In this document: positions 1-64,000 of the stretch, one piece after another | How the letters are laid out: each line of letters opens with the position of its first letter | How positions within the stretch are numbered: the first letter of the stretch is position 1 | Assembly (NCBI GenBank): GCA_043739185.1 | Contig: JAYUEN010000387.1 | Span: 27,518 to 91,517 of the forward strand | DNA from: Bdellovibrionales bacterium | GTDB taxonomy: Bacteria; Bdellovibrionota; Bdellovibrionia; Bdellovibrionales; JAMPXM01 | Direction: 5' to 3' | DNA length: 64,000 nucleotides | Program-made: the position numbers and the translations under genes | Notes under the pieces: generated by a model | Seen by the model: only the letters and a program-made list of their open reading frames with translations | Databases searched by the model: none | Told to the model about the DNA's origin: nothing

Positions 1-100
1 CCCTGAGAAAGAATACCGCAATGGCTGCAAAACGAGTCACGAAAAAGCGAATCGTGTCTCATCGCAAGTTTCAAAAACAAAAACCGGCCTCAGCTGTATA
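1..100 (+). CDS. 3' end of a CDS running in from the left edge (basic tail ...KRVTKKRIVSHRKFQKQKPASAV*)
   Basis: Frame 3 is open from the window start to TAG at 98-100 and is followed by a terminator. The frame choice is uncertain. Confidence 0.4.
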
Positions 101-120
101 GACGGGTTCTATGTTTTTTG

Positions 121-157
121 AAGGCGCAGCGAGACTGGACTCACGCTGCGCCTTTTT
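121..157 (+). terminator. Rho-independent terminator
   Basis: AAGGCGCAGCG-12 nt loop-CGCTGCGCCTT followed by T run. Confidence 0.8.
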
Positions 158-209
158 AATTTTCATGCAGACATTGAATTTGTACCTCTGAAATGCTATC
201 CCAAAAGCA

Positions 210-890
210 ATGAAGAAAATTTGGCTTTTGGTTAAATTATTTTTTAATCTAATTCGTGTATCTATATCGCCATCTCAAACGGGAGCCGTACTTGGCATCG
301 GCGAAAGTCTTTATGGGCTCGGCTTTGTCGATAAGATGAAAGAACGATTGGATTCTATTCCTGAATGCGTTCAAATTATGAATCAACGAAAACTTTTGGC
401 CCCTTTTGATCTTAAGGCATTGCAAAAGCTTCCCAATGGGAGCTTTGGGCGATGTTACGCTGATCATATGATTGGGCGAGGCTTGAGTCCTGATTTTTAT
501 AAACATATTAAAGTTACCAACGCGCAGACTTTTAGCATGATGAGGCTTCGACAGACACATGACCTTTGGCATGTCATTACCGGATTTGATACCTCCGTAA
601 CCGGCGAAATTGGCTTACAAGCATTTTACTATGCTCAATTGAGAACGCCCCTGGCCCCCATTCTCATTGGTGGAAGTCTGTTGACCGCAAGTATTAAAAA
701 TCGGGCTTCGCTGGTGAAAATTTTTGAAAGCATTGTTTCAGGTTGGCAATTGGGAATCCGAGCAAAATGTCTTTTTGCAGTAGATTGGGAAGCGAATTGG
801 CAGACGCCACTCAAACAATTTCAACAGGAGCTACTCGGAGAGGGTGCGATTTTGAATATGAACAATGGCAATGCGAGTATTTTGGTTTGA
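210..890 (+). CDS. Coq4-family protein
   Basis: LQKLPNGSFG and RLRQTHDLWHVITGFDTSVTGEIGLQAF (HDxxH...E metal motif). Confidence 0.85.
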   Translation: MKKIWLLVKLFFNLIRVSISPSQTGAVLGIGESLYGLGFVDKMKERLDSIPECVQIMNQRKLLAPFDLKALQKLPNGSFGRCYADHMIGRGLSPDFYKHIKVTNAQTFSMMRLRQTHDLWHVITGFDTSVTGEIGLQAFYYAQLRTPLAPILIGGSLLTASIKNRASLVKIFESIVSGWQLGIRAKCLFAVDWEANWQTPLKQFQQELLGEGAILNMNNGNASILV

Positions 891-1427
891 GCTTTGAAGT
901 TGAAGCTCATGACAACCTTCGAGTCTTAGGCTGTCTAGGACACATAGTTCGTAATTTCCGATCTTAAGGGATTCCGCGACGCAAACTATGAAGTGAATTC
1001 CATCTTCTAATTTTAATTTTGAATTCGACTTCTCAAGTCTTTCTATGCGCATGCTCGCAATGACCCATTTGGGATTGAAGATGAGGCCAAGATCGACCGC
1101 AGCATCTCCTTGCAACTCACAATGTACTTCTTCAATTCCTTCAAACTCAAAGATCGTAAATGCCTTTAGTAAATGTGAACTCTTTTTTGAGCCTTGAATC
1201 TTCAATTCAAGTGCGCCGCCTGAAATGACACTTAGGAGTCTCGAGTGTTCTGGGAAGATTGAAAATGCACCGCTTTCAGTGATGCGGGCGGAGCTTAGCC
1301 TCCATAAAAAATGAGAAGTCGTAAAGTCAGCTTCAGCGGGAAAGATCTCGATTTGAGATGTTGTTCCTTTGCCGTTTTTCCAGGGGCTTTGAAGGTATTG
1401 AGATTTTTTCATTAATTTCATAATCAC
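831..1427 (-). CDS. HutD/Ves-family cupin protein
   Basis: PWKNGKGTTSQI, WRLSSA, FSIFP motifs. Confidence 0.85.
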   Translation of the reverse strand: MIMKLMKKSQYLQSPWKNGKGTTSQIEIFPAEADFTTSHFLWRLSSARITESGAFSIFPEHSRLLSVISGGALELKIQGSKKSSHLLKAFTIFEFEGIEEVHCELQGDAAVDLGLIFNPKWVIASMRIERLEKSNSKLKLEDGIHFIVCVAESLKIGNYELCVLDSLRLEGCHELQLQSSNQNTRIAIVHIQNRTLSE

Positions 1428-2209
1428 GAATTCATTTCGACGGCTCTCATTGAAAGCGAACCCATTTGCATTTCTTCATAAATAAATTTCGGCTGATCCG
1501 ACTCATCACTTGCGCCTAATACATAAAGTAGGGGTAAATAATGCTCGAGCGTGGGTAAAGCCTGACGCCACAAGCTCTGATACCTTGGCACTTCATTAAA
1601 TAAGTGGCTCATGTTTTTATCGATAATTGCATTTTTGATGTGTTCATCAAACTCAAGTGCCCACGCAAAGGCTTTTGGATTTGGGCCCCAATCAATGGCG
1701 CGCAGATTATGAGTTATATTTCCACTTCCGATAATTAGGACCCCATCCTCGCGAATTGGCTTTAGATTTTTTGCCAATTCAAAATGCTCTTTAAGAGAGA
1801 GGTTTTGGTCCATGCTTAGTTGTAAGACCGGAATTTGGGCCTTTGGATATAAATGAATTAGAATAGACCAACTACCATGATCTAAGCCCCACTCTGGTGT
1901 GCTTTCTGCTGAATTTGCTTTGAGTAGTTGCGTGATTTGATCTGCCAATTCTAAATCTCCCGGAGCGGGATACTGAACTTGATAGAGTTCCTTTGGAAAT
2001 CCCCCAAAATCATGAATGGTCTTGGGTGAACTGCTCTTTAAAACCTTAGTACCTGGGGTTTCCCAATGAGCTGATATACACAAAATGGCCTCTGGCTTTG
2101 CGAGGCGCTCACCAGTTCGATTTAAAAAACGGCTAAAGTCATTTTGCGCAAGCGCATTCATGGGGGAGCCGTGGCCGAAAAATATGCAAGGCATTTTAGC
2201 TGATTTCAT
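1424..2209 (-). CDS. ygiD: 4,5-DOPA extradiol dioxygenase (LigB/YgiD family)
   Basis: FFGHGSPM, ISAHW, TIHDFGGFP, GLDHG, GSGNITHNL, PTLEHYLP. Confidence 0.9.
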   Translation of the reverse strand: MKSAKMPCIFFGHGSPMNALAQNDFSRFLNRTGERLAKPEAILCISAHWETPGTKVLKSSSPKTIHDFGGFPKELYQVQYPAPGDLELADQITQLLKANSAESTPEWGLDHGSWSILIHLYPKAQIPVLQLSMDQNLSLKEHFELAKNLKPIREDGVLIIGSGNITHNLRAIDWGPNPKAFAWALEFDEHIKNAIIDKNMSHLFNEVPRYQSLWRQALPTLEHYLPLLYVLGASDESDQPKFIYEEMQMGSLSMRAVEMNS

Positions 2210-2284
2210 ATCTCCTCCGAATTTCAGAAGGAGATTAAATTATGAATTGCGTTTTGTCTTGGCCGAAAACATCATACTTTGAAA

Positions 2285-2902
2285 TTATTTTCCATCTACT
2301 TCGATTTGAGCTTTGATGTCATCGTCTGACATATGATCTTCACAATCGCTTGCCTCGTGTACGGCTTCAAAGCGTGAGCCTCTGAGTGAAGAGACTTTGT
2401 TGCTTGCAACCTTCATTAAAACCATTTTGCCTTTTTGCAAATGGGCGCCAATCATTTGGCAAGCTGTTTTTGACATACAGGCTGTCTTTGGATGGGAGTC
2501 GTCACTTGAAACACTTTGAATGACGGGTTTGACTGGAGAGCCTGAACCGTCTTCATCATCTTCTGAATTGCAAACTGAAGCGGATACTGGTGGTTTATTG
2601 GCGCACATTTTATTACCAGATAAAGAAGAGCTGTTTGATAAAATATGCAGTTCATCCTGATCGTCGGATTCTTGCTCACCGATGCAGGTTAAGACACAAA
2701 TTCCTTGATCAGAAGGAGGCGCTACAATTGGCGTGCTCCCAGGTGAGCCAGGTGAAGTTCCTGTACCTGTAACTCCGCCTTGAACAAGGGATTTACTGCT
2801 TATAGACGCAAAATTGACTTGTGAGCAGTTTTGGAACATTGAAAGCAGAGCAATGGCTGAGCCTGCCGCAACGAAGATACGAGTTAATCCTGTCAATTTC
2901 AT
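2285..2902 (-). CDS. Hypothetical Cys-containing lipoprotein
   Basis: Signal peptide ending in FQNC lipobox, G/S/P/T linker, several cysteines, upstream GGGGG RBS-like run. Confidence 0.7.
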   Translation of the reverse strand: MKLTGLTRIFVAAGSAIALLSMFQNCSQVNFASISSKSLVQGGVTGTGTSPGSPGSTPIVAPPSDQGICVLTCIGEQESDDQDELHILSNSSSLSGNKMCANKPPVSASVCNSEDDEDGSGSPVKPVIQSVSSDDSHPKTACMSKTACQMIGAHLQKGKMVLMKVASNKVSSLRGSRFEAVHEASDCEDHMSDDDIKAQIEVDGK

Positions 2903-2935
2903 TCTGGACCCCCTTGAACTAGTAAGGATCTAAAA

Positions 2936-2951
2936 TGCAGGATTGAATCCA
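2936..2951 (-). promoter_or_regulatory. Putative sigma-54 -24/-12 promoter
   Basis: TGGATTCAATCCTGCA (GG-N10-GC), ~35 nt upstream of ATG 2902. Confidence 0.5.
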
Positions 2952-3039
2952 AGCCCTCTGCTATTTGGTGAAGTTGAACTTAGATCAGTGCATAAAGATT
3001 TCGAATCTGAAAATACTTTCGACAATCCCTTGGGTTTTT

Positions 3040-3052
3040 TCTCAAAATGAGA
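3040..3052. promoter_or_regulatory. Palindromic site TCTCA-N3-TGAGA, candidate activator-binding site
   Basis: TCTCAAAATGAGA; identical copy at 22028-22040, variant at 39980-39992; all three intergenic. Confidence 0.5.
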
Positions 3053-3058
3053 TTTATT

Positions 3059-4171
3059 CTAGTTTTTTAAATAAAGGACGGCATTTTCTGCGGGAGACAA
3101 TTCAGGGTCTGATATATGTTTAAAGGCCTCTTCGAGCTGTCCGCTTCTAAATGCACTAATAATTGCGGGATCAATATAAGAATTAAGAGCAACTGACGGC
3201 GTATTGTGAAGGCGCTCAGAGGCCTTTACAGCTGCGAGCTTTATGGCCTCATCTTGATTAGGCTCCTCTTGTGGGCCAAGAGAATGTAGCGTTTCAACGG
3301 CTTGAGTCGTTCCGACCCAAGTGCGAAAATCCTTGGCAGAGAATTGCGTTCCAATATGGTTTTTAATGTACTGATTAACCTCAGGTGCTTTTACGTCAAA
3401 CAGCCTTTCATCCGATCCTTTGGTGCTAACTTGGCCCTTCAAAACGCGGGCAATTGCTTTGTCATCGACGATGATATCTTGGGGAATTCCCTCTTTGGCA
3501 ATGAATTGAAAGCGCACTTTGGCTCCGCGAATTTGAACATGGTCCGCGCGCAAAGTTGTTAACCCAAAGGAAGGAAATTCGCCTTGGGCGTATTTTTCTC
3601 CGCCAATGCGAATTCCGCCAACTTCAAGCAATCGAACGACCGCTGCAATTTGTGAGTCCTGAAAACGCGCTGAACCTTGCAAATCTCGAGAAACAGCAAT
3701 TCGTAGTTTTGAAATAGCCTCTCCAAATTCCTTCATTCTCTCAAATTTAGCGGCGGCAAGTACCTTTTCATTCCAGTCCTCATGGTATCGATATTGTGCG
3801 CGAGCACGGCTATCTAGGGCCCTTGCCTGAATATGGGCAAGCGGGTCTTGAGCAATCCAAACTTGCGAATATCCGGGTGGAATTTTCAGTTCATTGATTC
3901 GTCTCAGGGTACTTGGATCTTGAACCACTTCACCTTGGTCAGTTTTATAAATAAAACTAACTTTATCTTCGGGCTTCGGCTGAGCAGCATTTTCGCGAAT
4001 ATAGCCTTTCCCGGGTGTCAACGAGTAGTGTAGACCTGAGGCCAAAGCCAATTGAACTGAGATCTCATGTTTGCTTAGGCTTTTAAATAGTGAAAGACAA
4101 GCGACGGGTGAGGCGAAACTCACCTGGCCAGAAAACACTAAGAGAAGGCTTAGAAATAAAAAACTTCGCAT
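3059..4171 (-). CDS. Bacterial type IB DNA topoisomerase with N-terminal signal peptide (start re-assigned to ATG 4171)
   Basis: IPPGYSQVWI, HIQARALDSRARAQYRYH, GIRIG, FIAKEG, SAKDFRTW, LHNTPSVALNSYIDP (catalytic Tyr). The longer ORF overlaps dbpA; Met94 begins a signal peptide. Confidence 0.9.
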   Translation of the reverse strand: MRSFLFLSLLLVFSGQVSFASPVACLSLFKSLSKHEISVQLALASGLHYSLTPGKGYIRENAAQPKPEDKVSFIYKTDQGEVVQDPSTLRRINELKIPPGYSQVWIAQDPLAHIQARALDSRARAQYRYHEDWNEKVLAAAKFERMKEFGEAISKLRIAVSRDLQGSARFQDSQIAAVVRLLEVGGIRIGGEKYAQGEFPSFGLTTLRADHVQIRGAKVRFQFIAKEGIPQDIIVDDKAIARVLKGQVSTKGSDERLFDVKAPEVNQYIKNHIGTQFSAKDFRTWVGTTQAVETLHSLGPQEEPNQDEAIKLAAVKASERLHNTPSVALNSYIDPAIISAFRSGQLEEAFKHISDPELSPAENAVLYLKN

Positions 4172-4184
4172 GATAAAGCCTGTT

Positions 4185-4200
4185 TGCGATCTCGATGCCA
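4185..4200 (-). promoter_or_regulatory. Putative sigma-54 promoter for topoisomerase IB
   Basis: TGGCATCGAGATCGCA (GG-N10-GC) just upstream of ATG 4171. Confidence 0.55.
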
Positions 4201-4370
4201 AAGGAGAGTTAAAATCGGAATCATTATAAAGCAGCGCAGGCCCCCTCGGCTTAAATTTAACTTTTTGTGTGACAAAATTCGTCGCTTGCAAAGATATTTT
4301 TTTCAATTTGGGTTTGCCTCTTCCCAGGTGCCTTTGGTCTTGATAATGATGAGAGTCAAAGAGGCAAACA

Positions 4371-5762
4371 TTGAATTCATCCCTATTTAGTTCCCTTCCT
4401 ATATCTGAAAAAATTTTGAAAGTAGTAGAGGAATTGGGATTTAAAGCCATGACTCCAATTCAAGAGCAGGCTCTGCCAATTTTACTCAGCGGACGCGATC
4501 TCATTGGTCAATCGAAAACAGGAAGTGGCAAGACCGCTGCTTTTGCGATACCGATTTTGCAAAAAATCGATCTTTCAAATCGCAGTCTTCAGGCAATTGT
4601 TATTTGTCCTACCAGAGAATTGAGTACGCAAGTGACGGGTGAATTTCGCAAGCTTGCCCGTAAGTTAGAGGGGCTTCAGGTTTTGAATTTATCGGGTGGA
4701 CAGCCCGCAAGACCGCAAATCGATGCGCTTCGTTTGGGAATTCATATTGCGGTAGGAACTTCAGGTCGAATTCTCGATCTACTCGATCGTAGAGAGCTGG
4801 ATTTTAGGAGCCTTAAAACATTGGTTTTAGATGAAGCGGATAAGCTTCTTGAATTGGGTTTTCAGGATGAAATCTCTGCAATTCTAGAGGCTCCAACGGC
4901 AAAGCGACAGACGCTTTTTATCTCAGCAACTTTTCCGGATGAGATAAAAAGCTTGAGCCTGCAATACCAAAAAAACCCTGTTCATCTTCGCATTGAGGAG
5001 GCGCTTGAAGGCGCAAATCTGATTGAAGAAATTGCCTATGAAGTGGGTGAAGAAGAAAAGTCAGACTTGCTATTACGAGTCTTGCAGCAACATCCCGCAA
5101 AGTCCGTACTTATTTTTTGCAATCAAAAGACCACAGTCGATGAGTTGATTCATTTAATAGAAAAAGACGAAGTGAGTTGTGCGGCATTGCATGGCAATTT
5201 AGAACAACGCGATCGACAACTAGTGATGGCGATGTTTCGTAATGGCAGTTATCGAATTTTAGTGGCGACAGATGTTGCGGCTCGAGGAATTGACATTGAT
5301 CACCTAGATTTGGTGATCAATTATGATTTTCCGATGAATGCAGAGGTTTATATACATCGAATTGGGCGAACCGGAAGGGCGGGTCGCGAGGGCGTTGCCG
5401 TCACCTTGGTAAAGCAGAATGAAGACTTGAAATTATTTGAAATTGAAAAATCTCGAGACAAACGACTCAGTCGTCCCAACTTGGGTTTCAAAAACCAACA
5501 TGGCTTAAGTTCCTACTATCGCGAATCGTCAATGAAAACCCTTTGGATTTCGGGTGGTCGTAAAGACAAGCTAAGACCAGGAGATATTTTAGGGGCCCTG
5601 ACAAGAGAAGGTGCGGGTTTGAAATCTTCAGAAATTGGCAAGATTGATGTCTTTGATAATATGTCCCTCGTGGCAATTGCCAGTAAAGAAGCCGGCCGAG
5701 CATTTGAAGAATTGCGTGTAGGTAAAATTAAGGGCCGAAAATTTCAAGTGCGTTTGATATGA
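4371..5762 (+). CDS. dbpA: ATP-dependent DEAD-box RNA helicase DbpA
   Basis: Q motif, TGSGKT, PTREL, DEAD, SAT, HRIGRTGR, C-terminal GGRKDKLRPGDILGAL RNA-binding domain; TTG start. Confidence 0.93.
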   Translation: MNSSLFSSLPISEKILKVVEELGFKAMTPIQEQALPILLSGRDLIGQSKTGSGKTAAFAIPILQKIDLSNRSLQAIVICPTRELSTQVTGEFRKLARKLEGLQVLNLSGGQPARPQIDALRLGIHIAVGTSGRILDLLDRRELDFRSLKTLVLDEADKLLELGFQDEISAILEAPTAKRQTLFISATFPDEIKSLSLQYQKNPVHLRIEEALEGANLIEEIAYEVGEEEKSDLLLRVLQQHPAKSVLIFCNQKTTVDELIHLIEKDEVSCAALHGNLEQRDRQLVMAMFRNGSYRILVATDVAARGIDIDHLDLVINYDFPMNAEVYIHRIGRTGRAGREGVAVTLVKQNEDLKLFEIEKSRDKRLSRPNLGFKNQHGLSSYYRESSMKTLWISGGRKDKLRPGDILGALTREGAGLKSSEIGKIDVFDNMSLVAIASKEAGRAFEELRVGKIKGRKFQVRLI

Positions 5763-6274
5763 GAATTGCAGTGGTCGGAAACGCTGCTGGCGGAAAAACA
5801 AAATTAAGTCGAAAATTAGGTGAGCGTTATTCGATTGGTGTAACCCATATTGATTCTATTCAATTCTTGCCAGGAATGATCATCCGTCCTCACGCAGAAA
5901 CTATTAAAACACTTAGGACGGTTGCTCTTAAGCAGAGTTGGATCATTGATGGTTATGGCCCTCTAGATATTATCGAAGAAAGATTTCTGATTGCGGACCA
6001 TATCATATTTATTGATCTCCCGGTGTGGCGCCATTTACTTTGGGCAGTGAAGCGCCAATTCGAAAATATTTTCAAAAAAAGAGCCGAGCTTCCCGAGAAT
6101 TGCAATGAACAAAAATTTTCTCATTTTAAAAAATTGTTGAAAAGCATTTGGGTTGCTCATCAAAAAATGCGACCTGAACTATTAAAGATCTTCAATCGAG
6201 AGCATCTGTTGCCAAAGCTGATCTGGGTTCGGAGCCTCAGTGATCTGAAAAAATTGTCCGAATCAGGAATCTAA
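5759..6274 (+). CDS. P-loop kinase-like protein (adenylate kinase-related / topology-modulation FlaR family)
   Basis: GNAAGGKT P-loop, HIDSI, WIIDGY, ADHIIFID. Confidence 0.8.
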   Translation: MRIAVVGNAAGGKTKLSRKLGERYSIGVTHIDSIQFLPGMIIRPHAETIKTLRTVALKQSWIIDGYGPLDIIEERFLIADHIIFIDLPVWRHLLWAVKRQFENIFKKRAELPENCNEQKFSHFKKLLKSIWVAHQKMRPELLKIFNREHLLPKLIWVRSLSDLKKLSESGI

Positions 6275-7024
6275 TTCTAGCTCTAACTGACGCTTTACCA
6301 AGCGCCTTAATTCTCTCTTTTGGGCCTCTGAAGTATTCAAAAACTTGAGTCCGACGCCGGGTGGATAATCGCCAAATTGTTTTTGACTGACCCGGATGAC
6401 TTGGGCCTGGCAGCGAAGCGTCTGCAATTGATCAAGTTTCAAATTGATTTCGAGTCTATCTAGTTCTTCAAACTCATCCATAATCTGATTGAGCGAATTG
6501 AATGTTAAGAAAACACCGGTATCAGATAGGTCAAAGGTAATGGCTCTTAGATGCTGATTTTTCGTTTCAATTTGTGCGGGAATCAAAAGCTCCGCTCTCG
6601 GGGATCGAGTCCACCAATGAAGCTTCGAGTTCTCTATTAGTTTCATTTGGCTTGGATGCAGAATCGGCACAAATATCGAAACCAGCGCCACACTGGCAAT
6701 TGTGGTTTCAAAAAATGAATAGTCAAGTGAGTCGAGGCCGACGAGCAGATTATTGAAAATACCCAACAAAGCAAAAGCCGGAATTGAGATTTTGAGTTGA
6801 GGATGAACTATAAAAGTTTGAATCGAAACGATGATTCCGGCTCCCATAAAGAGCAGATTATTCCAGGGCAATTGCTCGAAGGCTAAATTCATATCTCTTA
6901 GCGGATGTTCATAAAGCCACATCACTTGCGCCGGAATGCCAAGAATCAAGAGTAAAATAAGTGCACTCAATAAGTTAAAATAGATTGGCTTTTTATTCAT
7001 GAATCTCCTCACTGAAGCGATCAC
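6263..7024 (-). CDS. Membrane protein with C-terminal PilZ domain
   Basis: Four hydrophobic segments, then RSPR...DLSDTGVF...GVGLKF. Confidence 0.8.
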   Translation of the reverse strand: MIASVRRFMNKKPIYFNLLSALILLLILGIPAQVMWLYEHPLRDMNLAFEQLPWNNLLFMGAGIIVSIQTFIVHPQLKISIPAFALLGIFNNLLVGLDSLDYSFFETTIASVALVSIFVPILHPSQMKLIENSKLHWWTRSPRAELLIPAQIETKNQHLRAITFDLSDTGVFLTFNSLNQIMDEFEELDRLEINLKLDQLQTLRCQAQVIRVSQKQFGDYPPGVGLKFLNTSEAQKRELRRLVKRQLELELDS

Positions 7025-8162
7025 AAAAACTCATCACGCGATTGACATATTTTCTGGCGGCGTCTAATCCGGCGCCACGCTTGAGCCAATCATGATGATT
7101 CTGTTCAATTGCTTGAGAGACTCTGTAGGGACCCGAATTGTAACTTGCAAGCACGACGCGGCTGGTGTCTTGTTCTAAATTCGAAAAGTGAGCTTGTAAG
7201 AGTCCCGCCTTATCTGACCGACTCCAGTAAGACTCAAGCTGTCGAATATAAGTTGAGCCGCCATTAATAGAATACTCGGGATTGAGTCGCCATTCGTTAG
7301 TAGAGTTGAGTTGACCTTGTTGAAGCATGAATTTTATATATCCAAGTGGTAATTCATTTAAACCGGGATAGCGCGGCCAATTGCTATGAACTTTTAGTAT
7401 TTCTTGCTCTCCGATGGGCGTGATTTGGGTGAGTCCCATAGCTCGCGAATAACTGAAGGCATTGTTTTGAAAGCCGGACTCTTGAGCAATAAGCCCCGCC
7501 AGCAAAAAGGGATTGATTTCGTTTGCTTCGGCGAAGGCATTTATAAATTTCAATGTATTGGGCTCGACATCAAAATCCTCTATGAATGTTAAAGCTTTAT
7601 TTGCCTTCAAATTACATTTTGGTTTTTGATACTCGGCCGCAATCATGGGAGTGCTGTTGTTTCTTTGATAAGAAACAACAATTTCTCCATCGAGGTCCGA
7701 ACGCAGTCGTACCACTGGCATTTTCAATTTGAGCCAGCGATTTTGTCTCGGCTCCCATTCAATAATAGAGTGCTGAATGAAATGGCGAGTGACATCCCGT
7801 CGATCAAAATAAATCTTCAGTTGATAATCTTCTGGGATACCTTCGTCATCTGAAATGGTAATTTCAAGCGAAGATTTCTTATGCAAGATTTGCCGGTTCG
7901 GAAAAAAACTAATTTGCCGATTGATTGCAAGATGCTCATTGCTTCCGATCAATGCGCGAATAGAGACATTGAGCTTGTTTGCAAAAAGGGTGGCGGGCCC
8001 CAGAGGTGAGGTGGGTCCTGCGCAGCCTATGATCCCCGGAAATAGCATCCAAGCCATTGGGAAGAATTTCGGAAGATAGCTCATCTGTACATTTTGCTGC
8101 ATATCTTTGGAGATTGATAATGAATCCCTTTTTGAAGCGCAAATTTTGTGGGGGTGTTTCAA
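6993..8162 (-). CDS. Lytic transglycosylase (SLT domain), probable lipoprotein; true start probably downstream of 8162
   Basis: IAQESGF, AMGLTQI, LASYNSG, YVNRV; lipobox-like IIGC. Confidence 0.85.
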   Translation of the reverse strand: MKHPHKICASKRDSLSISKDMQQNVQMSYLPKFFPMAWMLFPGIIGCAGPTSPLGPATLFANKLNVSIRALIGSNEHLAINRQISFFPNRQILHKKSSLEITISDDEGIPEDYQLKIYFDRRDVTRHFIQHSIIEWEPRQNRWLKLKMPVVRLRSDLDGEIVVSYQRNNSTPMIAAEYQKPKCNLKANKALTFIEDFDVEPNTLKFINAFAEANEINPFLLAGLIAQESGFQNNAFSYSRAMGLTQITPIGEQEILKVHSNWPRYPGLNELPLGYIKFMLQQGQLNSTNEWRLNPEYSINGGSTYIRQLESYWSRSDKAGLLQAHFSNLEQDTSRVVLASYNSGPYRVSQAIEQNHHDWLKRGAGLDAARKYVNRVMSFCDRFSEEIHE

Positions 8163-8240
8163 TCTAGAAAAATGTTTGAAAAAGTGCTTAATCTTTTTTC
8201 ATGCGAGATTCATTGGGTTGGGATGCTCTTGGGAGTGGTA

Positions 8241-8264
8241 CAGTTTTAACGGCAGCCGCCGCGG
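8241..8264 (-). repeat. Dispersed intergenic repeat, copy 1 (core only)
   Basis: CAGTTTTAACGGCAGCCGCCGCGG matches the core of the copies at 22095, 24468 and 53641. Confidence 0.65.
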
Positions 8265-8318
8265 TAAGTTTTGCAGCTTCGGCAGAGCGCCTACGAGACT
8301 GCATTTTGGCAAAAGCAC

Positions 8319-8334
8319 AGGCACAGGCTTTGCT
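8319..8334 (+). promoter_or_regulatory. Putative sigma-54 promoter for the C1B peptidase
   Basis: AGGCACAGGCTTTGCT (GG-N10-GC, near consensus). Confidence 0.65.
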
Positions 8335-8454
8335 CAGGTAGCTCTCGACCCATAAAAAAACTGTGTAACTTCGTTACAGATCTTGAATTAAGTGACAATT
8401 CTTGACATCGAAGCTGCGCAATTTGGGTCTAAAATCAATTGGAGGACTTTCCGT

Positions 8455-10017
8455 ATGGTGTTTTCGCAGCAACAATTAAGACTAGTTCAATTCACGTTTG
8501 CAATTGTTCTCTCCTCTAGCTTGGGTGTGAGCATGGCCTTCGCTGGCGGCGACCAATGCGAAAGCATCTTTGTTTCTACAAAGAGCAAAAGACAAATTGG
8601 CGTGAGCGAAGATTTTGTTGCCAAAATGCAGTCTCGTAGGCGCTCTGCTGCAGACAAAATGTTACAAAAATTTACCACGGAGAAGGGTCTTGCAGCACCC
8701 ATGAACACGAGCCCCAAACATGACAATAACTATAGTTTCGAACTCCCGGAAGGTACTATAAAGGATCAGCAAAGGTCAGGCCGTTGTTGGATATTTGCTT
8801 CTCTCACGGCCATTGAAAATTTTTATTTAGGCAAAGGCAATTTAATGCCAGACGCCGAGTTTTCAAGAACCTATCTGCAATTTTTTAATATGCTCGAGCG
8901 TTCAAGCTCGCATTTAGAAAAGGTAATTGATTTAAGAAGAAACTCACAGCGCATTAGCAGCTCTACAATCTTACAAAGGATTGCACCTAAGATCGCGGAC
9001 GGTGGCTATGTTGAAGATATTATCTTTTTAATTAAGAAATACGGCTTGGTCACCACAAGTGCAATGCCCGAAACTCTTAATTCATTGAACACCGACCTAT
9101 TGTTGGCTGAATTGAATTCTTATTTACAAGTTAAAAGTTATGAGATGTGGAATTTGTCTGAAAACTTCGACTCAGAGGCGCGTGCACTTCATGATCGTAT
9201 CGTGAGGGGTCAGGCTGAAAACACCACAAAATATGATAAGGTGAGTTTGCAGGCCCTAAGCGAAGCTCAATTGCAAATATTAGAAGCGAAAAAGGAAGAG
9301 ATATTAGGCGGAGTCTGGTTGATTCTTGAAAAAGCTCTGGGAACACCGCCGAAAACATTCACCGCTAAAGTACCAGTGACCAATCCCAAGACGGGCGTTG
9401 CTCAAACTAAAATTCGCAAATTTGAGCCGCAAAAATTTGTGACCGACTATATGAAATTTAATCCTGAGGATTGGATCAATGTTTCTAATTTGAGAAATCG
9501 TCCTCGTGATCAAGTTTATCAAGTTAAATACCAAGACATGAACCGTGTGATACGAAGACTCAATTTAGATCCGGTACGAATGATGAATTTGGTGAAAGCA
9601 CAATTAAAAGCGGGTATGCCAGTACCGTTCGATTCGAACTTTGGCCCAGGAGTCAATCGCAAGACAGGTGATATGGAGCCTGGAACCGATGACTTAAAGG
9701 GAATGTTTCCTTATAAACAAGGCCAAGCGCCTAGGCGCTTGAGTAAATCAGAATTGGATATTTTAGGAATTTTAACCGCTGATCACGAAACGGTTTTCAT
9801 GGGATATGATCAACCAGAAGGATATGCGAATCCAATAAAGTTCAAGGTTGAAAATTCATGGAGTGATCAATATGGCAACGGCGGGAACTTCAACCTATCG
9901 GCGCAATGGTTTGATTTGTATGTAGACGGGATTATGATTCATAAATCAATGCTATCTCCAGAGGAGCTTGCGATTTTCAATGGCAAGCCTATCATTTTAA
10001 AAGCAACTAATGAGTGA
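8455..10017 (+). CDS. C1B-family cysteine aminopeptidase (PepC/bleomycin hydrolase-like) with signal peptide
   Basis: DQQRSGRCWIFA (Gln, Cys), ADHETV (His), VENSW (Asn); GGAGG RBS before ATG 8455; signal peptide ends AFA. Confidence 0.88.
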   Translation: MVFSQQQLRLVQFTFAIVLSSSLGVSMAFAGGDQCESIFVSTKSKRQIGVSEDFVAKMQSRRRSAADKMLQKFTTEKGLAAPMNTSPKHDNNYSFELPEGTIKDQQRSGRCWIFASLTAIENFYLGKGNLMPDAEFSRTYLQFFNMLERSSSHLEKVIDLRRNSQRISSSTILQRIAPKIADGGYVEDIIFLIKKYGLVTTSAMPETLNSLNTDLLLAELNSYLQVKSYEMWNLSENFDSEARALHDRIVRGQAENTTKYDKVSLQALSEAQLQILEAKKEEILGGVWLILEKALGTPPKTFTAKVPVTNPKTGVAQTKIRKFEPQKFVTDYMKFNPEDWINVSNLRNRPRDQVYQVKYQDMNRVIRRLNLDPVRMMNLVKAQLKAGMPVPFDSNFGPGVNRKTGDMEPGTDDLKGMFPYKQGQAPRRLSKSELDILGILTADHETVFMGYDQPEGYANPIKFKVENSWSDQYGNGGNFNLSAQWFDLYVDGIMIHKSMLSPEELAIFNGKPIILKATNE

Positions 10018-10036
10018 TATTTTTGAAGTTAAATGT

Positions 10037-10069
10037 CTGGCAGGACTTCTAAATGTCTTGCCAGCTTTT
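10037..10069 (+). terminator. Hairpin terminator between convergent genes
   Basis: CTGGCAGGAC-8 nt-GTCTTGCCAG followed by CTTTT. Confidence 0.6.
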
Positions 10070-10079
10070 GACCTCGAAT

Positions 10080-11432
10080 TTATCTAATCGTAAAACTATG
10101 TTCGCTCGTTTTTGCCTGAGTAGCTTGATTCAGGCGGCTGCGAATACGACCGCGCACAAAATCAATATGTTCTCTTAAGCTATAAATATAATCTGAATAG
10201 TCTAGAGGTACCTTGAGGTGATTCACTTTCATTTCAAAGGCATCTAATTTATCTAGGTGTTCAAGATATTTTTCTGGAGTAGAGTCGGGATGAAGTTGGG
10301 TCTCAATAAATTTCAACTCCCCATAGCGCTGAAAAATACGATTTCGAATGCGCCAAACGTAAATTTTTGGAACCACCTTTATCATTGGCAAAATGATGGC
10401 CGCGACCGGTATCACCAAGAGCAAGAAGCGATCAAGGAGAGTCGCGAGCCAAAAGGGCAAAAACCTTTGCCAAAATGGCGTACCTGATTTGTAAAAACTT
10501 TTAGCTTCTTCGCGCAATGAAAACTGATAATCTTTATCAACCGGAAATTCATCTTTCCTTTCAAAAAGTCCGGGTGAACTATGCACTTGTACCGCGGCCT
10601 TCAACAATAAATAGACGAGCGCAGGGTGAAGATCGTCCCTTACAAGCAGAGTAATGGTGGGCGAGACCAAATTAATATCTTCAGCCGGGATATTATTTTT
10701 CAAATCAAAAGCGCCGTGAGGAAGAGTCAAATGATGTAAAAAAGGAATCTGCCTAGTTATTGCCTCAGCCTGATCTAGGTTCATGAGTTTGACGCTAGGA
10801 TCATGCATCAGCTTTTCAATGAGCGGATCTTCACCCGTTCTTAAAAAAAGTGCAACTGTCGCCTCGCCTGACTTGATTGCATCAACTGCGTTTTGAGAGC
10901 CAATTTCTAGGAGTTGAGTATTTTCAGCTGTGACTCCGGCACTTTTTAAGATTCTTTGTGCTAAAATATTGGTCCCAGAATTCGCTCTTCCAATTGCGAT
11001 TTTCTGTCCCATAAGATCCGATAGTTTACTGGGGGTCTTTTGACCAGAATAAAAAATCCAAATTGGTTCATAGTAGAGGCTTCCCAAAGAAGAAAGGTCT
11101 GGAGCTTCCTCTGCATTGCCAAGCCCGTCTTGCACAAATCCAACCTGGACATCTGAACTTTCGTCTTTAAGCCTTTTGAGGTTTTCAGAGGGGCCTTGGG
11201 AGGCTTTGGTGATGAGTTCAACACCATCTTCTTTCAATATGTCCTTATAAAGCTTGGCGTAGGATTGATAGTCATCTTGATCTTCGCCAGTTGAAATAAC
11301 GATGCGATTGGGTGGTGCGGGATTTACAAATTTATATGCAATCACGGCGACGCTAAGGGTGATCAGACAAGCGGGGACAAATGCAAAAAGGATGTCCCTA
11401 AGGGATCTGCCAAAATATATTTTTTTATTCAT
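10080..11432 (-). CDS. TAXI-family TRAP solute-binding protein, membrane-anchored form
   Basis: SQGPSENL, VGFVQDG, SLYYEPIWIFY, IAIGRANSGT; N- and C-terminal TM segments; start at MNKK inferred. Confidence 0.85.
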   Translation of the reverse strand: MNKKIYFGRSLRDILFAFVPACLITLSVAVIAYKFVNPAPPNRIVISTGEDQDDYQSYAKLYKDILKEDGVELITKASQGPSENLKRLKDESSDVQVGFVQDGLGNAEEAPDLSSLGSLYYEPIWIFYSGQKTPSKLSDLMGQKIAIGRANSGTNILAQRILKSAGVTAENTQLLEIGSQNAVDAIKSGEATVALFLRTGEDPLIEKLMHDPSVKLMNLDQAEAITRQIPFLHHLTLPHGAFDLKNNIPAEDINLVSPTITLLVRDDLHPALVYLLLKAAVQVHSSPGLFERKDEFPVDKDYQFSLREEAKSFYKSGTPFWQRFLPFWLATLLDRFLLLVIPVAAIILPMIKVVPKIYVWRIRNRIFQRYGELKFIETQLHPDSTPEKYLEHLDKLDAFEMKVNHLKVPLDYSDYIYSLREHIDFVRGRIRSRLNQATQAKTSEHSFTIR

Positions 11433-11555
11433 AGCTGCCAATAATAACATCAGAAATTGATCAGGCTCAACGCTAATTGTGTTCAAGTTTTGATTTGCAG
11501 CGCGTAGCCTTTTCATTTGCTTGTGAGTAGCATGCATTGCTAGGATTCTTATCTT

Positions 11556-14528
11556 ATGAAAAAAGTGCTTTTTCGCATAATGACAGGCCTCTTTAGCTTT
11601 TTATTTGTCCTATTGGTGCTGGTGTATATCGGAGTGAAGTTTCTTGGTACTGAGGAGGGCTCTCGATGGGTATTGACCAAGGCGCAAAAAGTCTTAGCGC
11701 AAAAATTTGCTACCGAGCTACAGTTTTCTGAGGCCCAAATCAGATTGTTTTCAGGCATACATTTTAAAGATTTGAAAATAGATTCAAAATTGAATGGCAA
11801 TCGAATTCAGATTCAAATTTCAAGATTTGATATCGACTACATCATTGAGAATTTTTCTCGAAAAGTCTTGATTGAACGATTGTCAATTGAGCGCCCAAGT
11901 TTTCAGGTGCAATTGAATATAGACGCTTCTCCGAAAGCTAAGCCGCAAGAATTTTCTTCAAAAGAGAATGTGCCGCTTGTAGTGCTTTTAGCAAAATTTT
12001 TAGAATCCCCTCTTGTGAGCGTCACAATGAGGCGATTTGAGCTATCCGAATTTGACCTCGATCTTCACCTAAAGGCTGGTGAGAATAGTTTAACTGCTGT
12101 CATTAAGAATTTAAATATCAGAGCATCTGGCCAGCTTTCCGAAAATCATTTGAGTCTAGAAAGTGAAGTGAAAGCGAACCACGCCAATCATGTGGAGATT
12201 TCAGGCCGAGATAGGCATTTGGCTTTGGATTGGGATTTGAATACAAAAGGCAATATCAAGATTGAAAAGAACGGGCAAAACTGGAGCTATTCAATACCTG
12301 AAAATTTTGTGAATTTTGAATTGCAGAACTTGATTGTACAAATGAGTGAGCTTGAGACACAAACGCAGCTACAGTTACCATGGGTCAAGATTAAGTCTGA
12401 AACAAATTTGCTTGCTGAAACTGAGCACGCCTTTGAATTTGATTCGGGTTCTTTAAAATCTGCACATGATAATTCGCAGATTCAGACAAGCCCCTTTAGC
12501 TTGATAAAGCGTTCTCTAGATCAAGCCATGAGCCTTAAGTTTGGCAGTTATGAGGCTGCCATAACGGCAGAATTAAAGAAAGATGTTGAACTGAATGTGA
12601 AATCCATTTTGCATCAACTTGATTTTCCGTCCCAATTGAATATGCCAATTGATTTGAAGCTAGGTGCTCAGGCTAATATTTCTTTGGATCTTAAACATTT
12701 TGCAGCTCACTTTGCTGCTGGGCTCTCCGAAATTGATTTGTCTTTGGGCCAATTCACCATTGGTAGAAACCAAGCTAAGGATCCTTGGGAGTTGATGGGG
12801 AATGTGCAAATTTTTCTCGATCCAAAGCTGGCAAAAAAAATGAAATCAGGGGCTGAGCTTTCGAAAATGGGTCGTATCGAAATCAATTCGAAATTAAGTG
12901 GTAAGCTTTCAAATGAACAGCGGCTGCATTTGGATACTCAAACTGATATTGCAAAAATTATTTTACCTGTGTCTAAAAAGAGCTTTGCGATTCACATTTC
13001 CTCAGCAAATGATTTTCAGAAATCATCTGCTCCTGATGGGCGCGACTTAGGAGTCGGGGTAAACTCCACTTCAGAGCTAAAGCTTTCAAATCCAGAAATT
13101 GGCGAATGGAAAGTGAATTCAAATTCTGAAGTTCATTTAGACAATTTAAATAAGAAAGAGATTATAGGAAAAATTGAATTGAGCGAACTGAGTGCTGGTG
13201 ATAGCGATTTGTTGCCCGCTAAATTGGTACAGCCTGTAGTAATGTCTCATCATTTGAGTATGAACCAAGAGGATTTAAGCTTCGAGCTAAAAGGCTTAGC
13301 GCCCGCAATTGAAATCACAAAATTAGGAATTCTTGGTGATACGAAATTCAATGTGAATTTAAAGGGTGACCATTTGAGCACTGAGAAAAACTTCAAGATT
13401 CAAGTCGAGATGGATCAGGGCCCATTGAAGCTCAATGTAGTGAATGCGAGTTTGGCAGCAATTCCAATTGCAAGTATGAAGATGAATTTGGCAGCTACAT
13501 TAAAGCAGCAGACGTTGTTCAACCTTGAGAAATTGCAATTTAATTTGAATCAGGATTTGGTGCGGGTGACTGCTGACGGAACTGGTAATTTGAAAACCAA
13601 AGATGTGCAAATTCAAATAAATAACCAAATGAATTTTCCGCGATCTTTACCTGAGCTTTTTGGCCAAAAGGTGACGGGCGAAGTATTAGTTCCCATGAAT
13701 TTTTCGGTTCGGCACGGCAAGGATATTAATATAGACGGGACTGTAGAGTTAAAGAAAATGGGCGTTCAGCACGACGATATTTCGCTTTCTGGCCTCAGCG
13801 GACGTATTCCTTTTTCTGAACATTTAATATTAGAAAAGGATCATATTAGGTTTACAGAATTGGTGACGCAGAATGCTTTTGAGCGAGTGAATTTTGAACG
13901 TCTGCGCCCCTTATTGCAAAGCTCAGAACTTATCACAATTGATAAAATACATTGGCAAGAAAAAGTATATGGTCCACTCGTAGGTTTTTTTTCGATTCGA
14001 CAGAATATGTTTATTCTTCATGAATTTAGTCTCGATTTGGGCTCAGGAAGTATTTATGGCGAAGTGGCCTTTGATGCTTATCCTAAAAACCTTCAATTGG
14101 GTCTGCTTTCTCGCGTTACCGGGCTCGATTTAGCTCAGGTTTTGCCGCGGAAGTTTTTAAAGAAAATACCTGAGGGCGACAAAACGATAAGCGCGCGTAC
14201 AGGCTTTGTGTTTTCGCTCAACCGAGCCATTCTTAATGGCCGCATAGATGTAACCCAAATTGGAAGTGCCCAGATGATAACGCTAATCAATTTATTGGAC
14301 CCACAGTTTCAAGATGATAAAATGAATAAAATGAGAACACTCTTAGAAGTGGGTTATCCCACCGCAGTAGCGATGAATTTTAATCAAGGTTTTTTAGATT
14401 TGGATTTGGATTTGACTGCACTTGGTATTAATCAGCACCAGGCTTTGCGATCTATTCCTCTATCTGGATTTTTATTAAAGCCAACTGCAGAAATTGTTTC
14501 TGCAAGTCAGAAAGGACCCCTCAAATGA
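11556..14528 (+). CDS. Large AsmA/YdbH/TamB-like envelope protein
   Basis: One N-terminal TM anchor (…FLGTEEGSRWVL), then ~950 aa of alternating hydrophobic beta-strand pattern. Confidence 0.6.
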   Translation: MKKVLFRIMTGLFSFLFVLLVLVYIGVKFLGTEEGSRWVLTKAQKVLAQKFATELQFSEAQIRLFSGIHFKDLKIDSKLNGNRIQIQISRFDIDYIIENFSRKVLIERLSIERPSFQVQLNIDASPKAKPQEFSSKENVPLVVLLAKFLESPLVSVTMRRFELSEFDLDLHLKAGENSLTAVIKNLNIRASGQLSENHLSLESEVKANHANHVEISGRDRHLALDWDLNTKGNIKIEKNGQNWSYSIPENFVNFELQNLIVQMSELETQTQLQLPWVKIKSETNLLAETEHAFEFDSGSLKSAHDNSQIQTSPFSLIKRSLDQAMSLKFGSYEAAITAELKKDVELNVKSILHQLDFPSQLNMPIDLKLGAQANISLDLKHFAAHFAAGLSEIDLSLGQFTIGRNQAKDPWELMGNVQIFLDPKLAKKMKSGAELSKMGRIEINSKLSGKLSNEQRLHLDTQTDIAKIILPVSKKSFAIHISSANDFQKSSAPDGRDLGVGVNSTSELKLSNPEIGEWKVNSNSEVHLDNLNKKEIIGKIELSELSAGDSDLLPAKLVQPVVMSHHLSMNQEDLSFELKGLAPAIEITKLGILGDTKFNVNLKGDHLSTEKNFKIQVEMDQGPLKLNVVNASLAAIPIASMKMNLAATLKQQTLFNLEKLQFNLNQDLVRVTADGTGNLKTKDVQIQINNQMNFPRSLPELFGQKVTGEVLVPMNFSVRHGKDINIDGTVELKKMGVQHDDISLSGLSGRIPFSEHLILEKDHIRFTELVTQNAFERVNFERLRPLLQSSELITIDKIHWQEKVYGPLVGFFSIRQNMFILHEFSLDLGSGSIYGEVAFDAYPKNLQLGLLSRVTGLDLAQVLPRKFLKKIPEGDKTISARTGFVFSLNRAILNGRIDVTQIGSAQMITLINLLDPQFQDDKMNKMRTLLEVGYPTAVAMNFNQGFLDLDLDLTALGINQHQALRSIPLSGFLLKPTAEIVSASQKGPLK

Positions 14529-14818
14529 AATATCTAAAAATCTTTGGCGCGCTAATGAGTTTGGGCATTCTCGGTAGTCTGTTTGGTTGTGCGCCGCAAA
14601 TTTATGTGGTCGACCGCCAAAGTGTATTCGAGCAGGAATCGGCAGGTGAGTGGCCACAGTTTGAACAAGAAGTCTTGGGGAAATCGGTTGCGACCGGTGC
14701 CGAGCCATTTGCGAAGATTCCTATCACCAATAAAAAGGCCCGTCTTTACAAAGTTCTCAATGGTGAACTCGTAGCTTTACCTGAAAAGCCAACTTCGAAC
14801 AAAGTGGATAAAAAATGA
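14525..14818 (+). CDS. Small lipoprotein (possibly YnbE/DUF1318-like partner)
   Basis: LFGC lipobox; ATGA overlaps with both neighbours. Confidence 0.7.
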   Translation: MKYLKIFGALMSLGILGSLFGCAPQIYVVDRQSVFEQESAGEWPQFEQEVLGKSVATGAEPFAKIPITNKKARLYKVLNGELVALPEKPTSNKVDKK

Positions 14819-17800
14819 TGAAGATCTTCTTAGTTGGCATTTTACTATTTGCAGGCAAGGTTCAAGCGACAATAGTTTCGGATCGAATCGCGGCAACGAA
14901 TCGGCTGCTGCCTTTGAAAAAAGTAACGGTCGGTCCTGATGACCAATATCATGGGTCTGTCGATACCAAAGGGGAGATTTTAGTCTATACATACAAGACA
15001 AATTTGGTGCCGCACCTGCGTGTGCAAGAACTAAAGAGCGGTGACGTTCGGGATTTTTTACCACTTACCGCAGACTCGCAGGAGCCGAGCATCGGACCAA
15101 GTGGCTTGGTCGCATTTACCTATTTTAAATTCAATGCAAAGGGAGATATCTGTTACGCCGGATTGCCAAACTTCGCAAAGCCTGCCAATAACAATCCCGA
15201 AATTCATTGTCTCGCCCGTACCTCAAGCGAAAAGTTCGAAGCCAGATCAAATTCATTTTGGAAATCAAACGACGAAATTGGCTACGTTGTCGACGCGATA
15301 GGTGAAAATCCACGTCGGATTGTTACAGAAAATATTCACACAGGAAATAAGACAATACTCACATCAGGGAAAATATACTCTCCCAATATGCAGGCCGGCG
15401 GACATTATTTAACTTTTATAAAAATGGACAAAGATGAGTCCGTATCCAAATCAAATGTAAATCGTGAAATCGTTTTGTTGGACCTTGTAAATCGCAAAGA
15501 ATTCAGTTTGCGATTTGCACTTCCCGGAATTTCAGGCTTTCCAGCCTTATCGGCTGATGAGTCGATGCTTTATTTTAGCCACTATCCGAACGATTCAAAT
15601 GGTGACAATATTCTTGATGGCAGCGACAACGGAGTCATCTTTCGCATTCCGGTTTCAAAAATATTTAGTAATCAAGATAAGGATCTGATTTTTCCTGAGC
15701 AGCTCACTTCTCTCGAGAGCAGTTGTAGTTTTCCTCACCCATTTAAAGATTCGGTTTATTTGACCTGTGCCTTTGAAGGAAGTCTCGATATCTATCAGAT
15801 GCCTGCCAGTGGAATTGTTCCGGTCAATTGGTCGAGACAAATACTTGATAATGCTTTGATCACCAGTCGCAGTTATCAGGAGCGTATCTTAAATCTCAAT
15901 ACTGAGAAATATAGATTTTCAGAAACCAAACAAATAACAAATGAGCGGCTATTAAATAATCATATTTTAGCAGATGAAACGGCGGCCGCGCGTAGTTATT
16001 TAGATGAGATAATGAAAACTAAGCTTGGCGCAAATGAAAAGTCATTTTATGCGCTAGTAAAAATCTATTTGGAATCGCGCGAACTAAAGAAAATGCAAGC
16101 ATCCTCTGATGTGACCAGGATCTTTAGAGGTCAAATAGCGCAATTTGAACATCAAGTTGCGAGTATAAAATCAGAGGCGAGTTTTAATTTGATTCTTCGG
16201 GGTCTCCTCAAGCTCTATACTGAAGACTTTCACGAGGCTGCAAATTTTTTAGCACAGGTTCGTGCGGCTTCTCAAATGAAGCCGCTGGAGCGTTATTTGT
16301 ATTTTGAATTGGCAGATCAAAGTCTTTCACGTGAACTACCTAAAAGCGAAGCTAAGCTATTAGATGCATATCATATCATGATGACGGCACCTGAGCTCGA
16401 TGAAGAGGCGCATATTTACTACGCCTTTCGTCTCCTAGATAAAATTGAACAGCAGCACAAAGAACTTCCCGAAAGAATTAAGGTCATTGACACTGCCAAA
16501 AAATTTCTTGTTAAGCCAGTCCTCACTTTACTTGATTCTGAAACTTGTGTCCTTCGATTAATTCTTGCGGGTGATTCTGAAAAGCCGAAAGTTTATTCTG
16601 AGCTCGATCGCTTTATGAGCGAAACAAGAGAAGATTATTTTTTGAGAAAAGCTCTTTATGTACGCGCGATACTCAACTTCACGACGGCTGCGCAATTTAC
16701 TTATATGGATTTGGTGGCGACTGCATGGTTAAAGTATACTACGCAAAAAGATACAGAGTTTATCTATGCGCGTGAAGTGGTACAGGGTTCGGCACTTGAC
16801 CAAGCCTATGCAAATGTAGCGGTGGCAAATGACAATTTTGCGAGTAGTTTCTTTTATGAATCTTTAAGCTTAACCGACGATCTAGAGTCGCATTACGGTT
16901 TTGTCCAATCAATGAACCGCAGAAATTTGCGTAGCACCATTGATGATCGATACAAGAATCTCGTACAAAGATCATTTATTGACGACAATTTTAAGTTTGT
17001 TCAGGCCTTGCTTATTCTGATCGATCAAAATACTCATGCTCAAGCGGACCGGCATCTCACGGCACATTTAGATCAGGCAATTGAAAAACTGGTGGCGATG
17101 TCGCAAGATCGGGACTCGCCGGCGCGCTATTTATTGCTTGGTTCTTGTTATCTTGAAAAGCTCTTAAGAACCGCAAAGGGTCTTGAGTTTTCAGCAGAGC
17201 TTTTGCAGAAAGCCAATCGCACTCTGATGTTGGCATATGATTTGGGTCGAGATAATGTTCGTATTCAAGCAGCAACTTTAATGAACCTTGGGATTTTACA
17301 AGCTCGGGTTCAAAACCAAGGGCTCGCAGTTCGTTTTTTTAAAGAGCGTAAAACTCTTGGTTTTGTTTCTGCTGTTGAGAAGGCAGCCTTTGAATGGAGC
17401 TACGCACGCGCTTTATTTTTGAGCCATCAACCTGAGTTAGCGGCAGAAGAATTAACTGAAGTAGCAGCAAGTGAAATGAAGCCGGCATTATTAGAGCGCA
17501 AGGCCTTTTATTTGATGTCTGCACAAAAATATGATCGAGCTGTTCTGGCTTATGAAGAACTATTCAAAGCTAAACCACAAATTGATGCTATTAGTTTCGC
17601 AAAAATAAACCTCAGTCTTGGCTTTGCGCTTTTGAAAAACCAACAAGAAAAAGAAGCCAAAAATCATCTTGTGCAAGCTGTTCAGTCGTTAGACAGGCTT
17701 GCTGTTTTGGGTCGTGGCGCCGAGCGTTCAGTTGAGTTCAATCCCAATAGATTGAAGGCATTTGCCTATGGCTTTCTAGCTCAAATCGGAAATCCAAATG

Positions 17801-18333
17801 AACGTAAAGATGCACTTCTTAAACGTTATGCGCTCCTAGAACAAAGCTCAAATCTGGTTGAGGATCAGCTCAATGTCATGATTCAAGCAAGACTTCAATT
17901 GGCTAAGCTTACAACTACTGAGCTAAACGAGAAAAGCCAATATCTCAGAGAAGCAGTAAGTTTAAGTGAAAAACTAGCCAAGGAAAGTGGATATTTGTCG
18001 CACGCCATTTACCAATCAAGTGTTGCAGCTTTGATTGAAGGATTTTTGCACCCTAAGATGTTTACAGATTCAGAATCAAAAAGCATCGTCGCCTTGGTTC
18101 AGAGTTGTATGCATTCATATGAAAGTCAGAAGATCTCCCAAGCTTTTTTGAACTTTCAAAATCTCAAGCTTAAAGTTTTAGAGGCCGCCTATAGTGCGAT
18201 ACTCAATCATCGAGCCTCCTCAAAGGATGAGATTAAAGCACTTATGTCTGCTCCGTTAGCAATGAATGTAAAAGAAGGTCTTCCTAAAGAATGGGAAAAT
18301 ATGACAAAGCTAAGCGCAGCCCTTAGTTATTAG
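14815..18333 (+). CDS. Exported protein with TolB/PD40-like beta-propeller and helical TPR-like region
   Basis: Signal peptide; SQEPSIGPSG, SGFPALSADESMLYFS, GSLDIY repeats; DSNGDNILDGSD Ca-binding-like loop; helical C-terminal two-thirds. Confidence 0.7.
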   Translation: MMKIFLVGILLFAGKVQATIVSDRIAATNRLLPLKKVTVGPDDQYHGSVDTKGEILVYTYKTNLVPHLRVQELKSGDVRDFLPLTADSQEPSIGPSGLVAFTYFKFNAKGDICYAGLPNFAKPANNNPEIHCLARTSSEKFEARSNSFWKSNDEIGYVVDAIGENPRRIVTENIHTGNKTILTSGKIYSPNMQAGGHYLTFIKMDKDESVSKSNVNREIVLLDLVNRKEFSLRFALPGISGFPALSADESMLYFSHYPNDSNGDNILDGSDNGVIFRIPVSKIFSNQDKDLIFPEQLTSLESSCSFPHPFKDSVYLTCAFEGSLDIYQMPASGIVPVNWSRQILDNALITSRSYQERILNLNTEKYRFSETKQITNERLLNNHILADETAAARSYLDEIMKTKLGANEKSFYALVKIYLESRELKKMQASSDVTRIFRGQIAQFEHQVASIKSEASFNLILRGLLKLYTEDFHEAANFLAQVRAASQMKPLERYLYFELADQSLSRELPKSEAKLLDAYHIMMTAPELDEEAHIYYAFRLLDKIEQQHKELPERIKVIDTAKKFLVKPVLTLLDSETCVLRLILAGDSEKPKVYSELDRFMSETREDYFLRKALYVRAILNFTTAAQFTYMDLVATAWLKYTTQKDTEFIYAREVVQGSALDQAYANVAVANDNFASSFFYESLSLTDDLESHYGFVQSMNRRNLRSTIDDRYKNLVQRSFIDDNFKFVQALLILIDQNTHAQADRHLTAHLDQAIEKLVAMSQDRDSPARYLLLGSCYLEKLLRTAKGLEFSAELLQKANRTLMLAYDLGRDNVRIQAATLMNLGILQARVQNQGLAVRFFKERKTLGFVSAVEKAAFEWSYARALFLSHQPELAAEELTEVAASEMKPALLERKAFYLMSAQKYDRAVLAYEELFKAKPQIDAISFAKINLSLGFALLKNQQEKEAKNHLVQAVQSLDRLAVLGRGAERSVEFNPNRLKAFAYGFLAQIGNPNERKDALLKRYALLEQSSNLVEDQLNVMIQARLQLAKLTTTELNEKSQYLREAVSLSEKLAKESGYLSHAIYQSSVAALIEGFLHPKMFTDSESKSIVALVQSCMHSYESQKISQAFLNFQNLKLKVLEAAYSAILNHRASSKDEIKALMSAPLAMNVKEGLPKEWENMTKLSAALSY

Positions 18334-18793
18334 GAGCTCCGGCATTGATCCAAGCGAGGATCGATGCTTCTTCTGCGGGTGTAATATTTTGATCACTTAA
18401 GTGGGTTGCATAGGTCGTGCAACCACTTTTGCCAGCAAAATTATTTACATGATAATCTTGAAACAATACTCCCGCCAGATAGGATTGAGTCGGCGCATTT
18501 GCAGCTACGATTTTAATTCCGCTACAGGTACCTGTGCTAGAGGTGCCGGCGACATAATTTGCAAGCAAAGTAGAATAAGCAGTAGCCGAAGTTGTGAAAT
18601 CGAGATGTACGCCATTGGTATTGTAGGCTGGTGTTCCTGGCACATGGCATTGAGCACAGGCTGTTTTTAACATGCTTGTGTAGATAGTAGAAAAATTGGC
18701 GGAGGTATCAGCAGCCTTATCTCCGCAATTGCTAAGAAAAAAAGGGATCAAGCCTAAGACGAAAACAAACAGTAATTTTCGCAAAAATAGCAT
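18323..18793 (-). CDS. Lipoprotein c-type cytochrome
   Basis: LSNC lipobox, CAQCH heme motif, C-terminal ILAWINAGA. Confidence 0.75.
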   Translation of the reverse strand: MLFLRKLLFVFVLGLIPFFLSNCGDKAADTSANFSTIYTSMLKTACAQCHVPGTPAYNTNGVHLDFTTSATAYSTLLANYVAGTSSTGTCSGIKIVAANAPTQSYLAGVLFQDYHVNNFAGKSGCTTYATHLSDQNITPAEEASILAWINAGAPNN

Positions 18794-18936
18794 TTCAGAA
18801 CTCCTCTAATATAAAGACTGCCTATGAAGTTTGTCATTAATCGATAAGTTGGGCCAAAATTCAAGAAATATCTAGAATGTGTCCGCTTTCCTAACTTGTC
18901 GCGAGGTGAAGTGGATAGCAGTGCCTTGCCGTGGAC

Positions 18937-19950
18937 CTACTGTAAATGTGCAAGGCTTGGTTTCAGCATGAGGATGGCGCCTTTGCAGGTGAAATGGACG
19001 CCATCTCCCCAGTAGCTCACACTGCCATCATCGCCTGGAATCCCGGCGAAATAGTTTAAAATATGTATATTGGGGATTTGCAGCGCACTTAGCTTTTGTG
19101 CCCACTCTTGATGTGCCTTATAAATATTTGGATAATCTTCCTTTAGGCTTTTCATGAAGACTGGATTGTAGGGCGCAATTAATACATAAACCTCTATATT
19201 TTTTGTACTCAACAACGTCATTTTATTAACAAAGAGCTGCCAGTAGTGTTCTGAGGCGGGATGATTAAAAATCGAAAGTCGGTAGCGATCGAAATCGGTG
19301 ACAATATCTTTATTTAAGGCAGATGTTGTTTTCTCGCCAGGATAATTTGCACTTTCACAGCGCTCGTAATTTAAGTCATTGCCGCTGCCAAGATCTAATG
19401 CCTTTTGGTTCTTCTTTTTAAAACGAGCCACCGAAGCATTGAGCGTGAGATGATCAAAAAGTGAAGTCAATTTACTCTGCATCGATAGTGCATTGAGCTC
19501 AGGAAATTCAGAAGTAATATACTTGCCCAAAGCCTCTGTACTCTTCATTTTGACATCTAAGATCTCAGGAATGAGTTCAAAAAAATCAGCCTGCCAAATC
19601 ACTTTACGAATCGGGTTGTGAGCAAGAGCTATATTTAAAAAGGCAAATTTGGCTTGAAGCTCGGTGCCACCAACTGAAAGGTTCAAAGCGGGATGTCCGG
19701 TGATTTTCTCTAGCCAAATGGGCGAGGTCGTTTCACCTCGAGAGGAGCCCACCATTACCAATTCAGTTTTAGGATGAGCTAAAATAATTTGACCAATATG
19801 ATAGTAGGTGTTGACGTTGATAGTCGTCGTATCAATGCTTTTGCATCGATAGTAGCACATAGGATCAACGGCAAAATTAAAACTCGTGACCGCCAGAAAA
19901 AGTCCGCCGGCAATTATGAAAAAGCTAAATGTGGCTAAACGTGCATTCAC
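18937..19950 (-). CDS. SGNH-like / DltD-AlgJ-like periplasmic partner of MBOAT
   Basis: N-terminal anchor FNFAVDP, VGSSR, DGVHF (DxxH); directly downstream of the MBOAT gene. Confidence 0.65.
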   Translation of the reverse strand: MNARLATFSFFIIAGGLFLAVTSFNFAVDPMCYYRCKSIDTTTINVNTYYHIGQIILAHPKTELVMVGSSRGETTSPIWLEKITGHPALNLSVGGTELQAKFAFLNIALAHNPIRKVIWQADFFELIPEILDVKMKSTEALGKYITSEFPELNALSMQSKLTSLFDHLTLNASVARFKKKNQKALDLGSGNDLNYERCESANYPGEKTTSALNKDIVTDFDRYRLSIFNHPASEHYWQLFVNKMTLLSTKNIEVYVLIAPYNPVFMKSLKEDYPNIYKAHQEWAQKLSALQIPNIHILNYFAGIPGDDGSVSYWGDGVHFTCKGAILMLKPSLAHLQ

Positions 19951-19962
19951 AAAAATTTCATC

Positions 19963-21381
19963 CTAAAACTGAAAATACAAAAAAGGTGAATCTTCACTCA
20001 TAAACATTATGCAAACAATTAAAAGAAAAGCGATTCCGGCCGCAGTCCAAATATTAGTTCTAAACTTAACTTGCCAAGTATTCTTAGCATAAAAACTCAA
20101 AAAGAAAGCCACGATCAAAGCCGCTATGAAGCGGCTTTGATAGCGTTCGGCTGCGAATCTCAAATCCCAAGTAAGATGAGTATTTAACAAAAACACTTTT
20201 TCAAGCCATAAGAGTGCTACTGAAAAACTGGGAGCTCTGAAAAAAACCCAGCCTATATTAATTAATAAAAAGGTGAGAGCGAACTTTAAATATTTATTTT
20301 GGATGCCTTTGTAATTTCGGTCTTTGCAGAAGCGCTCGGTCGCCAATAGGCAGCCGTGAAAGCCACCCCAGATTGCGTAAGTCCAATTGCCTCCGTGCCA
20401 AAGTCCACCAATCATCATGGTTAAGAATAAATTGCGATAGGTTTTAATTTGGCTACCGCGATTTCCGCCGAGAGAGATATACAAATAGTCTTTTAGCCAA
20501 GAAGACAAGCTGATGTGCCAACGTTGCCAAAATTCTGTAATTGAAAAAGACTTATAGGGTGAATTGAAATTTTGAGGAAAATCAATATTCATCATCAGGC
20601 CGAGGCCGACAGCCATATCTGAATAGCCGCTGAAATCAAAATAAAGCTGCATGGTATAGCCAAGCATTGCCAAAATGGCTTCGCTATTTGAAGCAAGTTT
20701 TAGATTGTCTACAACCGGAATAACGACTGCTGAAAGCATATCAGCGAGCAGAATCTTTTTTGAAAGTCCGCAGACAAAAAAGCAAATTCCTCGCCAAAAA
20801 TTCTCAAAATTAAAAATATAAGTCTTTGGGCTTTCAAGCTGGGGAACAATTTGATTGTGCCTTACAAGGGGGCCTGAAATTTGATGGGGAAAAAGTGTCA
20901 CATAGCCAGCAAAGGACAAGAGGTCGGCATGTGCATCAGAGGTGCCACGATAAACATCAATGACGTAGGACATACTTTGAAAGGTGTAGAATGAAATGCC
21001 GATTGGCAAAACAATTGAAAGAATCGGTAGCCCAGTGATCGGTGCTCCGTGAAGAAGACTCGCAAGTGAGTTCAAACTATCTGCAAATAAATTATAATAT
21101 TTGAAAAAAAACAAAATCGATAAATTGATAATAACAGAAAATAAAAGCAAAAGACGTTTGCGATATTTGGTTTCAGAATTATAAATTCCGCGCGCAACGT
21201 AAAAGTCGACAATGACGGTGAAAATTAAAAAGAAAACAAGTTTGGCGCTCCAATAGCTATAAAAACCAAGGCTTGCCAATAACAAAAAAGTGAGCTGCGC
21301 CCGACGTTTTGGTATGAGATAGTAGCCTAAAAGTACCATTGGCAAAAAGCCAAAGATAAAAATATATGAATTAAAGAGCAT
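19963..21381 (-). CDS. MBOAT-family O-acyltransferase (AlgI/DltB/PatA-like)
   Basis: MLFNS, LPIGISFYTFQSMSY, YFDFSGYSDMA, FWQRWHISLS, GLWHG, FLYFQF. Confidence 0.95.
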   Translation of the reverse strand: MLFNSYIFIFGFLPMVLLGYYLIPKRRAQLTFLLLASLGFYSYWSAKLVFFLIFTVIVDFYVARGIYNSETKYRKRLLLLFSVIINLSILFFFKYYNLFADSLNSLASLLHGAPITGLPILSIVLPIGISFYTFQSMSYVIDVYRGTSDAHADLLSFAGYVTLFPHQISGPLVRHNQIVPQLESPKTYIFNFENFWRGICFFVCGLSKKILLADMLSAVVIPVVDNLKLASNSEAILAMLGYTMQLYFDFSGYSDMAVGLGLMMNIDFPQNFNSPYKSFSITEFWQRWHISLSSWLKDYLYISLGGNRGSQIKTYRNLFLTMMIGGLWHGGNWTYAIWGGFHGCLLATERFCKDRNYKGIQNKYLKFALTFLLINIGWVFFRAPSFSVALLWLEKVFLLNTHLTWDLRFAAERYQSRFIAALIVAFFLSFYAKNTWQVKFRTNIWTAAGIAFLLIVCIMFMSEDSPFLYFQF

Positions 21382-21438
21382 TTCTCTTTATACGAGACTT
21401 TTACGAATACGAGCAATCAAAAAGCTCTTAGGGACTGG

Positions 21439-21942
21439 CTAATTAACGATGGTAATAGTACTCGTCATCGCATTGTGAAATCCACAATTGTAGAAGAGGG
21501 TATTCGGAGCATTGGCGGGCACGATAAAGGTGAGAGCTCCGCTCATAACGCCATTGCCGGTAACCCCATTGGTATAGGCATTGGTAGTGTCTGAGCCCTG
21601 TACACTCATTATATAAAATGGATGTCCATTTGCCGTAACATTAAACACATAGGTTTTTCCTCTTTGCAGGGTAAGAGGCATATTGGCAACACCATTAACT
21701 AAATATGCAGTGGCCCCGCTATTCACCACCGTAAAACTAGCTGTCGCCATTGGCGTAGGCGTTGGAGTTGCCGGCGGGGCAGTTGGGGCAGCTGTTGGCG
21801 CAGCTGTCGGGGCAGCCGTTGGATAGGGATTATTTGCTGAAGAGGCACTTGAAGTTGGCGTGACATTGCTCAGAGGTTTAAAGCCGCTATCGCCACAGCC
21901 GATCATAAGAAATAAACAAAATAGCACTAAGAGTTTATTCAT
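21439..21942 (-). CDS. Lipoprotein with Pro/Thr/Ala linker and cupredoxin-like domain
   Basis: MIGC lipobox; GHPF...YNCGFHNAM (His, Cys, His, Met); RBS before ATG 21942. Confidence 0.75.
   Translation of the reverse strand: MNKLLVLFCLFLMIGCGDSGFKPLSNVTPTSSASSANNPYPTAAPTAAPTAAPTAPPATPTPTPMATASFTVVNSGATAYLVNGVANMPLTLQRGKTYVFNVTANGHPFYIMSVQGSDTTNAYTNGVTGNGVMSGALTFIVPANAPNTLFYNCGFHNAMTSTITIVN
21776..21822 (-). repeat. Coding tandem repeat (PTAA units)
   Basis: Degenerate 12-bp units encoding PTAAPTAAPTAAPTAP. Confidence 0.7.
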
Positions 21943-22027
21943 TTCATCTCCCCGTTTTAATAGGCTAGGTGGATTATTCAATTTTGTAAAGACAACTAAG
22001 CAAGTGCCCAGTCAATCGTCGATTAAA

Positions 22028-22040
22028 TCTCAAAATGAGA
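22028..22040. promoter_or_regulatory. Palindromic site TCTCA-N3-TGAGA
   Basis: TCTCAAAATGAGA, ~90 nt upstream of ATG 21942. Confidence 0.5.
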
Positions 22041-22094
22041 CAGTCTTGCTCTATAACTAGTTGTTGGGCTCAATCTTTTATTTGATTTCTTTAG

Positions 22095-22161
22095 GATTCA
22101 AATCAGTTTAAACGGCAGCAGCGGCTGTCAACCGAATTACTGTTTCAGTTTCAGTCTCAGT
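22095..22161 (-). repeat. Dispersed intergenic repeat, copy 2
   Basis: GATTCAAATCAGTTTAAACGGCAGCAGCGGCTG...CTGTTTCAGTTTCAG on the + strand. Confidence 0.8.
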
Positions 22162-22175
22162 CTTTAGTGGGTCAG

Positions 22176-22943
22176 CTAATTGGTGATTGTAATGGTTCCG
22201 GTCATTGAGGAGTGAACGGAGCAATCATAGTAAAGAGTATTGGGCGCACCTGCAGGCACAACAAACGTAAGAGTTCCGCTTTGTGTGCCATTACCGGTAA
22301 CCCCACTGTTATAGGCGTTTGCGGTATTGGTGCCCTGTACACTCATAATGTAAAACGGGTGACCGCTGGCAGTAATACTAAAGGTATAGGTTTGGCCTCT
22401 TTGAAGAGTGAGTGCTGCATTTGCACTTCCGTTCATAAGATAGCTTGAGGCTCCACTATTGACCACGGTGAAGCTCGTAGTTCCGGCGGCGGGTGATGCA
22501 GGAGTCGGCGTGCCGGAATCACTTGCGCAGCCAAAATTTGCAAATAAAAAAATAATTGCCAACAACTTTTGAAGCTTGGGTAAAATTTTGGCCCATGCTT
22601 CGGGTTTAAAACCGACCAAGCCAAAGTCTTCTCCAAGCAAAAATGGCCGCTTTACTAATTTGCCATTTTCTGAAAGTAGGTTGAGAGCTTTGGAATCTGA
22701 AAGTCCTGCTTTGAACTGCTCCGCTATTTTTAGCTCTCGGTACTGAATTCCTGATGTATTAAATAGATCTTTAATTGTGCCGCCTCGGGCCTTTAAATGT
22801 TCGAGCATGGATTTGAGCTCAGTCGTACTGGGTGGTGTTTCGACTATTGCGATGCGCTCAAAACTTAAGTTTTTCTCGGTCAAAAACTTGATGGCTTTTT
22901 GGCAGGTGCTACACTTTTTATATTCGAAAATTTTTGTTTTCAT
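22176..22943 (-). CDS. ArsC/Spx(YffB)-like domain fused in frame via a hydrophobic segment to a cupredoxin-like domain
   Basis: YKKCSTCQKA, LFNTSG, LVKRPF, then LLAIIFLFANFGC, then GHPF...YDCSVHSSM; no stop codon between the domains. Confidence 0.75.
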   Translation of the reverse strand: MKTKIFEYKKCSTCQKAIKFLTEKNLSFERIAIVETPPSTTELKSMLEHLKARGGTIKDLFNTSGIQYRELKIAEQFKAGLSDSKALNLLSENGKLVKRPFLLGEDFGLVGFKPEAWAKILPKLQKLLAIIFLFANFGCASDSGTPTPASPAAGTTSFTVVNSGASSYLMNGSANAALTLQRGQTYTFSITASGHPFYIMSVQGTNTANAYNSGVTGNGTQSGTLTFVVPAGAPNTLYYDCSVHSSMTGTITITN

Positions 22944-23008
22944 GTGGACATTTGCTACCAGACTATGTTTTCTGTCAAACCGATTCCGAATCAAAAGGAG
23001 AAATTCGA

Positions 23009-23401
23009 ATGAAGTACCTACATACGATGATACGCGTAAAGAATTTGGATTCTTCGATCCGCTTTTACCAAGATGTTTTGGGCATGAATTTAATTTCAAA
23101 AGATGATTATCCAGAGGGAAAATTCACTCTTGCTTTTTTAAGTTACGGAAACACCAAGAGTGATCCCTGCATTGAACTTACCTTTAATTGGGGGCGAGAA
23201 AGCTATGAACTCGGAGATGCCTTTGGCCATATTGCGTTTTCGACAAATGATATTTATAAAACCTGTGAGCAGGTCAAGGCATTAGGTGGGAAGATAGCAA
23301 GAGAGCCTGGCCCGATGAAGCACGGCACAACTATCATCGCCTTTTTAGAAGACCCGAATGGATATAAAATCGAGCTCATTCAGAGTAAGACTCATCTCTA
23401 A
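23009..23401 (+). CDS. gloA: Lactoylglutathione lyase (glyoxalase I)
   Basis: LHTMIRV, IELTFNW, FGHIA, EDPNGYKIELI; AGGAG RBS before ATG 23009. Confidence 0.95.
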   Translation: MKYLHTMIRVKNLDSSIRFYQDVLGMNLISKDDYPEGKFTLAFLSYGNTKSDPCIELTFNWGRESYELGDAFGHIAFSTNDIYKTCEQVKALGGKIAREPGPMKHGTTIIAFLEDPNGYKIELIQSKTHL

Positions 23402-23471
23402 TTTTTTCATGGGGCAAAATTCTTAAGATTGCCGCCAAGCTGCCACTAAATATGAAATTTTTTAAAAGAAG

Positions 23472-23499
23472 AGCGCAAACATATATTTTAGTTTGCGCT
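23472..23499. terminator. Hairpin between convergent genes
   Basis: AGCGCAAAC-10 nt-GTTTGCGCT. Confidence 0.55.
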
Positions 23500-23506
23500 A
23501 TTGATA

Positions 23507-24298
23507 TTACTTAGAGGTCTTTTGATAAGTCGAGCGAGTCGAATTGCCAGTATTAGGAAAGAGATCATTGATATAATCTTTTTTAATATTTGGAGCGACA
23601 ACACCTGGTTTGCACTGTTTCACAACTTCACACATTGCTGAAGAGTTTAACAGACTTCCGATTTTATCTTTTAAATAAGCTCCTACAAGCGATTTATCAT
23701 AAGCCATTGAAAGTCTCTGGAGGGCGAGATCGGTTTGATCAACCTTACTACTAAACTCTTGAAAGCTCGTGCGCACATCCATTTTCCTAAGATTTTTATC
23801 CATAGTATCAATCAGATCAGCAAGTGCGGCTGCTTCTTTCTTTTTGTCAGCAGCATTTGCATTGACCGCAGCTTGATAGGCGGTTTTTTTATTCGCAAAA
23901 TCATTGATCGCAGCAGTTCGTGATCCCGCAATAGAATTTACGGTGCCGCCCATTGCGACTCGTTCAGCTTTGATTCTATTGAGTTCGGCAGTTTGCGTGG
24001 CAACCGCGGCCCGCAATCCCGGACCATCCGTGCCGCCTGTGCCCTGTCCCCAATTGAAAGGGCCAAAACCTCCAGCTGCTTTTTCGAGCGCAGCTTGGGC
24101 ATCATCAACCTTACTTTGCTGCGCCAAAACAGATCTATTTAATTCATCAAGCGAAGTATTTGCTGCCAAGAGTCTTGTGGTCATATCAGCTAAAGAGGTT
24201 TCAAGATCTTTTTGATTTGGTTGGGCAGGTACGGGAACTTGAGCTGCTATTGAGCCCAGTGAAAAAAGACATAAGAGTGCGATTGTTAAAAGTTTCAT
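23507..24298 (-). CDS. Exported coiled-coil hypothetical protein
   Basis: Signal peptide, heptad Ala/Leu/Gln-rich helices, GGAGG RBS. Confidence 0.75.
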   Translation of the reverse strand: MKLLTIALLCLFSLGSIAAQVPVPAQPNQKDLETSLADMTTRLLAANTSLDELNRSVLAQQSKVDDAQAALEKAAGGFGPFNWGQGTGGTDGPGLRAAVATQTAELNRIKAERVAMGGTVNSIAGSRTAAINDFANKKTAYQAAVNANAADKKKEAAALADLIDTMDKNLRKMDVRTSFQEFSSKVDQTDLALQRLSMAYDKSLVGAYLKDKIGSLLNSSAMCEVVKQCKPGVVAPNIKKDYINDLFPNTGNSTRSTYQKTSK

Positions 24299-24467
24299 AA
24301 ATATCCTCCAGATAATCTAATCTTAAAAAACGACCTAAGTTATGACAAGTCCAGATGGCTAGAGTGAACCAAACGAGACTATATCTAGTCCTTGTTTCAA
24401 AAATGTTTCGTTTGTAATAGGGAATAGGCACGATCTCTTTTTTTTTGGTGGTCCAGCTTCTACAGAA

Positions 24468-24538
24468 GATTTTAAATCAGTTTGAAGGGCAGCCGCGGCG
24501 GTATACAGTCTCACTGTTTCGGTCTCGGGTTTCAGGGT
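24468..24538 (-). repeat. Dispersed intergenic repeat, copy 3
   Basis: GATTTTAAATCAGTTTGAAGGGCAGCCGCGGCGG...CTGTTTCGGTCTCGGG on the + strand. Confidence 0.8.
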
Positions 24539-24545
24539 AAAGGGT

Positions 24546-25145
24546 TCACTCCAAAGTATTCTGTCCGCCATCATCTAATTTTTTTGGAGCCTTCCAATAA
24601 TTATATTGAGGAGTCCAGTCTTCGGCTCCTAGTCCAGCTAGACTGAGGATATGCCATTGGGAGCAAAAAAGATCGCCAGGACCGAATTTAGAAGAGTTCT
24701 TCTTATAAATTTCGCCGCCTTTTCTGGTATAGCAAACAATACCAGGCATATTCGACTCACCCGGAATCACGGATTGCTCTCTAATATAGTCGCCGCCACC
24801 GTGAGAAACCATTTGAAAGCGCCAGCCTCTTGAATTTGCGAATTGTTTTTGCGTAAGCGGGGAGTCCTTTGACATCATAACCACTGAAAACTGATTTTCA
24901 AGATGTGGCAAAAAGCCATTTAAGCCATCTCCCCAAAGTGTGCAATAGCGACAGCCCTGGCCCATATTATGAATGGCAAAAAGAATGTCTTTGCCAGCGA
25001 ATAAATCGAGCAAGCTCAGCCTGCCGTTTTGACTAGTGAACTCATAGTTTTTTATCGGGCTCGGTTTATTATCTTTTCTTAATTTTTCAAGCTTTTGAGT
25101 CAATTCATAAATTTCTTTTTCAGTCTTTTGAATTTCGTCTGTCAT
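24546..25145 (-). CDS. DUF899-family thioredoxin-like protein
   Basis: SLLDLFAGK, GCRYCTLWGD, RGWRF, FGPGDLFC; AGGAG RBS. Confidence 0.85.
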   Translation of the reverse strand: MTDEIQKTEKEIYELTQKLEKLRKDNKPSPIKNYEFTSQNGRLSLLDLFAGKDILFAIHNMGQGCRYCTLWGDGLNGFLPHLENQFSVVMMSKDSPLTQKQFANSRGWRFQMVSHGGGDYIREQSVIPGESNMPGIVCYTRKGGEIYKKNSSKFGPGDLFCSQWHILSLAGLGAEDWTPQYNYWKAPKKLDDGGQNTLE

Positions 25146-25164
25146 GATTTTCTCCTGGTTCAAA

Positions 25165-25749
25165 TTACATTGATTCAAATTCTTTATTCGTTTGCTTTGA
25201 CATATCAGGAGAATTCTTTGGTTCGCCCAGGGCGGCGCCGGGACGCGACCAAAGATCTTGACCTGCGGCGACTGAGCGCTTGATATTCTCTGAACTCAAT
25301 TCAACTGTGCCTTCGCAAACGCAAAGATAGGTGGCGCCTTCGCGATCTTCAAGTAAAAATTTTGTACCGCGAACGCCTGCGACTGCAGTTCTCGTTTTAA
25401 ATTTATAGTTTTTAACATCCGGCTTTTTTAAAAAATGAATAAAACTTTGGCCCTTGAGGAGAGTGAGGCTTTTTGCAAAAAGTTTTCCTTCGCCTTCAAT
25501 AACGAGTTGTCCACCGGATTTTAAGCGAAGTTTGTGACCATCGGGATAGAGTAAATCAATTTGCGCTTTCGGATCATCTGCGACTTTGATGAGACCGGCT
25601 CGGGAAATTTGATCTCCTGCTTTCAGGATTTGGCTTCCAAATTGGATCTCTCCGGTTAACTTAGTTACCTTTAAATTCATTTGTCCTGCAAAACTAAGTG
25701 GCGTTGCTAAAAATAAAAATCCCATTAAAAAAAACTTTACAATAATCAT
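25165..25749 (-). CDS. Exported FecR-domain protein
   Basis: Signal peptide; TRTAVAGVRGTKF, VCEGTV. Confidence 0.85.
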   Translation of the reverse strand: MIIVKFFLMGFLFLATPLSFAGQMNLKVTKLTGEIQFGSQILKAGDQISRAGLIKVADDPKAQIDLLYPDGHKLRLKSGGQLVIEGEGKLFAKSLTLLKGQSFIHFLKKPDVKNYKFKTRTAVAGVRGTKFLLEDREGATYLCVCEGTVELSSENIKRSVAAGQDLWSRPGAALGEPKNSPDMSKQTNKEFESM

Positions 25750-25974
25750 TATGTTTCCGCCTTATGTCGTATTGTGGAGGAGAAGAAGTCTAAATGTCAA
25801 AATGTGCGTAGCGCGCTAGGGCAATATTAAATTGGATTCAAATCTTTATTAATAAGGCCGCTAGTTTTTTATTTTTATCTTCAGACAAAAAGCCTTTAAG
25901 CAAAGTAAATTTTTACCCCTCGCATTCACTGAAAATATTTTTTAGGTTTTGTCGTCCTTTTTGCCATAAGGAGC

Positions 25975-26511
25975 TCAGCGGTGCCGAGTGATCTCACCTT
26001 GAATCGATTCGTCATTTATTTGAATGCTGAACGTAGAATCTTGAAACAGTATTCCCCAGTTATTGTTTCGCTGAAGATTTTCCGAAAGAATTTTTAAAAA
26101 ATCATTCTGAAAGGAAAAAACTTCGATCTTATCAAACTGAAATATATCTGAAGACTTCATTTCTTCAAACCAAAGCTTTGGATCTTTATAGGTATAAACT
26201 TTAACTTTCTGAGCGGCCTTTGAGGCGCTGTGCAATCTTTTGGCGCTGGGGTTTCCGATTTCAATCCAAAGTAAGAGCCCGCCCCGTGGGTCCTTGATAA
26301 ACAAAGGAGCTTGATCCGGATCACCCAAACCTTGAGCTGAAAACTCAAGAGCGGACTCAAAATTCAAAAGAAAAGCAATGGCTCGAGTCATTAAAAAAAG
26401 TAAAGACTCTGATGGATGCATTGCCAGTCGAAAATCAATACTTTCATAAAGACCACGATCAATATCAGAAAAATCAATTTTAAATCTATAGAGTGTTGAC
26501 GGCCGCGCCAT
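25975..26511 (-). CDS. yaeQ: YaeQ-family protein
   Basis: SDIDRGLY, AMHPSES, WIEIGNP. Confidence 0.9.
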   Translation of the reverse strand: MARPSTLYRFKIDFSDIDRGLYESIDFRLAMHPSESLLFLMTRAIAFLLNFESALEFSAQGLGDPDQAPLFIKDPRGGLLLWIEIGNPSAKRLHSASKAAQKVKVYTYKDPKLWFEEMKSSDIFQFDKIEVFSFQNDFLKILSENLQRNNNWGILFQDSTFSIQINDESIQGEITRHR

Positions 26512-26656
26512 CTAAAGAGCTTAAGCTCAAAATTTCTAATGGGCAAGGGGGCTTAAGTGCCTTGAGCGCTACTTATCCGACATTGGCACCGTGCTTTTGC
26601 ATAGTTCAGTACTTATTGGGCTCGTAAAACCTTTAAAGAGTAAACAAGAGGTGTGT

Positions 26657-26713
26657 ATGAAAAAGCTATTTACAATTTTTGGCAATATCACCCTTATTCT
26701 GTCAGGATTTTAG
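26657..26713 (+). pseudogene. Truncated signal-peptide ORF (MKKLFTIFGNITLILSGF*)
   Basis: GAGGTG RBS; reading through the TAG gives TAFA, an SPase I-like site. Confidence 0.35.
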
Positions 26714-26774
26714 ACAGCATTTGCACCCGAAAAATATTTGAGAATGGGTGGCCTTGATGGGCAATCGATTGAGA

Positions 26775-29072
26775 ATGTATTTAAATTTTAAACTTTTTGC
26801 ACTTCGTCTTCTGATCGGAGTTTTTTGTATGCTTTTCAAAAGTATGGCCTTTGCGACCATAACAATTCACGAAATTAAAGCCAATGAAGATATACAAACT
26901 TATTTAAATAGAACTGCGGGTAACGTTGATGCCACTTCCTTTCGCCAAATCTTAGGCGCTGCTTCAGATTTTAAAGAAGGCGATGAGAGTATTGGTCTGA
27001 GTGCTCATGATGAGGTTTCGCGCCAAAGAGCAAGACAGTTGCTCGCAAACACGAAGGTCCTTGCATTAGTTGAAAGTTCATACCTCGGCTCAGATTCGCA
27101 AGAGCAAATGATTCGCTCTTCAATAGACACCCCAATTTATAAATCGTTGCGGGATAAAAGCGTAGGCGAACTCAAAAGCTTTTTGCTGGGGGCTTCTGAG
27201 TTCGAGATCAAGAAAATCATGCCGGGACTTCACAGTGATGTAATTGCAGCGCTTGTAAAACTTATGTCAAATGAAGAGCTCATACAAATTGGACAGAAAG
27301 TTTTCAATCCATTGCCAAATAGTTCGATCGGAAAAAAAGGATATTTAAGTGCACGGCTTCAACCCAACTCCTCGACCGATCATCCTGGTGACATTCGCTG
27401 GCAGGTTTTCAATGGCTGGGCATTTGGCGTTGGGGACCTCATGTTGGGAAGCAATCCGGCTTCAAGTACCCCTGAAATTGTTCATCGGACGGAATTGCTT
27501 TTAAAAGACCTCGTCGAAAGCTTTGGCCTACGAGACGTACTTCCTTGGACAGTGCTTTCACATATAGATATTCAAAATACTGTTGAGCAAAAAGATCCGG
27601 GCAGTACGCGATTGTGGTTTCAAAGTATTGCTGGGAACGATGAGACCAATGCTGTTTTTGGAACTTCAGCCGCCAGCTTGATGGAGTATGCAAGAAAGCG
27701 AAAGGGCCAAAATTTTGGTTTGTACCTCGAGGCAGGACAAGGATCGGAAGTTACCAACGGGCACAGCAATGGACTTGATATGGGCACTCTCGAATCACGA
27801 AAGTACGGCTTGGCGCGGGCTTTAAAACACGCCCAAGGTGGAGAAAAATCTTGGATGGTAGTTAACGACGTCGCAGGATTTATCGGGCCTGAAGTCTTTC
27901 GTAGCAAAGAGCAGCTGGTTCGAGTGGCGCTCGAAGATACGGTAATGGGAAAATTGCATGGCCTGACAATGGGGCTAGATATTTGCTCGACCTTTCATAT
28001 GCCAATTACTCCAAAGGATTTACGCTGGGCAATTGATCACATCATGCCGGCCAATCCGGCCTATTTGATGGCGTTGCCAACGCACAATGATCCCATGCTG
28101 AGTTACAACACGACGCCCTTTCAAGAGCATTTAAGAATTCGCCAGAAGTTTAAATACAAATATGATGAAAGAATGAAAGCGTTTTTTATTAGATTGGGAA
28201 TAATCGATATTGGCGGAGAGCCAACGGAGCACTTTGGTGATCCAATTTGGGTTTACTATCAATATCAAAAAACTCGTGGTGTAACTCAGAGTTATTCTGA
28301 ATTTAAAAAACGGGCAGAAATTGAAATGCAAGAAGTGCAAAGACGTGGAGTGGCTTTATCGATTGGCTTTGGCAAAAATGTTTGGGATTTTAATGCAGAC
28401 CTTGATCGTTCACTTGAAGCTTTAGATGCAGCTGCCAGAGCCAGCATTCATGCCCCGTTAAATGCTGATTTCTTAACGAAATACTTTCCGAACTCCTTGC
28501 AATTGAATACTCAATCTGAAAATCGCGATCAATATTTGTCGAAGCCAATTTCGGGTGAGACTTTGTCCGAATTTTCGAAGGCGCAACTCTTGAAATTAAA
28601 TATCGGATCAAGTGATGTCATTCTGGTCATTTCGGATGGACTCAATTCAGATTCACTGATGGATGCAGGACATTTAGAGCCCTATCTCCAAGAGTTGAAA
28701 TTGCAATTGCAGAATCGCGGGCTCAAAATTCATCCTGATCCGATAATTGTTCACAATGCCAGAGTGCGAGTTTCCTATCGCATTGGTGAAGAACTATTTG
28801 CTCATTTCACTCAGACGGATCAAATCAAGTCTGTGATCAATATTGTCGGGGAGCGTCCCGGTAACGGGCACAATACTTATTCGGCATATCTTGCAACGGC
28901 AAGCGTGAGTGCATGGAAAGAAAAAAATCATGACCATGATCGCACCGAACTCGTATCTGGAATTTCAGATACATCTCTTGAGCCAAGACAAGCGGCTCAA
29001 GACAGTGTCGAGAAGATATTACTCAAAACTCAATTCATTCTCGGTAAGCAATGCATCGCTTTGTTCAACTGA
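26775..29072 (+). CDS. eutB-eutC: Fused ethanolamine ammonia-lyase (EutB-EutC) with predicted signal peptide
   Basis: EutB motifs ARLQPN, EAGQGS, VAGFIGPE, EDTVMGKLHGLTMGLDICST; EutC motifs ISDGL, ARVR, VGERPG; N-terminus ends AFA. Confidence 0.85.
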   Translation: MYLNFKLFALRLLIGVFCMLFKSMAFATITIHEIKANEDIQTYLNRTAGNVDATSFRQILGAASDFKEGDESIGLSAHDEVSRQRARQLLANTKVLALVESSYLGSDSQEQMIRSSIDTPIYKSLRDKSVGELKSFLLGASEFEIKKIMPGLHSDVIAALVKLMSNEELIQIGQKVFNPLPNSSIGKKGYLSARLQPNSSTDHPGDIRWQVFNGWAFGVGDLMLGSNPASSTPEIVHRTELLLKDLVESFGLRDVLPWTVLSHIDIQNTVEQKDPGSTRLWFQSIAGNDETNAVFGTSAASLMEYARKRKGQNFGLYLEAGQGSEVTNGHSNGLDMGTLESRKYGLARALKHAQGGEKSWMVVNDVAGFIGPEVFRSKEQLVRVALEDTVMGKLHGLTMGLDICSTFHMPITPKDLRWAIDHIMPANPAYLMALPTHNDPMLSYNTTPFQEHLRIRQKFKYKYDERMKAFFIRLGIIDIGGEPTEHFGDPIWVYYQYQKTRGVTQSYSEFKKRAEIEMQEVQRRGVALSIGFGKNVWDFNADLDRSLEALDAAARASIHAPLNADFLTKYFPNSLQLNTQSENRDQYLSKPISGETLSEFSKAQLLKLNIGSSDVILVISDGLNSDSLMDAGHLEPYLQELKLQLQNRGLKIHPDPIIVHNARVRVSYRIGEELFAHFTQTDQIKSVINIVGERPGNGHNTYSAYLATASVSAWKEKNHDHDRTELVSGISDTSLEPRQAAQDSVEKILLKTQFILGKQCIALFN

Positions 29073-30299
29073 TTTGGCTTCGGCTTCTTCAATGAAGTCG
29101 AGACTCTTACCAAAACTTTCGGACAAAATATAAATTGAAAACATGGCAATTGAATAGACGACGGCAGAAAGAATAAACGCAGAAGTTTGTGAGCCAAAAT
29201 GTCCACGCAAAAATAAAAATGAAAAGTTCAGCGGGATAACGGCTGATCTGATTAGATTCGGCACTGAAGTCGCAGCTGTCGATCGTAGATTTGTTCCAAA
29301 TTGTTCGGCTGTTAAAGTAATCAAGACTGCCCAATAGCCACAAGTTAAGCCTAAGAAAAAGCAGGCGATATAAAAAAGTTTAGTATTGGTTCCGACGCCA
29401 AAAAGAAATGCCAACATCAAACAAATGCCGAAAGCGAGACTAATAAGGATAGCTCTTCTTCGACTTTTTAAGAACTGGCTCAGAAGGCCGCATAAAACAT
29501 CACCCAAAGTCAGGCCTATCATGCCCCAAAGAAGAGATTGTCCAGCCGTCACTCCTACCAAACCCGCTTCTTTTGAAAGCTCAGGTGAAAAAGTAAAGAG
29601 AATCCCTGTCGTGAAGTAAACCGGAACCCCAGCGAGGACACACAGCGCGTAACGTTTCAAGCGAGACCCGGTAAATAGTAATTTAAGATCTCCACGATGA
29701 GTATTTTGTTTTGCCTTATTAAAAATGCTTGAATCTACCATGCTGAATCTTGCAAATAATAAAACTAATCCCATAAGGCCACCGATGATATAGGCGGTCT
29801 GCCAGTCGAGATATTGTCCTGAAAGTGAGGCCGCGACCGAACCCAATAAACCCAGGGCTGCAATCATGGTAGTCCCGTAGCCGCGAATTTCAGGAGCTAG
29901 GCTTTCACTGACGAGCGTAACCGCGGCACCAAGTTCACCAGCAAGGCCGACTCCGGCTAAAAATCTTAAGAGTGCATAGGTGGGAATATTAGTTGCAAAA
30001 GCATTTAGAAGATTTGCCACCGAATACAAGATTATAGAGCCAAACAAAACAGAGAGGCGGCCCTTTTTATCACCGAGTACTCCCCAAAGCAGACCTCCTA
30101 AAAGCATTCCCACCGCAAGCATATTTATGAGAAATACGCTTGTAGAAAGAATCTGCTCTGGCGAAGCATTGGGAAGAATAGCCTTGAGTGAGTTGATTCG
30201 CACCACGCCAAAAATGGTGAGATCAAACATATCTACGAAATACCCTAGGCCAGCTACTAGAACGGTTAAGTTAAAAGCTTTTTTCATAGCGAAGGTCAT
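29019..30299 (-). CDS. MFS transporter
   Basis: GYFVDMFD, GVLGDKKGR, RFLAGVGLAGELG, AEQFGTNLR; ~12 TM segments. Confidence 0.92.
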   Translation of the reverse strand: MTFAMKKAFNLTVLVAGLGYFVDMFDLTIFGVVRINSLKAILPNASPEQILSTSVFLINMLAVGMLLGGLLWGVLGDKKGRLSVLFGSIILYSVANLLNAFATNIPTYALLRFLAGVGLAGELGAAVTLVSESLAPEIRGYGTTMIAALGLLGSVAASLSGQYLDWQTAYIIGGLMGLVLLFARFSMVDSSIFNKAKQNTHRGDLKLLFTGSRLKRYALCVLAGVPVYFTTGILFTFSPELSKEAGLVGVTAGQSLLWGMIGLTLGDVLCGLLSQFLKSRRRAILISLAFGICLMLAFLFGVGTNTKLFYIACFFLGLTCGYWAVLITLTAEQFGTNLRSTAATSVPNLIRSAVIPLNFSFLFLRGHFGSQTSAFILSAVVYSIAMFSIYILSESFGKSLDFIEEAEAKSVEQSDALLTENELSFE

Positions 30300-30411
30300 A
30301 CTTAATTCTGCAGCTAAATGCTATTGAAAAAGTTCTATACATAAACCGCCCCTTTTGAGCTCTATTTTATTCGATTTAGGGCTTCAAAGCCCATTTACTC
30401 TCGGCGCTGGT

Positions 30412-30427
30412 GGGCACGAAAGATGCA
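30412..30427 (+). promoter_or_regulatory. Putative sigma-54 promoter
   Basis: GGGCACGAAAGATGCA (GG-N10-GC) upstream of 30479. Confidence 0.55.
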
Positions 30428-30478
30428 CTTCTAAGACCATATACATTCGTTTATGAATGAAATGAGAAGGAGATTGTT

Positions 30479-30715
30479 ATGAAATTAGGAATGCGTTCTT
30501 TATTCGTTCTTGCCGCTGGTATCTATATGATCGCTGCTAGTGCTTGTAGCACCACTGAGAAGGCTCCAGAGCAAGCTGCCGCAGTTGAAGCTCCCGCAAT
30601 TGCACCTGAATTGGCTCCTGCTCCTGTTGTGACTCAGGCGCCATCAATCGCGCAGAATGATTCAAGTAGTACTAAAGGTTTATGGGGAGCTAGCTCCACT
30701 GGCCGCAGCCACTAA
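30479..30715 (+). CDS. Small Ala/Pro-rich lipoprotein
   Basis: AGGAG RBS, ASAC lipobox. Confidence 0.75.
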   Translation: MKLGMRSLFVLAAGIYMIAASACSTTEKAPEQAAAVEAPAIAPELAPAPVVTQAPSIAQNDSSSTKGLWGASSTGRSH

Positions 30716-31489
30716 TTGTTCACGAATGGCCTTTGAGACTTCTCGAAGGCTTTGATCGAGAGCTTCGGTATAATAGATGAGTTTGCTCGTGCTCACGAAG
30801 CGAACTCGTGGGCTTAGCTCACTTATTGATTTTTCAAAATGTTTAGAAGACAAACACGATAACATTCCAAAAATTTGATTTTGTTTAAATTGGGAAGAGC
30901 CCATTGCGGCAAGAACCTTATTTATTCCGGGCTTATTAGAGCGATACCAGTTGAAATCGACATCTTTTGTTGCGCTCATTTTAGGGGGTGAAAAGTCGGG
31001 CCCTCCGCCATCTCGTGAGTGGCCAATATAAAAAGTCGCAAATGCTGAATTGAGTCCTGATAAAAGATTATTTTCTGAAATCAATGATTGGACATTTTGG
31101 TAAGGATTTTGGCGATTGAGATCGTCATTTGGGCCCACCGAACTAGGGGTAAGCTTGATTCGTACATTCAAGTTATTGGTTTTAGATAAAGAAAAAATTC
31201 TATTGAATGAGTCGCCATCCTGATCATCTCTGATAAAGCCGCAGATATTATTTTTAGCTTGTTTGCATGGCCTCGTTAAAAACTGAATGAGGTAGAGTCG
31301 CTCATAGCGGTCGCCTACAAAAAGTGTGGGGCGAGTGTCTTTGTATCCAAAGGCAATGCGGATATCGACAGAGTGTTGATTAATAATTTGCTGGTTAGGG
31401 CAATTTAAATTTAAAAACTGCAATAGTGTGCAGACAAATTTCGGAGCGAAATTGAAGTTCAAACGCTGCCTCCACTCAAGAGCGTGCAT
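30680..31489 (-). CDS. Hypothetical protein (start uncertain)
   Basis: 269-aa ORF coupled to the upstream gene; YIGHSRDGGGPDF segment. Confidence 0.65.
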   Translation of the reverse strand: MHALEWRQRLNFNFAPKFVCTLLQFLNLNCPNQQIINQHSVDIRIAFGYKDTRPTLFVGDRYERLYLIQFLTRPCKQAKNNICGFIRDDQDGDSFNRIFSLSKTNNLNVRIKLTPSSVGPNDDLNRQNPYQNVQSLISENNLLSGLNSAFATFYIGHSRDGGGPDFSPPKMSATKDVDFNWYRSNKPGINKVLAAMGSSQFKQNQIFGMLSCLSSKHFEKSISELSPRVRFVSTSKLIYYTEALDQSLREVSKAIREQLVAAASGASSP

Positions 31490-32220
31490 AGCCTTAAGAC
31501 ATCCGGTGGAGTCCTCGGATCTTCAAAGGGCTTGCACTTCTTTAGAAGAGGAATGGAGCTGGCGCGCATTCTCGACGGAATTTCGCGTAATAGATAAAGA
31601 GCTTGCCACCTCATTTGAATGATCGGTGATTCGAGTGCGATCTGAATGAGTTGAACATAGCTCGTGGGACCACCGTCTCTTAGCAAGTAGCTGCGGGCAT
31701 AGTTGAGAACCGCTGATTTGACCTCATACCAACTTTGCTCATATATCAGCTTGAGCTCCTCACTTGTGAATGGTTGTGCGATTTGAGATAGTGTATCGAG
31801 CAACAGGCTTTGGGCTGCAGGCGAAACTCCGCAGGTCTTGGCGCATAAAAGACGTTCACGATAAATACCGGCAATCATCGCTTGATTTTTTGCGGTTAAC
31901 AGAGCGTCGATGCTGAGGTAAAAGACTCCAGAGGAATCGGTTTTAGCGAGCTCTAATAAGTCGGGAAGAAAATCCTCAAAGCCAAGAGAAGAAATGACAT
32001 CTAAGGCAAGATTGCGTTTTGAAGCTTTGAGTTCTTTCTTTAGAATTTTTTTGAGATGAGGAATTTTAAGTAATTTATGAATTGCCTTTTTTCGAACACC
32101 TTCAGATTCACCGGTTAAGCGCAATGCTTCTAGTGTCCAATCTGTCTTTTGGCTTGGAGCTTTTGCCGCCCAAGCCGAAGTGTATAAAAATGTCAGAGAA
32201 AGCAAAATTAAAAGTCGCAT
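31459..32220 (-). CDS. Exported helical (HEAT-like) hypothetical protein
   Basis: Signal peptide ending AWA; Leu-rich helical repeats. Confidence 0.7.
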   Translation of the reverse strand: MRLLILLSLTFLYTSAWAAKAPSQKTDWTLEALRLTGESEGVRKKAIHKLLKIPHLKKILKKELKASKRNLALDVISSLGFEDFLPDLLELAKTDSSGVFYLSIDALLTAKNQAMIAGIYRERLLCAKTCGVSPAAQSLLLDTLSQIAQPFTSEELKLIYEQSWYEVKSAVLNYARSYLLRDGGPTSYVQLIQIALESPIIQMRWQALYLLREIPSRMRASSIPLLKKCKPFEDPRTPPDVLRLCTLLSGGSV

Positions 32221-32282
32221 GAAGTCTTATTATCGGTAAGAGTGCCATCGACTATGACACTCGACTTCAGTCCTTTTAAAAT

Positions 32283-33242
32283 TTAGTCATTGGCAGCTCT
32301 TTGGGCGCGGCTAGTTTTAATATCAGCCTTAAGCAATTGCATTTTCTGGCGCCATTCTTGTCTTAACTTCGAGGCTTCAGCCTTCATCAAATTTCGTTTT
32401 GCGTGTTTCATATGAGCGCGAGCCACTTCGATTTCGCTGCGAATAGAGGCTTCGTTAAGTTGAACTTTGCTTTCGTAAATCTTTTTCCAGTAACCACCAA
32501 AGCCCATGACTTTGCCGCCAGCTCCCCAACCCAATCCAAAGCCCATGACAAAACATCGGCTGGCGGTTGCCACTTTTTTAAAGTCTTCGATGATAAGAGA
32601 GTGATCTTGATGTGACTTCATTTGTTTAAAAGCTGCCTTAAGGCCGGCCAAATCTTTTCCGTCTACTCCAATAGCGAATTCAGCATCCATGTCTTTCACA
32701 AAGCCCACGTCGCCTGTAAGACCAAGGGCATATCCTTCATAGTCTGCAACTTTATCCAGATTAAATACAAGGTCGACATAAACGCCACGGCTGAGCATCG
32801 CGCCAGCGCCTGCTTCTAAGTCAATGAAGGGAAACACACCAAATCCCACGGTGCCATCATCTTGCATTAAAAAAAGTAATTCCGTGCCGATATCGCCGCC
32901 AACCATAAAACCAGCATCGGTATCGATACCTACAGCAATTCCAACAGGAAGAGGAAGATTATGCTTATATGCTGAAGCAATTAATTTATCCATTTTCTCT
33001 TGAAATTTAGCCATGTATTTTTCGTTGGCGTCTTTTTTAGCCAATTCTAAAACTGCAACGCTCGCAACTTTAACTAAATTTTCGAGACGCTCCTTTGAAT
33101 TCAGAGTCTTCTCTTCGGTGGCCTTTACGGCTTCTCCAGTAGGAGCTGCTTGCGAACTAGAGGCTACTTCAGTTGCAAAAGAATAAGTGCTAACTAAATT
33201 AAGCGATAAACAAAGCAATAAAGCATGACTTAAAAGCTTCAT
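32283..33242 (-). CDS. Exported hypothetical protein with Gly-rich beta core and helical ends
   Basis: Signal peptide MKLLSH...SFA; start re-assigned to 33242. Confidence 0.7.
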   Translation of the reverse strand: MKLLSHALLLCLSLNLVSTYSFATEVASSSQAAPTGEAVKATEEKTLNSKERLENLVKVASVAVLELAKKDANEKYMAKFQEKMDKLIASAYKHNLPLPVGIAVGIDTDAGFMVGGDIGTELLFLMQDDGTVGFGVFPFIDLEAGAGAMLSRGVYVDLVFNLDKVADYEGYALGLTGDVGFVKDMDAEFAIGVDGKDLAGLKAAFKQMKSHQDHSLIIEDFKKVATASRCFVMGFGLGWGAGGKVMGFGGYWKKIYESKVQLNEASIRSEIEVARAHMKHAKRNLMKAEASKLRQEWRQKMQLLKADIKTSRAQRAAND

Positions 33243-33291
33243 GGGATACCTTTCATTAATAGAATAATCTAATCTTGAGTGACCTAGCGTC

Positions 33292-33307
33292 TGCACGGCT
33301 TATGCCT
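33292..33307 (-). promoter_or_regulatory. Putative sigma-54 promoter
   Basis: AGGCATAAGCCGTGCA (GG-N10-GC), 50 nt upstream of ATG 33242. Confidence 0.5.
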
Positions 33308-33551
33308 TTTTTAAAATGCAGTCAGCAGCGCTTAGTTTGCTTCTGGGTGAAAGTTGAGTGCCGAAATCTGTCACTAATGTTTATAAAATGGACATAGATG
33401 GTCGCTATTTCGAAATTTGCTAGGGCCTCATCCCTCTATTTCGGAAGGACCAGCATGAAAATCGAGAAGACCTAGGACCAACAATATTGGTCCGCGGTCA
33501 ATAAATTATAGATCGGCTCGAGACCTTTGAACTGAAAAAATATTCAGTCGC

Positions 33552-34631
33552 TTAGTTCTGCATTTCCTCAAGTAACTTCTTCAATATTAAGTTCTGTTGC
33601 TCATCCGTTACTAAGTGTAACTTGTCACTATTGGCTTTGGCACGGATGGCAATTGCATCGAGTAGCGAAGCAAGGCGAATGCCTCCGGTAATGAGTTGTG
33701 ACTCAATGACTGACTTCACATTTTTAGTCACATAATCAGTTGGTAATACCTGGGCATCGGAGTCAGCAAGAGTGGTCGCTGAAGATTCTCCAAGCGTTCC
33801 CTTGGTTTGGTCTGAATACCAACGGCAATAGCTTCGTTTTCGATAAGCCTGGGGATCGCCATTTAAATTGTCTGGGTAGATGCTCTCACGTAGTTGTGCT
33901 GAGGAGTCAAGCCAGCCACTCACTCTTTGCCCCAAGTCTTTTGAAAAACTAATGTCGTCGCTTGTGTTTAGAGTAATTTTACTTGCATTGAATTTATCTG
34001 TGGCTTTGGCCTTCATAGCGGAAATAAATTGTGGGTAATAGCTTAGTGGTTTGGTATTGTTATCTGCTTTATAGGTTTCGCCCAATTTTAGTACGAGTTC
34101 AGTATCCCAAAATGAATGAAAATTGAGGGGCTTACTTTTTTCGTTTAATTTTATGCGGCACTCATTGCCGCCGCGATCATAGCCATTGCCAACGTGTAAA
34201 GGTTGGTGAATGTCGCCTACAATATGAATCAAATATCGAAGTGCTATGAGCTTTTCTTCAGGTGTACTTTCATTAGCTTGAATCAATATTTTACTTGCAC
34301 CAACTATGGCGCCATAGGCGTCTTTAGGATCTTTATTGGGTCTATTGGCAAATGTAAATCCTGTAGGAATTTCTGAAAAATGAAAGGGAGCAAAATCAGA
34401 ATCTCGACTTGAAAAGCGGGCGTCGTCGCGGACGTGGTCCGGCCAATTCGCGGCAACTGCCACAGGCTCTATGCCTAAAATGCCGCGTACAAAGTCTTTG
34501 GTCTCAGCTTGCATGCGCTCTTCAGCCACAGCCCCAACAATTTGATGGCCGAGATCTCCCCAGGCCAAAGCTGAATTTATTTTTAGCAAAGTCAAAGTCA
34601 GGATAAAAACAATTTTCATAGAATTCTCCAT
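33552..34631 (-). CDS. Secreted S1/P1 nuclease
   Basis: ALA|WGDLGH, WPDHVR, HIVGDIHQPLH, DRGGN, HSFWD zinc motifs. Confidence 0.93.
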   Translation of the reverse strand: MENSMKIVFILTLTLLKINSALAWGDLGHQIVGAVAEERMQAETKDFVRGILGIEPVAVAANWPDHVRDDARFSSRDSDFAPFHFSEIPTGFTFANRPNKDPKDAYGAIVGASKILIQANESTPEEKLIALRYLIHIVGDIHQPLHVGNGYDRGGNECRIKLNEKSKPLNFHSFWDTELVLKLGETYKADNNTKPLSYYPQFISAMKAKATDKFNASKITLNTSDDISFSKDLGQRVSGWLDSSAQLRESIYPDNLNGDPQAYRKRSYCRWYSDQTKGTLGESSATTLADSDAQVLPTDYVTKNVKSVIESQLITGGIRLASLLDAIAIRAKANSDKLHLVTDEQQNLILKKLLEEMQN

Positions 34632-34790
34632 CTGAAAAAATTTTTAGTTTTCAGCTTTCTATGCAAGTTGTGCCAGATGCTAAAAAGGGCCAAGCTCACG
34701 AGAGTTCAAAAGAAAATGACTTTATAGAGCGCATCCTTTGTATTTTTTGCAAGAAGTAAAGTCTCAAATGCATCACTCTTTTATGGAGGC

Positions 34791-34806
34791 TGGCAGATGA
34801 CTTGCA
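34791..34806 (+). promoter_or_regulatory. Putative sigma-54 promoter
   Basis: TGGCAGATGACTTGCA (GG-N10-GC, near consensus). Confidence 0.65.
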
Positions 34807-34846
34807 CTCTTTTTGAATCCTAAAGCGCAAAATTAAAGGAAATTGT

Positions 34847-36085
34847 ATGCTCAGGATTTTTGCCATTCCAATTGTAATATTAGTAGTGGGTTGCGCCGGC
34901 GGAGGTTCTTCGTCGTCTGTTACGAGTATCGACAAACCAAATATCCCAGGTAATAACGAAGGCACACCGCCGATTTCTCCCCAAACTTCTCGCGAAAAAC
35001 CCGAGACTATCGAAAAGCCAAAAATTATTACTGAGATGGAGAATCTAGGATTCAGTGTAAGACTAGATGCTAAAGACAAAGATGGATCTCAGGCGGCCCA
35101 ATTGATTGAGGCGGTGAAATCAGACTTGCTCAATCATCATGAGCTTTTTTCGAAAATTGGATTTAATGATTATTTCGAATATGACCCAATTAAGTTAGAG
35201 CTTCATTTGTCTCACGATTTTGATTCGAACCGAATTGAAATGCGGACAATTCTTGAAATGAGCGAATTTGGCAAGGCCCTGGGAAATATCACAATTGCTA
35301 CGCCTGCACTTTATCCGCATATGGCCTGGCCCAAATTGAAAGCCAAAATTGAGCCATACAAAGACAAAATTAAATCAAGAGCGAAATATATACGCCACAT
35401 TGAAACCTTTAATATTTCAGATCAATATTACCCTATGACAAGACTTCTTGCCGTCAATGAAGAATGGGATTCATCCTACCTTGAAACCGCCCTGAAAGAA
35501 GTTGACCAAAGTAAATTCTTTTTGGATCAGTTGCCAAATATTCGCTTGAATATCAATCGCGGCGCTATGAGTTTAAACTACGATCAAAGCTATGAAAGTT
35601 TGCAATTGCTTACCCCATCGCTAAATTTATTGGGCCAGACTATGACAAAGTTTGAAATTGAGAGTCTCGGAATTGAAGATTCAATTGGTCTCAACTGCAA
35701 ATTTCACCTTAGTGAAGCGCGAAGAGAAGTGCGGATTTTTGCATTTACTAGTGAAAACATCAAAGACAATTCATGCTCAGTTTCAGAGTTGGTAAAGCGC
35801 ATTGCCACCGACCTTGAAATTGAAAAGGAACTAAAGCTTAAAATCAGCGAAGAATATATGACTTCATCTTCGTCGATCAATCTCGGGCCATCAGCTGAAG
35901 GCTTGAAAATAATCGAGTCCCTTAAGAAAATTTTGGCTGAACGAAAAGACAAATTCAAAGAGGTGCGAATTTCAGACCACTTTCACAGCGAAGAAGTCTG
36001 TGAGCTAAAGCGCGACGTCTTAAGTATCACAAAGCATGCTTTTGATTTGGCTGCTACGAAAGCATGTATTCAAAAGCTTCAGTAG
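34847..36085 (+). CDS. Hypothetical lipoprotein
   Basis: VVGC lipobox followed by GGGSSS linker; 412-aa ORF. Confidence 0.75.
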   Translation: MLRIFAIPIVILVVGCAGGGSSSSVTSIDKPNIPGNNEGTPPISPQTSREKPETIEKPKIITEMENLGFSVRLDAKDKDGSQAAQLIEAVKSDLLNHHELFSKIGFNDYFEYDPIKLELHLSHDFDSNRIEMRTILEMSEFGKALGNITIATPALYPHMAWPKLKAKIEPYKDKIKSRAKYIRHIETFNISDQYYPMTRLLAVNEEWDSSYLETALKEVDQSKFFLDQLPNIRLNINRGAMSLNYDQSYESLQLLTPSLNLLGQTMTKFEIESLGIEDSIGLNCKFHLSEARREVRIFAFTSENIKDNSCSVSELVKRIATDLEIEKELKLKISEEYMTSSSSINLGPSAEGLKIIESLKKILAERKDKFKEVRISDHFHSEEVCELKRDVLSITKHAFDLAATKACIQKLQ

Positions 36086-36096
36086 GAAGAAGAAGT

Positions 36097-37056
36097 TTAA
36101 TAATGTTTGGAAGTTTCGGAGCCAAACATAAATGAAAGTCCGGCCCCAACTTCAAAACCATTAACATTGCCGGCAATATCCTGACTCTTACTATTTTGAA
36201 TTGCGTTGTCACTTCCGCCCTCTTGAATGGCCCAAAACGGAATTCCGATATGATAAATTCCTTGAACATACCACGTGAAGGGGGATCTGGTGAAACCGCG
36301 CAGAGCAAGTCCCAAGCCAAAATCATAACCAACATTTCCATATTTTTTTGAGTCACTATTCGTTGAGATGGTATTCATATAGCCTGCGGCAAAAAAAGGT
36401 AGAGCAAGTTGAACATTGCCCCAGCTCGTATAAGGGTCGATAAGGCTAAAGAAAATATTGGCAAATAATTCTTGGTGGCTCAGGCTGCCACCGCCTGAAA
36501 CCGTATTGTAAACTAAGGTTTTGCCTGAAGAGTTGGGAATTTTGACAGAGTCGGTAAATGTACCTGTAGCTCGTTTGTAGCCAATGAATCCCTTTCCCCA
36601 GTGAAAGCCAACAGCAAAAGGAGCAGTTAAATTTCCGTTTACTTCAGCGACAAATGAAGGGCTATAGGTGAAACTTTTTTCAAGAAAGATTCCACTAGAG
36701 TTTGTGCCGTAAATATCTTGACCCTGGCGCTTGGCGCGGTCCTTTAACTCTAGCATTTTGGATTCAACAGCTAATGCAACGCTTTGCGAAGGGGCTAATT
36801 TCAAATATTGATCGTAGGCCGAAACAGATTGGGAGAGGTGTTCGAGTCTTTCTTCAGTTAAGCCCAGCATAAACCAAGCCTCGGCGTCTTTAGGTTGCGC
36901 CTCAGTCGCGCTCTTGGCTTCGATATTGGCTTCGAGCCAACGTTTCTCCTTTGCCAACTTATAAGCTCTCAACGAAGAACCCGGAGCTTGCGTCTGAGCA
37001 AAGGAATAAATTGGTATCAATAACGAAAATGCTAGGACGATGAGAGATTTTTTCAT
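36097..37056 (-). CDS. Exported TPR protein with C-terminal beta-barrel-like region
   Basis: Signal peptide; PKDAEAWFMLG...YDQYLKLAP TPR; amphipathic strands ending GFEVGAGLSFMF. Confidence 0.7.
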   Translation of the reverse strand: MKKSLIVLAFSLLIPIYSFAQTQAPGSSLRAYKLAKEKRWLEANIEAKSATEAQPKDAEAWFMLGLTEERLEHLSQSVSAYDQYLKLAPSQSVALAVESKMLELKDRAKRQGQDIYGTNSSGIFLEKSFTYSPSFVAEVNGNLTAPFAVGFHWGKGFIGYKRATGTFTDSVKIPNSSGKTLVYNTVSGGGSLSHQELFANIFFSLIDPYTSWGNVQLALPFFAAGYMNTISTNSDSKKYGNVGYDFGLGLALRGFTRSPFTWYVQGIYHIGIPFWAIQEGGSDNAIQNSKSQDIAGNVNGFEVGAGLSFMFGSETSKHY

Positions 37057-37916
37057 TTGCCACCGCCATTATTTTCAGGAAGTTTATATGAATACTGGCA
37101 GGCCGCATAACGTTTGCATTCAAAGTCTGCATTCGCCGGATAGCAATTGCAATCACACTCATTGAGTTTAGGAAAGCCCAAGGGACAACAAATCGGATCG
37201 CCGCCATAGGCACCTCCGCAAACCATCACATAACAACTGTGAAGATTTGGTTCGCCGCCTTTGCACAAGACTTTGCCGCGAAAATTTGTATTGGGTGTTT
37301 TAGATGAATTGTTCGGACCAGAAGGCGAGCTGGCAGAGGAGCTTGAATTGTTGAAGGCGGGTGAAACGCCATCAAGAAAGGCTAGTGACTTTTGATCTTG
37401 ACCAGATTGATATGCTTCCTCCGCAAGACGCGCATGTTCAGCGGCTTCTTGAGCTCTTATTGCGCTTTGTCTCTGCGCTTCGGCTTGAGCCGCTTGCTGT
37501 TCAGGAGTAAGAGGAACGCTTGGTGCAAGAAGGGCGTTGCCAATGAGACCAAGTCCCACTAAACCAGCCGCATCACCCGGCGAAATTTTGCCGTTAATAC
37601 CCGCAGAAATTGCATTCTGAATGTGTTGATCTAGCTCGTGGCCAGGCTCCGCTGATCCGGAACCACTGGCGCCAGGGGCGGTCCCACCTTCGTTAACGCA
37701 ACTGTAGCGAGCGCATGCAAGAGGGGAGGAGGATTTAACACTTGCAATTCTCGCATTGCATTCAGATTCAGTGGCAAAATTTCCCTCTCTTCCTGAAGTT
37801 TGAGAGATGTATTTGCGTGGACAAGAAGAAAAATCAGCAGTCGCAACCCAAGCGCCGAAAGCAGAAGGGGCTAAACAGATAAGAGTTAAGAGAAAAAAAA
37901 CGTGTGTTTTTGTCAT
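37053..37916 (-). CDS. Exported Cys-rich hypothetical protein
   Basis: Signal peptide; Cys-rich N- and C-terminal domains flanking a Gly/Ala hydrophobic stretch and Q/A coiled coil. Confidence 0.7.
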   Translation of the reverse strand: MTKTHVFFLLTLICLAPSAFGAWVATADFSSCPRKYISQTSGREGNFATESECNARIASVKSSSPLACARYSCVNEGGTAPGASGSGSAEPGHELDQHIQNAISAGINGKISPGDAAGLVGLGLIGNALLAPSVPLTPEQQAAQAEAQRQSAIRAQEAAEHARLAEEAYQSGQDQKSLAFLDGVSPAFNNSSSSASSPSGPNNSSKTPNTNFRGKVLCKGGEPNLHSCYVMVCGGAYGGDPICCPLGFPKLNECDCNCYPANADFECKRYAACQYSYKLPENNGGGK

Positions 37917-38058
37917 TGATTGCTCCGTAGACCTTGGGCTGGCAGATTTCAAAATGTGTAGAATCAGTTCAGCAATTGCCATTGGGATTGTCTAGCGATT
38001 TGCTCTTAAATCAATAAATTGGACTTTGGTAAACCTCGACTACAAATAGTCGGCAAGC

Positions 38059-38082
38059 GGCCAAGCCAGTTCTTGGCTGGCC
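38059..38082. terminator. Hairpin downstream of the serine hydrolase gene
   Basis: GGCCAAGCCAG-TTC-TTGGCTGGCC. Confidence 0.5.
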
Positions 38083-38087
38083 CCTTT

Positions 38088-39407
38088 TCACAATATTGAT
38101 TCGGCAAATTTCAAAGTCTTATTGACGACATCTGAAAATACAAAGTTAGACAATGGCGTCTTTTCATTGTTCCAGCTCATGCTAAGGCAGGCTCTTTGGC
38201 CGCTCTTCGTTTCAAGCAAAAAGCTCATATTGAGAACTCCAGGTTCAGAGCCACCCTTGTAGCCGGCAAAGGCCCAGTGACTGCTTTCTGTACCGACATT
38301 CTGAAGTAGAGGGACGTATTTAGAAAGAATCTTGCGCAAGTTAGGACTTTCTTGATTGCCTATCCATAAAATTGCGTTGCAGGTATCATCTGTCGTGCCA
38401 AACCACTCGAGTTTAGAAATCAGAGTGGGGAGATCAAAGGCGACGCCATTGCTTCCGACGAGATTACGGTCTACTTCAGAAAGGTCAGCGAGTATTTTGA
38501 TTTTAGTTTTTTTGTCGCTGCTTAAATATTTTTCAGTTAAGATCGGATCGACTGCCCATTTTAATTTGAACATTTCAAGCGTCGACAAAAACGGATCATT
38601 TAATTCGGAGTGTTGATTTCCCATCATTGGCATCAAAGACTGCACAAAGTCTCTGCCTAAAAAATCAAGTAAATGATCAGCTGCCGTATTATCGCTAATT
38701 GAAATCATATTGGATGCAAATTCTTCGAGACTTAAGGTGGTGCCACTTGGCAAATCTTGCATTTTACCTGAGGGTAAAGACTTAAGTTTTTCAGAAATGC
38801 TTAAGGTTTCAGTCCATGAATGTTTTTGGGCTGCAATCGCGGATTGCAATGCGCCCAATATATAAAGCTTAAATGTGGATCCGATTGCAAATAATTGTTC
38901 ATTAGAAAATTGCAGTTGAATCTTATGATCAGAAGTCTTTAGCGTTGCCGCCAACTTTCCGTTTGGATCCAAGCTTTGAAGCGCATGGCCGACATCTTCC
39001 CAACTGTGAATCGAAACGGCGGGATTATTGATGTTTAGCAATTGAAAGTAAGTAATTTGATTTGAAACGGCACCTTTTCTGAGGCTAAAAGAAACTTCAA
39101 ATTTGAGATTTGTCTGAATATTTAAAATGAATTGCTCTGAAGTACTGCGACTTTCGACAGAAGAGTGAAGGCAACTCCCGACATTGTCTTTTATTTCAGA
39201 AAAAATATCCTGAAATTTGCTGTAAGGTATTTTTTCAATGAAACTCTTGTCGAAGTAAAAGGCATAATCTTTTTCTGAAAAATTCGCATCCGATTGCATA
39301 ATTTTTTTACAAATAAAATCAAAATCATTCGGATTCTCATTGGCTTTCGCGCCGTTGAAGCTCACAGCTAATAGAAGCGTCATAACAGAAATATTGAATT
39401 TAAACAT
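38088..39407 (-). CDS. Exported class A beta-lactamase-like serine hydrolase with extra N-terminal domain
   Basis: GSTFK (SxxK), ISDN, YKGGS; signal peptide. Confidence 0.88.
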   Translation of the reverse strand: MFKFNISVMTLLLAVSFNGAKANENPNDFDFICKKIMQSDANFSEKDYAFYFDKSFIEKIPYSKFQDIFSEIKDNVGSCLHSSVESRSTSEQFILNIQTNLKFEVSFSLRKGAVSNQITYFQLLNINNPAVSIHSWEDVGHALQSLDPNGKLAATLKTSDHKIQLQFSNEQLFAIGSTFKLYILGALQSAIAAQKHSWTETLSISEKLKSLPSGKMQDLPSGTTLSLEEFASNMISISDNTAADHLLDFLGRDFVQSLMPMMGNQHSELNDPFLSTLEMFKLKWAVDPILTEKYLSSDKKTKIKILADLSEVDRNLVGSNGVAFDLPTLISKLEWFGTTDDTCNAILWIGNQESPNLRKILSKYVPLLQNVGTESSHWAFAGYKGGSEPGVLNMSFLLETKSGQRACLSMSWNNEKTPLSNFVFSDVVNKTLKFAESIL

Positions 39408-39521
39408 AGAGATCTCCTTTAGTGAGCTCTATGCTTAGCACGAAGAAATTTGAATTACAAATCAACGCTTTTCGGGCTATGAAAACTGAATTAATGGTGT
39501 TTGCGTGACCTTTTAAAATAG

Positions 39522-39548
39522 AAAAAGGCGCATTTTCGGTGCGCCTTT
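39522..39548 (-). terminator. Rho-independent terminator
   Basis: AAAGGCGCA-TTTTCGG-TGCGCCTTT with U run on the minus strand. Confidence 0.75.
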
Positions 39549-39583
39549 AATAAAATAATTTCAAATGAAACTAAAGCTATCTT

Positions 39584-39904
39584 TTAATATTTTGGTTTTT
39601 TCTTTTTTGACTTTTTCTTTTTTGATTTGCCTGACTTCGCGCTGGCAACTTTGCGATCTTTGGTTTTCTTTTTACCCTTACTTTTAACGCTTGCTACTTT
39701 TCGCTTCTGAGTTTTCTTTTTCTTTTTAACGCTCGCAACATCCCGATCTTGTTTTTGTTTGGGATGTTTTTTGCGATTTGCAGCCACCATATATTGACTG
39801 GCTTTTTGGTAGCCCTCGCTACTTGCAAATGAAACCGAAGACTCAATCATAATGAGTGCTGGAACAATCAAAACTGCAAGCAAAAGTTGATTTAAAATTT
39901 TCAT
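39584..39904 (-). CDS. Small exported Lys-rich protein with three RxVAS motifs
   Basis: GGAGGG RBS, signal peptide ending SFA, RDVAS/RKVAS/RKVAS, poly-Lys. Confidence 0.75.
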   Translation of the reverse strand: MKILNQLLLAVLIVPALIMIESSVSFASSEGYQKASQYMVAANRKKHPKQKQDRDVASVKKKKKTQKRKVASVKSKGKKKTKDRKVASAKSGKSKKKKSKKKKPKY

Positions 39905-40129
39905 AGTGTCCCTCCGCTGCTAAACTCATCGGCGGGAGCCCAATTTATCTACACTAAAAGCGAGATTCTTTTGCTTCATTCTCAAGATGAGGCAAGAATT
40001 TAAATTTTTTGAGGAAAAATAGGACGTTTGTCTCAGGGCGAGAGGCGCAATCGAAGTGGCTATGATGCGAAGCTGTCTTGCAATGAAGCACTCTAACAAG
40101 TAAGCTTTCACAAAAATAAGGAGAATAAA

Positions 40130-41161
40130 ATGTCTGAAAAATTAGATCCATCACAAATTATGCAAATGGGCATGGGATTTTTTGCTTCTAAAACTTTACT
40201 GAGTGCCGTTGAGCTTGGTCTTTTTAGTTTTCTTGCTGATCAACCCAAGACACGGTCAGAAATTGAATCTAAGCTTGAGCTCCATAAACGCGCAAGCACA
40301 GACTTTTTAGATGCCTTAGTCTCCCTCGGAATGTTAAAGCGGGAAGGCGATGGAGACAAGAGCAAGTATTCAAATACTGCAGAAACCAAATGCTTTCTTG
40401 ATCGCAAAAGTCCAATGTATATTGGCGGAATGCTCGAAATGGCGAGTGCAAGACTTTATCGTCATTGGAGCGATCTGACCGAAGGTCTCAGAACAGGTAA
40501 GCCTCAAAATGAAATTAAAAGTTCTAAAAACAATGAAGATTTGTTTGCTGCTCTTTATTCAAATCCCGCAAAGCTCGAAGGATTTCTTGCGGCAATGGCT
40601 GGGGTGCAAAAGGGCAATTTTATGATGCTCGCAGAGAAGTTTGATTTTACAAAGTATAAAACTCTTTGCGATCTGGGAGGAGCAGGGGCGGCCTTTTCAA
40701 TAGCCGTCGCTAAAAAACATCCCAGTTTAAAAATTACAAGTTTCGATCTTGCAGAAGCTTTGCCAATAGCGACTCGAAATATAAAAGAAGCTGAAGTTAC
40801 GGAGCAAGTTACTCCCGTAGCGGGAGATTTTTTTAAAGATAGCATTCCAAAAGCTAGTGTTATAAGCATGGGGAATATCTTGCACGACTGGGGACTAGCT
40901 GAGAAAAAGGCTTTGATTAAAAAAGTTTATGATGCCCTACCAGTCGGCGGTTGTTTTATAGCGATTGAAAACATTATAGATGATGAACGGCGAAAAAACA
41001 CCTTTGGGCTATTGATGTCTTTAAATATGTTAATCGAAACCGAAAATGGTTTTGATTATACCGGTACTCAATTTCAATCTTGGTGCCAAGAAGCAGGATT
41101 CAAATCAATAGAGTTTATGCAATTGACAGGGCCGACGAGCGCAGCCATTGCATATAAATAA
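40130..41161 (+). CDS. O-methyltransferase (ASMT/COMT-like, with dimerisation domain)
   Basis: LLSAVELGLF, DLGGAGA, GDFF, NILHDW. Confidence 0.92.
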   Translation: MSEKLDPSQIMQMGMGFFASKTLLSAVELGLFSFLADQPKTRSEIESKLELHKRASTDFLDALVSLGMLKREGDGDKSKYSNTAETKCFLDRKSPMYIGGMLEMASARLYRHWSDLTEGLRTGKPQNEIKSSKNNEDLFAALYSNPAKLEGFLAAMAGVQKGNFMMLAEKFDFTKYKTLCDLGGAGAAFSIAVAKKHPSLKITSFDLAEALPIATRNIKEAEVTEQVTPVAGDFFKDSIPKASVISMGNILHDWGLAEKKALIKKVYDALPVGGCFIAIENIIDDERRKNTFGLLMSLNMLIETENGFDYTGTQFQSWCQEAGFKSIEFMQLTGPTSAAIAYK

Positions 41162-41163
41162 AA

Positions 41164-41601
41164 GTGAAAATTCTTTTTGTTTGTCTCGGAAATATCTGCC
41201 GTTCACCAACGGCTGAAGCTATCTTTAGAAAGCGCTTTGAGGAACTCAAAATCAAAGCGCAGTTTGATTCAGCGGGCACTTCACATTACCATATAGGTGA
41301 GAAATCGGATTCAAGATCGATCCGACATGCTGTGGCTCGAGGCTATACAATGTCTCATATTGCGAGGCAGGTCAGTGCAGAGGATTTTTACAAATTTGAT
41401 TTGATCTTCGCAATGGACAATTCGAATTTTTTGAATCTAAAAAAACTTTGTCCCGACCCAAATTTGTTAAATAAGCTTCATCTCATTTTAGAAATGAAAG
41501 ATGTACCAGATCCCTATATTGGCGGGGCCGCGGGTTTTGAAAATGTTATTGATTTACTTGAGGCATCTGTTGATCGGGTGCTTAAAAAATTCTTTAGATA
41601 G
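41164..41601 (+). CDS. Low-molecular-weight protein-tyrosine phosphatase
   Basis: VCLGNICRSP, DSAGT, DPY. Confidence 0.95.
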   Translation: MKILFVCLGNICRSPTAEAIFRKRFEELKIKAQFDSAGTSHYHIGEKSDSRSIRHAVARGYTMSHIARQVSAEDFYKFDLIFAMDNSNFLNLKKLCPDPNLLNKLHLILEMKDVPDPYIGGAAGFENVIDLLEASVDRVLKKFFR

Positions 41602-41647
41602 ATTAGGCTTTCCAAATGGGGGCGGCACTTGATAGCCTAAAAAGAAT

Positions 41648-42247
41648 ATGAATTGGCCACTCTTTCTCTCTACTTTTACGCTCATTTTTGTCTCAGAGCT
41701 TCCTGATAAAACCGCCTTTGCTGTCATTTTATTGGCAACGAGAGAAGGCGCCTCTAGAGTTTTTTGTGGTGTGGCACTTGCCTTTCTCATTCAAAGTATC
41801 GTGGCGGTTTTATTCGGTGGCCTGATCGGACGCTTGCCCGAGGCCTGGGTACACCTCGGAACGGGTCTCATGTTTTTTGGTTTCGCAATACATACGTATA
41901 TACAGTTGGGAAAGTTAGGGCCCGAAGAAAAAGATGGAAGCCAACCCAATTCAAAATCTAAAGCCTTCTGGCCTTCTGTTTGGCGCTCCTTTTTACTTAT
42001 CTTCATTGCCGAGTGGGGTGATCTCACCCAAATTGCAACGGCCTCTTTAGCCGCGAAATATCATGAAGAAATTGCCACGATCTTAATTTCATCGACGCTT
42101 GCCTTGTGGCTGGTTACAGCAATTGCCATATTGGTTGGACAGAAATTGCAGCACTTAATTGATATTGAGAAATTGAAAAAATTTACAATCTTGGTATTCT
42201 TAGCCTTCGGAGTATATTTTATAAAGTCTTGGCTTGAGTCAAAATAA
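41648..42247 (+). CDS. TMEM165/GDT1 (UPF0016) cation transporter
   Basis: Two ExxD(K/L)T motifs: SELPDKT and AEWGDLTQ. Confidence 0.9.
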   Translation: MNWPLFLSTFTLIFVSELPDKTAFAVILLATREGASRVFCGVALAFLIQSIVAVLFGGLIGRLPEAWVHLGTGLMFFGFAIHTYIQLGKLGPEEKDGSQPNSKSKAFWPSVWRSFLLIFIAEWGDLTQIATASLAAKYHEEIATILISSTLALWLVTAIAILVGQKLQHLIDIEKLKKFTILVFLAFGVYFIKSWLESK

Positions 42248-43184
42248 ATTCTTCAAGTTTATTAAATGAACCAGTCCAGCCTTGAGTCATTCCAGCTCGT
42301 GCAAGAACAAAAGTATCAAGTTCTTCTTTCTTAACCTGGCCGTGCGCTTCCCAAATGATTTTAACTCGCGTTTGTTGAGGACCTTCCTCCGCCAAAATAA
42401 TTGAAGTGCGCATGGTTTCTGGCCAAGTTGCTGACATGGGATGCCGAATGGTCTTTTCATTTTCATCACAAAATTGCTGAAGATAAACAATACGATTTGG
42501 TTTTACGACTTCTAAATATTCGGCCCGACCAAACATTTTAATATTTGAATCATTATACATTTCATAAAAAATGCTTCCGCCTGGTTTTATTTCCGAGCGT
42601 AAAAATTTCATCTTAAATCCAGTGGGAGGTAACCAAGCGGCCAATTTCTCGGGGTCGGTCCACAACTCAAACATCAAATCAATTGAAACGGGGAAGCTGC
42701 GGTTGATGACAAACTCCTCTTTTCCCGAGGCTTCCTTTGATAAAAATTCGGACAATCGATCCCATGTCGAATCTCCGCTGGCACTTTTGATAAATTTTCG
42801 AGTTTCTTCAGCGGCCTCTGGAGTCGGGAGAATCAAAGCCATCTCCATTTTGCTTTTACCTTTAAGGTCTGAAAAATGAACCTGCACTCTAAACATAGGC
42901 GGTTGATCAGCGCTGGCGCCGTGGTCGTAAACAAGATGCGAATATTTTTCGACTTCAAGATAATGAGTTATATTCGGATAATTGATTCCGTCTGGACCGT
43001 GCATTGTGTAGTTCCAGTGCCCACCACTCTTAAAGTCTTTGTTGTGTGTGGTAAGGCTAAAGCCACGCGGGCCCCACCACTTCGAAATTTTATCACTATT
43101 TGCCCAGGCATCCCAAAGCATCGGGAGGGGAGCATCGTAAACTCGAATAAGTTTTATTTCATTTGATTTTGGCATTGCTCCCAT
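42219..43184 (-). CDS. Tandem SRPBCC/AHSA1-domain protein
   Basis: Two repeats (WWGPRGF...MHGPDG; WTDPEKLAAWLPP...GMTQGW). Confidence 0.9.
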   Translation of the reverse strand: MGAMPKSNEIKLIRVYDAPLPMLWDAWANSDKISKWWGPRGFSLTTHNKDFKSGGHWNYTMHGPDGINYPNITHYLEVEKYSHLVYDHGASADQPPMFRVQVHFSDLKGKSKMEMALILPTPEAAEETRKFIKSASGDSTWDRLSEFLSKEASGKEEFVINRSFPVSIDLMFELWTDPEKLAAWLPPTGFKMKFLRSEIKPGGSIFYEMYNDSNIKMFGRAEYLEVVKPNRIVYLQQFCDENEKTIRHPMSATWPETMRTSIILAEEGPQQTRVKIIWEAHGQVKKEELDTFVLARAGMTQGWTGSFNKLEEFILTQAKTL

Positions 43185-43201
43185 ATTTCAATTACTTTCT
43201 T

Positions 43202-43420
43202 TTATTGATTGCTATATTGACCTGGGAAAGCTGCATTTTCTAACTCGAGTGCGGTGGCATGTTTGCCGGACTCATTGAGATCGATACATTTATTCGCAAG
43301 TTTGATCAGCTTATGATAGCAAAACGGATATTTTTCAATCATGGCTTCATCTAGTTTTGGTTTGCTGGCGCATGCACTTAAAATCATGGGCAATGAACAT
43401 AATAAAATAATAGTTTTCAT
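43202..43420 (-). CDS. Small lipoprotein
   Basis: GGAGG RBS, LSAC lipobox. Confidence 0.7.
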   Translation of the reverse strand: MKTIILLCSLPMILSACASKPKLDEAMIEKYPFCYHKLIKLANKCIDLNESGKHATALELENAAFPGQYSNQ

Positions 43421-43549
43421 TTTTACCTCCGTAAAAGTTTGAGTCATAATTCTAAGCGAAGGGATTCATATTAAACAAGCTTTATGCCCTTGCAAAAATG
43501 CATTCAATTAGATGTTGCTATGGCGTGCCAAGGTCTTTTTGCTGGCGAT

Positions 43550-45010
43550 TCACTTTAAAAGCCAGGCTTTCGGAGCCCCGGCTCGACCATCTTTAAAGAC
43601 CAATGCAATATCTCGAAAAGCTCGAGATGTCTCAATAGGATTTTGATTTAACAAAACTAAATCCGCAGTTTTGCCTTCGGTGATGCTTCCTATTTCACTG
43701 TCAACTTTTAGCATTTGAGCTGCGCGCAGAGTTGAGGCCCTTACAACTTCGAGAACGGGAATGCCTGCATCAAGTAATGCTTCGACTTCAAGAATCGATC
43801 CGACGCCGTGAAAAAAAGTTGAAAACAGTGGATAGTTTCCGGAGTCTGAGCCCATGACAATTGGAGTTCCCGAGTCGTAAATCGCCTTCAATGAAATTTT
43901 TGAATTTTGATAGTATTGTTCAATTGATTCTCTGCGAATAAAATATTGAGATAGAAATTCAGCCACAAACTGAGGAATGAACCAAGGCTTATTTTGACTT
44001 GAGAGCAGTTTAATAACTTCAGGAGTCGCGACCTTCGCTGTTTTAATTTGTTCATCGGGAACCAAGAGTCTAAACCAGGCTTCATCAAATATTTTTTGAT
44101 CCCACATTAAAAGCATCATTTTGTAGATTGCAAGCGTACTGACAACATAGGCTTTGCTCTGATAAATTTTTTGAATAATTTCGGGGCTAGCGACTTTGTC
44201 AAAAAATCCGCCATGCATAAAGGCGTAGGGTTTAAGATCAAAGGCCATCCAAAACGCCTCCTCCGACTCGCTATGTACGAAAATAGGAAGCTTGGCCGCA
44301 TCGGCCTCCTCAAGAATTTTTCTGCGGAAATGGGAGTTGAAAACCCGAAAAGCCGAAAGCGGTGCAAAGCCATACTCCAAAACCACCTTCGTGCCCAATG
44401 GGTGAATATTTTTGATTTCCTCAAAGCGATCGTGAATATCTGTGATTTTTTTTATGGGATTTGTGAGATCATGATAAAGTGTGCCGCGCGCTTCGGAGGA
44501 TGCAAAATAGCCTTCGTTTGGAGTTAAAAATGGGGTGAGGCCAAAAAACCTAGGGATATTATTTTGTTTTTGAAATTGGGCCACCTCTTCAAAAAGTTTC
44601 AATGGAGTGGCGGCATCTAAAATAGTAGTAACTCCAGCCGCAAGATAGGCTTGCAGCTGAATTTTTTGCTGATCGCTCACTTTGGATTGAGATTCATTTC
44701 TAAAAATAGAGCCTGGCACACTTCGGATGTGTACATGACAATCAATCAAGCCAGGGATCAAGGTTTTTCCGGTTCCGTCAATGATCATTTTTGCTTGGCT
44801 ATTTAGATTCTTTCCGATGCGTGCAATTTTGCTTTCAATTATTTCAACGTCCATCGACTCTTTTGGGGGCGCCCCCGTTCCGTCGATGAGCAAAACATTT
44901 TTGATGAGTGTGATGTTGGTGCTTGCGTAAGTCTTGGTAAAAAAACTTGAGAAGAGAAAAGTGAAAATTACTGCAAATATTCTTTTGAAGTTTGAATTTT
45001 TCATTTTCAA
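43550..45010 (-). CDS. Exported amidohydrolase-family protein
   Basis: LIPGLIDCHVH, AGVTT, MGSDSG, GSITEGKTADLV; signal peptide. Confidence 0.9.
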   Translation of the reverse strand: MKMKNSNFKRIFAVIFTFLFSSFFTKTYASTNITLIKNVLLIDGTGAPPKESMDVEIIESKIARIGKNLNSQAKMIIDGTGKTLIPGLIDCHVHIRSVPGSIFRNESQSKVSDQQKIQLQAYLAAGVTTILDAATPLKLFEEVAQFQKQNNIPRFFGLTPFLTPNEGYFASSEARGTLYHDLTNPIKKITDIHDRFEEIKNIHPLGTKVVLEYGFAPLSAFRVFNSHFRRKILEEADAAKLPIFVHSESEEAFWMAFDLKPYAFMHGGFFDKVASPEIIQKIYQSKAYVVSTLAIYKMMLLMWDQKIFDEAWFRLLVPDEQIKTAKVATPEVIKLLSSQNKPWFIPQFVAEFLSQYFIRRESIEQYYQNSKISLKAIYDSGTPIVMGSDSGNYPLFSTFFHGVGSILEVEALLDAGIPVLEVVRASTLRAAQMLKVDSEIGSITEGKTADLVLLNQNPIETSRAFRDIALVFKDGRAGAPKAWLLK

Positions 45011-45024
45011 AAAAACTTTCTTGA

Positions 45025-45591
45025 TTACGAAGTTAGGAGTATCTTTTGCCAGGTTTCGGCTCTCATGCTAAATACAATATGATCGACGAAATGGTCATAA
45101 AGCCACTCATTGTCTCGCAATTGACCTTCCTTTTCGAAGCCCAAGGTGATGGGAATGGATTGGCTCGCTAAGTTCCCCGGAGCGCATCTAATTTCTATGC
45201 GATTGAGTTTGAGCTCCGAGAAAGCATATTCACAAAGGCACTTGGTTGCATTTTTTGCAAAGCCGTTTCCGCGAAATTCCTGTCCAACCCAATAGCCGAT
45301 CATGGCTTTGCGGTGTTGCCAATCAATATCGCGAAGGTGAATAATACCAATTATCTTCTGATTGTACCAAATCCACATGGCAAGGCCTTTACCATCTCTA
45401 ATTTCTAACAAAGTCGATTGAATAAACTTTTCAAGTTCAGAAACCGATTTTGTGTGATCAAGCCAACCAAGCCATTGGCGAAGATAGGGGCGATTGCGAT
45501 CAATGAGAGCCATAAACTCGAGCGAATGTTCGATGCTTAAGATTTGAAGTTCTGTATTGGCATCAATATTAAGTTTTAATTTGTCTTTCAT
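45025..45591 (-). CDS. RimJ/RimL-type GNAT acetyltransferase
   Basis: LRQWLGW, IGYWV, LNRIEI, GFEKEG. Confidence 0.9.
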   Translation of the reverse strand: MKDKLKLNIDANTELQILSIEHSLEFMALIDRNRPYLRQWLGWLDHTKSVSELEKFIQSTLLEIRDGKGLAMWIWYNQKIIGIIHLRDIDWQHRKAMIGYWVGQEFRGNGFAKNATKCLCEYAFSELKLNRIEIRCAPGNLASQSIPITLGFEKEGQLRDNEWLYDHFVDHIVFSMRAETWQKILLTS

Positions 45592-45807
45592 TTAGCAAAT
45601 ATACTCTCATTTAAAAAAAATGGGGAGATTTTAGAGTCGGTTAAAGCTTTGAGCTTCAAAGATTACAGTCAAGGGGGATGAGCTACTGCTATATTAAATA
45701 GCAAATGGTGTTTTTATTTGGCAGTTGATCAATATGATCCTAACCTATTGCGAGTGTGAAAAGGCCGTGCTTTTTGATTCCTTAATTCTAAAAGGTAGAT
45801 TTTATCA

Positions 45808-46437
45808 ATGAAAAGATTCACCTGCCCATCATGTGGCGCCGCGATCGAATTTCAGTCATCGATGACAATTTATATGGTCTGCAAATATTGTCGATCTACT
45901 TTGGTGAGAAAAGATCTAAGTTTGGAGTCTATTGGGAAAATGGCTGAACTTAAAAATGATATGACGCCATTTCAAATCGGAAGTTTTGGTCACTTTAAAG
46001 ACAATTTTGTTTTTATCGGTAGAGTTCAAATTTCGTGGGCCGATGGCTTTTGGAATGAGTGGTATATTCGTTTTGACGACGGCAAAGAGGCATGGTTAGC
46101 TGAGGCACAGGGTTCATATATGATTAGTTTTGCTGCTGACATTCCTAAAACATTGCCAAAGGCGACAGAGTTAAGTCCAGAAATGCCTATTCAAATAGGA
46201 AGTATTTTGTACCAGGTCGATGACATCAAAGACGTGACTTATGCTTTTGCAGAAGGTGAGCTTCCGTTTTCTGCACCTCAAGGATTCAAAGGAGTATCGG
46301 TTGATTTGAGTCACGGCGAAAATTATTTTGCATCTATTAGTTATACCGAGAGCGGAGATGTTGACGTATTTGTGGGGCAATATCTTGAGTTTGAAAAGTT
46401 TCAGTTTAAAAATTTGAGGCAAATCGATGGCTGGTAA
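45808..46437 (+). CDS. DUF4178-domain protein with N-terminal Zn ribbon
   Basis: CPSCGA...CKYC, WNEW, AWLAEAQG, AEGELP. Confidence 0.85.
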   Translation: MKRFTCPSCGAAIEFQSSMTIYMVCKYCRSTLVRKDLSLESIGKMAELKNDMTPFQIGSFGHFKDNFVFIGRVQISWADGFWNEWYIRFDDGKEAWLAEAQGSYMISFAADIPKTLPKATELSPEMPIQIGSILYQVDDIKDVTYAFAEGELPFSAPQGFKGVSVDLSHGENYFASISYTESGDVDVFVGQYLEFEKFQFKNLRQIDGW

Positions 46438-47695
46438 TTCTGACCTTCCTTCAAACTCAGTGTCGAGTTTCAATTGTCCTTCGTGTGGCGCCGCAGTTGT
46501 AATTAGAGCGGCCGGAATTACATTGACTGCTGTTTGTTCAGCCTGCGGCGCGATCTGTGATAGTGAGAATGGCAATTTTAAATTAGTAAAAAAAGCTCAT
46601 GAACTTTTAAATATTAAGCCCCTGATTGAACTCGGCACAAAAGGAAAAATTCGCGGTCAAATTTTTCAGCTCATCGGCTTCATGCGCCGTTTTGAAAAAG
46701 AATATCCAAATGAACCATGGGATGAATACCTATTTTTTAATCCTTTTAATGGCTATTGTTGGTTGGTTGAATACAAAGGCCATTGGAATTTTTATAAGGT
46801 TACTAAGAATTCGCCAAAGAATTACCTCGGTTCTAAAATTGATTTTTTGGGTGATAAATATCAGATATTTCACAAGGGCAATGCGGTCGTTCAATTTGTA
46901 GTCGGTGAATTTTATTGGCGAGTACGAGTTGGTGACAGTGTTAAAACCCTTGATGCCATTTACCCTCCACATATTTTATCAAAGGAACAAGACGGAAGTG
47001 AAGTGATATGGTCTATTGGTGAGTATCTCGAGCCGCAAGAAGTTGAAGCGGCATTTCATCCAAAGCCAATGCCTGTTCGACATGGAGTGGCCCCAAGTCA
47101 GCCATCGAAAAGTAAAGGTGCTGGCGAAGCTTGGGCCGCATGGTTTTTGATTTTGCTTGCATTAGTCATGATTCAAATAATTGGTAAATCAGTTAAGCCT
47201 GAAAAAATAATTTCGGGTACAAGTTTAAGTATTCCCATAACAGGTTTGAATGAAACTGAAATTCTCAAATTTTCAACAGAAGGCATTTCAACTCACGTCG
47301 CAATCAATGTCCACGCCAAGCTTGAACAGAGCTGGACAAGTATGAAGTTAAGAGTGGTTTCAGATGACCCATTAAAAACCACCAATCATACATTTGAAAA
47401 AGAGCTTTCATATTATTTTGGAAGAGATGGCGGTGAATATTGGAGCGAGGGCAGTCAGAACGCAGAGTTTTTGGTCAATGGATTACCTCGTGGCGATTAC
47501 CATGTTCTTATTTCGGCAACCGCCGAGCCAGGACATACTGCCGATGTATTGGCAAGTATTGTAGTCTCACCTTCAATTTGGTCGAATTTTTGGCTCGCGA
47601 TTTTAATTCTTTGTTTACCGCCGGTTTGGATGAGTTTCAGATCAAAGTCTTTTGAAATTAATCGTTGGAGTGAAAGCGAATTCAAACCCTTTTAA
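46427..47695 (+). CDS. DUF4178-domain membrane protein with Zn ribbon
   Basis: CPSCGA...CSACG, WDEYL, VGEFYW, two TM segments, C-terminal RWSES. Confidence 0.85.
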   Translation: MAGNSDLPSNSVSSFNCPSCGAAVVIRAAGITLTAVCSACGAICDSENGNFKLVKKAHELLNIKPLIELGTKGKIRGQIFQLIGFMRRFEKEYPNEPWDEYLFFNPFNGYCWLVEYKGHWNFYKVTKNSPKNYLGSKIDFLGDKYQIFHKGNAVVQFVVGEFYWRVRVGDSVKTLDAIYPPHILSKEQDGSEVIWSIGEYLEPQEVEAAFHPKPMPVRHGVAPSQPSKSKGAGEAWAAWFLILLALVMIQIIGKSVKPEKIISGTSLSIPITGLNETEILKFSTEGISTHVAINVHAKLEQSWTSMKLRVVSDDPLKTTNHTFEKELSYYFGRDGGEYWSEGSQNAEFLVNGLPRGDYHVLISATAEPGHTADVLASIVVSPSIWSNFWLAILILCLPPVWMSFRSKSFEINRWSESEFKPF

Positions 47696-47709
47696 GTGAA
47701 AGTTAACTT

Positions 47710-47934
47710 ATGGCCGAAGAAGAAAAATCCGTTGAAAGTCAAAATTTTTGGACAAGCTTACCGTCTGGAGTCCGCTATTATATTTACTTCAGTGTTTTGG
47801 TATGTTCAGGCGTGGCTTGTGCGAATCATTTGGGATGGTTCCCAACTTACGGAATATTCTCTGGCGAAAACTCAATGCATTCACGTTATCACAGTAGCTA
47901 CTATCACGGTGGCTACGGAATTCATGGCAAATAA
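47710..47934 (+). CDS. Small membrane protein of the DUF4178 operon
   Basis: One TM segment and a His/Gly/Tyr-rich tail ending HGK; fills the operon gap. Confidence 0.6.
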   Translation: MAEEEKSVESQNFWTSLPSGVRYYIYFSVLVCSGVACANHLGWFPTYGIFSGENSMHSRYHSSYYHGGYGIHGK

Positions 47935-47949
47935 AATCAGGAGGTTTGA

Positions 47950-48168
47950 ATGGAAATTTTAATTAATCCGGTAAACATAATAAACGCTGTCATCTACTCG
48001 TGTTTAGGGCTATGTCTTTTTGCCTTAGGCTTTTGGCTGATTGATCGCTTTACTCCTTATCATCTCTGGAAGGAAGTCATCGAAGAGAAAAATATTGCTC
48101 TGGCAATTGTGGTCGGCGCAATTTCAATCGGTATCTGCAATATCATCGCGGCGGCCCTCAATGGCTAG
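47950..48168 (+). CDS. DUF350-family membrane protein
   Basis: DRFTPYHLWKEVIEEKNIALAI; GGAGG RBS. Confidence 0.9.
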   Translation: MEILINPVNIINAVIYSCLGLCLFALGFWLIDRFTPYHLWKEVIEEKNIALAIVVGAISIGICNIIAAALNG

Positions 48169-48178
48169 CTCTTAATTA

Positions 48179-49684
48179 ATGTCTTTGTTATTTCTCCTCT
48201 CAGCTTTTGTTATTTCAACATGTGGGCTCGTTTACGAGCTTGTCAATGGCGCGCTCGCCAGTTACCTGTTGGGCGACTCTGTAACCCAGTTTTCGACCGT
48301 CATTGGGGTTTATCTGTTTGCCATGGGCATTGGCTCTTATTTAACAAAATTTATTCGCGGAAACTTAGCGCTCACTTTTGTCGGAATTGAAATTTTAGTT
48401 GGAGTGGTCGGTGGCTTCTCTTCAGCCTTACTCTTTGTTTTGTTTGCTCATATTGTACATTTTCGCGTTTGCTTGTATCTCATTGTTGGTATCACCGGAA
48501 TGCTTGTGGGTGCCGAGATTCCGATTCTTCTGCGAATATTACAAGATCAATTTCAATTCAAAGACTTAGTGGCGAAAGTATTTACTTTTGATTATGTCGG
48601 GGCTCTATTTGCCTCCATTTTATTTCCGCTTCTGTTGGTTCCTCATCTCGGGATGATCAGAACGAGTTTTCTCTTTGGAATATTCAATGTGGTGGTCGCT
48701 CTTGCCGCAATTCAAATTTTGGGTCAAAAGTCGATTGCCTATAAATCCCTGCGAGGTGTCGCCATTCTTGCACTCGTATCTCTGATTACTGGATTTGCAG
48801 CCAGCGATAGACTTGAGGCCTTTGGTGAGGCGGGGGTTTTTCCTGGGCAAACAATATTTGCTAAAACCACGAACTATCAGCGTATTTTAATTACCAGACA
48901 AGAAAATGATATTCGTCTTTTTTTAAATGCACATTTGCAATTTAGTTCACGTGATGAATATCGCTACCACGAAGCCCTGATCCATCCCGGCCTCAATTCA
49001 ATCGAAAATCCTGAAAGAGTCCTTGTCTTGGGCGGCGGCGATGGCATGGCGGTTAGAGAAATTCTCAAGCACCCTAAAGTAAAATCGGTCACACTTGTGG
49101 ATTTAGATGCCGAGATGACACGTATTTTCACAGACATTGATTTTTTGCGAATTTTGAACAAGAGTTCATTTAGTGATCCGCGTATGAACATCATCAATAC
49201 CGATGCCTTTGTCTGGCTCAAGGAGCATCCAAGCGAAAAGTTTGATTTCATTGTTTTGGATTTTCCGGATCCAGCAAATTATTCAATCGGCAAACTTTAT
49301 ACCATTACTTTTTTTAAATTGCTTTTGCAGGCCCTTCAAAAAGATGGCCGTGTAGTCATTCAAAGTACATCGCCCTTGGCAGCAAGAAAATCATACTGGT
49401 GTGTGGCACATACTTTGACGGCTGCGGGTTTTAAAAACATTACGCCCTATCATGCCTATGTCCCATCTTTTGGTGAATGGGGATTTGTTATGGGCTCGCA
49501 AACTCCCTTTCGGTCGCCCGAGCAATATCTGGATGGTTTGAAGTTTATTGAGCCCAAGACTTTTTCGGCAATGCTTTATTTTCCTAGCGATATGTCTGAC
49601 GTTCCGACCGAAATTAATCGACTCAATAATCAAGCGCTGGTGAGATATTATGAGGCTGAGTGGTCAGAATTTCTGGTGAACTGA
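48179..49684 (+). CDS. speE: Membrane-bound polyamine aminopropyltransferase (spermidine synthase-like)
   Basis: CGLVYEL and ~7 TM segments; DEYRYHEAL, VLGGGDG, DFPDP, VPSFGEWGF. Confidence 0.9.
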   Translation: MSLLFLLSAFVISTCGLVYELVNGALASYLLGDSVTQFSTVIGVYLFAMGIGSYLTKFIRGNLALTFVGIEILVGVVGGFSSALLFVLFAHIVHFRVCLYLIVGITGMLVGAEIPILLRILQDQFQFKDLVAKVFTFDYVGALFASILFPLLLVPHLGMIRTSFLFGIFNVVVALAAIQILGQKSIAYKSLRGVAILALVSLITGFAASDRLEAFGEAGVFPGQTIFAKTTNYQRILITRQENDIRLFLNAHLQFSSRDEYRYHEALIHPGLNSIENPERVLVLGGGDGMAVREILKHPKVKSVTLVDLDAEMTRIFTDIDFLRILNKSSFSDPRMNIINTDAFVWLKEHPSEKFDFIVLDFPDPANYSIGKLYTITFFKLLLQALQKDGRVVIQSTSPLAARKSYWCVAHTLTAAGFKNITPYHAYVPSFGEWGFVMGSQTPFRSPEQYLDGLKFIEPKTFSAMLYFPSDMSDVPTEINRLNNQALVRYYEAEWSEFLVN

Positions 49685-51321
49685 TGAGAGAGTGGACGCG
49701 CCGTCAGGTTTTAAAGTCTTCAATTATCGGAACTGGCGGCTTAGTACTTGCTTCAAAGGGAGTTTTTTCTCTTTTTAAGAAAAAATCAGCATCTGAAATT
49801 CCAGTTAAACTTTTAGGGCCATCATCATCTGTAGCTCATAAATTAAGAGATGGATTTGAATTCCCAGCACCAAGTGAATTTAAGAAAACTGAAGTTTTGA
49901 TTGTGGGCGGAGGAATTTCGGGCTTATCAGCTGGCTGGAGACTTCAAAAAAGAGGCATTCGCGATTTTCAGATTCTCGAACTTGAAAGTGAAGTTGGAGG
50001 GAACTCGCGCGCAGGGAAAAATGAAGTTTCAAAATTTCCCTGGGGCGCCCATTATGTGACTCTCTTGAATGAAGAAGCTCTGTATGCAAAAGAAATGTAT
50101 CGAGACTTTGGCATCATCACCGGAGAAAATGATCAGCGTGCAATTTATAATGAATACTATCTCTGTCAGGCTCCACATGAACGTCTTTATATATATCAAA
50201 AATGGCAAGAAGGCTTATTGCCAAAGCTTGGTGTCAGTTTAGACGATGAAATTCAAGCGAAAGCTTTCTTTGCCGAAGTTGAAAAATACCGCTATGCCAA
50301 GGGCAATGACGGAAGATATGCATTTACGATTCCACTTGAAATGAGTTCTAGGGATCCGCGTTTTCTTGCCCTAGACCAAATAACGATGGCAGAATTTCTC
50401 AAGCGAAATTCCTGGAATTCGAAACCTCTCAATTGGTATGTAAATTATTGCTGTCGCGACGACTTCGGAATTCCTCACTCGCAGGCTTCTGCCTGGGCAG
50501 GTTTGCATTATTTTTGTTCTCGTCGGGGACAGGCAGATGGAGTCGATGGCTCTGCAGTTCTGACCTGGCCCGAGGGCAATGGGTGGATTGTTGGTAAGCT
50601 TCGAGAAAAACTTGGACCCTTCATTGAACAAGATTCTCTTGCCATTCAAATTCGTGAAAATGGCGGGCAGGTGAGTGTCGATGTATGGAATGAAAAAAGC
50701 AAATCCGTAACTCGGTGGACGGCGCAGTCTCTCATATTAGCCGTTCCCAGATTTGTTTCAACCCATCTCGCCCCAATCTTGAAGCAAAAACAAAATGAAA
50801 TTGTGCAAGCGATTTCATACTCTCCTTGGATGGTTGCAAATATAACTTTACGAAAAGCACCTGCCACCGAAGCTGGTGCAGCCATTTCGTGGGATAATGT
50901 TTTTTATCAGAGCGATTCTTTGGGGTATGTTGTTGCCACCCATCAGCGCTCAGCGATTCATACCGAAGCTACGGTTTGGACTTACTATAAACCACTTGAT
51001 CATCTCGAGCCGAGCTTGGCACGGAAACAAGCTTACTCAACAACGGCTGAAGATTGGCGAGCGATGATCATTGCTGATATTTCAAAGGCCCACCCAGATA
51101 TCTCAGACTATATAGAATCTATAGAGGTTTGGATATGGGGACATGCGATGGTTCGACCGACTCCTGGTTTTATTTGGGGGCAGGCAAGAGCGGAAATGCA
51201 AAAGACTTTGGGGCGAATTCATTTTGCCCATTCGGATATGAGTGGGATTTCAATTTTTGAAGAAGCTAATTTTCACGGAGTAAGGGCTGCAGATGAGGTC
51301 ATTAAATATGATCTCGGTTAA
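49684..51321 (+). CDS. Tat-signal FAD-dependent amine oxidase-like oxidoreductase
   Basis: TRRQVLK twin-arginine motif, GGGISG, GGNSR, WGAHY, WGHAM, SIFEEA; TGATG coupling to the upstream gene. Confidence 0.88.
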   Translation: MREWTRRQVLKSSIIGTGGLVLASKGVFSLFKKKSASEIPVKLLGPSSSVAHKLRDGFEFPAPSEFKKTEVLIVGGGISGLSAGWRLQKRGIRDFQILELESEVGGNSRAGKNEVSKFPWGAHYVTLLNEEALYAKEMYRDFGIITGENDQRAIYNEYYLCQAPHERLYIYQKWQEGLLPKLGVSLDDEIQAKAFFAEVEKYRYAKGNDGRYAFTIPLEMSSRDPRFLALDQITMAEFLKRNSWNSKPLNWYVNYCCRDDFGIPHSQASAWAGLHYFCSRRGQADGVDGSAVLTWPEGNGWIVGKLREKLGPFIEQDSLAIQIRENGGQVSVDVWNEKSKSVTRWTAQSLILAVPRFVSTHLAPILKQKQNEIVQAISYSPWMVANITLRKAPATEAGAAISWDNVFYQSDSLGYVVATHQRSAIHTEATVWTYYKPLDHLEPSLARKQAYSTTAEDWRAMIIADISKAHPDISDYIESIEVWIWGHAMVRPTPGFIWGQARAEMQKTLGRIHFAHSDMSGISIFEEANFHGVRAADEVIKYDLG

Positions 51322-52453
51322 TCAAGCTCGCAATCAGCCCCAAAATCAGGCCCAAAATCAGGCCCAAAATCAGCCATGGATTCATTCGGCAGCATTTGAC
51401 CTCAGCCTAATTTTGGGCCCGTCCTTAATGGCTTGTTTAATCGTGCTGCTTTTTAATAAAGGTTTTGAACAACATCATGCTGTAGGTCCTATGGCGTGGA
51501 TTATTCTTGTCGTTTGCATTGATGTCGCACATGTTTACTCTTCAATTTTTAGAACCTACGGTGACTCAGATATGCAAGCGCGCAGTCTTCTTTGGCTTGT
51601 TCCTCTTCTTTGTTGGGGTTTTGGCTCCGTCCTATATTCATTAGGACCTCACATTTTTTGGGCGGGTTTGGCATATATAGCGGTTTTTCACTTCATACGC
51701 CAGCAATACGGTTTTGCAATGATCTATGCTCGTGGAGAGCGAGACTATCCATCGTATTTTAAGCAACTCGATCGCGTTAGTATTTATGCTGCGACCATTT
51801 ACCCTCTGGTTTTCTGGCATACGCATTTACCGCGAAATTTCAATTGGTTTCTCGAAGGTGACTTCATCGGATTTTCTTTTCCGGAAGCGAGCCGGATCGC
51901 TGGCTGGATTTATATTTCGATTTTGGTATCTTATACTATCAAAGAGTTTTGGATTGTACTTCAATATAAGTATTTCAATATTCCGCGGAACTTAATTGTC
52001 ATCAGTACAGCACTTTCTTGGTATGTTGGCATAGTTTGGCTGAACAATGATTTGGCGTTTACACTAACAAATGTTGTATCGCATGGAATTCCTTATATGG
52101 CACTCGTTTGGCTCTACGGCAATAAAAACAAAAATTCAAAAAGTCTAAAGTTACGGGGAAAATCACTTTTCAGTTTACCTATGATCCCAGTCTATATCGG
52201 GATACTCGTACTTTTGGCCTATCTCGAAGAAGGTTTGTGGGACGCTTTTGTTTGGCGAGATCATATGCGGTTTTTTTCGATCTTTTCTGACCTGCCGATC
52301 ATTCAAGACCGCCTCGTCCTGGCATTGCTGGTCCCGCTTCTGGCTTTGCCACAATCTACACATTATATTTTTGACGCTTTTCTTTGGCGAGTGAGAGGCA
52401 AAGACAGTGGATGGAAAAATGTGCTGCTAAAACCCCTGGAGGTAAAGCAATGA
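51308..52453 (+). CDS. Conserved polytopic membrane protein with His motifs
   Basis: DVAHVYS, FHFIRQQYG, SHGIPY, THYIFDAFLW; multiple TM segments. Confidence 0.8.
   Translation: MISVNQARNQPQNQAQNQAQNQPWIHSAAFDLSLILGPSLMACLIVLLFNKGFEQHHAVGPMAWIILVVCIDVAHVYSSIFRTYGDSDMQARSLLWLVPLLCWGFGSVLYSLGPHIFWAGLAYIAVFHFIRQQYGFAMIYARGERDYPSYFKQLDRVSIYAATIYPLVFWHTHLPRNFNWFLEGDFIGFSFPEASRIAGWIYISILVSYTIKEFWIVLQYKYFNIPRNLIVISTALSWYVGIVWLNNDLAFTLTNVVSHGIPYMALVWLYGNKNKNSKSLKLRGKSLFSLPMIPVYIGILVLLAYLEEGLWDAFVWRDHMRFFSIFSDLPIIQDRLVLALLVPLLALPQSTHYIFDAFLWRVRGKDSGWKNVLLKPLEVKQ
51332..51375 (+). repeat. 12-bp coding tandem repeat (NQ[P/A]Q)
   Basis: AATCAGCCCCAA AATCAGGCCCAA AATCAGGCCCAA AATCAGCC. Confidence 0.85.
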
Positions 52454-52604
52454 GTGAATTTGAAAGTGAGCCAGTTTTCACATGCGGCTTGATACCTTTT
52501 TTCGAAATCAAAGGGAGGGCAAATATTGAAAGAGCAAAGCCGCCAGCTAGAGCATGCGCTAAAATTAACCAGCGAATTGGGTTTCCTAGAATTAAAAATT
52601 TCAT
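52450..52604 (-). pseudogene. N-terminal fragment of a DUF2306-like membrane protein
   Basis: AHALAGGFAL...PLISKKG..HVKTG, then the frame runs into the convergent gene; GGAGAGG RBS. Confidence 0.5.
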
Positions 52605-52622
52605 TTCAGCCTCTCCAATTAA

Positions 52623-53003
52623 TTAATCATCAAAAATTCTAAAACGATTTTTCAGAATATGAGTCGACATCTCAATAAACATTTTAACCGCGGGTGAAAC
52701 ATATCTCTGTGCAGGATAAACAAAATGAACCGGACTCTTGTTGGAGCGCCAGTCCTCTAATACGCGAACCAGCCTTCCTGATTTTAGTTCGGCTTGACAT
52801 AAAAAAGATGGTAAAAGAGAAATGCCCTCGCCTTGCAAGGTGAAATTAAGTGCGAGGTTGATATCATTAACGATTATTTTTCCGGGTAACTGAACGATGA
52901 CTGAGCGTTTGGCACTTTGAAGCCGCCATTCAGAAGTCGAGATCGGACTAAAGAGAATACAGTCATGCGTCTCGAGATCTTTTGGACTCATTGGTGTGCC
53001 GCG
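52623..53003 (-). pseudogene. 5'-truncated LysR-family regulator (substrate-binding C-terminal part only)
   Basis: RGTPMSPKDLETHDC, GEGISLLP, SGRLVRVLEDW, VYP; no HTH domain; abuts the yceI RBS. Confidence 0.75.
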
Positions 53004-53020
53004 AGATAACGGAGGATATT

Positions 53021-53551
53021 ATGTCAATCTACAAACTCGATCCTATGCACTCAACAGTTGCCTTTAGTGTTAAGCATATGATGATTGCAAAAGTTCACGG
53101 CGCATTTGAAAAGCTTGCAGGCGAGCTTACTTTTGATCAAGCCCATCCCGAAAAGTCAAAAGCCGAAGCTGTGATCGAAGCTTCAAGTATTAATACTCGC
53201 GAAGTTCAAAGAGATGCTCACTTAAAAAGTGCCGACTTCTTTGATGTTGAGAAGTATTCAACACTTAGTTTTAAATCAACTGGGGTTCGTATTTCTGGCG
53301 ATGGCGAGCTTAAAGTAAGTGGGGAACTTTCAATCAAAGGAATTTCTAAACCCATCGAACTCAATGTCGAGGGTCCCAGCGCCGAACTCAAAGACCCTTT
53401 TGGAAATATTAAAATTGGTCTTTCTGCGAGTACCAAGATCAAGCGCAAAGATTTCGGCCTCACTTGGAATGCAGCGCTTGAAACCGGAGGGGTCCTCGTA
53501 GGAGATGAAGTGACCATAACTCTCGATTTGCAATTTGCAAAACAAGTTTAA
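53021..53551 (+). CDS. yceI: YceI-family protein
   Basis: DPMHSTVAFSVKH, RDAHLKSADFFDVEKY, RKDFGLTWN; GGAGG RBS. Confidence 0.95.
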   Translation: MSIYKLDPMHSTVAFSVKHMMIAKVHGAFEKLAGELTFDQAHPEKSKAEAVIEASSINTREVQRDAHLKSADFFDVEKYSTLSFKSTGVRISGDGELKVSGELSIKGISKPIELNVEGPSAELKDPFGNIKIGLSASTKIKRKDFGLTWNAALETGGVLVGDEVTITLDLQFAKQV

Positions 53552-53640
53552 AAATTGTGGCGTTTAAAGGTGCGATCTTTTTTAAGTATGGATAAATTCA
53601 GGGTCAGGCAGCTGCCACGACAGTTAGCCGCAACGGACCC

Positions 53641-53706
53641 AGAACCAGAGACCGAAATAGCTTAACTGCCAACCGCTGCGGCTGCCGTTAAAACTGATTT
53701 GAATTC
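53641..53706 (+). repeat. Dispersed intergenic repeat, copy 4 (inverted relative to copies 1-3)
   Basis: Reverse complement reads GAATTCAAATCAGTTTTAACGGCAGCCGCAGCGG...CTATTTCGGTCTCTGG. Confidence 0.8.
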
Positions 53707-53732
53707 CTATCAAAGATTAAATTCAGTCACAA

Positions 53733-53748
53733 TGGCCTGGCAGATGCA
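53733..53748 (+). promoter_or_regulatory. Putative sigma-54 promoter
   Basis: TGGCCTGGCAGATGCA (GG-N10-GC). Confidence 0.45.
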
Positions 53749-53848
53749 TTGATTTGTTTATATGAGAATCAAATGGGCTGGTAGTGAATTTCGGACCTTA
53801 ACACTGTCAATTGTGTCGACAGTTGCAAGACCAAATTTGGCTAAGAGC

Positions 53849-54715
53849 ATGGGGCCCTATTTGAGTGGCCTTTGCTTTATTGAGTTTTGCTTGGTTTTCC
53901 TATGTCTTTTTAATACTCATGTCTATGCGCAAACCTTAGAATGCCGAAATTTATTTTACCCAAAATCTGAGTGGGATTTAAAAGCGGCGCGGCTTGAAAC
54001 AGATAAATTTGAAATCATATCAAGCGTTGATCCTGAAACTCAAATTGCGACAGAAGCTCTGATTGATAGCTTTTCGAAAAGTTATGGTCAAGATGCCTTT
54101 CGAGTAATCCTTACCGGAAACGCAAGAGGCAAAATTGGCATTATCGGAGATTTGCCGCCACAAATTGCAGCGGTCTTCAATGCTCATCTCACAAAACTGA
54201 GCGAGTATTTCACAGCGCGTTTTCCAAAGAAAAAAATTTTTTTTAATAGCGCTGAAATTCGCATTAGCGATGATGGGCATTTTGATGTTGCTCATTTACA
54301 TCTCGATTACGGTGGCTTTGGTGATTCGACTTATTCAACCTCAACCAATTTTAACTCTTCTGGAGTCGGAACTTTGGTAGCAAGCTCAAATAATATTGTC
54401 AAAATATCTGAGAGTAAAAACCCCGAGAATTTATTGCCTCTTGAGTATCGCGATGCAAATAAAAATTGGGCGCCAGTTCCTGATTATGGAGTTGATCCCC
54501 TTCACTTAAAGCAGTTAGAAGTTGGAGAGACCTTGATAATTAATAGATCACGAGGCGGCGGAATAACTTCAGAGCGAAGAATAGATGGGCGTGATGGGAT
54601 TGAAGCCCAACGAAGGGCCATCTTTGAAAGTGGTCCCTGGCATGCAAGCCCAGCCTTGTTGCCTGTGACTAAACCAAGAAGATTTTGGATAGGCGTAGTT
54701 ATTAGTGTCGAATAA
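53849..54715 (+). CDS. Exported hypothetical protein, possible 2OG-Fe(II) oxygenase fold (start uncertain; ORF open from 53762)
   Basis: Signal peptide ending VYA; HLD (HxD), WHASP, RRFW motif order. Confidence 0.55.
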   Translation: MGPYLSGLCFIEFCLVFLCLFNTHVYAQTLECRNLFYPKSEWDLKAARLETDKFEIISSVDPETQIATEALIDSFSKSYGQDAFRVILTGNARGKIGIIGDLPPQIAAVFNAHLTKLSEYFTARFPKKKIFFNSAEIRISDDGHFDVAHLHLDYGGFGDSTYSTSTNFNSSGVGTLVASSNNIVKISESKNPENLLPLEYRDANKNWAPVPDYGVDPLHLKQLEVGETLIINRSRGGGITSERRIDGRDGIEAQRRAIFESGPWHASPALLPVTKPRRFWIGVVISVE

Positions 54716-54716
54716 T

Positions 54717-55532
54717 TTAATTTGATTTTCTTTTTCGGTCCCACCAACAGACACCATGTTCTTTTTGATCAAAGCGAAAACCAACAGACTCATAGATGCG
54801 GGCGGCATGATAGTCTTGATCTGCACACATCACCAATTGCTTAAGCTTTAAATTTTGCAAAGCATACTGCGCTGATTTAAAAACCAAGGTACCGCAAATA
54901 CCCTGCCTTGCATAATTGGGGTGAGTGCAAACAATTTGGTACCGTCCGATTTTACAATCGTGAAAGATACCAAGTCCGGCCACGAGCTCATTTTCTAAAA
55001 AGCCTCCGAACCAAAGTCCTTTTTTAGCATTTGCCATTTTGCGATAGCGTTCACTTTGAGCTCTATAAAAACTCTCCCACTCATGCCTAGGCAAATGCGG
55101 ATGAGCCGCGGCAGCATCTGTTTGAATTTCAATCATGCGGTCCCATTCGTGTATTGATTCGAGCGGTCTGACAACCAGTCTTGAGTTCAAATGTGGCGGA
55201 GGATTAACTTTTGAAGTGCTCAATACCATTTGTTTTTGTAATTCAAATCCATTTTGCAAAAAATCAGAAACCTCACCGACCTCTCCGGATTGAGAATCCC
55301 AGGCAATTGTCACATGATAAGTCGAGGGATCGGTAAACTCTTTTTTAAATAGGTCGAGCCATTGCTGAAAATCTGATTTTAAAGGCGGGCGATCAAAGAT
55401 GAGTAAGTTTCCCCAAAAAAAATTGGGATTACTAAGAGTTTTGACAACTAAATAGGAACCACGATCTTCAATCTTGCCATCAAAGTCTATAAAAATTAAG
55501 TCTGAGCGATACCCAAGAGATTTAAGAATCAT
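54717..55532 (-). CDS. GNAT acetyltransferase
   Basis: NPNFFWGN, THPNYARQGIC, IYESVGF. Confidence 0.85.
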   Translation of the reverse strand: MILKSLGYRSDLIFIDFDGKIEDRGSYLVVKTLSNPNFFWGNLLIFDRPPLKSDFQQWLDLFKKEFTDPSTYHVTIAWDSQSGEVGEVSDFLQNGFELQKQMVLSTSKVNPPPHLNSRLVVRPLESIHEWDRMIEIQTDAAAAHPHLPRHEWESFYRAQSERYRKMANAKKGLWFGGFLENELVAGLGIFHDCKIGRYQIVCTHPNYARQGICGTLVFKSAQYALQNLKLKQLVMCADQDYHAARIYESVGFRFDQKEHGVCWWDRKRKSN

Positions 55533-56122
55533 TTTTCCTCAAGAACTCTTTCAATTCTTCGGTCCGGAATCAGCCACATAATCGCGACCAATAAGTAAAG
55601 CGTGAGTGCGATCCAGGTATTCCAAAAAGCCAAGCTAATAGCAATTGCATAGACCACAACAGATAATTTACCTTTGAAATCGCTTCCGATTGCTTTCGCT
55701 AATGAGGAGTTCTTTCCGTGTTCAACAATCAGTACTTGACTGAGAATAAAATAGGAAATGCCAGCCATAATCAAATTAATGCCATAAAGAGCCACAGGGA
55801 TAAATTCAAAATTTGCTTCTGCAATCCAGCCAGTCGTAAAAGGAACAAAAGACAACCAAAAAAGTAAATGCATATTTGCCCAAAGTATTCGGCCGCTCAC
55901 TTTATTAGAAGCTTGAAATAAATGATGATGACTATTCCAGTAAATTGCTAAGTAAACAAAGCTGAGCGAATAACTAAAAAAAATTGGGATGAGGGGCTTT
56001 AGCGCCGAAAGCTCTGGGCCGCGAGGGACCTTCAATTCTAAAACCATAATGGTGATGAGAATGGCAATCACGCCATCACTAAATGCCTCTAAACGACTTT
56101 TATGCATTCCTGTATTACTCAC
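55529..56122 (-). CDS. TMEM175-family (DUF1211) channel
   Basis: [30 protein letters not shown]. Confidence 0.92.
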
Positions 56123-57368
56123 TTTGAAGCTCTCGATTCAACTTGCTTTGATCGAGCTCACCTTCCCATCGTGATATGACAATGGTGGCAACGCCATTAC
56201 CTAAAAAATTTGTCAATGATCTTGCTTCAGACATAAAGCGATCAATGCCAAGAATGAGAGCCAATCCCGCCACCGGAATCGACGGTACCACTGCTAGAGT
56301 TGCAGCCAATGTGATAAAGCCAGCACCGGTCACGCCAGAAGCTCCTTTTGATGTCAACATGGCCACGCCTAAAATTGAAAGTTGCTGTCCCAAGCTTAAA
56401 TCTATATTTAATGCTTGTGCCACAAAGAGTGCAGCCATGGTGAGATAGATATTCGTGCCATCTAGGTTGAAAGAATATCCAGATGGCACCACTAGGCCTA
56501 CGACCGATTTAGAGCATCCCAATTTTTCAAGTTTACTCATCAAGGGAACCAATGCGGACTCAGAAGATGAGGTCCCCAAAACTGTTAGGAGTTCGTCTTT
56601 AATATAAAAAATAAATCGAAAGATATTAAATCCTGTCAACTTAGCAATCGAGCCTAAAACGAGAATGACAAAGAGCGCACAAGTTAAATAAAATGTTCCC
56701 ATGAGTGCCGCAAGTGGTAAGAGCGAAGACACTCCATATTTACCAATAGTAAAGGCCATTGCTCCGCCTGCGCCGATAGGAGCTAATTTCATAATTGCAC
56801 TCATCATTCCAAAAAAGATATGGGAGGCTTCTTCAATGAATGTATGAACAGCTTTGCCCGATTTTCCCATATGAACCATGGCGTAGCCAAAAAGTATGGC
56901 TACTAATAAAACCTGAAGCAAATCGCCTGATCCGGTAAAGGCATCGGTAAAGGTTTTTGGAATTAAATGCAGAATGAAATCTACAAAGGACTGGCTTTCA
57001 GCCGCTTTAGAATAACTAGCAACCGCACTTGCATCTAAAGTTTTAGGGTCCACATTGAAGCCACTTCCTGGCCGAACCAAATTCATTACTATCAGCCCAA
57101 TAAACAAAGCGAGAGTCGAAACCACCTCGAAATAAATCAAGGCTTTGCCTCCGACGCGACCTACTTTTTTCATATCACCGGCATTTGAAATCCCAAGTAC
57201 AACAGTGCAAAAAATCACCGGGCTAATCAGCATTTTGATGAGCGCAATAAAAGCATCTCCGAAGGGCTTTAGTTTCACCGCCAGTTCAGGATTCATAATG
57301 CCGAGCAGGACTCCCAAGAAAATCGCGCAAAGAACCCAGAAGTAGAGATGCTTGGTTAAGTTTTTCAT
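56115..57368 (-). CDS. dctA: C4-dicarboxylate:cation symporter DctA
   Basis: [36 protein letters not shown]. Confidence 0.95.
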
Positions 57369-57610
57369 TTTAATTACTTCTCTATTTCCGCCAACTAGCG
57401 TTTTTTTTCTTTGCTCACACAAATCATAACTAGTTTAGAGTCAGTTCTAGATTCCGTCCTGAATTTTAATGAGCTTAACAATCATTAGTACGGGCACAAT
57501 CGTAAATAGTGTCGCGCCTATAATCAAACCAGCGTCCGCACGAATTACTCCAATTGCCAGATCTTGAAATTTCTCTTTCAAATTCATTGGCCCTGACAAT
57601 TGGGAGCTTT

Positions 57611-58246
57611 TCATGTTCCGTTTATCTCAAGCATTCTCTGAAATGCTGGTCTTGAATAATAATTGGATACAAGCTTCTTCAAACTTGGTCGACTTTGAAT
57701 CAGTTCATGATCTCGAATCGGATAGAGACAGCAGCCCAATAAAATATCTGCCGCATAAAATTCATCGCCCATCAAAAAAGTTTTATTGTTAAGTTCGCCT
57801 TCTAAATAATTGAGTGCGCGAGTTAGAATTTTTTCGGAGCGCGCAAGCGTCCATTTGGCATGCGCATGGTCCTTTTCATCCGTCATCGGCAAGAGAGCTA
57901 CCATTTGCACAGCATGAGCTTCAATATCGCTCATGCAAAAAAACATCCACTCCATATGTTTCGCCTGATCTTTCGATTTTTTTGGATAGAGCTTGCCAGT
58001 GGTTGAAGTCAAATGGTGAAGAATTGCAGCACTTTGAGTGAGAACGAAACCCTCTGTTTCAAGGCTTGGAATTTTTTGAAAACGATTGAGTTGAGTGTAG
58101 GTTTCATCACTCGTTTCGCCTTTCATTGGGTCAAGAGAAATTCGTTTATAAGGGAGACCGGTTTCCTCAAAAAACCAGGTGGGGCGATTATCCCTGATCA
58201 GACCTTTCAAAAATGGCCAAGGCGCTTTTGCTCCATAAAGATTCAT
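57611..58246 (-). CDS. Glutathione S-transferase family protein
   Basis: LNRFQKIPSL, QSAAIL, FYAADI, RPAFQR. Confidence 0.9.
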   Translation of the reverse strand: MNLYGAKAPWPFLKGLIRDNRPTWFFEETGLPYKRISLDPMKGETSDETYTQLNRFQKIPSLETEGFVLTQSAAILHHLTSTTGKLYPKKSKDQAKHMEWMFFCMSDIEAHAVQMVALLPMTDEKDHAHAKWTLARSEKILTRALNYLEGELNNKTFLMGDEFYAADILLGCCLYPIRDHELIQSRPSLKKLVSNYYSRPAFQRMLEINGT

Positions 58247-58402
58247 TTTTACTCCTGTTTATACATTAAATTCGATATCTTGGAATGAACACTCTTGCAA
58301 GAATATAATAAAATGTGTGGCAGGTATGTATAAAGCAAACTTCAGATTCAATATCTTTCGATTGATCCAAGTTTAATTGAGTCTTCTCTATAAGAATGAC
58401 GG

Positions 58403-58457
58403 GCCCGCAACTCGTTTTTGATTTAATGTGTTTAGAATCAAACTACGAGCCGCGGGC
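58403..58457. terminator. Long imperfect hairpin after the CMD gene
   Basis: GCCCGC..CTCGT.TTTGATT/AATCAAA..ACGAG..GCGGGC. Confidence 0.5.
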
Positions 58458-58469
58458 AACAGAGGCTTA

Positions 58470-59411
58470 CTAGTGGGCGGCTTGCCGACTCGTAAAGGCA
58501 AGTATTTGATCTGCATCTTTTTGAAAAGTCTGAAGATCAGTTTGCGGGCCGTGAAAGATCGTACTCCAATGACGAGTGAGTGCAGCTAAACTGATAGCCT
58601 CTTGCATTTCAATTTCAGTTGCGCCGTTTAAGGCTGCGGCCTTGCGATGAAAGTAAATGCAATACTCGCAGGGAATTTGCGCAGCCACGGCGAGCCCAAT
58701 TAATTCTTTTTGCTTTCCGTTGAGGGAGGTATGAGGGTTGAGTTGCACGGCTTTGAATTCACTCCAAGCACCCGCGAGTCCTGCATTTGGGAACTGACGA
58801 AAAAATTTAGGAACCAGCCCTAGAGTGGCTTCAATATCTTTATAGGTTTCTTTACTTGAGGCTGACGGATCTGCTAAAAACATAGATTCATTTGGTACGC
58901 TACCATTTGATTTCTCGATCATGCTTTTGACGTACAACATGATTTGATCTGCTTCATTTCGAAACTCGGTTTTATCCATTAAAGAACCGCTGAGAACTGT
59001 ACTCCAATGTCGTGTGATGGCCGCCATTAAAACCGCTTCAAGTTGTTCTTGTCGAGTCGCAGCTTCTGCGCTGCTTGATCTTTCATCAAAGTAAGCGATT
59101 CGACTGCAGGGGATCTGTGTTGAAACTGCAAGTCCGATAAGGCTTTTGAGTTTCACATCGAGAGCTGTGTTGGTACCAAAGCGCATAGCTTTTACTTCAC
59201 TCCACGCGCCCGGAATTCCTTGTTCAGTTAGATTTTTAAAAAAGCTGGGAACAAATCCGAATGTTTGTTTCACATCGGCAATTGAATTTTCTACTTCAGT
59301 CCACTTAAGGCTTGAAGGAATATCTTGTTGAGATTGAGTACTTTTTTTAGTTTGCGCTGTCGCTGCATTTGTATTTTCCACGCTGTCTCCGTTTTTTGTT
59401 TGGTTATTCAA
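58470..59411 (-). CDS. Tandem carboxymuconolactone decarboxylase/AhpD-like protein
   Basis: Two repeats of LIGLAV..QIPC; the second has CEYC..FH, the first has CSRI. Confidence 0.85.
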   Translation of the reverse strand: MNNQTKNGDSVENTNAATAQTKKSTQSQQDIPSSLKWTEVENSIADVKQTFGFVPSFFKNLTEQGIPGAWSEVKAMRFGTNTALDVKLKSLIGLAVSTQIPCSRIAYFDERSSSAEAATRQEQLEAVLMAAITRHWSTVLSGSLMDKTEFRNEADQIMLYVKSMIEKSNGSVPNESMFLADPSASSKETYKDIEATLGLVPKFFRQFPNAGLAGAWSEFKAVQLNPHTSLNGKQKELIGLAVAAQIPCEYCIYFHRKAAALNGATEIEMQEAISLAALTRHWSTIFHGPQTDLQTFQKDADQILAFTSRQAAH

Positions 59412-59561
59412 CAGCGTGCACTACATCAAGTTTTGTGCCGATGGGAAATAGGCTTATTTTTGACTTGAGATTTTGATCCGTGGCAAATTTACCTGAAAGC
59501 AGGGCGACCTGACACGAACGATTGGAAGAGTTAAAATAATTGAACTTTTATATTTCAGTTC

Positions 59562-60005
59562 TTAACGAATATTTGAAATCGAGTTTTTTACAATATCATG
59601 TTTTGTTTTTAAAACATTTGACACTGTCGTATACTGACGGTTTTCGTTTTGCATTGAATTTTGAAGTTGCAAATATTGCAGATTGAAACTCATTTGCGTT
59701 TCTTGCATTTGCTTCGTGGCCACCATAAGCTGGGCTTGCGAAGCCCCGCCTGCGATTCCTGCTCCAATTTGGGCGGCGGCAGTTTGCGCAGCTTTTGAGG
59801 CATCTTCGGCAAGTTGTAAAAGCTTTGAAGCATCACTCATTAATTTTGCGTGAAGCTGTAAAGTATTTTGAAAGTCTTGATCGGCCTCAATCATTAAATC
59901 ATAAGCCTGCTTTCGCGTTTCGGGCGGATGAATGACGGGCGCATTGCCAGAGTTCGAAATTGCTGACAGACACACAATAAGAGTCGCACAAAATAATTGT
60001 TTCAT
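59562..60005 (-). CDS. Exported helical protein with T3SS needle/rod-like C-terminus
   Basis: Signal-like N-terminus; LQLQNSMQNENRQYTTVSNVLKTKHDIVKNSISNIR. Confidence 0.6.
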   Translation of the reverse strand: MKQLFCATLIVCLSAISNSGNAPVIHPPETRKQAYDLMIEADQDFQNTLQLHAKLMSDASKLLQLAEDASKAAQTAAAQIGAGIAGGASQAQLMVATKQMQETQMSFNLQYLQLQNSMQNENRQYTTVSNVLKTKHDIVKNSISNIR

Positions 60006-60073
60006 AGCCGTTTTGCTAACATGACTTCAATTGAGAGGCAATGCGGCTCTATCGCAGAGCAGTTTAAAAAAAA

Positions 60074-60089
60074 TGGAACAGCTTTTGCT
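60074..60089 (+). promoter_or_regulatory. Putative sigma-54 promoter
   Basis: TGGAACAGCTTTTGCT (GG-N10-GC). Confidence 0.6.
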
Positions 60090-60163
60090 ATAGCTACTCA
60101 ATTAAGTTAGTTTCGTCTGAACTCAAAAATTGAATTCGCAAAGATAAATGCTGGAGTTGTTTC

Positions 60164-62335
60164 TTGGTAAAGATGAAAAAAAAATCGAAAAATCAGAGAC
60201 TTACAAAGAAAACTCGGGTTCACGCGAGGCGAAAATCAGAGGCCATTGTAGCCAAAAGCCGTGCCGGAATATCACCTAAAAAGGCTAAAAATAGTGCAGG
60301 TGAGAGCACAATATTGACCCGATTACAGAAGGTCGAAGCTGAACTTGCTTTAGAAATAGAAACAAATCTTAAATATAGATCAAGGGTCGGCCAGTCTCAA
60401 AGACTTGCAAAAATGGGCGATTGGGAGCGCGACATTTCGACTAATATTTTGAACTGGTCAGATCAAATTTATGAAATGACCGGCCTATCAAATGAAAATC
60501 CTGCAGAAACTTATAAAAATTTTTTAGCACTTATACATCCTGAAGATCGAGAGGCCGTGGTAAGTCTGGGCGCTCGCACCATGAGGGAAAAGCGGCCATG
60601 TTCTCAAGAGTATAGATTATTGCGGTCGGATGGAGTCAGGAGATACCTTCACACAACCTCCGATATTATTTATGACTCAAACGGAAACGCAATAAAACTA
60701 ATCGGGACAGTACAAGATATTACCGAAAAGAAGCTCTCTGAAATTGCCGAGCGCGACGCCAAATCCTTGATTGAGGCGGTCATAGAAAATATTCCTCTCA
60801 TTATTTATTTAAAAGAGCCCGCGAATTTAAACTATATTTTATTTAATCGAACCGGCAAAGAAATTTTTGGATTCGAAAATCAAGAGGTGCTTGGTGTTAA
60901 TCACTTCAAGCCCTTTAACAATGAGCAGAGGGCCCGCTTTATGTTGGATGATCGGGCAATATTAGAGGGCGCTGCCGGTGTCCACTTTTATCCTGGCGAA
61001 TGGATCATGACTGCTCAGAAGGGTATGAGACTTTTTCATAGTCAAAAAATTTGTATTCGGGGTGAAGACGGATCGCCCAAATACATTTTAGGAATTGCCG
61101 AAGATGTTACTGAACAAAAAGAAGCTGAATTGCAACGAATAAAGTTACTGGCTAGAGAAAGAGAAGCAAGAGAGCAGGCAGAAGCCGCAAGTCGAGTGAA
61201 GGATGAATTTTTGGCGGTTCTCTCACATGAATTGAGAACTCCCCTCACCACCATACTGGGCTGGACACAAATGCTCAATACTCGAAAATTTGATGAAGAG
61301 AAATCAAAGTATGGGATGACGATTGTCGAGAGAAGTGCGCTGACTTTGGGTCAGCTCATCGACGATCTTTTAGATATATCAAGCCTCAATGCAGGAAAGC
61401 TCAATCTCGAAGTTCAGAAATTAAATACTGAAAAAGTTCTGAATCAAGCAATTGAGTCTTGTCGAAGTCTTATCGATACCAAGACCATTCAAATTGAATG
61501 CTCCATTGATCCCGCCGCTCAAACTCTTTTTGCGGATCCGACACGCATTCAACAAATTCTTTGGAATTTACTGACCAATGCCATCAAGTATTCACCCGCT
61601 TCAAGTAAGATTTCAATTCTAGTGAGTCTCGATCTTGAGAGTCCTGGTGGTCAAACACGAATTCGCATTAACGATTCAGGAAATGGAATTCGTTCCGACT
61701 TTTTGCCTCATATTTTTGAAAACTTCACGCAATATGATAACAAGAGTACGAGGGCGCACGGAGGTCTGGGCTTGGGCCTTGCCATTGCAAAAAAATTAGT
61801 CGCAAGCCACAAAGGCAATATTAGAGCCGAGAGTGCCGGTGAAAATCTGGGTAGTAGTTTTATTGTAACTTTGCCGCTTCCTATTGATGACGCGAAAAGC
61901 CTATCGTCATCGAAGAAAATCCTTTCAAATTTGGCGACTCGTTCTCTCGAAGGTTTAAAAATTTTACTAGTCGAAGATGAGCCGAGTACACGGGAGGTCC
62001 TAACAGTTATGCTGCAATCTTTTGGCGCGGAAGTTAAATCCGTCGATTCGGCAGTTGAGGCCATTAATGAAATCGAAATTTTTTGTCCGGATATTTTAAT
62101 TAGCGATATCGCGATGCCAAATGAAGATGGATATAGTTTGATTCGAAAAATTCGTAGTCTAAATTCCGCATTTGCTCAGATCCCGGCTTTGGCTCTCACC
62201 GCCTATGCAGATCAAAAAGACATTCGCTATTCAATTTCAGCCGGCTTTCATTCTCATTTGTCTAAGCCAGTCAAGCGAGACGAGTTGGCCACTGCCGTAT
62301 TAAATTTAAAGCGACAACATATCGATAAAAATTAA
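60164..62335 (+). CDS. Soluble PAS-PAS hybrid histidine kinase / receiver
   Basis: IHPEDR PAS, SHELRTPL H-box, NLLTNAIKY, DSGNGI, GLGLGL; REC with VEDE, SDIAMP, KPV. Confidence 0.95.
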   Translation: MVKMKKKSKNQRLTKKTRVHARRKSEAIVAKSRAGISPKKAKNSAGESTILTRLQKVEAELALEIETNLKYRSRVGQSQRLAKMGDWERDISTNILNWSDQIYEMTGLSNENPAETYKNFLALIHPEDREAVVSLGARTMREKRPCSQEYRLLRSDGVRRYLHTTSDIIYDSNGNAIKLIGTVQDITEKKLSEIAERDAKSLIEAVIENIPLIIYLKEPANLNYILFNRTGKEIFGFENQEVLGVNHFKPFNNEQRARFMLDDRAILEGAAGVHFYPGEWIMTAQKGMRLFHSQKICIRGEDGSPKYILGIAEDVTEQKEAELQRIKLLAREREAREQAEAASRVKDEFLAVLSHELRTPLTTILGWTQMLNTRKFDEEKSKYGMTIVERSALTLGQLIDDLLDISSLNAGKLNLEVQKLNTEKVLNQAIESCRSLIDTKTIQIECSIDPAAQTLFADPTRIQQILWNLLTNAIKYSPASSKISILVSLDLESPGGQTRIRINDSGNGIRSDFLPHIFENFTQYDNKSTRAHGGLGLGLAIAKKLVASHKGNIRAESAGENLGSSFIVTLPLPIDDAKSLSSSKKILSNLATRSLEGLKILLVEDEPSTREVLTVMLQSFGAEVKSVDSAVEAINEIEIFCPDILISDIAMPNEDGYSLIRKIRSLNSAFAQIPALALTAYADQKDIRYSISAGFHSHLSKPVKRDELATAVLNLKRQHIDKN

Positions 62336-62354
62336 CCAGGTGTGCGACACTTAT

Positions 62355-62900
62355 TTATAATTGTGCTGTCGTCAGCACATATAGTCTGTGTTCAATTCCG
62401 ATATGTTCGAATGTCCTAAGAAATCTAAATTTTAGTTTTTCAATTATTTTCAGGGACTGAAGGTTTTGCGGAAGTGCAAAAGCGATTATTCTCGGCAAGC
62501 AAAGTTGTTTTATTCCGTATTGAAGAATCGCACTTGCTGCCTCCGTGGCATAGCCTCTTCCCCAATGTTTCAGTAGCAATCTATAGCCAAGTTCGATCTC
62601 GTTTTGCCCTTCCACAATATAGGGTTTTATGCCACAGCTACCAATGAGCTCATCGCTCGACTTGAGGAAAATAAGAAATTTCCCTAGACCGGTTTGTTCA
62701 TACAAATTTTGCTTCTGTTTAATTTTTTGCAGAGCTTCGGTTTCATCTTTTACGAGAAACTGGCCGGGGACAGCGAAAACATTATAGCCAATATCGGTGG
62801 CCAAATTGAGATAGTGGCCGACATCTGACTCCCGCCATTCCCTAATGAACAATCGCTGTGTTTCTAGCATTTCATTCTTATCCAATTTGTTTAAGTGCAA
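62355..62900 (-). CDS. RimJ/RimL-type GNAT acetyltransferase
   Basis: ETQRLFIR, ELGYRL, WGRGYATEA. Confidence 0.9.
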   Translation of the reverse strand: MHLNKLDKNEMLETQRLFIREWRESDVGHYLNLATDIGYNVFAVPGQFLVKDETEALQKIKQKQNLYEQTGLGKFLIFLKSSDELIGSCGIKPYIVEGQNEIELGYRLLLKHWGRGYATEAASAILQYGIKQLCLPRIIAFALPQNLQSLKIIEKLKFRFLRTFEHIGIEHRLYVLTTAQL

Positions 62901-62999
62901 TGCAAATGCAAATTAGTAAATTTGAGGACCGCCCTAACTTTTTGATTAAGAGGAATGAAAAAAGGCGTGCTCTAGAACATCGTATTAAAAACGAATCAC

Positions 63000-63815
63000 T
63001 TAAGTTGGTAGTTTTATTGCACTGATCACTAAGGCTTGAATTTTGCCTTCAATTGGTCCGGTGCCAAAGCGTTTTGTCAATGCGTCTGTTATATAGGAAG
63101 TGACTCTTTGCAGTGAGCTTGGGGCCCGTGATTCAATTTCAGAGCGCAGTATGGTTCCGGTACAAAATGCCGTTGCAATAAAATGTGGTGAAGGTGCCTT
63201 GCTCGCATGGGTAAGTGTTTCGATTTCAATTTTAGAAAATCCGGCAGCTACAAGTTCATGTCGAATTTTTACTACGTCAAAATATCCATGTGGAGTCCGT
63301 GACATGAATTTAGGGGGATCATTCGGAAAATATTTTTCTAATGCTTGCTCGACTTCTTGAGTGAAATGATTCTCTGATATTTTATCCCAGACATTAAAAT
63401 AGATGCGACCATTGGGATTTAAGACTCTATGGGTCTCCTTGTACGCACGAATGTGATCCGGAAAAAACATAGCTCCAAATTGGCAGACAACGGCGTCAAA
63501 TTTTTGATCTTCAAATGGCAGTGAAAGAGCATCGCACTGCTGCCAAATAATGCGATTGTCATGAATGTTCTGCTGAGCAAGATCTAACATCGGTTGATTG
63601 AGATCTGTTACGATTAAGTGTGCCTCCGGCAGGAGTCTTAAGGCCATCTGCTTTGTGACAACGCCTGTCCCGGCGGCAATTTCAAGTATCGATTTCGGCA
63701 ATTGGAGCGAGACACGTTTTGCAAGATCAACCGCATAAGATTCAAATATCAGCGGGACCATATAGTTTTGGTAAACTAGAGAAATCGATTCTGAAAATTT
63801 ATTATCTGATGTCAT
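63000..63815 (-). CDS. Class I SAM-dependent methyltransferase
   Basis: LEIAAGTG, TDLNQPML, FDAVVCQFGAMFFPD. Confidence 0.92.
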   Translation of the reverse strand: MTSDNKFSESISLVYQNYMVPLIFESYAVDLAKRVSLQLPKSILEIAAGTGVVTKQMALRLLPEAHLIVTDLNQPMLDLAQQNIHDNRIIWQQCDALSLPFEDQKFDAVVCQFGAMFFPDHIRAYKETHRVLNPNGRIYFNVWDKISENHFTQEVEQALEKYFPNDPPKFMSRTPHGYFDVVKIRHELVAAGFSKIEIETLTHASKAPSPHFIATAFCTGTILRSEIESRAPSSLQRVTSYITDALTKRFGTGPIEGKIQALVISAIKLPT

Positions 63816-63922
63816 AAAATACCGATATTGAAAAAAATCGCATGGAATTACTTGATATGCCTATTGGTTGAAGCAGTCAAATGGGGTCAACTTGTAAGTA
63901 TTCAAAAATGAAGGAAACAAAT

Positions 63923-64000
63923 TGGCGTTCCCAACCGGAATGGCTTCGGGCTCCTGCCCTCGTCGCTCTCGCGATTCGGCTGTTGCCTCACACTCAAATA
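63923..64000 (-). other. tRNA 3'-end fragment (Glu-like) preceded by a hairpin-rich insert; tRNA-linked repeat or att-like remnant
   Basis: Minus strand ends ATTCCGGTTGGGAACGCCA; the upstream part has hairpins GGC-AACA-GCC, TCGC-GAGA-GCGA and GGGC-AGGA-GCCC in place of the tRNA body. Confidence 0.55.

Follow-up and report, generated by a model that had tools for sequence, protein, structure and literature searches.

We report that C-x-x-[L/I/V]-F is a real and portable pentapeptide tag in the order Bdellovibrionales, situated near either end of proteins that are exported through the Sec pathway. The source of the DNA was confirmed as a Bdellovibrionales bacterium, and about 57 proteins of its genome, which fall into 51 BLAST clusters, carry the tag, in keeping with the portable terminal tag on Sec-exported proteins that an earlier sequence-only reading had proposed. 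Here we document the existence, portability, terminal placement and conservation of this tag, its unpaired cysteine, a lineage-wide concerted change in its sequence and its association with a type of promoter. The reading that we prefer, with a probability of roughly 0.55, is that of a handle used for sorting or tethering after Sec export, working through a free thiol and with a shared reader; recognition by this reader, the thiol chemistry and the destination are what we infer. The tag is not described in any family model or literature searched.

The window, i.e. the whole stretch of 64,000 nucleotides that was analysed, encodes four tagged proteins, and all four motifs named in the sequence-only reading (CLSLF, CESIF, CRNLF and CIALF) were verified in the sequence. 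The features are as follows:

3059..4171, (-) strand: exported DNA topoisomerase IB gene (Pfam Topoisom_I and Top1B_N_bact)
4112..4171, (-) strand: signal peptide of topoisomerase IB (MRSF...VSFA, 20 aa) as predicted by our own n-h-c/AxA heuristic
4085..4099, (-) strand: tag CLSLF of topoisomerase IB, Cys at +5 of the predicted mature chain
8319..8334, (+) strand: putative sigma-54-like -24/-12 element AGGCACAGGCTTTGCT (AGGCAC-N5-TTTGCT) upstream of the C1 peptidase gene, 10/11 specified consensus positions
8455..10017, (+) strand: exported PepC/bleomycin-hydrolase-type C1 peptidase (Pfam Peptidase_C1_2; predicted signal peptide 8455-8544)
8557..8571, (+) strand: tag CESIF of the C1 peptidase, Cys at +5 of the predicted mature chain
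26748..29072, (+) strand: exported EutB-EutC fusion, ethanolamine ammonia-lyase (Pfam EutB and EutC; predicted signal peptide end 26855)
29052..29066, (+) strand: C-terminal tag CIALF of the EutB-EutC fusion, followed by N and the stop codon
53733..53748, (+) strand: weaker putative sigma-54-like element TGGCCTGGCAGATGCA upstream of ORF 53849, 8/11 positions
53849..54715, (+) strand: exported protein without family, ORF 53849 (predicted signal peptide 53849-53929)
53942..53956, (+) strand: tag CRNLF of ORF 53849, Cys at +5 of the predicted mature chain

The true start of the topoisomerase IB gene is the ATG at 4169-4171, the longer open reading frame up to 4450 being an upstream extension, and equivalent signal peptides are present on the topoisomerase IB orthologues of three other genomes (G002, G028 and G040). 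The ORF 53849 protein has no Pfam match and only two homologues among 5.8 billion proteins, one with a signal peptide and CPELF and the other with CEDFY.

Instead of SignalP, a crude heuristic and a gene caller of our own served to predict signal peptides and cleavage sites; the exact sites are approximate and at a loose threshold 38% of the genes appear signal peptide-like. A genome-wide count against background, as suggested in the sequence-only reading, gave clear enrichment at both termini of signal peptide-bearing proteins and none at the C-termini of other proteins. Specifically, when mature residues 1-16 were examined in 1,760 signal peptide-like proteins, C..LF was observed 27 times (1.95 expected, p 9e-22) and ranked first among 5,885 gapped triplets in this N-terminal mature window (p 7e-7 for the runner-up pattern), while internal control windows of the same proteins gave counts of 2, 2 and 0. 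At the other end, C..[LI]F no more than 12 residues from the C-terminus was present in 15 signal peptide-bearing proteins (1.39 expected, p 3e-11), and in proteins lacking a signal peptide the count was 5 with 2.27 expected. Two pilin-like proteins ending CGRIFN, one AAA protein and a B. bacteriovorus glutamate symporter are probable chance C-terminal cases.

With respect to the shape of the tag, enrichment per position was restricted to Cys at position 1 and to L, with some I, at position 4, and the consensus is C-[E/K/R]-[D/A/S]-L-F. N-terminal copies lie 1-12, usually 3-5, residues past an AxA-type cleavage site, and Cys is at +1 to +8, mostly +4 or +5, in 21 higher-confidence cases; the exact +5 register that had been noted holds for all three N-terminal cases in the window (own heuristic) but is genome-wide a mode and not a rule. 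The residue preceding the tag Cys was S (5), T (4), M (4), E (4), V (3), R (3), I (3), Q (3), A (2), L (2) or D (1). In the 15 C-terminal cases with a signal peptide the Phe is followed by no residue (2 cases), one (10), two (1) or four (2), and Cys is the fifth to ninth residue from the end, mostly the sixth. Sec type I features (positive n-region, h-region and AxA-type site) were identified by the heuristic for 35 proteins with an N-terminal tag and for 17 of the 22 with a C-terminal one and can also be seen in alignment A1, in which the signal peptides of the carriers are unrelated (9-30% identity). The AF2 model of the topoisomerase IB mature chain has a mean pLDDT of 93 and values <50 for residues 1-9, suggesting that the tag is part of a flexible extension. 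Moreover, the codons of the tag are diverse, which indicates that selection acts at the protein level.

The sequence-only reading had also viewed the tag as a mark of exported forms of normally cytoplasmic enzymes, and the orthologues of topoisomerase IB, EutBC and the PepC-type peptidase bear this out, being tagged if they have a signal peptide and untagged if they do not. Among nine signal peptide-bearing topoisomerase IB homologues Cys is kept in all nine and [LIV]F in six, the forms in exported orthologues being CESLF, CSELF, CEYLF, CQSLF, CSSIF and CRDVF. For the 120 listed homologues without a signal peptide, the N-termini of the first 26 were inspected and none has the tag, and the other 94 have no C..[LIVM]F match in their first 110 residues; in the genomes of relatives all three exported copies are tagged and none of the seven cytoplasmic ones. 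All six close orthologues of the C1 peptidase (47-72% identity) have a signal peptide and a tag with Cys at +5. Likewise, the same-genus EutBC orthologue (69% identity) has a signal peptide and ends ...GRCETLFK* behind diverged flanks, while the EutBC fusion of G011, which lacks a signal peptide, is tag-free. Orthologues with 30-50% identity also retain the tag despite divergence of the flanks.

As to its distribution, a profile HMM was generated from 30 N-termini with signal peptide and tag; it is trained on the L-type and under-detects V-type tags. At E<=0.05 it matched 32 of 40 relatives, with no match in the other eight, and the canonical tag was present at 25 of 29 best loci. Using E<=0.003, matches were obtained in 22 of the 40 relatives within the order vs 7 of 127 genomes of the phylum outside it, only three of these seven having the canonical tag, and in 1 of 11 members of family f6. 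The survey across Bdellovibrionota that the sequence-only reading proposed places the tag across the order Bdellovibrionales and makes it rare in the rest of the phylum. In B. bacteriovorus, for which 2.4 of 3.77 Mb of one genome were scanned, C..LF is found 0 times and C..VF in five N-terminal and three C-terminal copies (0.52 expected, p 8e-8). In the source genome position 4 is L in 43 copies, I in 9, M in 3 and V in 2 (Fisher p 3e-7 vs B. bacteriovorus). This joint change from L to V supports the view that the N- and C-terminal forms are one signal, and the fact that it took place at both ends points to a co-evolving reader.

Short motifs recur randomly, the carriers include five small paralogue groups and there are a few fortuitous-looking C-terminal cases, which could be taken to mean that the tag is a chance or compositional artefact or was inherited with a shared N-terminal cassette or by paralogy. 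We consider this to have next to no probability, as it is contradicted by the controls: the first rank and p value given above, the 51 clusters, the unrelated signal peptides and diverse codons, the retention in orthologues with diverged flanks, and B. bacteriovorus as an independent replicate with V in place of L.

The carriers comprise GNAT, circularly permuted ATP-grasp, cytidylyltransferase plus kinase-like, PLD, phytochelatin-synthase-like, topoisomerase IB and EutBC families, and in B. bacteriovorus Fic, ABC1 kinase-like and Peptidase_C26 proteins. Many of these enzyme types require ATP, acetyl-CoA, AdoCbl or DNA, and this need fits activity within another cell's cytoplasm. Other carriers are an S1/P1 nuclease with the tag at its C-terminus, a polysaccharide lyase and an M48 peptidase. 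The idea that only cytoplasmic-type enzymes are tagged does not hold as a rule, and since these are ordinary extracellular hydrolases a destination in the prey cytoplasm need not apply to every carrier. The sequence-only reading had stated that the conventional extracellular enzymes of the window lack the tag, which is true for its S1/P1 nuclease, beta-lactamase-like hydrolase and amidohydrolase; the tagged nuclease is a paralogue encoded elsewhere in the genome. A Pfam match is absent for 37 of the 54 carriers scanned, and the picture of effector enzymes is therefore based on a minority.

The mature chain has no Cys other than that of the tag in 24 of 35 N-tagged and 6 of 22 C-tagged proteins (53% overall vs 19% for other Cys-containing signal peptide proteins), and an odd number of Cys is found in 77% of the N-tagged and 59% of the C-tagged proteins vs 41% in the comparison. 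The number is even in approximately a quarter of the N-tagged proteins, and there the tag Cys could pair within the chain. Among 14 tagged proteins from other genomes eight have one Cys and four have three; for one of the latter, P0134, the count is unreliable given that the match lies inside the signal peptide. That the tag Cys is mostly the only one in the mature chain indirectly supports a functional role for it. Such a role might also be one in redox control or assembly and not in sorting, with a Cys homodimer or a reversible disulfide by which the enzymes would stay inactive or stable while in the periplasm of the predator, before they arrive at a reducing place. A single Cys is unusual in exported proteins and systematic here, and latency of harmful enzymes (nuclease, PLD, Fic and peptidases) would be sensible for a predator; nevertheless, it is improbable that five residues on a flexible tail would inhibit 51 unrelated folds, and the strict L-F together with the genome-wide switch to V-F favours a common reader over self-association, for which reasons we regard this alternative as unlikely.

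Several known systems resemble the tag in part. The lipoprotein signal (lipobox; Lgt/LspA/Lnt) is likewise centred on a Cys and follows a Sec signal peptide in numerous exported proteins that are not related, its Cys coming directly after the hydrophobic core. The tag does not belong to this family: there is no [LVI][ASTVI][GAS]C, Cys is 1-12 residues past the AxA-type site, and the 15 C-terminal copies do not agree with an N-terminal-only signal. PEP-CTERM, GlyGly-CTERM and MYXO-CTERM (exosortase, rhombosortase and myxosortase) are also lineage-specific portable tags on diverse exported proteins, and MYXO-CTERM has an invariant Cys. Sorting signals of this type have a length of 20-30 residues, in which a signature motif precedes a transmembrane helix and a cluster of basic residues, and are confined to the C-terminus; the present tag has five residues and no helix, is located at either end with 0-4 residues after the Phe, and matches no NCBIfam sorting model. 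The Plasmodium PEXEL (RxLxE/Q/D) and oomycete RxLR motifs, short motifs lying from a few residues to a few tens of residues behind a Sec signal peptide that send a large and diverse effector set into another cell, are similar in logic only. PEXEL is cleaved by plasmepsin V, and both motifs are without Cys and without a counterpart at the C-terminus; they are unrelated to the tag consensus in sequence and in the organisms concerned. Loading peptides of encapsulins and bacterial microcompartments are likewise short and usable at either terminus, and a single shell protein reads them on unrelated enzymes; they are cytoplasmic amphipathic helices without Cys, whereas the carriers of the tag are Sec-exported. 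The CaaX prenylation box has a Cys near the C-terminus followed by aliphatic residues; its Cys must be exactly fourth from the end, while that of the tag is at the fifth to ninth place, and N-terminal copies are in the majority. In AB toxins such as diphtheria and cholera toxin a single disulfide attaches the enzymatic cargo to its carrier or translocator, and reduction in the target cytoplasm frees it. To judge from the Cys counts, the tag might share this working principle, with the difference that dozens of cargos would have the same handle and that there is no known B-type partner.

The analysis identified neither a reader or carrier of the tag nor an enzyme that modifies it. The carrier neighbourhoods have no recurrent neighbour except TIGR02147 regulators, no exported monothiol thioredoxin-like protein was seen, and neither 30 N-terminal tags nor the tagged EutBC matched any NCBIfam model. 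Nor does the MBOAT encoded in the window, the sole acyltransferase candidate tested, co-distribute with the tag, which speaks against a lipid anchor, i.e. S-acylation or other lipidation of the tag Cys by a lipobox-independent enzyme that would place the protein on the predator's outer membrane or vesicles with L-F assisting membrane insertion. The Cys is invariant, unpaired and beside two hydrophobic residues at a flexible terminus, a terminal anchor would be workable at either end, and one carrier (g3598) already is a lipoprotein with a C-terminal tag. We hold such an anchor to be conceivable but doubtful, since no lipobox precedes the Cys, Lgt/LspA would be unusable for the C-terminal copies, and cargo in need of ATP, acetyl-CoA or AdoCbl is not obviously explained. 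A single reader, with which the concerted L-to-V change is compatible, could also be a periplasmic protease or quality-control factor; the tag would then be a site of processing or a degron, by which the timing or the amount of the protein is set. The motif is terminal, accessible, short and hydrophobic, and F plus one residue at the C-terminus recalls motifs of PDZ-domain proteases. On the other hand, it works at both termini, an invariant Cys is not known from periplasmic degrons, and retention on >50 proteins across the order would call for a regulatory reason of which there is no sign in our results, making this quite improbable.

Finally, the sequence-only reading had assigned a sigma-54 motif to the upstream regions of all three N-tagged genes of the window; the match is good for the C1 peptidase and moderate for ORF 53849, while that of topoisomerase IB is weak (6/11). 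Sigma-54-dependent promoters have GG-N10-GC with flanks like TGGCAC-N5-TTGCW, located 12-24 nt upstream of the transcription start, and go together with rpoN and enhancer-binding proteins. Predicted elements of this kind are present upstream of 27 of the 58 tagged genes and of 256 of the 1,708 other signal peptide genes (p 3e-8), an approximately three- to fourfold enrichment with about half of the carriers lacking the element, and at 48 tagged loci of other genomes they were predicted 15 times on the forward strand and once in the reverse-strand control. The genome encodes rpoN and about 22 enhancer-binding proteins. We propose that the tag set may in part be co-regulated by sigma-54-type promoters.

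Taken as a whole, the earlier interpretation of the motif as a portable signal for routing or tethering exported cargo is partly supported. In the handle model that we favour, the tag would be part of a flexible extension, on proteins that Sec has already moved across the inner membrane, and a shared factor, co-evolving with it in the lineage, would recognise its hydrophobic [L/V]-F. The unpaired Cys would then link covalently to this factor, most likely by a disulfide, and effector-like enzymes, partly sigma-54-co-regulated, would be collected for a further step that takes place outside the periplasm of the predator and may plausibly be their delivery to the prey or into it. The tag looks like an undescribed address or attachment label on dozens of unrelated exported enzymes, and it could help to explain how Bdellovibrio-type predators bring enzymes into their prey.

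Four proteins encoded in the window carry the motif C-x-x-[LIVM]-F (the tag) near the cleavage site of a signal peptide (SP) or at the C-terminus, and translation of the DNA agreed exactly with the sequence-only reading for all four motifs:

4085-4099, - strand: tag CLSLF of topoisomerase IB
8557-8571, + strand: tag CESIF of the PepC-type C1 peptidase
53942-53956, + strand: tag CRNLF of a protein without Pfam or NCBIfam family (ORF 53849)
29052-29066, + strand: tag CIALF, followed by N and the stop codon, at the end of the EutB-EutC fusion

All four start with a Sec signal-peptide-like sequence, and in the three N-terminally tagged proteins the Cys is at +5 as judged by our own n-h-c/AxA heuristic, which makes cleavage sites approximate throughout. 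Comparison of the four carriers with NCBIfam gave no match beyond EutB/EutC. Sec signal peptides on topoisomerase IB (3059-4171, - strand) and on an AdoCbl-type EutB-EutC fusion (26748-29072, + strand) are odd in themselves, whatever the role of the tag; relatives have exported clades of both proteins beside ordinary cytoplasmic versions.

The frequency of the tag was determined in the organism's own genome (G000; 540 contigs totalling 4.85 Mb, of which C387 contains the window) using 4,634 genes from a simple greedy ORF caller. The tag counts are lower bounds because the pipeline loses genes, topoisomerase IB among them, whose ORF begins well before the real start codon. The pattern C..[LI]F occurs 205 times; 21% of the occurrences lie 15-45 residues past a start codon together with a hydrophobic stretch and 10% lie ≤12 residues from a C-terminus. 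For 13 control motifs the shares were 0-18% at either place (mostly 6-13% in the first and 0.5-4% in the second); C..MF was highest, with 2 of only 11 occurrences. In an unbiased scan of all a..bc patterns in residues 1-16 of the mature chains of 1,760 SP-like proteins, C..LF ranked first of 5,885 patterns (27 observed vs. 1.95 expected, p = 9e-22) and the runner-up reached p = 7e-7; in internal windows of these proteins C..LF was present 2, 2 and 0 times. With an interior-only background the N-terminal count was 31 vs. 2.09 expected, while the C-terminal count was 15 vs. 1.39 expected in SP proteins (p = 3e-11) and 5 vs. 2.27 expected in non-SP proteins. The enrichment over background implied by the sequence-only reading was thus recovered with our heuristic, both after the cleavage site and at the C-terminus of SP proteins.

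Cys alone is enriched at position 1 and at position 4 only L (27), plus some I (4), while E/K/R and D/A/S are preferred at positions 2 and 3, respectively; exactly one residue follows the Phe in 10 of the 15 C-terminal cases. The Cys frequency is highest at +5 (3.4% vs. 1.14% background), and the exact +5 register proposed earlier therefore stands as the mode, but not as a rule, since the tag starts anywhere between +1 and +8 in 21 higher-confidence cases.

Listing with the pattern C..[LIVM]F gave 35 N-tagged and 22 C-tagged proteins, 17 of the latter with an SP. These 57 proteins form 51 BLAST clusters, the carriers' signal peptides have 9-30% mutual identity, and all six Leu, both Cys and both Phe codons are used in the tag. 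This diversity of codons argues for selection on the peptide and, together with the C-terminal copies, is the reason to reject an RNA- or DNA-level element. The lipobox, CaaX and CTERM-type sorting domains were rejected as identities because the tag does not have their defining features. No NCBIfam model matches 30 N-termini having SP and tag, and no model in Pfam or NCBIfam covers the tag in these N-termini, in the window carriers or in the 54 carriers scanned.

For 17 of these 54 carriers we obtained Pfam matches (E ≤ 0.001), and 37 were without a match; no N-terminal domain was found on any of the 54. The matches comprise GNAT, phytochelatin-synthase-like, PLD, polysaccharide lyase, C1 peptidase, SnoaL-like, S1/P1 nuclease, M48 peptidase, FG-GAP, metallophosphoesterase and beta-helix families, a cytidylyltransferase plus kinase-like region, and a circularly permuted ATP-grasp. 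A fatty-acid-hydroxylase-like match and a weak Mgr1-like match were below Pfam's cut-off, a beta-propeller match was weak, and a tagged AAA protein without SP is probably a chance match. A striking share of the carriers need ATP, acetyl-CoA, AdoCbl or DNA. The earlier suggestion that the tag is confined to enzymes of a cytoplasmic type did not hold, given that the carriers include an S1/P1 nuclease, a polysaccharide lyase and an M48 peptidase. The S1/P1 nuclease of the window (33555-34631, - strand) has an SP and is without the tag; a paralogue (L033, G000:C8:1882-2928) ends with CEAMF. In this family the mature N-terminal Trp is a zinc ligand, which would explain a tag placed at the C-terminus. 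Four consecutive tagged genes, three of them paralogues, are present at G000:C148:507-5917 (L007-L010), and other contigs have 2-5 tagged genes; hence tagged genes tend to cluster. Two Cys-rich pilin-like proteins with the ending CGRIFN (L043, G000:C285:604-1275; L049, C470:3805-4473), both adjoined by pseudopilin genes, are probably chance matches to the pattern, with a C-terminus of another, disulfide-looped kind.

The tag is conserved together with export. Among topoisomerase IB orthologues from 41 genomes, the three with an SP are all tagged (G002, CESLF; G040, CSELF; G028, CEYLF), the latter two belonging to another family of the order with 32-34% identity; the tag is present in 0/7 orthologues without SP (one N-terminally cut ORF and one partial sequence left out). 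Of the best 120 homologues in a large protein collection nine have an SP, and the Cys is kept in 9/9, with the ending [LIV]F in six and CEDFL, CIKAL or CEDLL in three. SP-less homologues among the first 26 of the 120 N-termini, which were inspected, were without such a Cys motif, and pattern matching found no C..[LIVM]F in the first 110 residues of the remaining 94. All six close orthologues of the C1 peptidase (47-72% identity) have an SP and Cys at +5 (CVNAF, CGNLF, CVDLF, CVNMF, CMDLF and CADLF), and two distant homologues are without this arrangement. For the EutB-EutC fusion a single close orthologue exists (69% identity); it bears an SP and ends in GRCETLFK before the stop, and a fusion without SP in another genus is untagged. 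For ORF 53849, two homologues were found in the protein collection, one having an SP plus CPELF and the other CEDFY. In four more distant exported orthologues of these carriers (P0012, P0015, P0172 and P0174) the Cys is kept and the hydrophobic pair varied (CEDFL, CEDLL, CEDFY and CVNAF); these may represent further lineage-specific dialects of the tag.

In 24 of 35 N-tagged and 6 of 22 C-tagged proteins (53% overall) the mature chain has no Cys other than that of the tag, compared with a single Cys in 19% of 1,292 other SP proteins having at least one. The number of Cys is odd in 77% of the N-tagged and 59% of the C-tagged proteins vs. 41%. Among 14 tagged proteins of other genomes eight have one Cys and four have three, the count of three being unreliable for P0134, where the pattern match fell within the SP. 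These counts point to an unpaired tag cysteine. AlphaFold2 modelling of mature topoisomerase IB (42-sequence alignment) gave a mean pLDDT of 93, and values below 50 for residues 1-9, i.e. the tag, which suggests a flexible extension outside the predicted fold. Rival readings are that the tag might have a redox or assembly role, or might be a degron. The reading that we favour is that the tag would be a portable handle acting after Sec export, which a co-evolving factor reads and whose free thiol takes part in covalent chemistry, most plausibly as a disulfide to a shared carrier.

The search for such a reader, covering gene neighbours, the distribution of an MBOAT protein and a monothiol motif scan, gave nothing convincing. 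The only recurrent neighbours in the genome itself are TIGR02147 regulators, pseudopilins and ABC ATPases, and 70 loci of other genomes have no recurrent neighbour family beyond a small three-ORF cluster in two Bdellovibrio loci. The motif scan found no exported monothiol thioredoxin-like proteins. A further alternative is lipidation of the tag Cys. The MBOAT protein of the window (19966-21381) was rejected as a thiol acyltransferase: it was not found in three tag-rich genomes (G033, G015 and G034) and is present in four without any tag match (G010, G014, G031 and G036). This MBOAT acyltransferase, which has a membrane-anchored partner of unknown family (together 18940-21381, - strand), shows 79-82% identity within the genus and is not co-distributed with the tag. 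The passages searched in the PopA paper (PMC12228718) contain the word "cysteine" 0 times and gave no lead, and no description of the tag was found in searched passages of PMC12622784 or in full-text searches outside subscription journals.

To follow the tag in relatives we used a profile built from the alignment (A1) of the 30 SP-plus-tag N-termini, which recovers, at E = 0.002-0.08, members of the own genome that were not in its training set. At E ≤ 0.05 it matched in 32 of 40 relatives and in none of the other eight. Match numbers were 9-13 for the three congeneric genomes, 18 for G033, 9 for G017, 8 for G015 and 7 for both G028 and G021; AxA-x(2-4)-C-x-x-[LIV]-F was present at 25 of the 29 best loci inspected. 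At E ≤ 0.003, 22/40 relatives (same family or order) were matched. A further 150 genomes from the phylum, sampled separately, gave matches at this threshold in 9 of 23 within the order and 7 of 127 outside, only three of these seven being canonical. One canonical-looking protein with SP and tag is present outside the order in each of G132, G047 and G129 (L104, L108 and L110; CRQLF, CESVF and CEELF), representing either chance or sporadic spread. Exact sequence matches identify three of the genomes as Bdellovibrio bacteriovorus, Bdellovibrio sp. and Pseudobdellovibrio exovorus, which makes the order Bdellovibrionales. Tagged proteins there that have names are annotated "hypothetical protein" or by domain only: FAD/NAD(P)-binding (represented in strain HD100), C1 family peptidase, TPM domain and EEP hydrolase.

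In B. bacteriovorus (2.4 of 3.77 Mb, as 120 pieces of 20 kb analysed separately) the tag has another form. C..VF occurs in five N-terminal windows and at three C-termini of SP proteins vs. 0.52 expected (p = 8e-8), and the same pipeline found 0 copies of C..LF. The own genome has L at position 4 in 43 cases, I in 9, M in 3 and V in 2 (Fisher p = 3e-7 vs. B. bacteriovorus). The case for C..VF rests on both termini combined and on a hypothesis held beforehand, the N-terminal pattern alone ranking sixth of 4,622 (p = 1e-4). The joint change from L to V at both termini argues that the N- and C-terminal forms are one signal, and the simplest explanation for this concerted change is a lineage-specific reader. 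Among the carriers in B. bacteriovorus are a Fic/DOC protein of 769 residues, a C1 peptidase and proteins of the ABC1 kinase-like and Peptidase_C26 types, and a tagged membrane symporter is likely a false positive; for two carriers no solved relative was found in the PDB.

Sigma-54-like elements (GG-N10-GC) were scored against the consensus TGGCAC-N5-TTGCW within 220 nt upstream of genes. The sequence-only reading had placed such a motif upstream of all three N-tagged genes of the window; it is good for the C1 peptidase and moderate for ORF 53849, but weak for topoisomerase IB, as it is for the EutB-EutC fusion, and no strict consensus match exists anywhere in the window:

8319-8334, + strand: sigma-54-like element of the C1 peptidase (good)
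53733-53748, + strand: sigma-54-like element of ORF 53849 (moderate)

Elements with a score ≥8 precede 27/58 tagged genes vs. 256/1,708 other SP genes (p = 3e-8), the number for all other genes being 531/4,576. At 48 tagged loci in other genomes of the order, scores ≥9 were obtained for 15 on the coding strand vs. 1 in the reverse-strand control (p = 2e-4). The own genome has rpoN, and the sigma-54 activator domain has about 22 strong matches in it. Such elements also precede secreted proteins generally, with an SP in 144 of 245 genes scoring ≥9, and 75 untagged genes behind strong elements encode mostly small secreted proteins of unknown function; simple inspection of these 75 revealed no obvious machinery. 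HTH proteins of the TIGR02147 family are found within three genes of the 58 tagged genes seven times vs. 1.65 expected from 33 paralogues in the genome (p = 0.002), and may be local regulators of tagged genes; examples are G000:C286:4469-5278, C355:1042-1854 and C388:6223-7059 (L273-L275). The putative promoter link suggests a sigma-54-type regulon, which is absent from the searched literature on these predators.

We infer a possible destination in the prey from how members of the order live and from the cofactors that many carriers require. We give a chance of roughly one in four to an undescribed two-step effector pathway in Bdellovibrionales, comprising Sec export, disulfide pickup, delivery to the prey cytoplasm and reductive release. 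Here the C-x-x-[L/V]-F handle of dozens of enzymes would form a disulfide with one shared carrier or translocator, which would move them out of the predator and across the prey inner membrane, and the reducing prey cytoplasm would free them. To our knowledge there is no described mechanism by which predator enzymes reach the prey cytoplasm, and we know of no work that has established how nucleases, proteases and other enzymes pass the outer membrane of Bdellovibrio-type predators on their way there. The searched literature neither describes such a route nor names it as an open question.

In each genome the five-residue tag labels 10 to 50 or more effector-like enzymes that are exported, and thus provides a ready list of candidate prey-directed effectors, for most of which the annotation is hypothetical protein, as well as a means to find the reader or carrier and possibly a tool to direct engineered cargo. 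That L is replaced by V at both ends of the proteins in a single lineage is a natural experiment of a rare kind and speaks in favour of a dedicated reader. The presence of C-x-x-V-F in B. bacteriovorus, a genetically tractable and non-pathogenic laboratory predator, makes the idea directly testable. If true, the pathway would represent an AB-toxin system of modular design in which one universal handle is used, and would bear on the route by which predator enzymes enter the prey cytoplasm.

Follow-up and report, generated by a model that had tools for sequence, protein, structure and literature searches.

The minus strand of the 64,000-nucleotide stretch of DNA analysed here (hereafter the window), which comes from a Bdellovibrio-like bacterium, carries, at 3059..4171, an open reading frame that apparently encodes a catalytically intact bacterial type IB topoisomerase (TopIB), as judged from its predicted active site, and that begins with a predicted signal peptide. 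Export of this protein is well supported in silico, and the precursor translated from the ATG at 4171 is probably exported by the Sec pathway, cleaved, and employed to nick, swivel and reseal DNA outside the cytoplasm of its producer. Phylogenies of the sequences indicate that the signal-bearing TopIBs are a monophyletic subfamily, which combines a signal peptide with an early invariant Cys and a nearly Cys-free body. Beyond export, we infer the cleavage of the signal peptide and the enzyme's final location and DNA substrate, either prey DNA or extracellular DNA.

The protein matches two Pfam profiles, namely the bacterial TopIB N-terminal domain at residues 73-117 (PF21338, 3821..3955, minus strand; 1.3e-15, 57.2 bits, cut-off 27) and the TopIB catalytic core at residues 140-327 (PF01028, 3191..3754, minus strand; 4.1e-29, 102 bits, cut-off 23.7). 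NCBIfam has no model that matches either this protein or its 205-aa neighbour. Residues 67-351 align with the TopIB of Deinococcus radiodurans (PDB 2f4q) at 6e-39, and this alignment maps the catalytic residues to the motifs GIRIG, FIAKEG, KDFR and HNTPSVALNSY, that is, to R188 (codon 3608-3610), K226 (3494-3496), R283 (3323-3325) and N323 (3203-3205), followed by the active-site Tyr332 (3176..3178), which pairs with the Tyr of the ...RGSY... motif in 2f4q; all these codons lie on the minus strand. An earlier note, drawn from the sequence alone, had described the catalytic residues as intact, and this is borne out both by the 2f4q alignment and by the invariance of all five residues in a 24-sequence alignment of homologs (A1). 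The roles assigned to these residues are those described for the enzymes of Deinococcus and vaccinia. The AlphaFold2 (AF2) model of the protein (pLDDT 90.7) has the C-shaped two-domain clamp fold, and a Foldseek search with it retrieved bacterial and variola TopIBs at 1e-13 to 5e-19, the best match being again 2f4q (4.9e-19). The best superposition was obtained with DNA-bound variola TopIB (TM 0.74-0.77, normalised by target length, with 3igc at 0.77; rmsd about 4 Å).

The minus-strand frame runs for 463 codons without a stop (3059..4450), and within it the start of the precursor was set by orthologs at 4171, which gives 370 codons plus a stop at 3059-3061 and a 370-aa protein with the N-terminus MRSFLFLSLLLVFSGQVSFA. 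As the earlier note had stated, no further Met precedes the conserved domain, the next one occurring no earlier than residue 146. The database gene call instead uses a TTG located 45 codons upstream (415 aa); the extension so created is not conserved among orthologs, and this public call starts 45 codons too early. Likewise, initiation at the ATG at 4450 was rejected, given that this extension is not conserved either and would overlap the divergent dbpA gene. The signal is not an artefact of start-codon choice: no more than 11 codons of open frame precede the equivalent Met in the ortholog of G002, a member of the same genus, and in the G028 ortholog the frame opens 10 codons 5' of that position.

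Initiation further downstream would yield a cytoplasmic TopIB, started at one of the in-frame GTG (V12, V17) or TTG (L41, L43) codons, or made as two isoforms, with the hydrophobic stretch either untranslated or serving as a cytoplasmic membrane tether. Such alternative starts do exist (a further TTG encodes L51), and initiation at L41 or L43 would put the N-terminus near the GLHY block, 10-25 residues ahead of which signal-less TopIBs begin. Additionally, this is the sole TopIB of its genome, and the differing database call illustrates that gene callers have difficulty in placing the start. One ortholog of the same genus, from G003, is itself such a short form. The earlier note had held that close homologs lacking the extension would speak against an exported enzyme, and one of the two same-genus orthologs (G003) is indeed of this kind. 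However, G003 shows a 5' deletion of about 250 nt within conserved synteny, and its body is Cys-free; it is therefore a truncated descendant and does not represent the ancestral state. A cytoplasmic enzyme is rendered very unlikely by the behaviour of the N-terminus across the clade: the signal design and the Cys that follows it persist among members that share no more than 30-52% identity with the window protein (alignment A1), which argues for a translated segment kept by selection.

The predicted signal peptide (residues 1-20; 4112..4171, minus strand) was read from the sequence, and its design is repeated in 61 homologs. It consists of an n-region MR, an 11-residue h-region SFLFLSLLLVF and a c-region SGQVSFA (Ser at -3, Ala at -1), which places the predicted cleavage between A20 and S21 (VSFA/SP). 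Signal calls were made with our own heuristic, a hydrophobic N-terminal 11-mer, followed by inspection by eye: 63 of 298 TopIB sequences carry such an 11-mer, and 61 of the 298 look signal-like on inspection. Of these 61, 53 have an n-region with a net positive charge and 56 have a small-residue -3/-1 site ahead of the Cys; the polar c-region spans 5-15 residues. The Sec-type signal that had been proposed is supported in silico, with start and three-part design conserved across the clade and cleavage predicted, and the suggested comparison with TopIB homologs places the signal-bearing sequences in one clade. Two other types of signal were considered. A lipoprotein signal processed by signal peptidase II was rejected because the lipobox [LVI][ASTVI][GAS]C does not directly follow the h-region, the P-V-A-C sequence lying 11 residues past the h-core, and because charged residues occur immediately before the Cys in part of the 61 homologs (R in seven, D in five, K in three and E in one). 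A Tat signal was rejected as well, there being no twin-arginine motif and an n-region of merely M-R. A Sec signal, for its part, delivers a protein to the periplasm only.

The same segment could act as an uncleaved signal anchor, so that an inner-membrane-tethered TopIB faces the periplasm with its Cys just outside the membrane and meets incoming DNA, for instance during uptake. With a positive n-region ahead of a hydrophobic helix, the topology is N-in/C-out whether or not cleavage occurs, and the AF2 model renders residues 2-28 as a single helix, albeit at low confidence. The depletion of Cys described below fits a tethered enzyme equally well. Nevertheless, the h-core of the window protein is, at about 11 residues, as short as in cleaved signals and shorter than is typical of membrane anchors, a small-residue -3/-1 site stands between core and Cys in the 56 homologs mentioned, and the polar c-region measures 5-15 residues; we thus regard a permanent anchor as improbable and retain cleavage by signal peptidase I, most likely after Ala20, as the working model.

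A second mark of export, independent of the signal, is provided by the Cys content of the enzyme body. The window protein contains a single Cys, Cys25 (codon 4097..4099, minus strand), which would be residue 5 of the predicted mature chain and whose position is invariant in the 24-member alignment A1. All 61 signal-bearing TopIBs have a Cys a few residues past the predicted cleavage site, downstream of the hydrophobic segment, and their bodies are otherwise almost devoid of Cys (none in 46, one in 13 and two in 2), whereas the bodies of signal-less TopIBs mostly hold 3-5. The same division is found within the phylum, where all 11 signal-bearing loci encode bodies with 0-1 Cys and all 18 signal-less ones encode bodies with 3-8. 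A Cys-poor body is a hallmark of export: such depletion points to an oxidising compartment and is not expected of an enzyme that remains in the cytoplasm; it is not what initiation downstream of the hydrophobic stretch would lead one to expect. As for the invariant Cys itself, candidate roles include, among others, dimerisation through a disulfide and attachment to a partner. A homodimer prediction with two copies of the mature chain (residues 21-370) returned a score of 0.00, which is neutral with respect to a Cys-linked dimer.

The unity of the signal-bearing enzymes was assessed with trees built solely from the alignment columns after the GLHY anchor, thus leaving out the N-terminus. FastTree placed 54 of 56 signal-bearing rows in a single clade of 60 tips. 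In a quick IQ-TREE analysis of the 56 signal-bearing rows together with 45 randomly drawn signal-less rows, the character required one change, and the corresponding split received an SH-aLRT value of 99.

Among sampled genomes, this subfamily occurs in Bdellovibrionota, the phylum of periplasmic predators. A TopIB of any type is encoded in 23 of the 401 genomes sampled from the phylum and is of the signal-bearing type in 10 of these 23; this distribution describes sampled genomes, and for the metagenomic members of the clade a profile search of a protein collection, a cluster look-up and the ESM Atlas yielded no taxonomy. One genome (G194) has both a signal-bearing and a signal-less copy. In genus g36, which is probably Bdellovibrio itself (genomes of 3.3-4.0 Mb, many of them closed), only one of 26 genomes has a TopIB, and that copy lacks a signal. 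So patchy an occurrence (23/401, and 1/26 in g36) means that TopIB cannot belong to the core machinery of predation. Outside the phylum, none of 11 Myxococcota loci carries a signal-bearing TopIB, and a scan of named genomes with a pattern common to all TopIBs, in which the signal-less enzymes listed served as control, found no convincing case in other phyla among the 80 matches listed. Three of those 80 have a marginal hydrophobic stretch in an upstream open frame, which we judged not to be a signal, and all bodies among the matches listed contain at least 2 Cys. Four DNA runs, all from a single sediment-metagenome study, contain the stretch of DNA that forms the window, and no RNA run was listed.

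How might such an enzyme work? Translation from the ATG at 4171 would produce a competent TopIB preceded by a Sec signal peptide, and once this is removed the mature protein would adopt its fold under oxidising conditions, either in the periplasm or further out. TopIB enzymes, which relax supercoiled DNA through a 3'-phosphotyrosyl intermediate, require neither ATP nor a divalent metal; therefore, DNA outside the cytoplasm of the producer is the most likely site of action, and the nicking, swivelling and resealing of duplex DNA there would be the most likely job. The target could be the supercoiled chromosome or plasmids of prey within the bdelloplast, or else extracellular DNA, and the relaxed, decompacted product would be easier work for the nucleases that the predator secretes. 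A bolder version can be offered tentatively, its odds being rather against it: the producer might secrete the topoisomerase into prey that it has invaded, or onto DNA outside cells, where the enzyme would take the supercoils out of foreign chromosomes and plasmids without an energy source, halt the DNA transactions of the prey and expose the nucleoid to nucleases, with the N-terminal Cys acting as a disulfide handle for dimerisation or for delivery by a carrier.

Alternatively, the exported enzyme might have a job other than relaxation, i.e., as a DNA-damaging weapon that leaves covalent adducts or breaks on nicked prey DNA, in the joining or rearranging of strands of extracellular DNA, or in the cleavage of RNA or of other phosphodiesters. 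All the evidence for export applies equally to these activities, any phosphoryl-transfer role would need the conserved active site, and TopIB enzymes are able to cut at ribonucleotides and may become trapped where DNA is damaged. Yet nothing in the sequence separates such jobs from ordinary relaxation, and the whole DNA clamp, with both of its domains, is conserved and confidently modelled; we hence consider another job unlikely and keep relaxation of foreign DNA as the preferred reading.

The earlier note had tentatively paired the topoisomerase with an S1/P1 nuclease encoded in the window at 33555-34631 (minus strand), a protein with its own signal peptide (MKIVFILTLTLLKINSALA, followed by W at the cleavage site) that resembles TopIB in being signal-bearing (exported) and in acting on nucleic acid. 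This partnership was abandoned on account of distance and distribution: the two genes are 30 kb apart, and the S1/P1 family, present in 143 of the 401 genomes of the phylum, is found in 5 of the 10 genomes in the sample with a signal-bearing TopIB. An operon partner was also sought, and no neighbour is conserved beyond the genus, the synteny of TopIB with the divergent DbpA and with the 205-aa protein being confined to it. The best named relatives of this DbpA belong to Bdellovibrio and Pseudobdellovibrionaceae (55-61% identity).

A sigma-54-type -24/-12 motif, TGGCATcgagaTCGCA, lies 13 nt 5' of the ATG (4185..4200, minus strand). It differs at two positions from TGGCAC-N5-TTGCW, with GG and GC elements 10 nt apart, which we take to be the sigma-54 consensus. 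The presence of the motif directly upstream, already remarked on in the earlier note, is confirmed, and similar motifs precede the orthologs of G002 (cGGCATcaagtTCGCA), G028 (TGGCATggagtCTGCA) and G040 (TGGCATgggccGTGCA), so that, of 8 loci with the signal, 4 (from two families) have the motif at a conserved position; RpoN is encoded in the genome. On the other hand, sigma-54-like matches are no more frequent in the window than expected by chance (43, against 37 +/- 6 in shuffled sequences). If the motif were a promoter, transcription would begin some 2-4 nt ahead of the ATG, which is unusual and would leave the transcript with no Shine-Dalgarno sequence.

To our knowledge, all topoisomerases described so far act where their own genome is kept, that is, in the cytoplasm, nucleus, organelles or virions. 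Our literature search found no paper on a periplasmic, secreted, extracellular or exported topoisomerase and none that joins predatory bacteria with topoisomerase IB; queries on topoisomerase IB with a signal peptide or the periplasm, and on secreted topoisomerases or nucleases of Bdellovibrio, retrieved nothing relevant, and the passages of PMC6222260 and PMC3417536 that had seemed pertinent proved unrelated. If the bolder version is true, it would provide the first known case of a topoisomerase at work outside cells, employed for digestion or offence. More generally, some bacteria may alter the topology of foreign DNA. In predators that digest prey from inside, this would add a new type of activity to that of the secreted nucleases. 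In practical terms, the mature protein could serve as a robust, Cys-free, single-chain and cofactor-free DNA-relaxing reagent. The case also exemplifies how mis-called starts can conceal signals from automated annotation.

Among characterised enzymes, D. radiodurans TopIB (PDB 2f4q, 3m4a) has the two-domain architecture and the catalytic pentad in common with the window protein, including an Asn at the position where poxvirus and eukaryotic enzymes have His. However, the Deinococcus enzyme is cytoplasmic and lacks a signal peptide, whereas the window protein has about 45 additional N-terminal residues (signal, Cys and linker helix) and retains no Cys besides Cys25. Poxvirus TopIB (variola PDB 2h7f, 2h7g and 3igc; vaccinia 1a41) shares the minimal clamp fold at just 17-18% sequence identity, and it belongs to a family whose action without ATP or metal is established; the virus carries it in its virions, and it works within the host cell rather than being exported through Sec. 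A functional rather than structural likeness is offered by B. bacteriovorus, for which PMC7925074 reports sequential secretion of nucleases into the bdelloplast and complete degradation of the prey DNA. Two of these, Bd0934 and Bd3507, are signal-bearing DNA enzymes from the same order as the window and are released into the bdelloplast (PMC7925074), but they have an unrelated fold and are hydrolytic, whereas TopIB nicks and reseals; moreover, the B. bacteriovorus-like genomes of our sample (genus g36, 1/26) mostly lack any TopIB. By analogy, the processing of prey DNA by Bd0934 and Bd3507 in the bdelloplast is proposed as the functional setting in which the exported TopIB would operate.

The open frame at 3059-4450 on the minus strand (463 codons) yields, from the Met at 4171, a 370-residue product with the N-terminus MRSFLFLSLLLVFSGQVSFASPVAC, and sequence and fold comparisons confirm that this protein is a type IB topoisomerase (TopIB) with an intact active site, as the earlier note had proposed. 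Residues 73-117 match the bacterial TopIB N-terminal domain (Pfam PF21338, 1.3e-15) and residues 140-327 the TopIB catalytic core (Pfam PF01028, 4.1e-29). The closest solved structure is that of Deinococcus radiodurans TopIB (2f4q, 6e-39, query residues 67-351), followed by variola and vaccinia TopIB, and the alignment with 2f4q places R188, K226, R283, N323 and Y332 on the catalytic Arg, Lys, Arg, Asn and Tyr, whose roles we take to be those of the TopIB family literature. This pentad is invariant, as is Cys25, in an alignment of 24 members picked for their hydrophobic N-terminus (30-52% identity to the window protein). The AlphaFold2 model (24 homologs; mean pLDDT 90.7) is uncertain at residues 1-30 only, and its top 22 Foldseek matches are bacterial, poxviral and eukaryotic TopIB structures.

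The start at Met 4171 can be regarded as settled because ortholog frames open just upstream of the equivalent Met, 11 codons ahead of it in another genome of the same genus (G002, MRKFAFLIILLLSISSLVHAGQLSCESLF) and 10 codons ahead in a genome of the same order but another family (G028, MIKSNFILGVFAAFSLALGTAQGSVSCEYLF). The window's own frame is open for a further 93 codons upstream, and the ATG at 4450 was rejected as a start, since the gene would then run into that of the divergently transcribed DbpA helicase (start at 4371). Alternative in-frame GTG or TTG codons occur at V12, V17, L41, L43 and L51; the next Met is residue 146, and, as previously observed, none intervenes before the conserved domain. 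In the public annotation the product is 415 aa long and begins at a TTG 45 codons earlier, so that the hydrophobic stretch would end up inside the protein. Public starts of the window gene and of two homologs (window 4171-4306, minus strand; collected proteins P0002, P0003 and P0007) lie 35-65 codons too far upstream, and such early starts leave the signal peptide inside the predicted protein, where automated predictors would miss it.

Homologs were pooled from a word-indexed search, a full HMMER scan (1.84 billion representatives) and open frames of related genomes, and after removal of fragments and two giant fusions 298 sequences entered one alignment. The signal criterion, a hydrophobic 11-mer (Kyte-Doolittle mean at least 2.0) preceding the conserved GL(H)Y block, picks out 63 of the 298; the remaining 235 comprise 192 without a hydrophobic stretch and 43 with an N-terminus too short to judge. 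A script detected a Cys no more than 25 residues past the 11-mer in 59 of the 63; two sequences (P0124, L113) were added by inspection, and two others that carry the 11-mer (P0221, L099) were judged not signal-like. A Cys thus follows the signal-like N-terminus in 61 of 61; of these, 53 have a net positive n-region, and 56 have a small-residue -3/-1 site past the hydrophobic core and ahead of the Cys. A lipobox at this Cys was ruled out, as the preceding residue is often charged or bulky (R in 7, D in 5, K in 3, L in 7 of the 61). Cys25 of the window protein, located a few residues after the predicted cleavage site, is its sole Cys, which excludes an intramolecular disulfide; it could possibly engage in an intermolecular disulfide or be modified.

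Trees were built from columns downstream of the GLHY anchor only and are therefore blind to the signal. In FastTree (293 rows, five near-duplicates removed, rows with short N-termini and truncated clade members kept), 54 of 56 signal-bearing rows fall in one 60-tip clade with a local support of 54, and the whole tree requires six state changes; the clade's other six tips are gene calls truncated at the N-terminus or begun at a wrong codon, or the gene of G003, the third genome of the genus. A quick IQ-TREE run (LG+G4) on 56 signal-bearing and 45 randomly drawn signal-less rows requires a single state change and gives the split between the two types an SH-aLRT of 99, on a choice of rows (no near-duplicates, no short N-termini, four truncated clade members left out) that favours a clean result. 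Taken in silico, the alignment (61 of 298), the trees and the Cys content indicate that the signal is conserved as a character of one clade, separate from the cytoplasmic TopIBs.

One close homolog, that of G003, lacks the extension, although a deletion accounts for this. Synteny is kept there, with DbpA upstream and a 205-aa protein downstream, and the TopIB frame begins six codons ahead of ...LHYS. A block, TTGAAAAAAATAT, located far ahead of the start in the window's genome and in G002, almost directly abuts the LHYS codons in G003 (L003 1372-1520), where a deletion of about 250 nt has taken out the signal and the Cys together with promoter-proximal DNA, leaving the remainder of the gene and both neighbours intact. 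Its body still has no Cys, and the G003 gene is thus best read from sequence as a truncated descendant of the exported enzyme, which does not make the extension spurious.

Loss of unpaired cysteines is expected for proteins that fold extracellularly or in the oxidising periplasm, and we know of no reason for such purging in a cytoplasmic enzyme. Past the anchor, the 61 signal-bearing TopIBs have no Cys in 46 cases, one in 13 and two in 2, whereas the 194 signal-less ones mostly have 3-5 and lack Cys in only 5. The split is complete among Bdellovibrionota loci, with 0-1 Cys in 11 of 11 signal-bearing and 3-8 in 18 of 18 signal-less proteins. One Bdellovibrionota genome (G194) has two TopIB genes (L097, L118), the product of one lacking the signal and containing 5 Cys, that of the other bearing the signal on a Cys-free body; such coexistence would be expected if their functions differ. 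The composition of signal-bearing TopIBs fits that of exported proteins in silico, and the export first proposed from the window sequence now draws support from a conserved Sec-type signal, a separate clade and a Cys-poor body.

In an even sample of Bdellovibrionota, TopIB occurs in 23 of 401 genomes; of the 25 loci, 24 were read and one is a C-terminal fragment. Ten genomes of four family codes carry the signal type (G000, the window's own, G028, G161, G190, G194, G206, G240, G278, G359 and G412) and 14 of the 23 the signal-less type, G194 having both; a search for relatives added two signal-type genomes, G002 and G040. Bdellovibrionota sequences occur throughout the signal clade, down to its deepest branch. 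Myxococcota have TopIB in 12 of 251 genomes; one locus is a fragment, and the 11 that were read, one of them from a genome flagged unpublished, all lack the signal. Among the matches listed from named genomes of many other phyla, none of 80 loci has a convincing signal and every one has at least 2 Cys. Thus, the signal clade was found in Bdellovibrionota among the genomes sampled, which is not a claim of restriction. All named close relatives of the neighbouring DbpA are in Bdellovibrio species, Pseudobdellovibrionaceae or Bdellovibrionaceae (55-61% identity).

The sigma-54 motif noted immediately upstream (TGGCATcgagaTCGCA, 4185-4200, minus strand) has GG-N10-GC spacing and two mismatches to the consensus, and matches of this quality are no commoner in the window than in shuffled sequence (43 vs 37 +/- 6), so that taken by itself the motif would carry no weight. 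However, within 80 nt upstream of the start, the same design is present in four of eight signal-bearing loci: the window's, G002 (cGGCATcaagtTCGCA, GG at -29), G028 (TGGCATggagtCTGCA, GG at -26) and G040 (TGGCATgggccGTGCA, GG at -41). These four represent two families; the other four loci, which come from two more families, do not show it. By our estimate, eight fixed bases would match within 45 nt in about one per thousand loci, making recurrence in two lineages unlikely by chance. RpoN is encoded in the window's genome; oddly, for three of the four loci the implied transcript start lies only 2-4 nt ahead of the ATG. A sigma-54 promoter is probable but unproven. Elsewhere in the window, three of seven one-mismatch matches lie 40-75 nt before gene starts on the right strand (all plus): 8319-8334, ahead of an exported Peptidase_C1_2 protein (8392-10017), 34791-34806, ahead of an unknown 412-aa protein (34847-36082), and 60074-60089, ahead of a hybrid histidine kinase (60164-62332). 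Sigma-54 promoters may be widespread in this genome.

A suggested partnership with the S1/P1 nuclease (33555-34631, minus strand), which has its own signal peptide, finds nothing specific in its favour: the genes are 30 kb apart, and the nuclease family is present in 143 of 401 Bdellovibrionota genomes; of the 10 sampled ones that carry a signal-bearing TopIB, 5 have it. Directly downstream of the TopIB gene, 2285-2902 (minus strand) encodes a 205-aa Cys-rich protein with a hydrophobic N-terminus ending in FQNCSQVNF and no match in Pfam or NCBIfam; it is syntenic in the genus's two other genomes (49-53% identity, FQNCS in all three) and might be a lipoprotein whose lipobox departs from the usual pattern. 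In two genomes of family f5 (L010 565-987, L012 2905-3324), an exported protein of about 140 aa (MK...TLRFK...) adjoins the signal-bearing TopIB; it was not seen beside TopIB in other families. The window also contains a 774-aa single ORF (26748-29069, plus strand) joining EutB (residues 64-494) and EutC (556-755), the large and small subunits of ethanolamine ammonia-lyase, and ORFs of 990 and 1172 aa (11556-14525 and 14815-18330, plus strand) without a Pfam match at 1e-5.

TopIB relaxes supercoils of both signs through a covalent 3'-phosphotyrosyl nick, requiring neither ATP nor a divalent metal, and is thus among the few DNA-topology enzymes that could work outside cells. While sequence analysis supports export, the target of the enzyme is inferred. 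An exported TopIB could unpack supercoiled prey DNA, giving secreted nucleases access, and the loss of supercoiling could in itself disable the prey genome. Alternatively, the substrate may be extracellular DNA in sediments or biofilms; the DNA runs containing the stretch are sediment metagenomes. A core role in predation is disfavoured by the patchy occurrence of the gene, by the comparison of neighbourhoods of related loci, in which no conserved partner gene was found, and by the fact that Sec export on its own does not carry a protein into prey. As to patchiness, a single genome among the 26 from the genus that is probably Bdellovibrio proper has a TopIB, a signal-less one. Neither an exported topoisomerase nor predatory bacteria with topoisomerase IB were found described in the literature searched, which excluded subscription journals, and the word "topoisomerase" is absent from the main text of a 2025 predation proteome paper. 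In the bdelloplast of Bdellovibrio bacteriovorus, nucleases are released in a fixed order and prey DNA is degraded completely, with intermediate-size fragments appearing first (PMC7925074). The TopIB family is already known, and what sets the present enzyme apart as a new form is its predicted Sec routing, its N-terminal Cys module and its Cys-free body.
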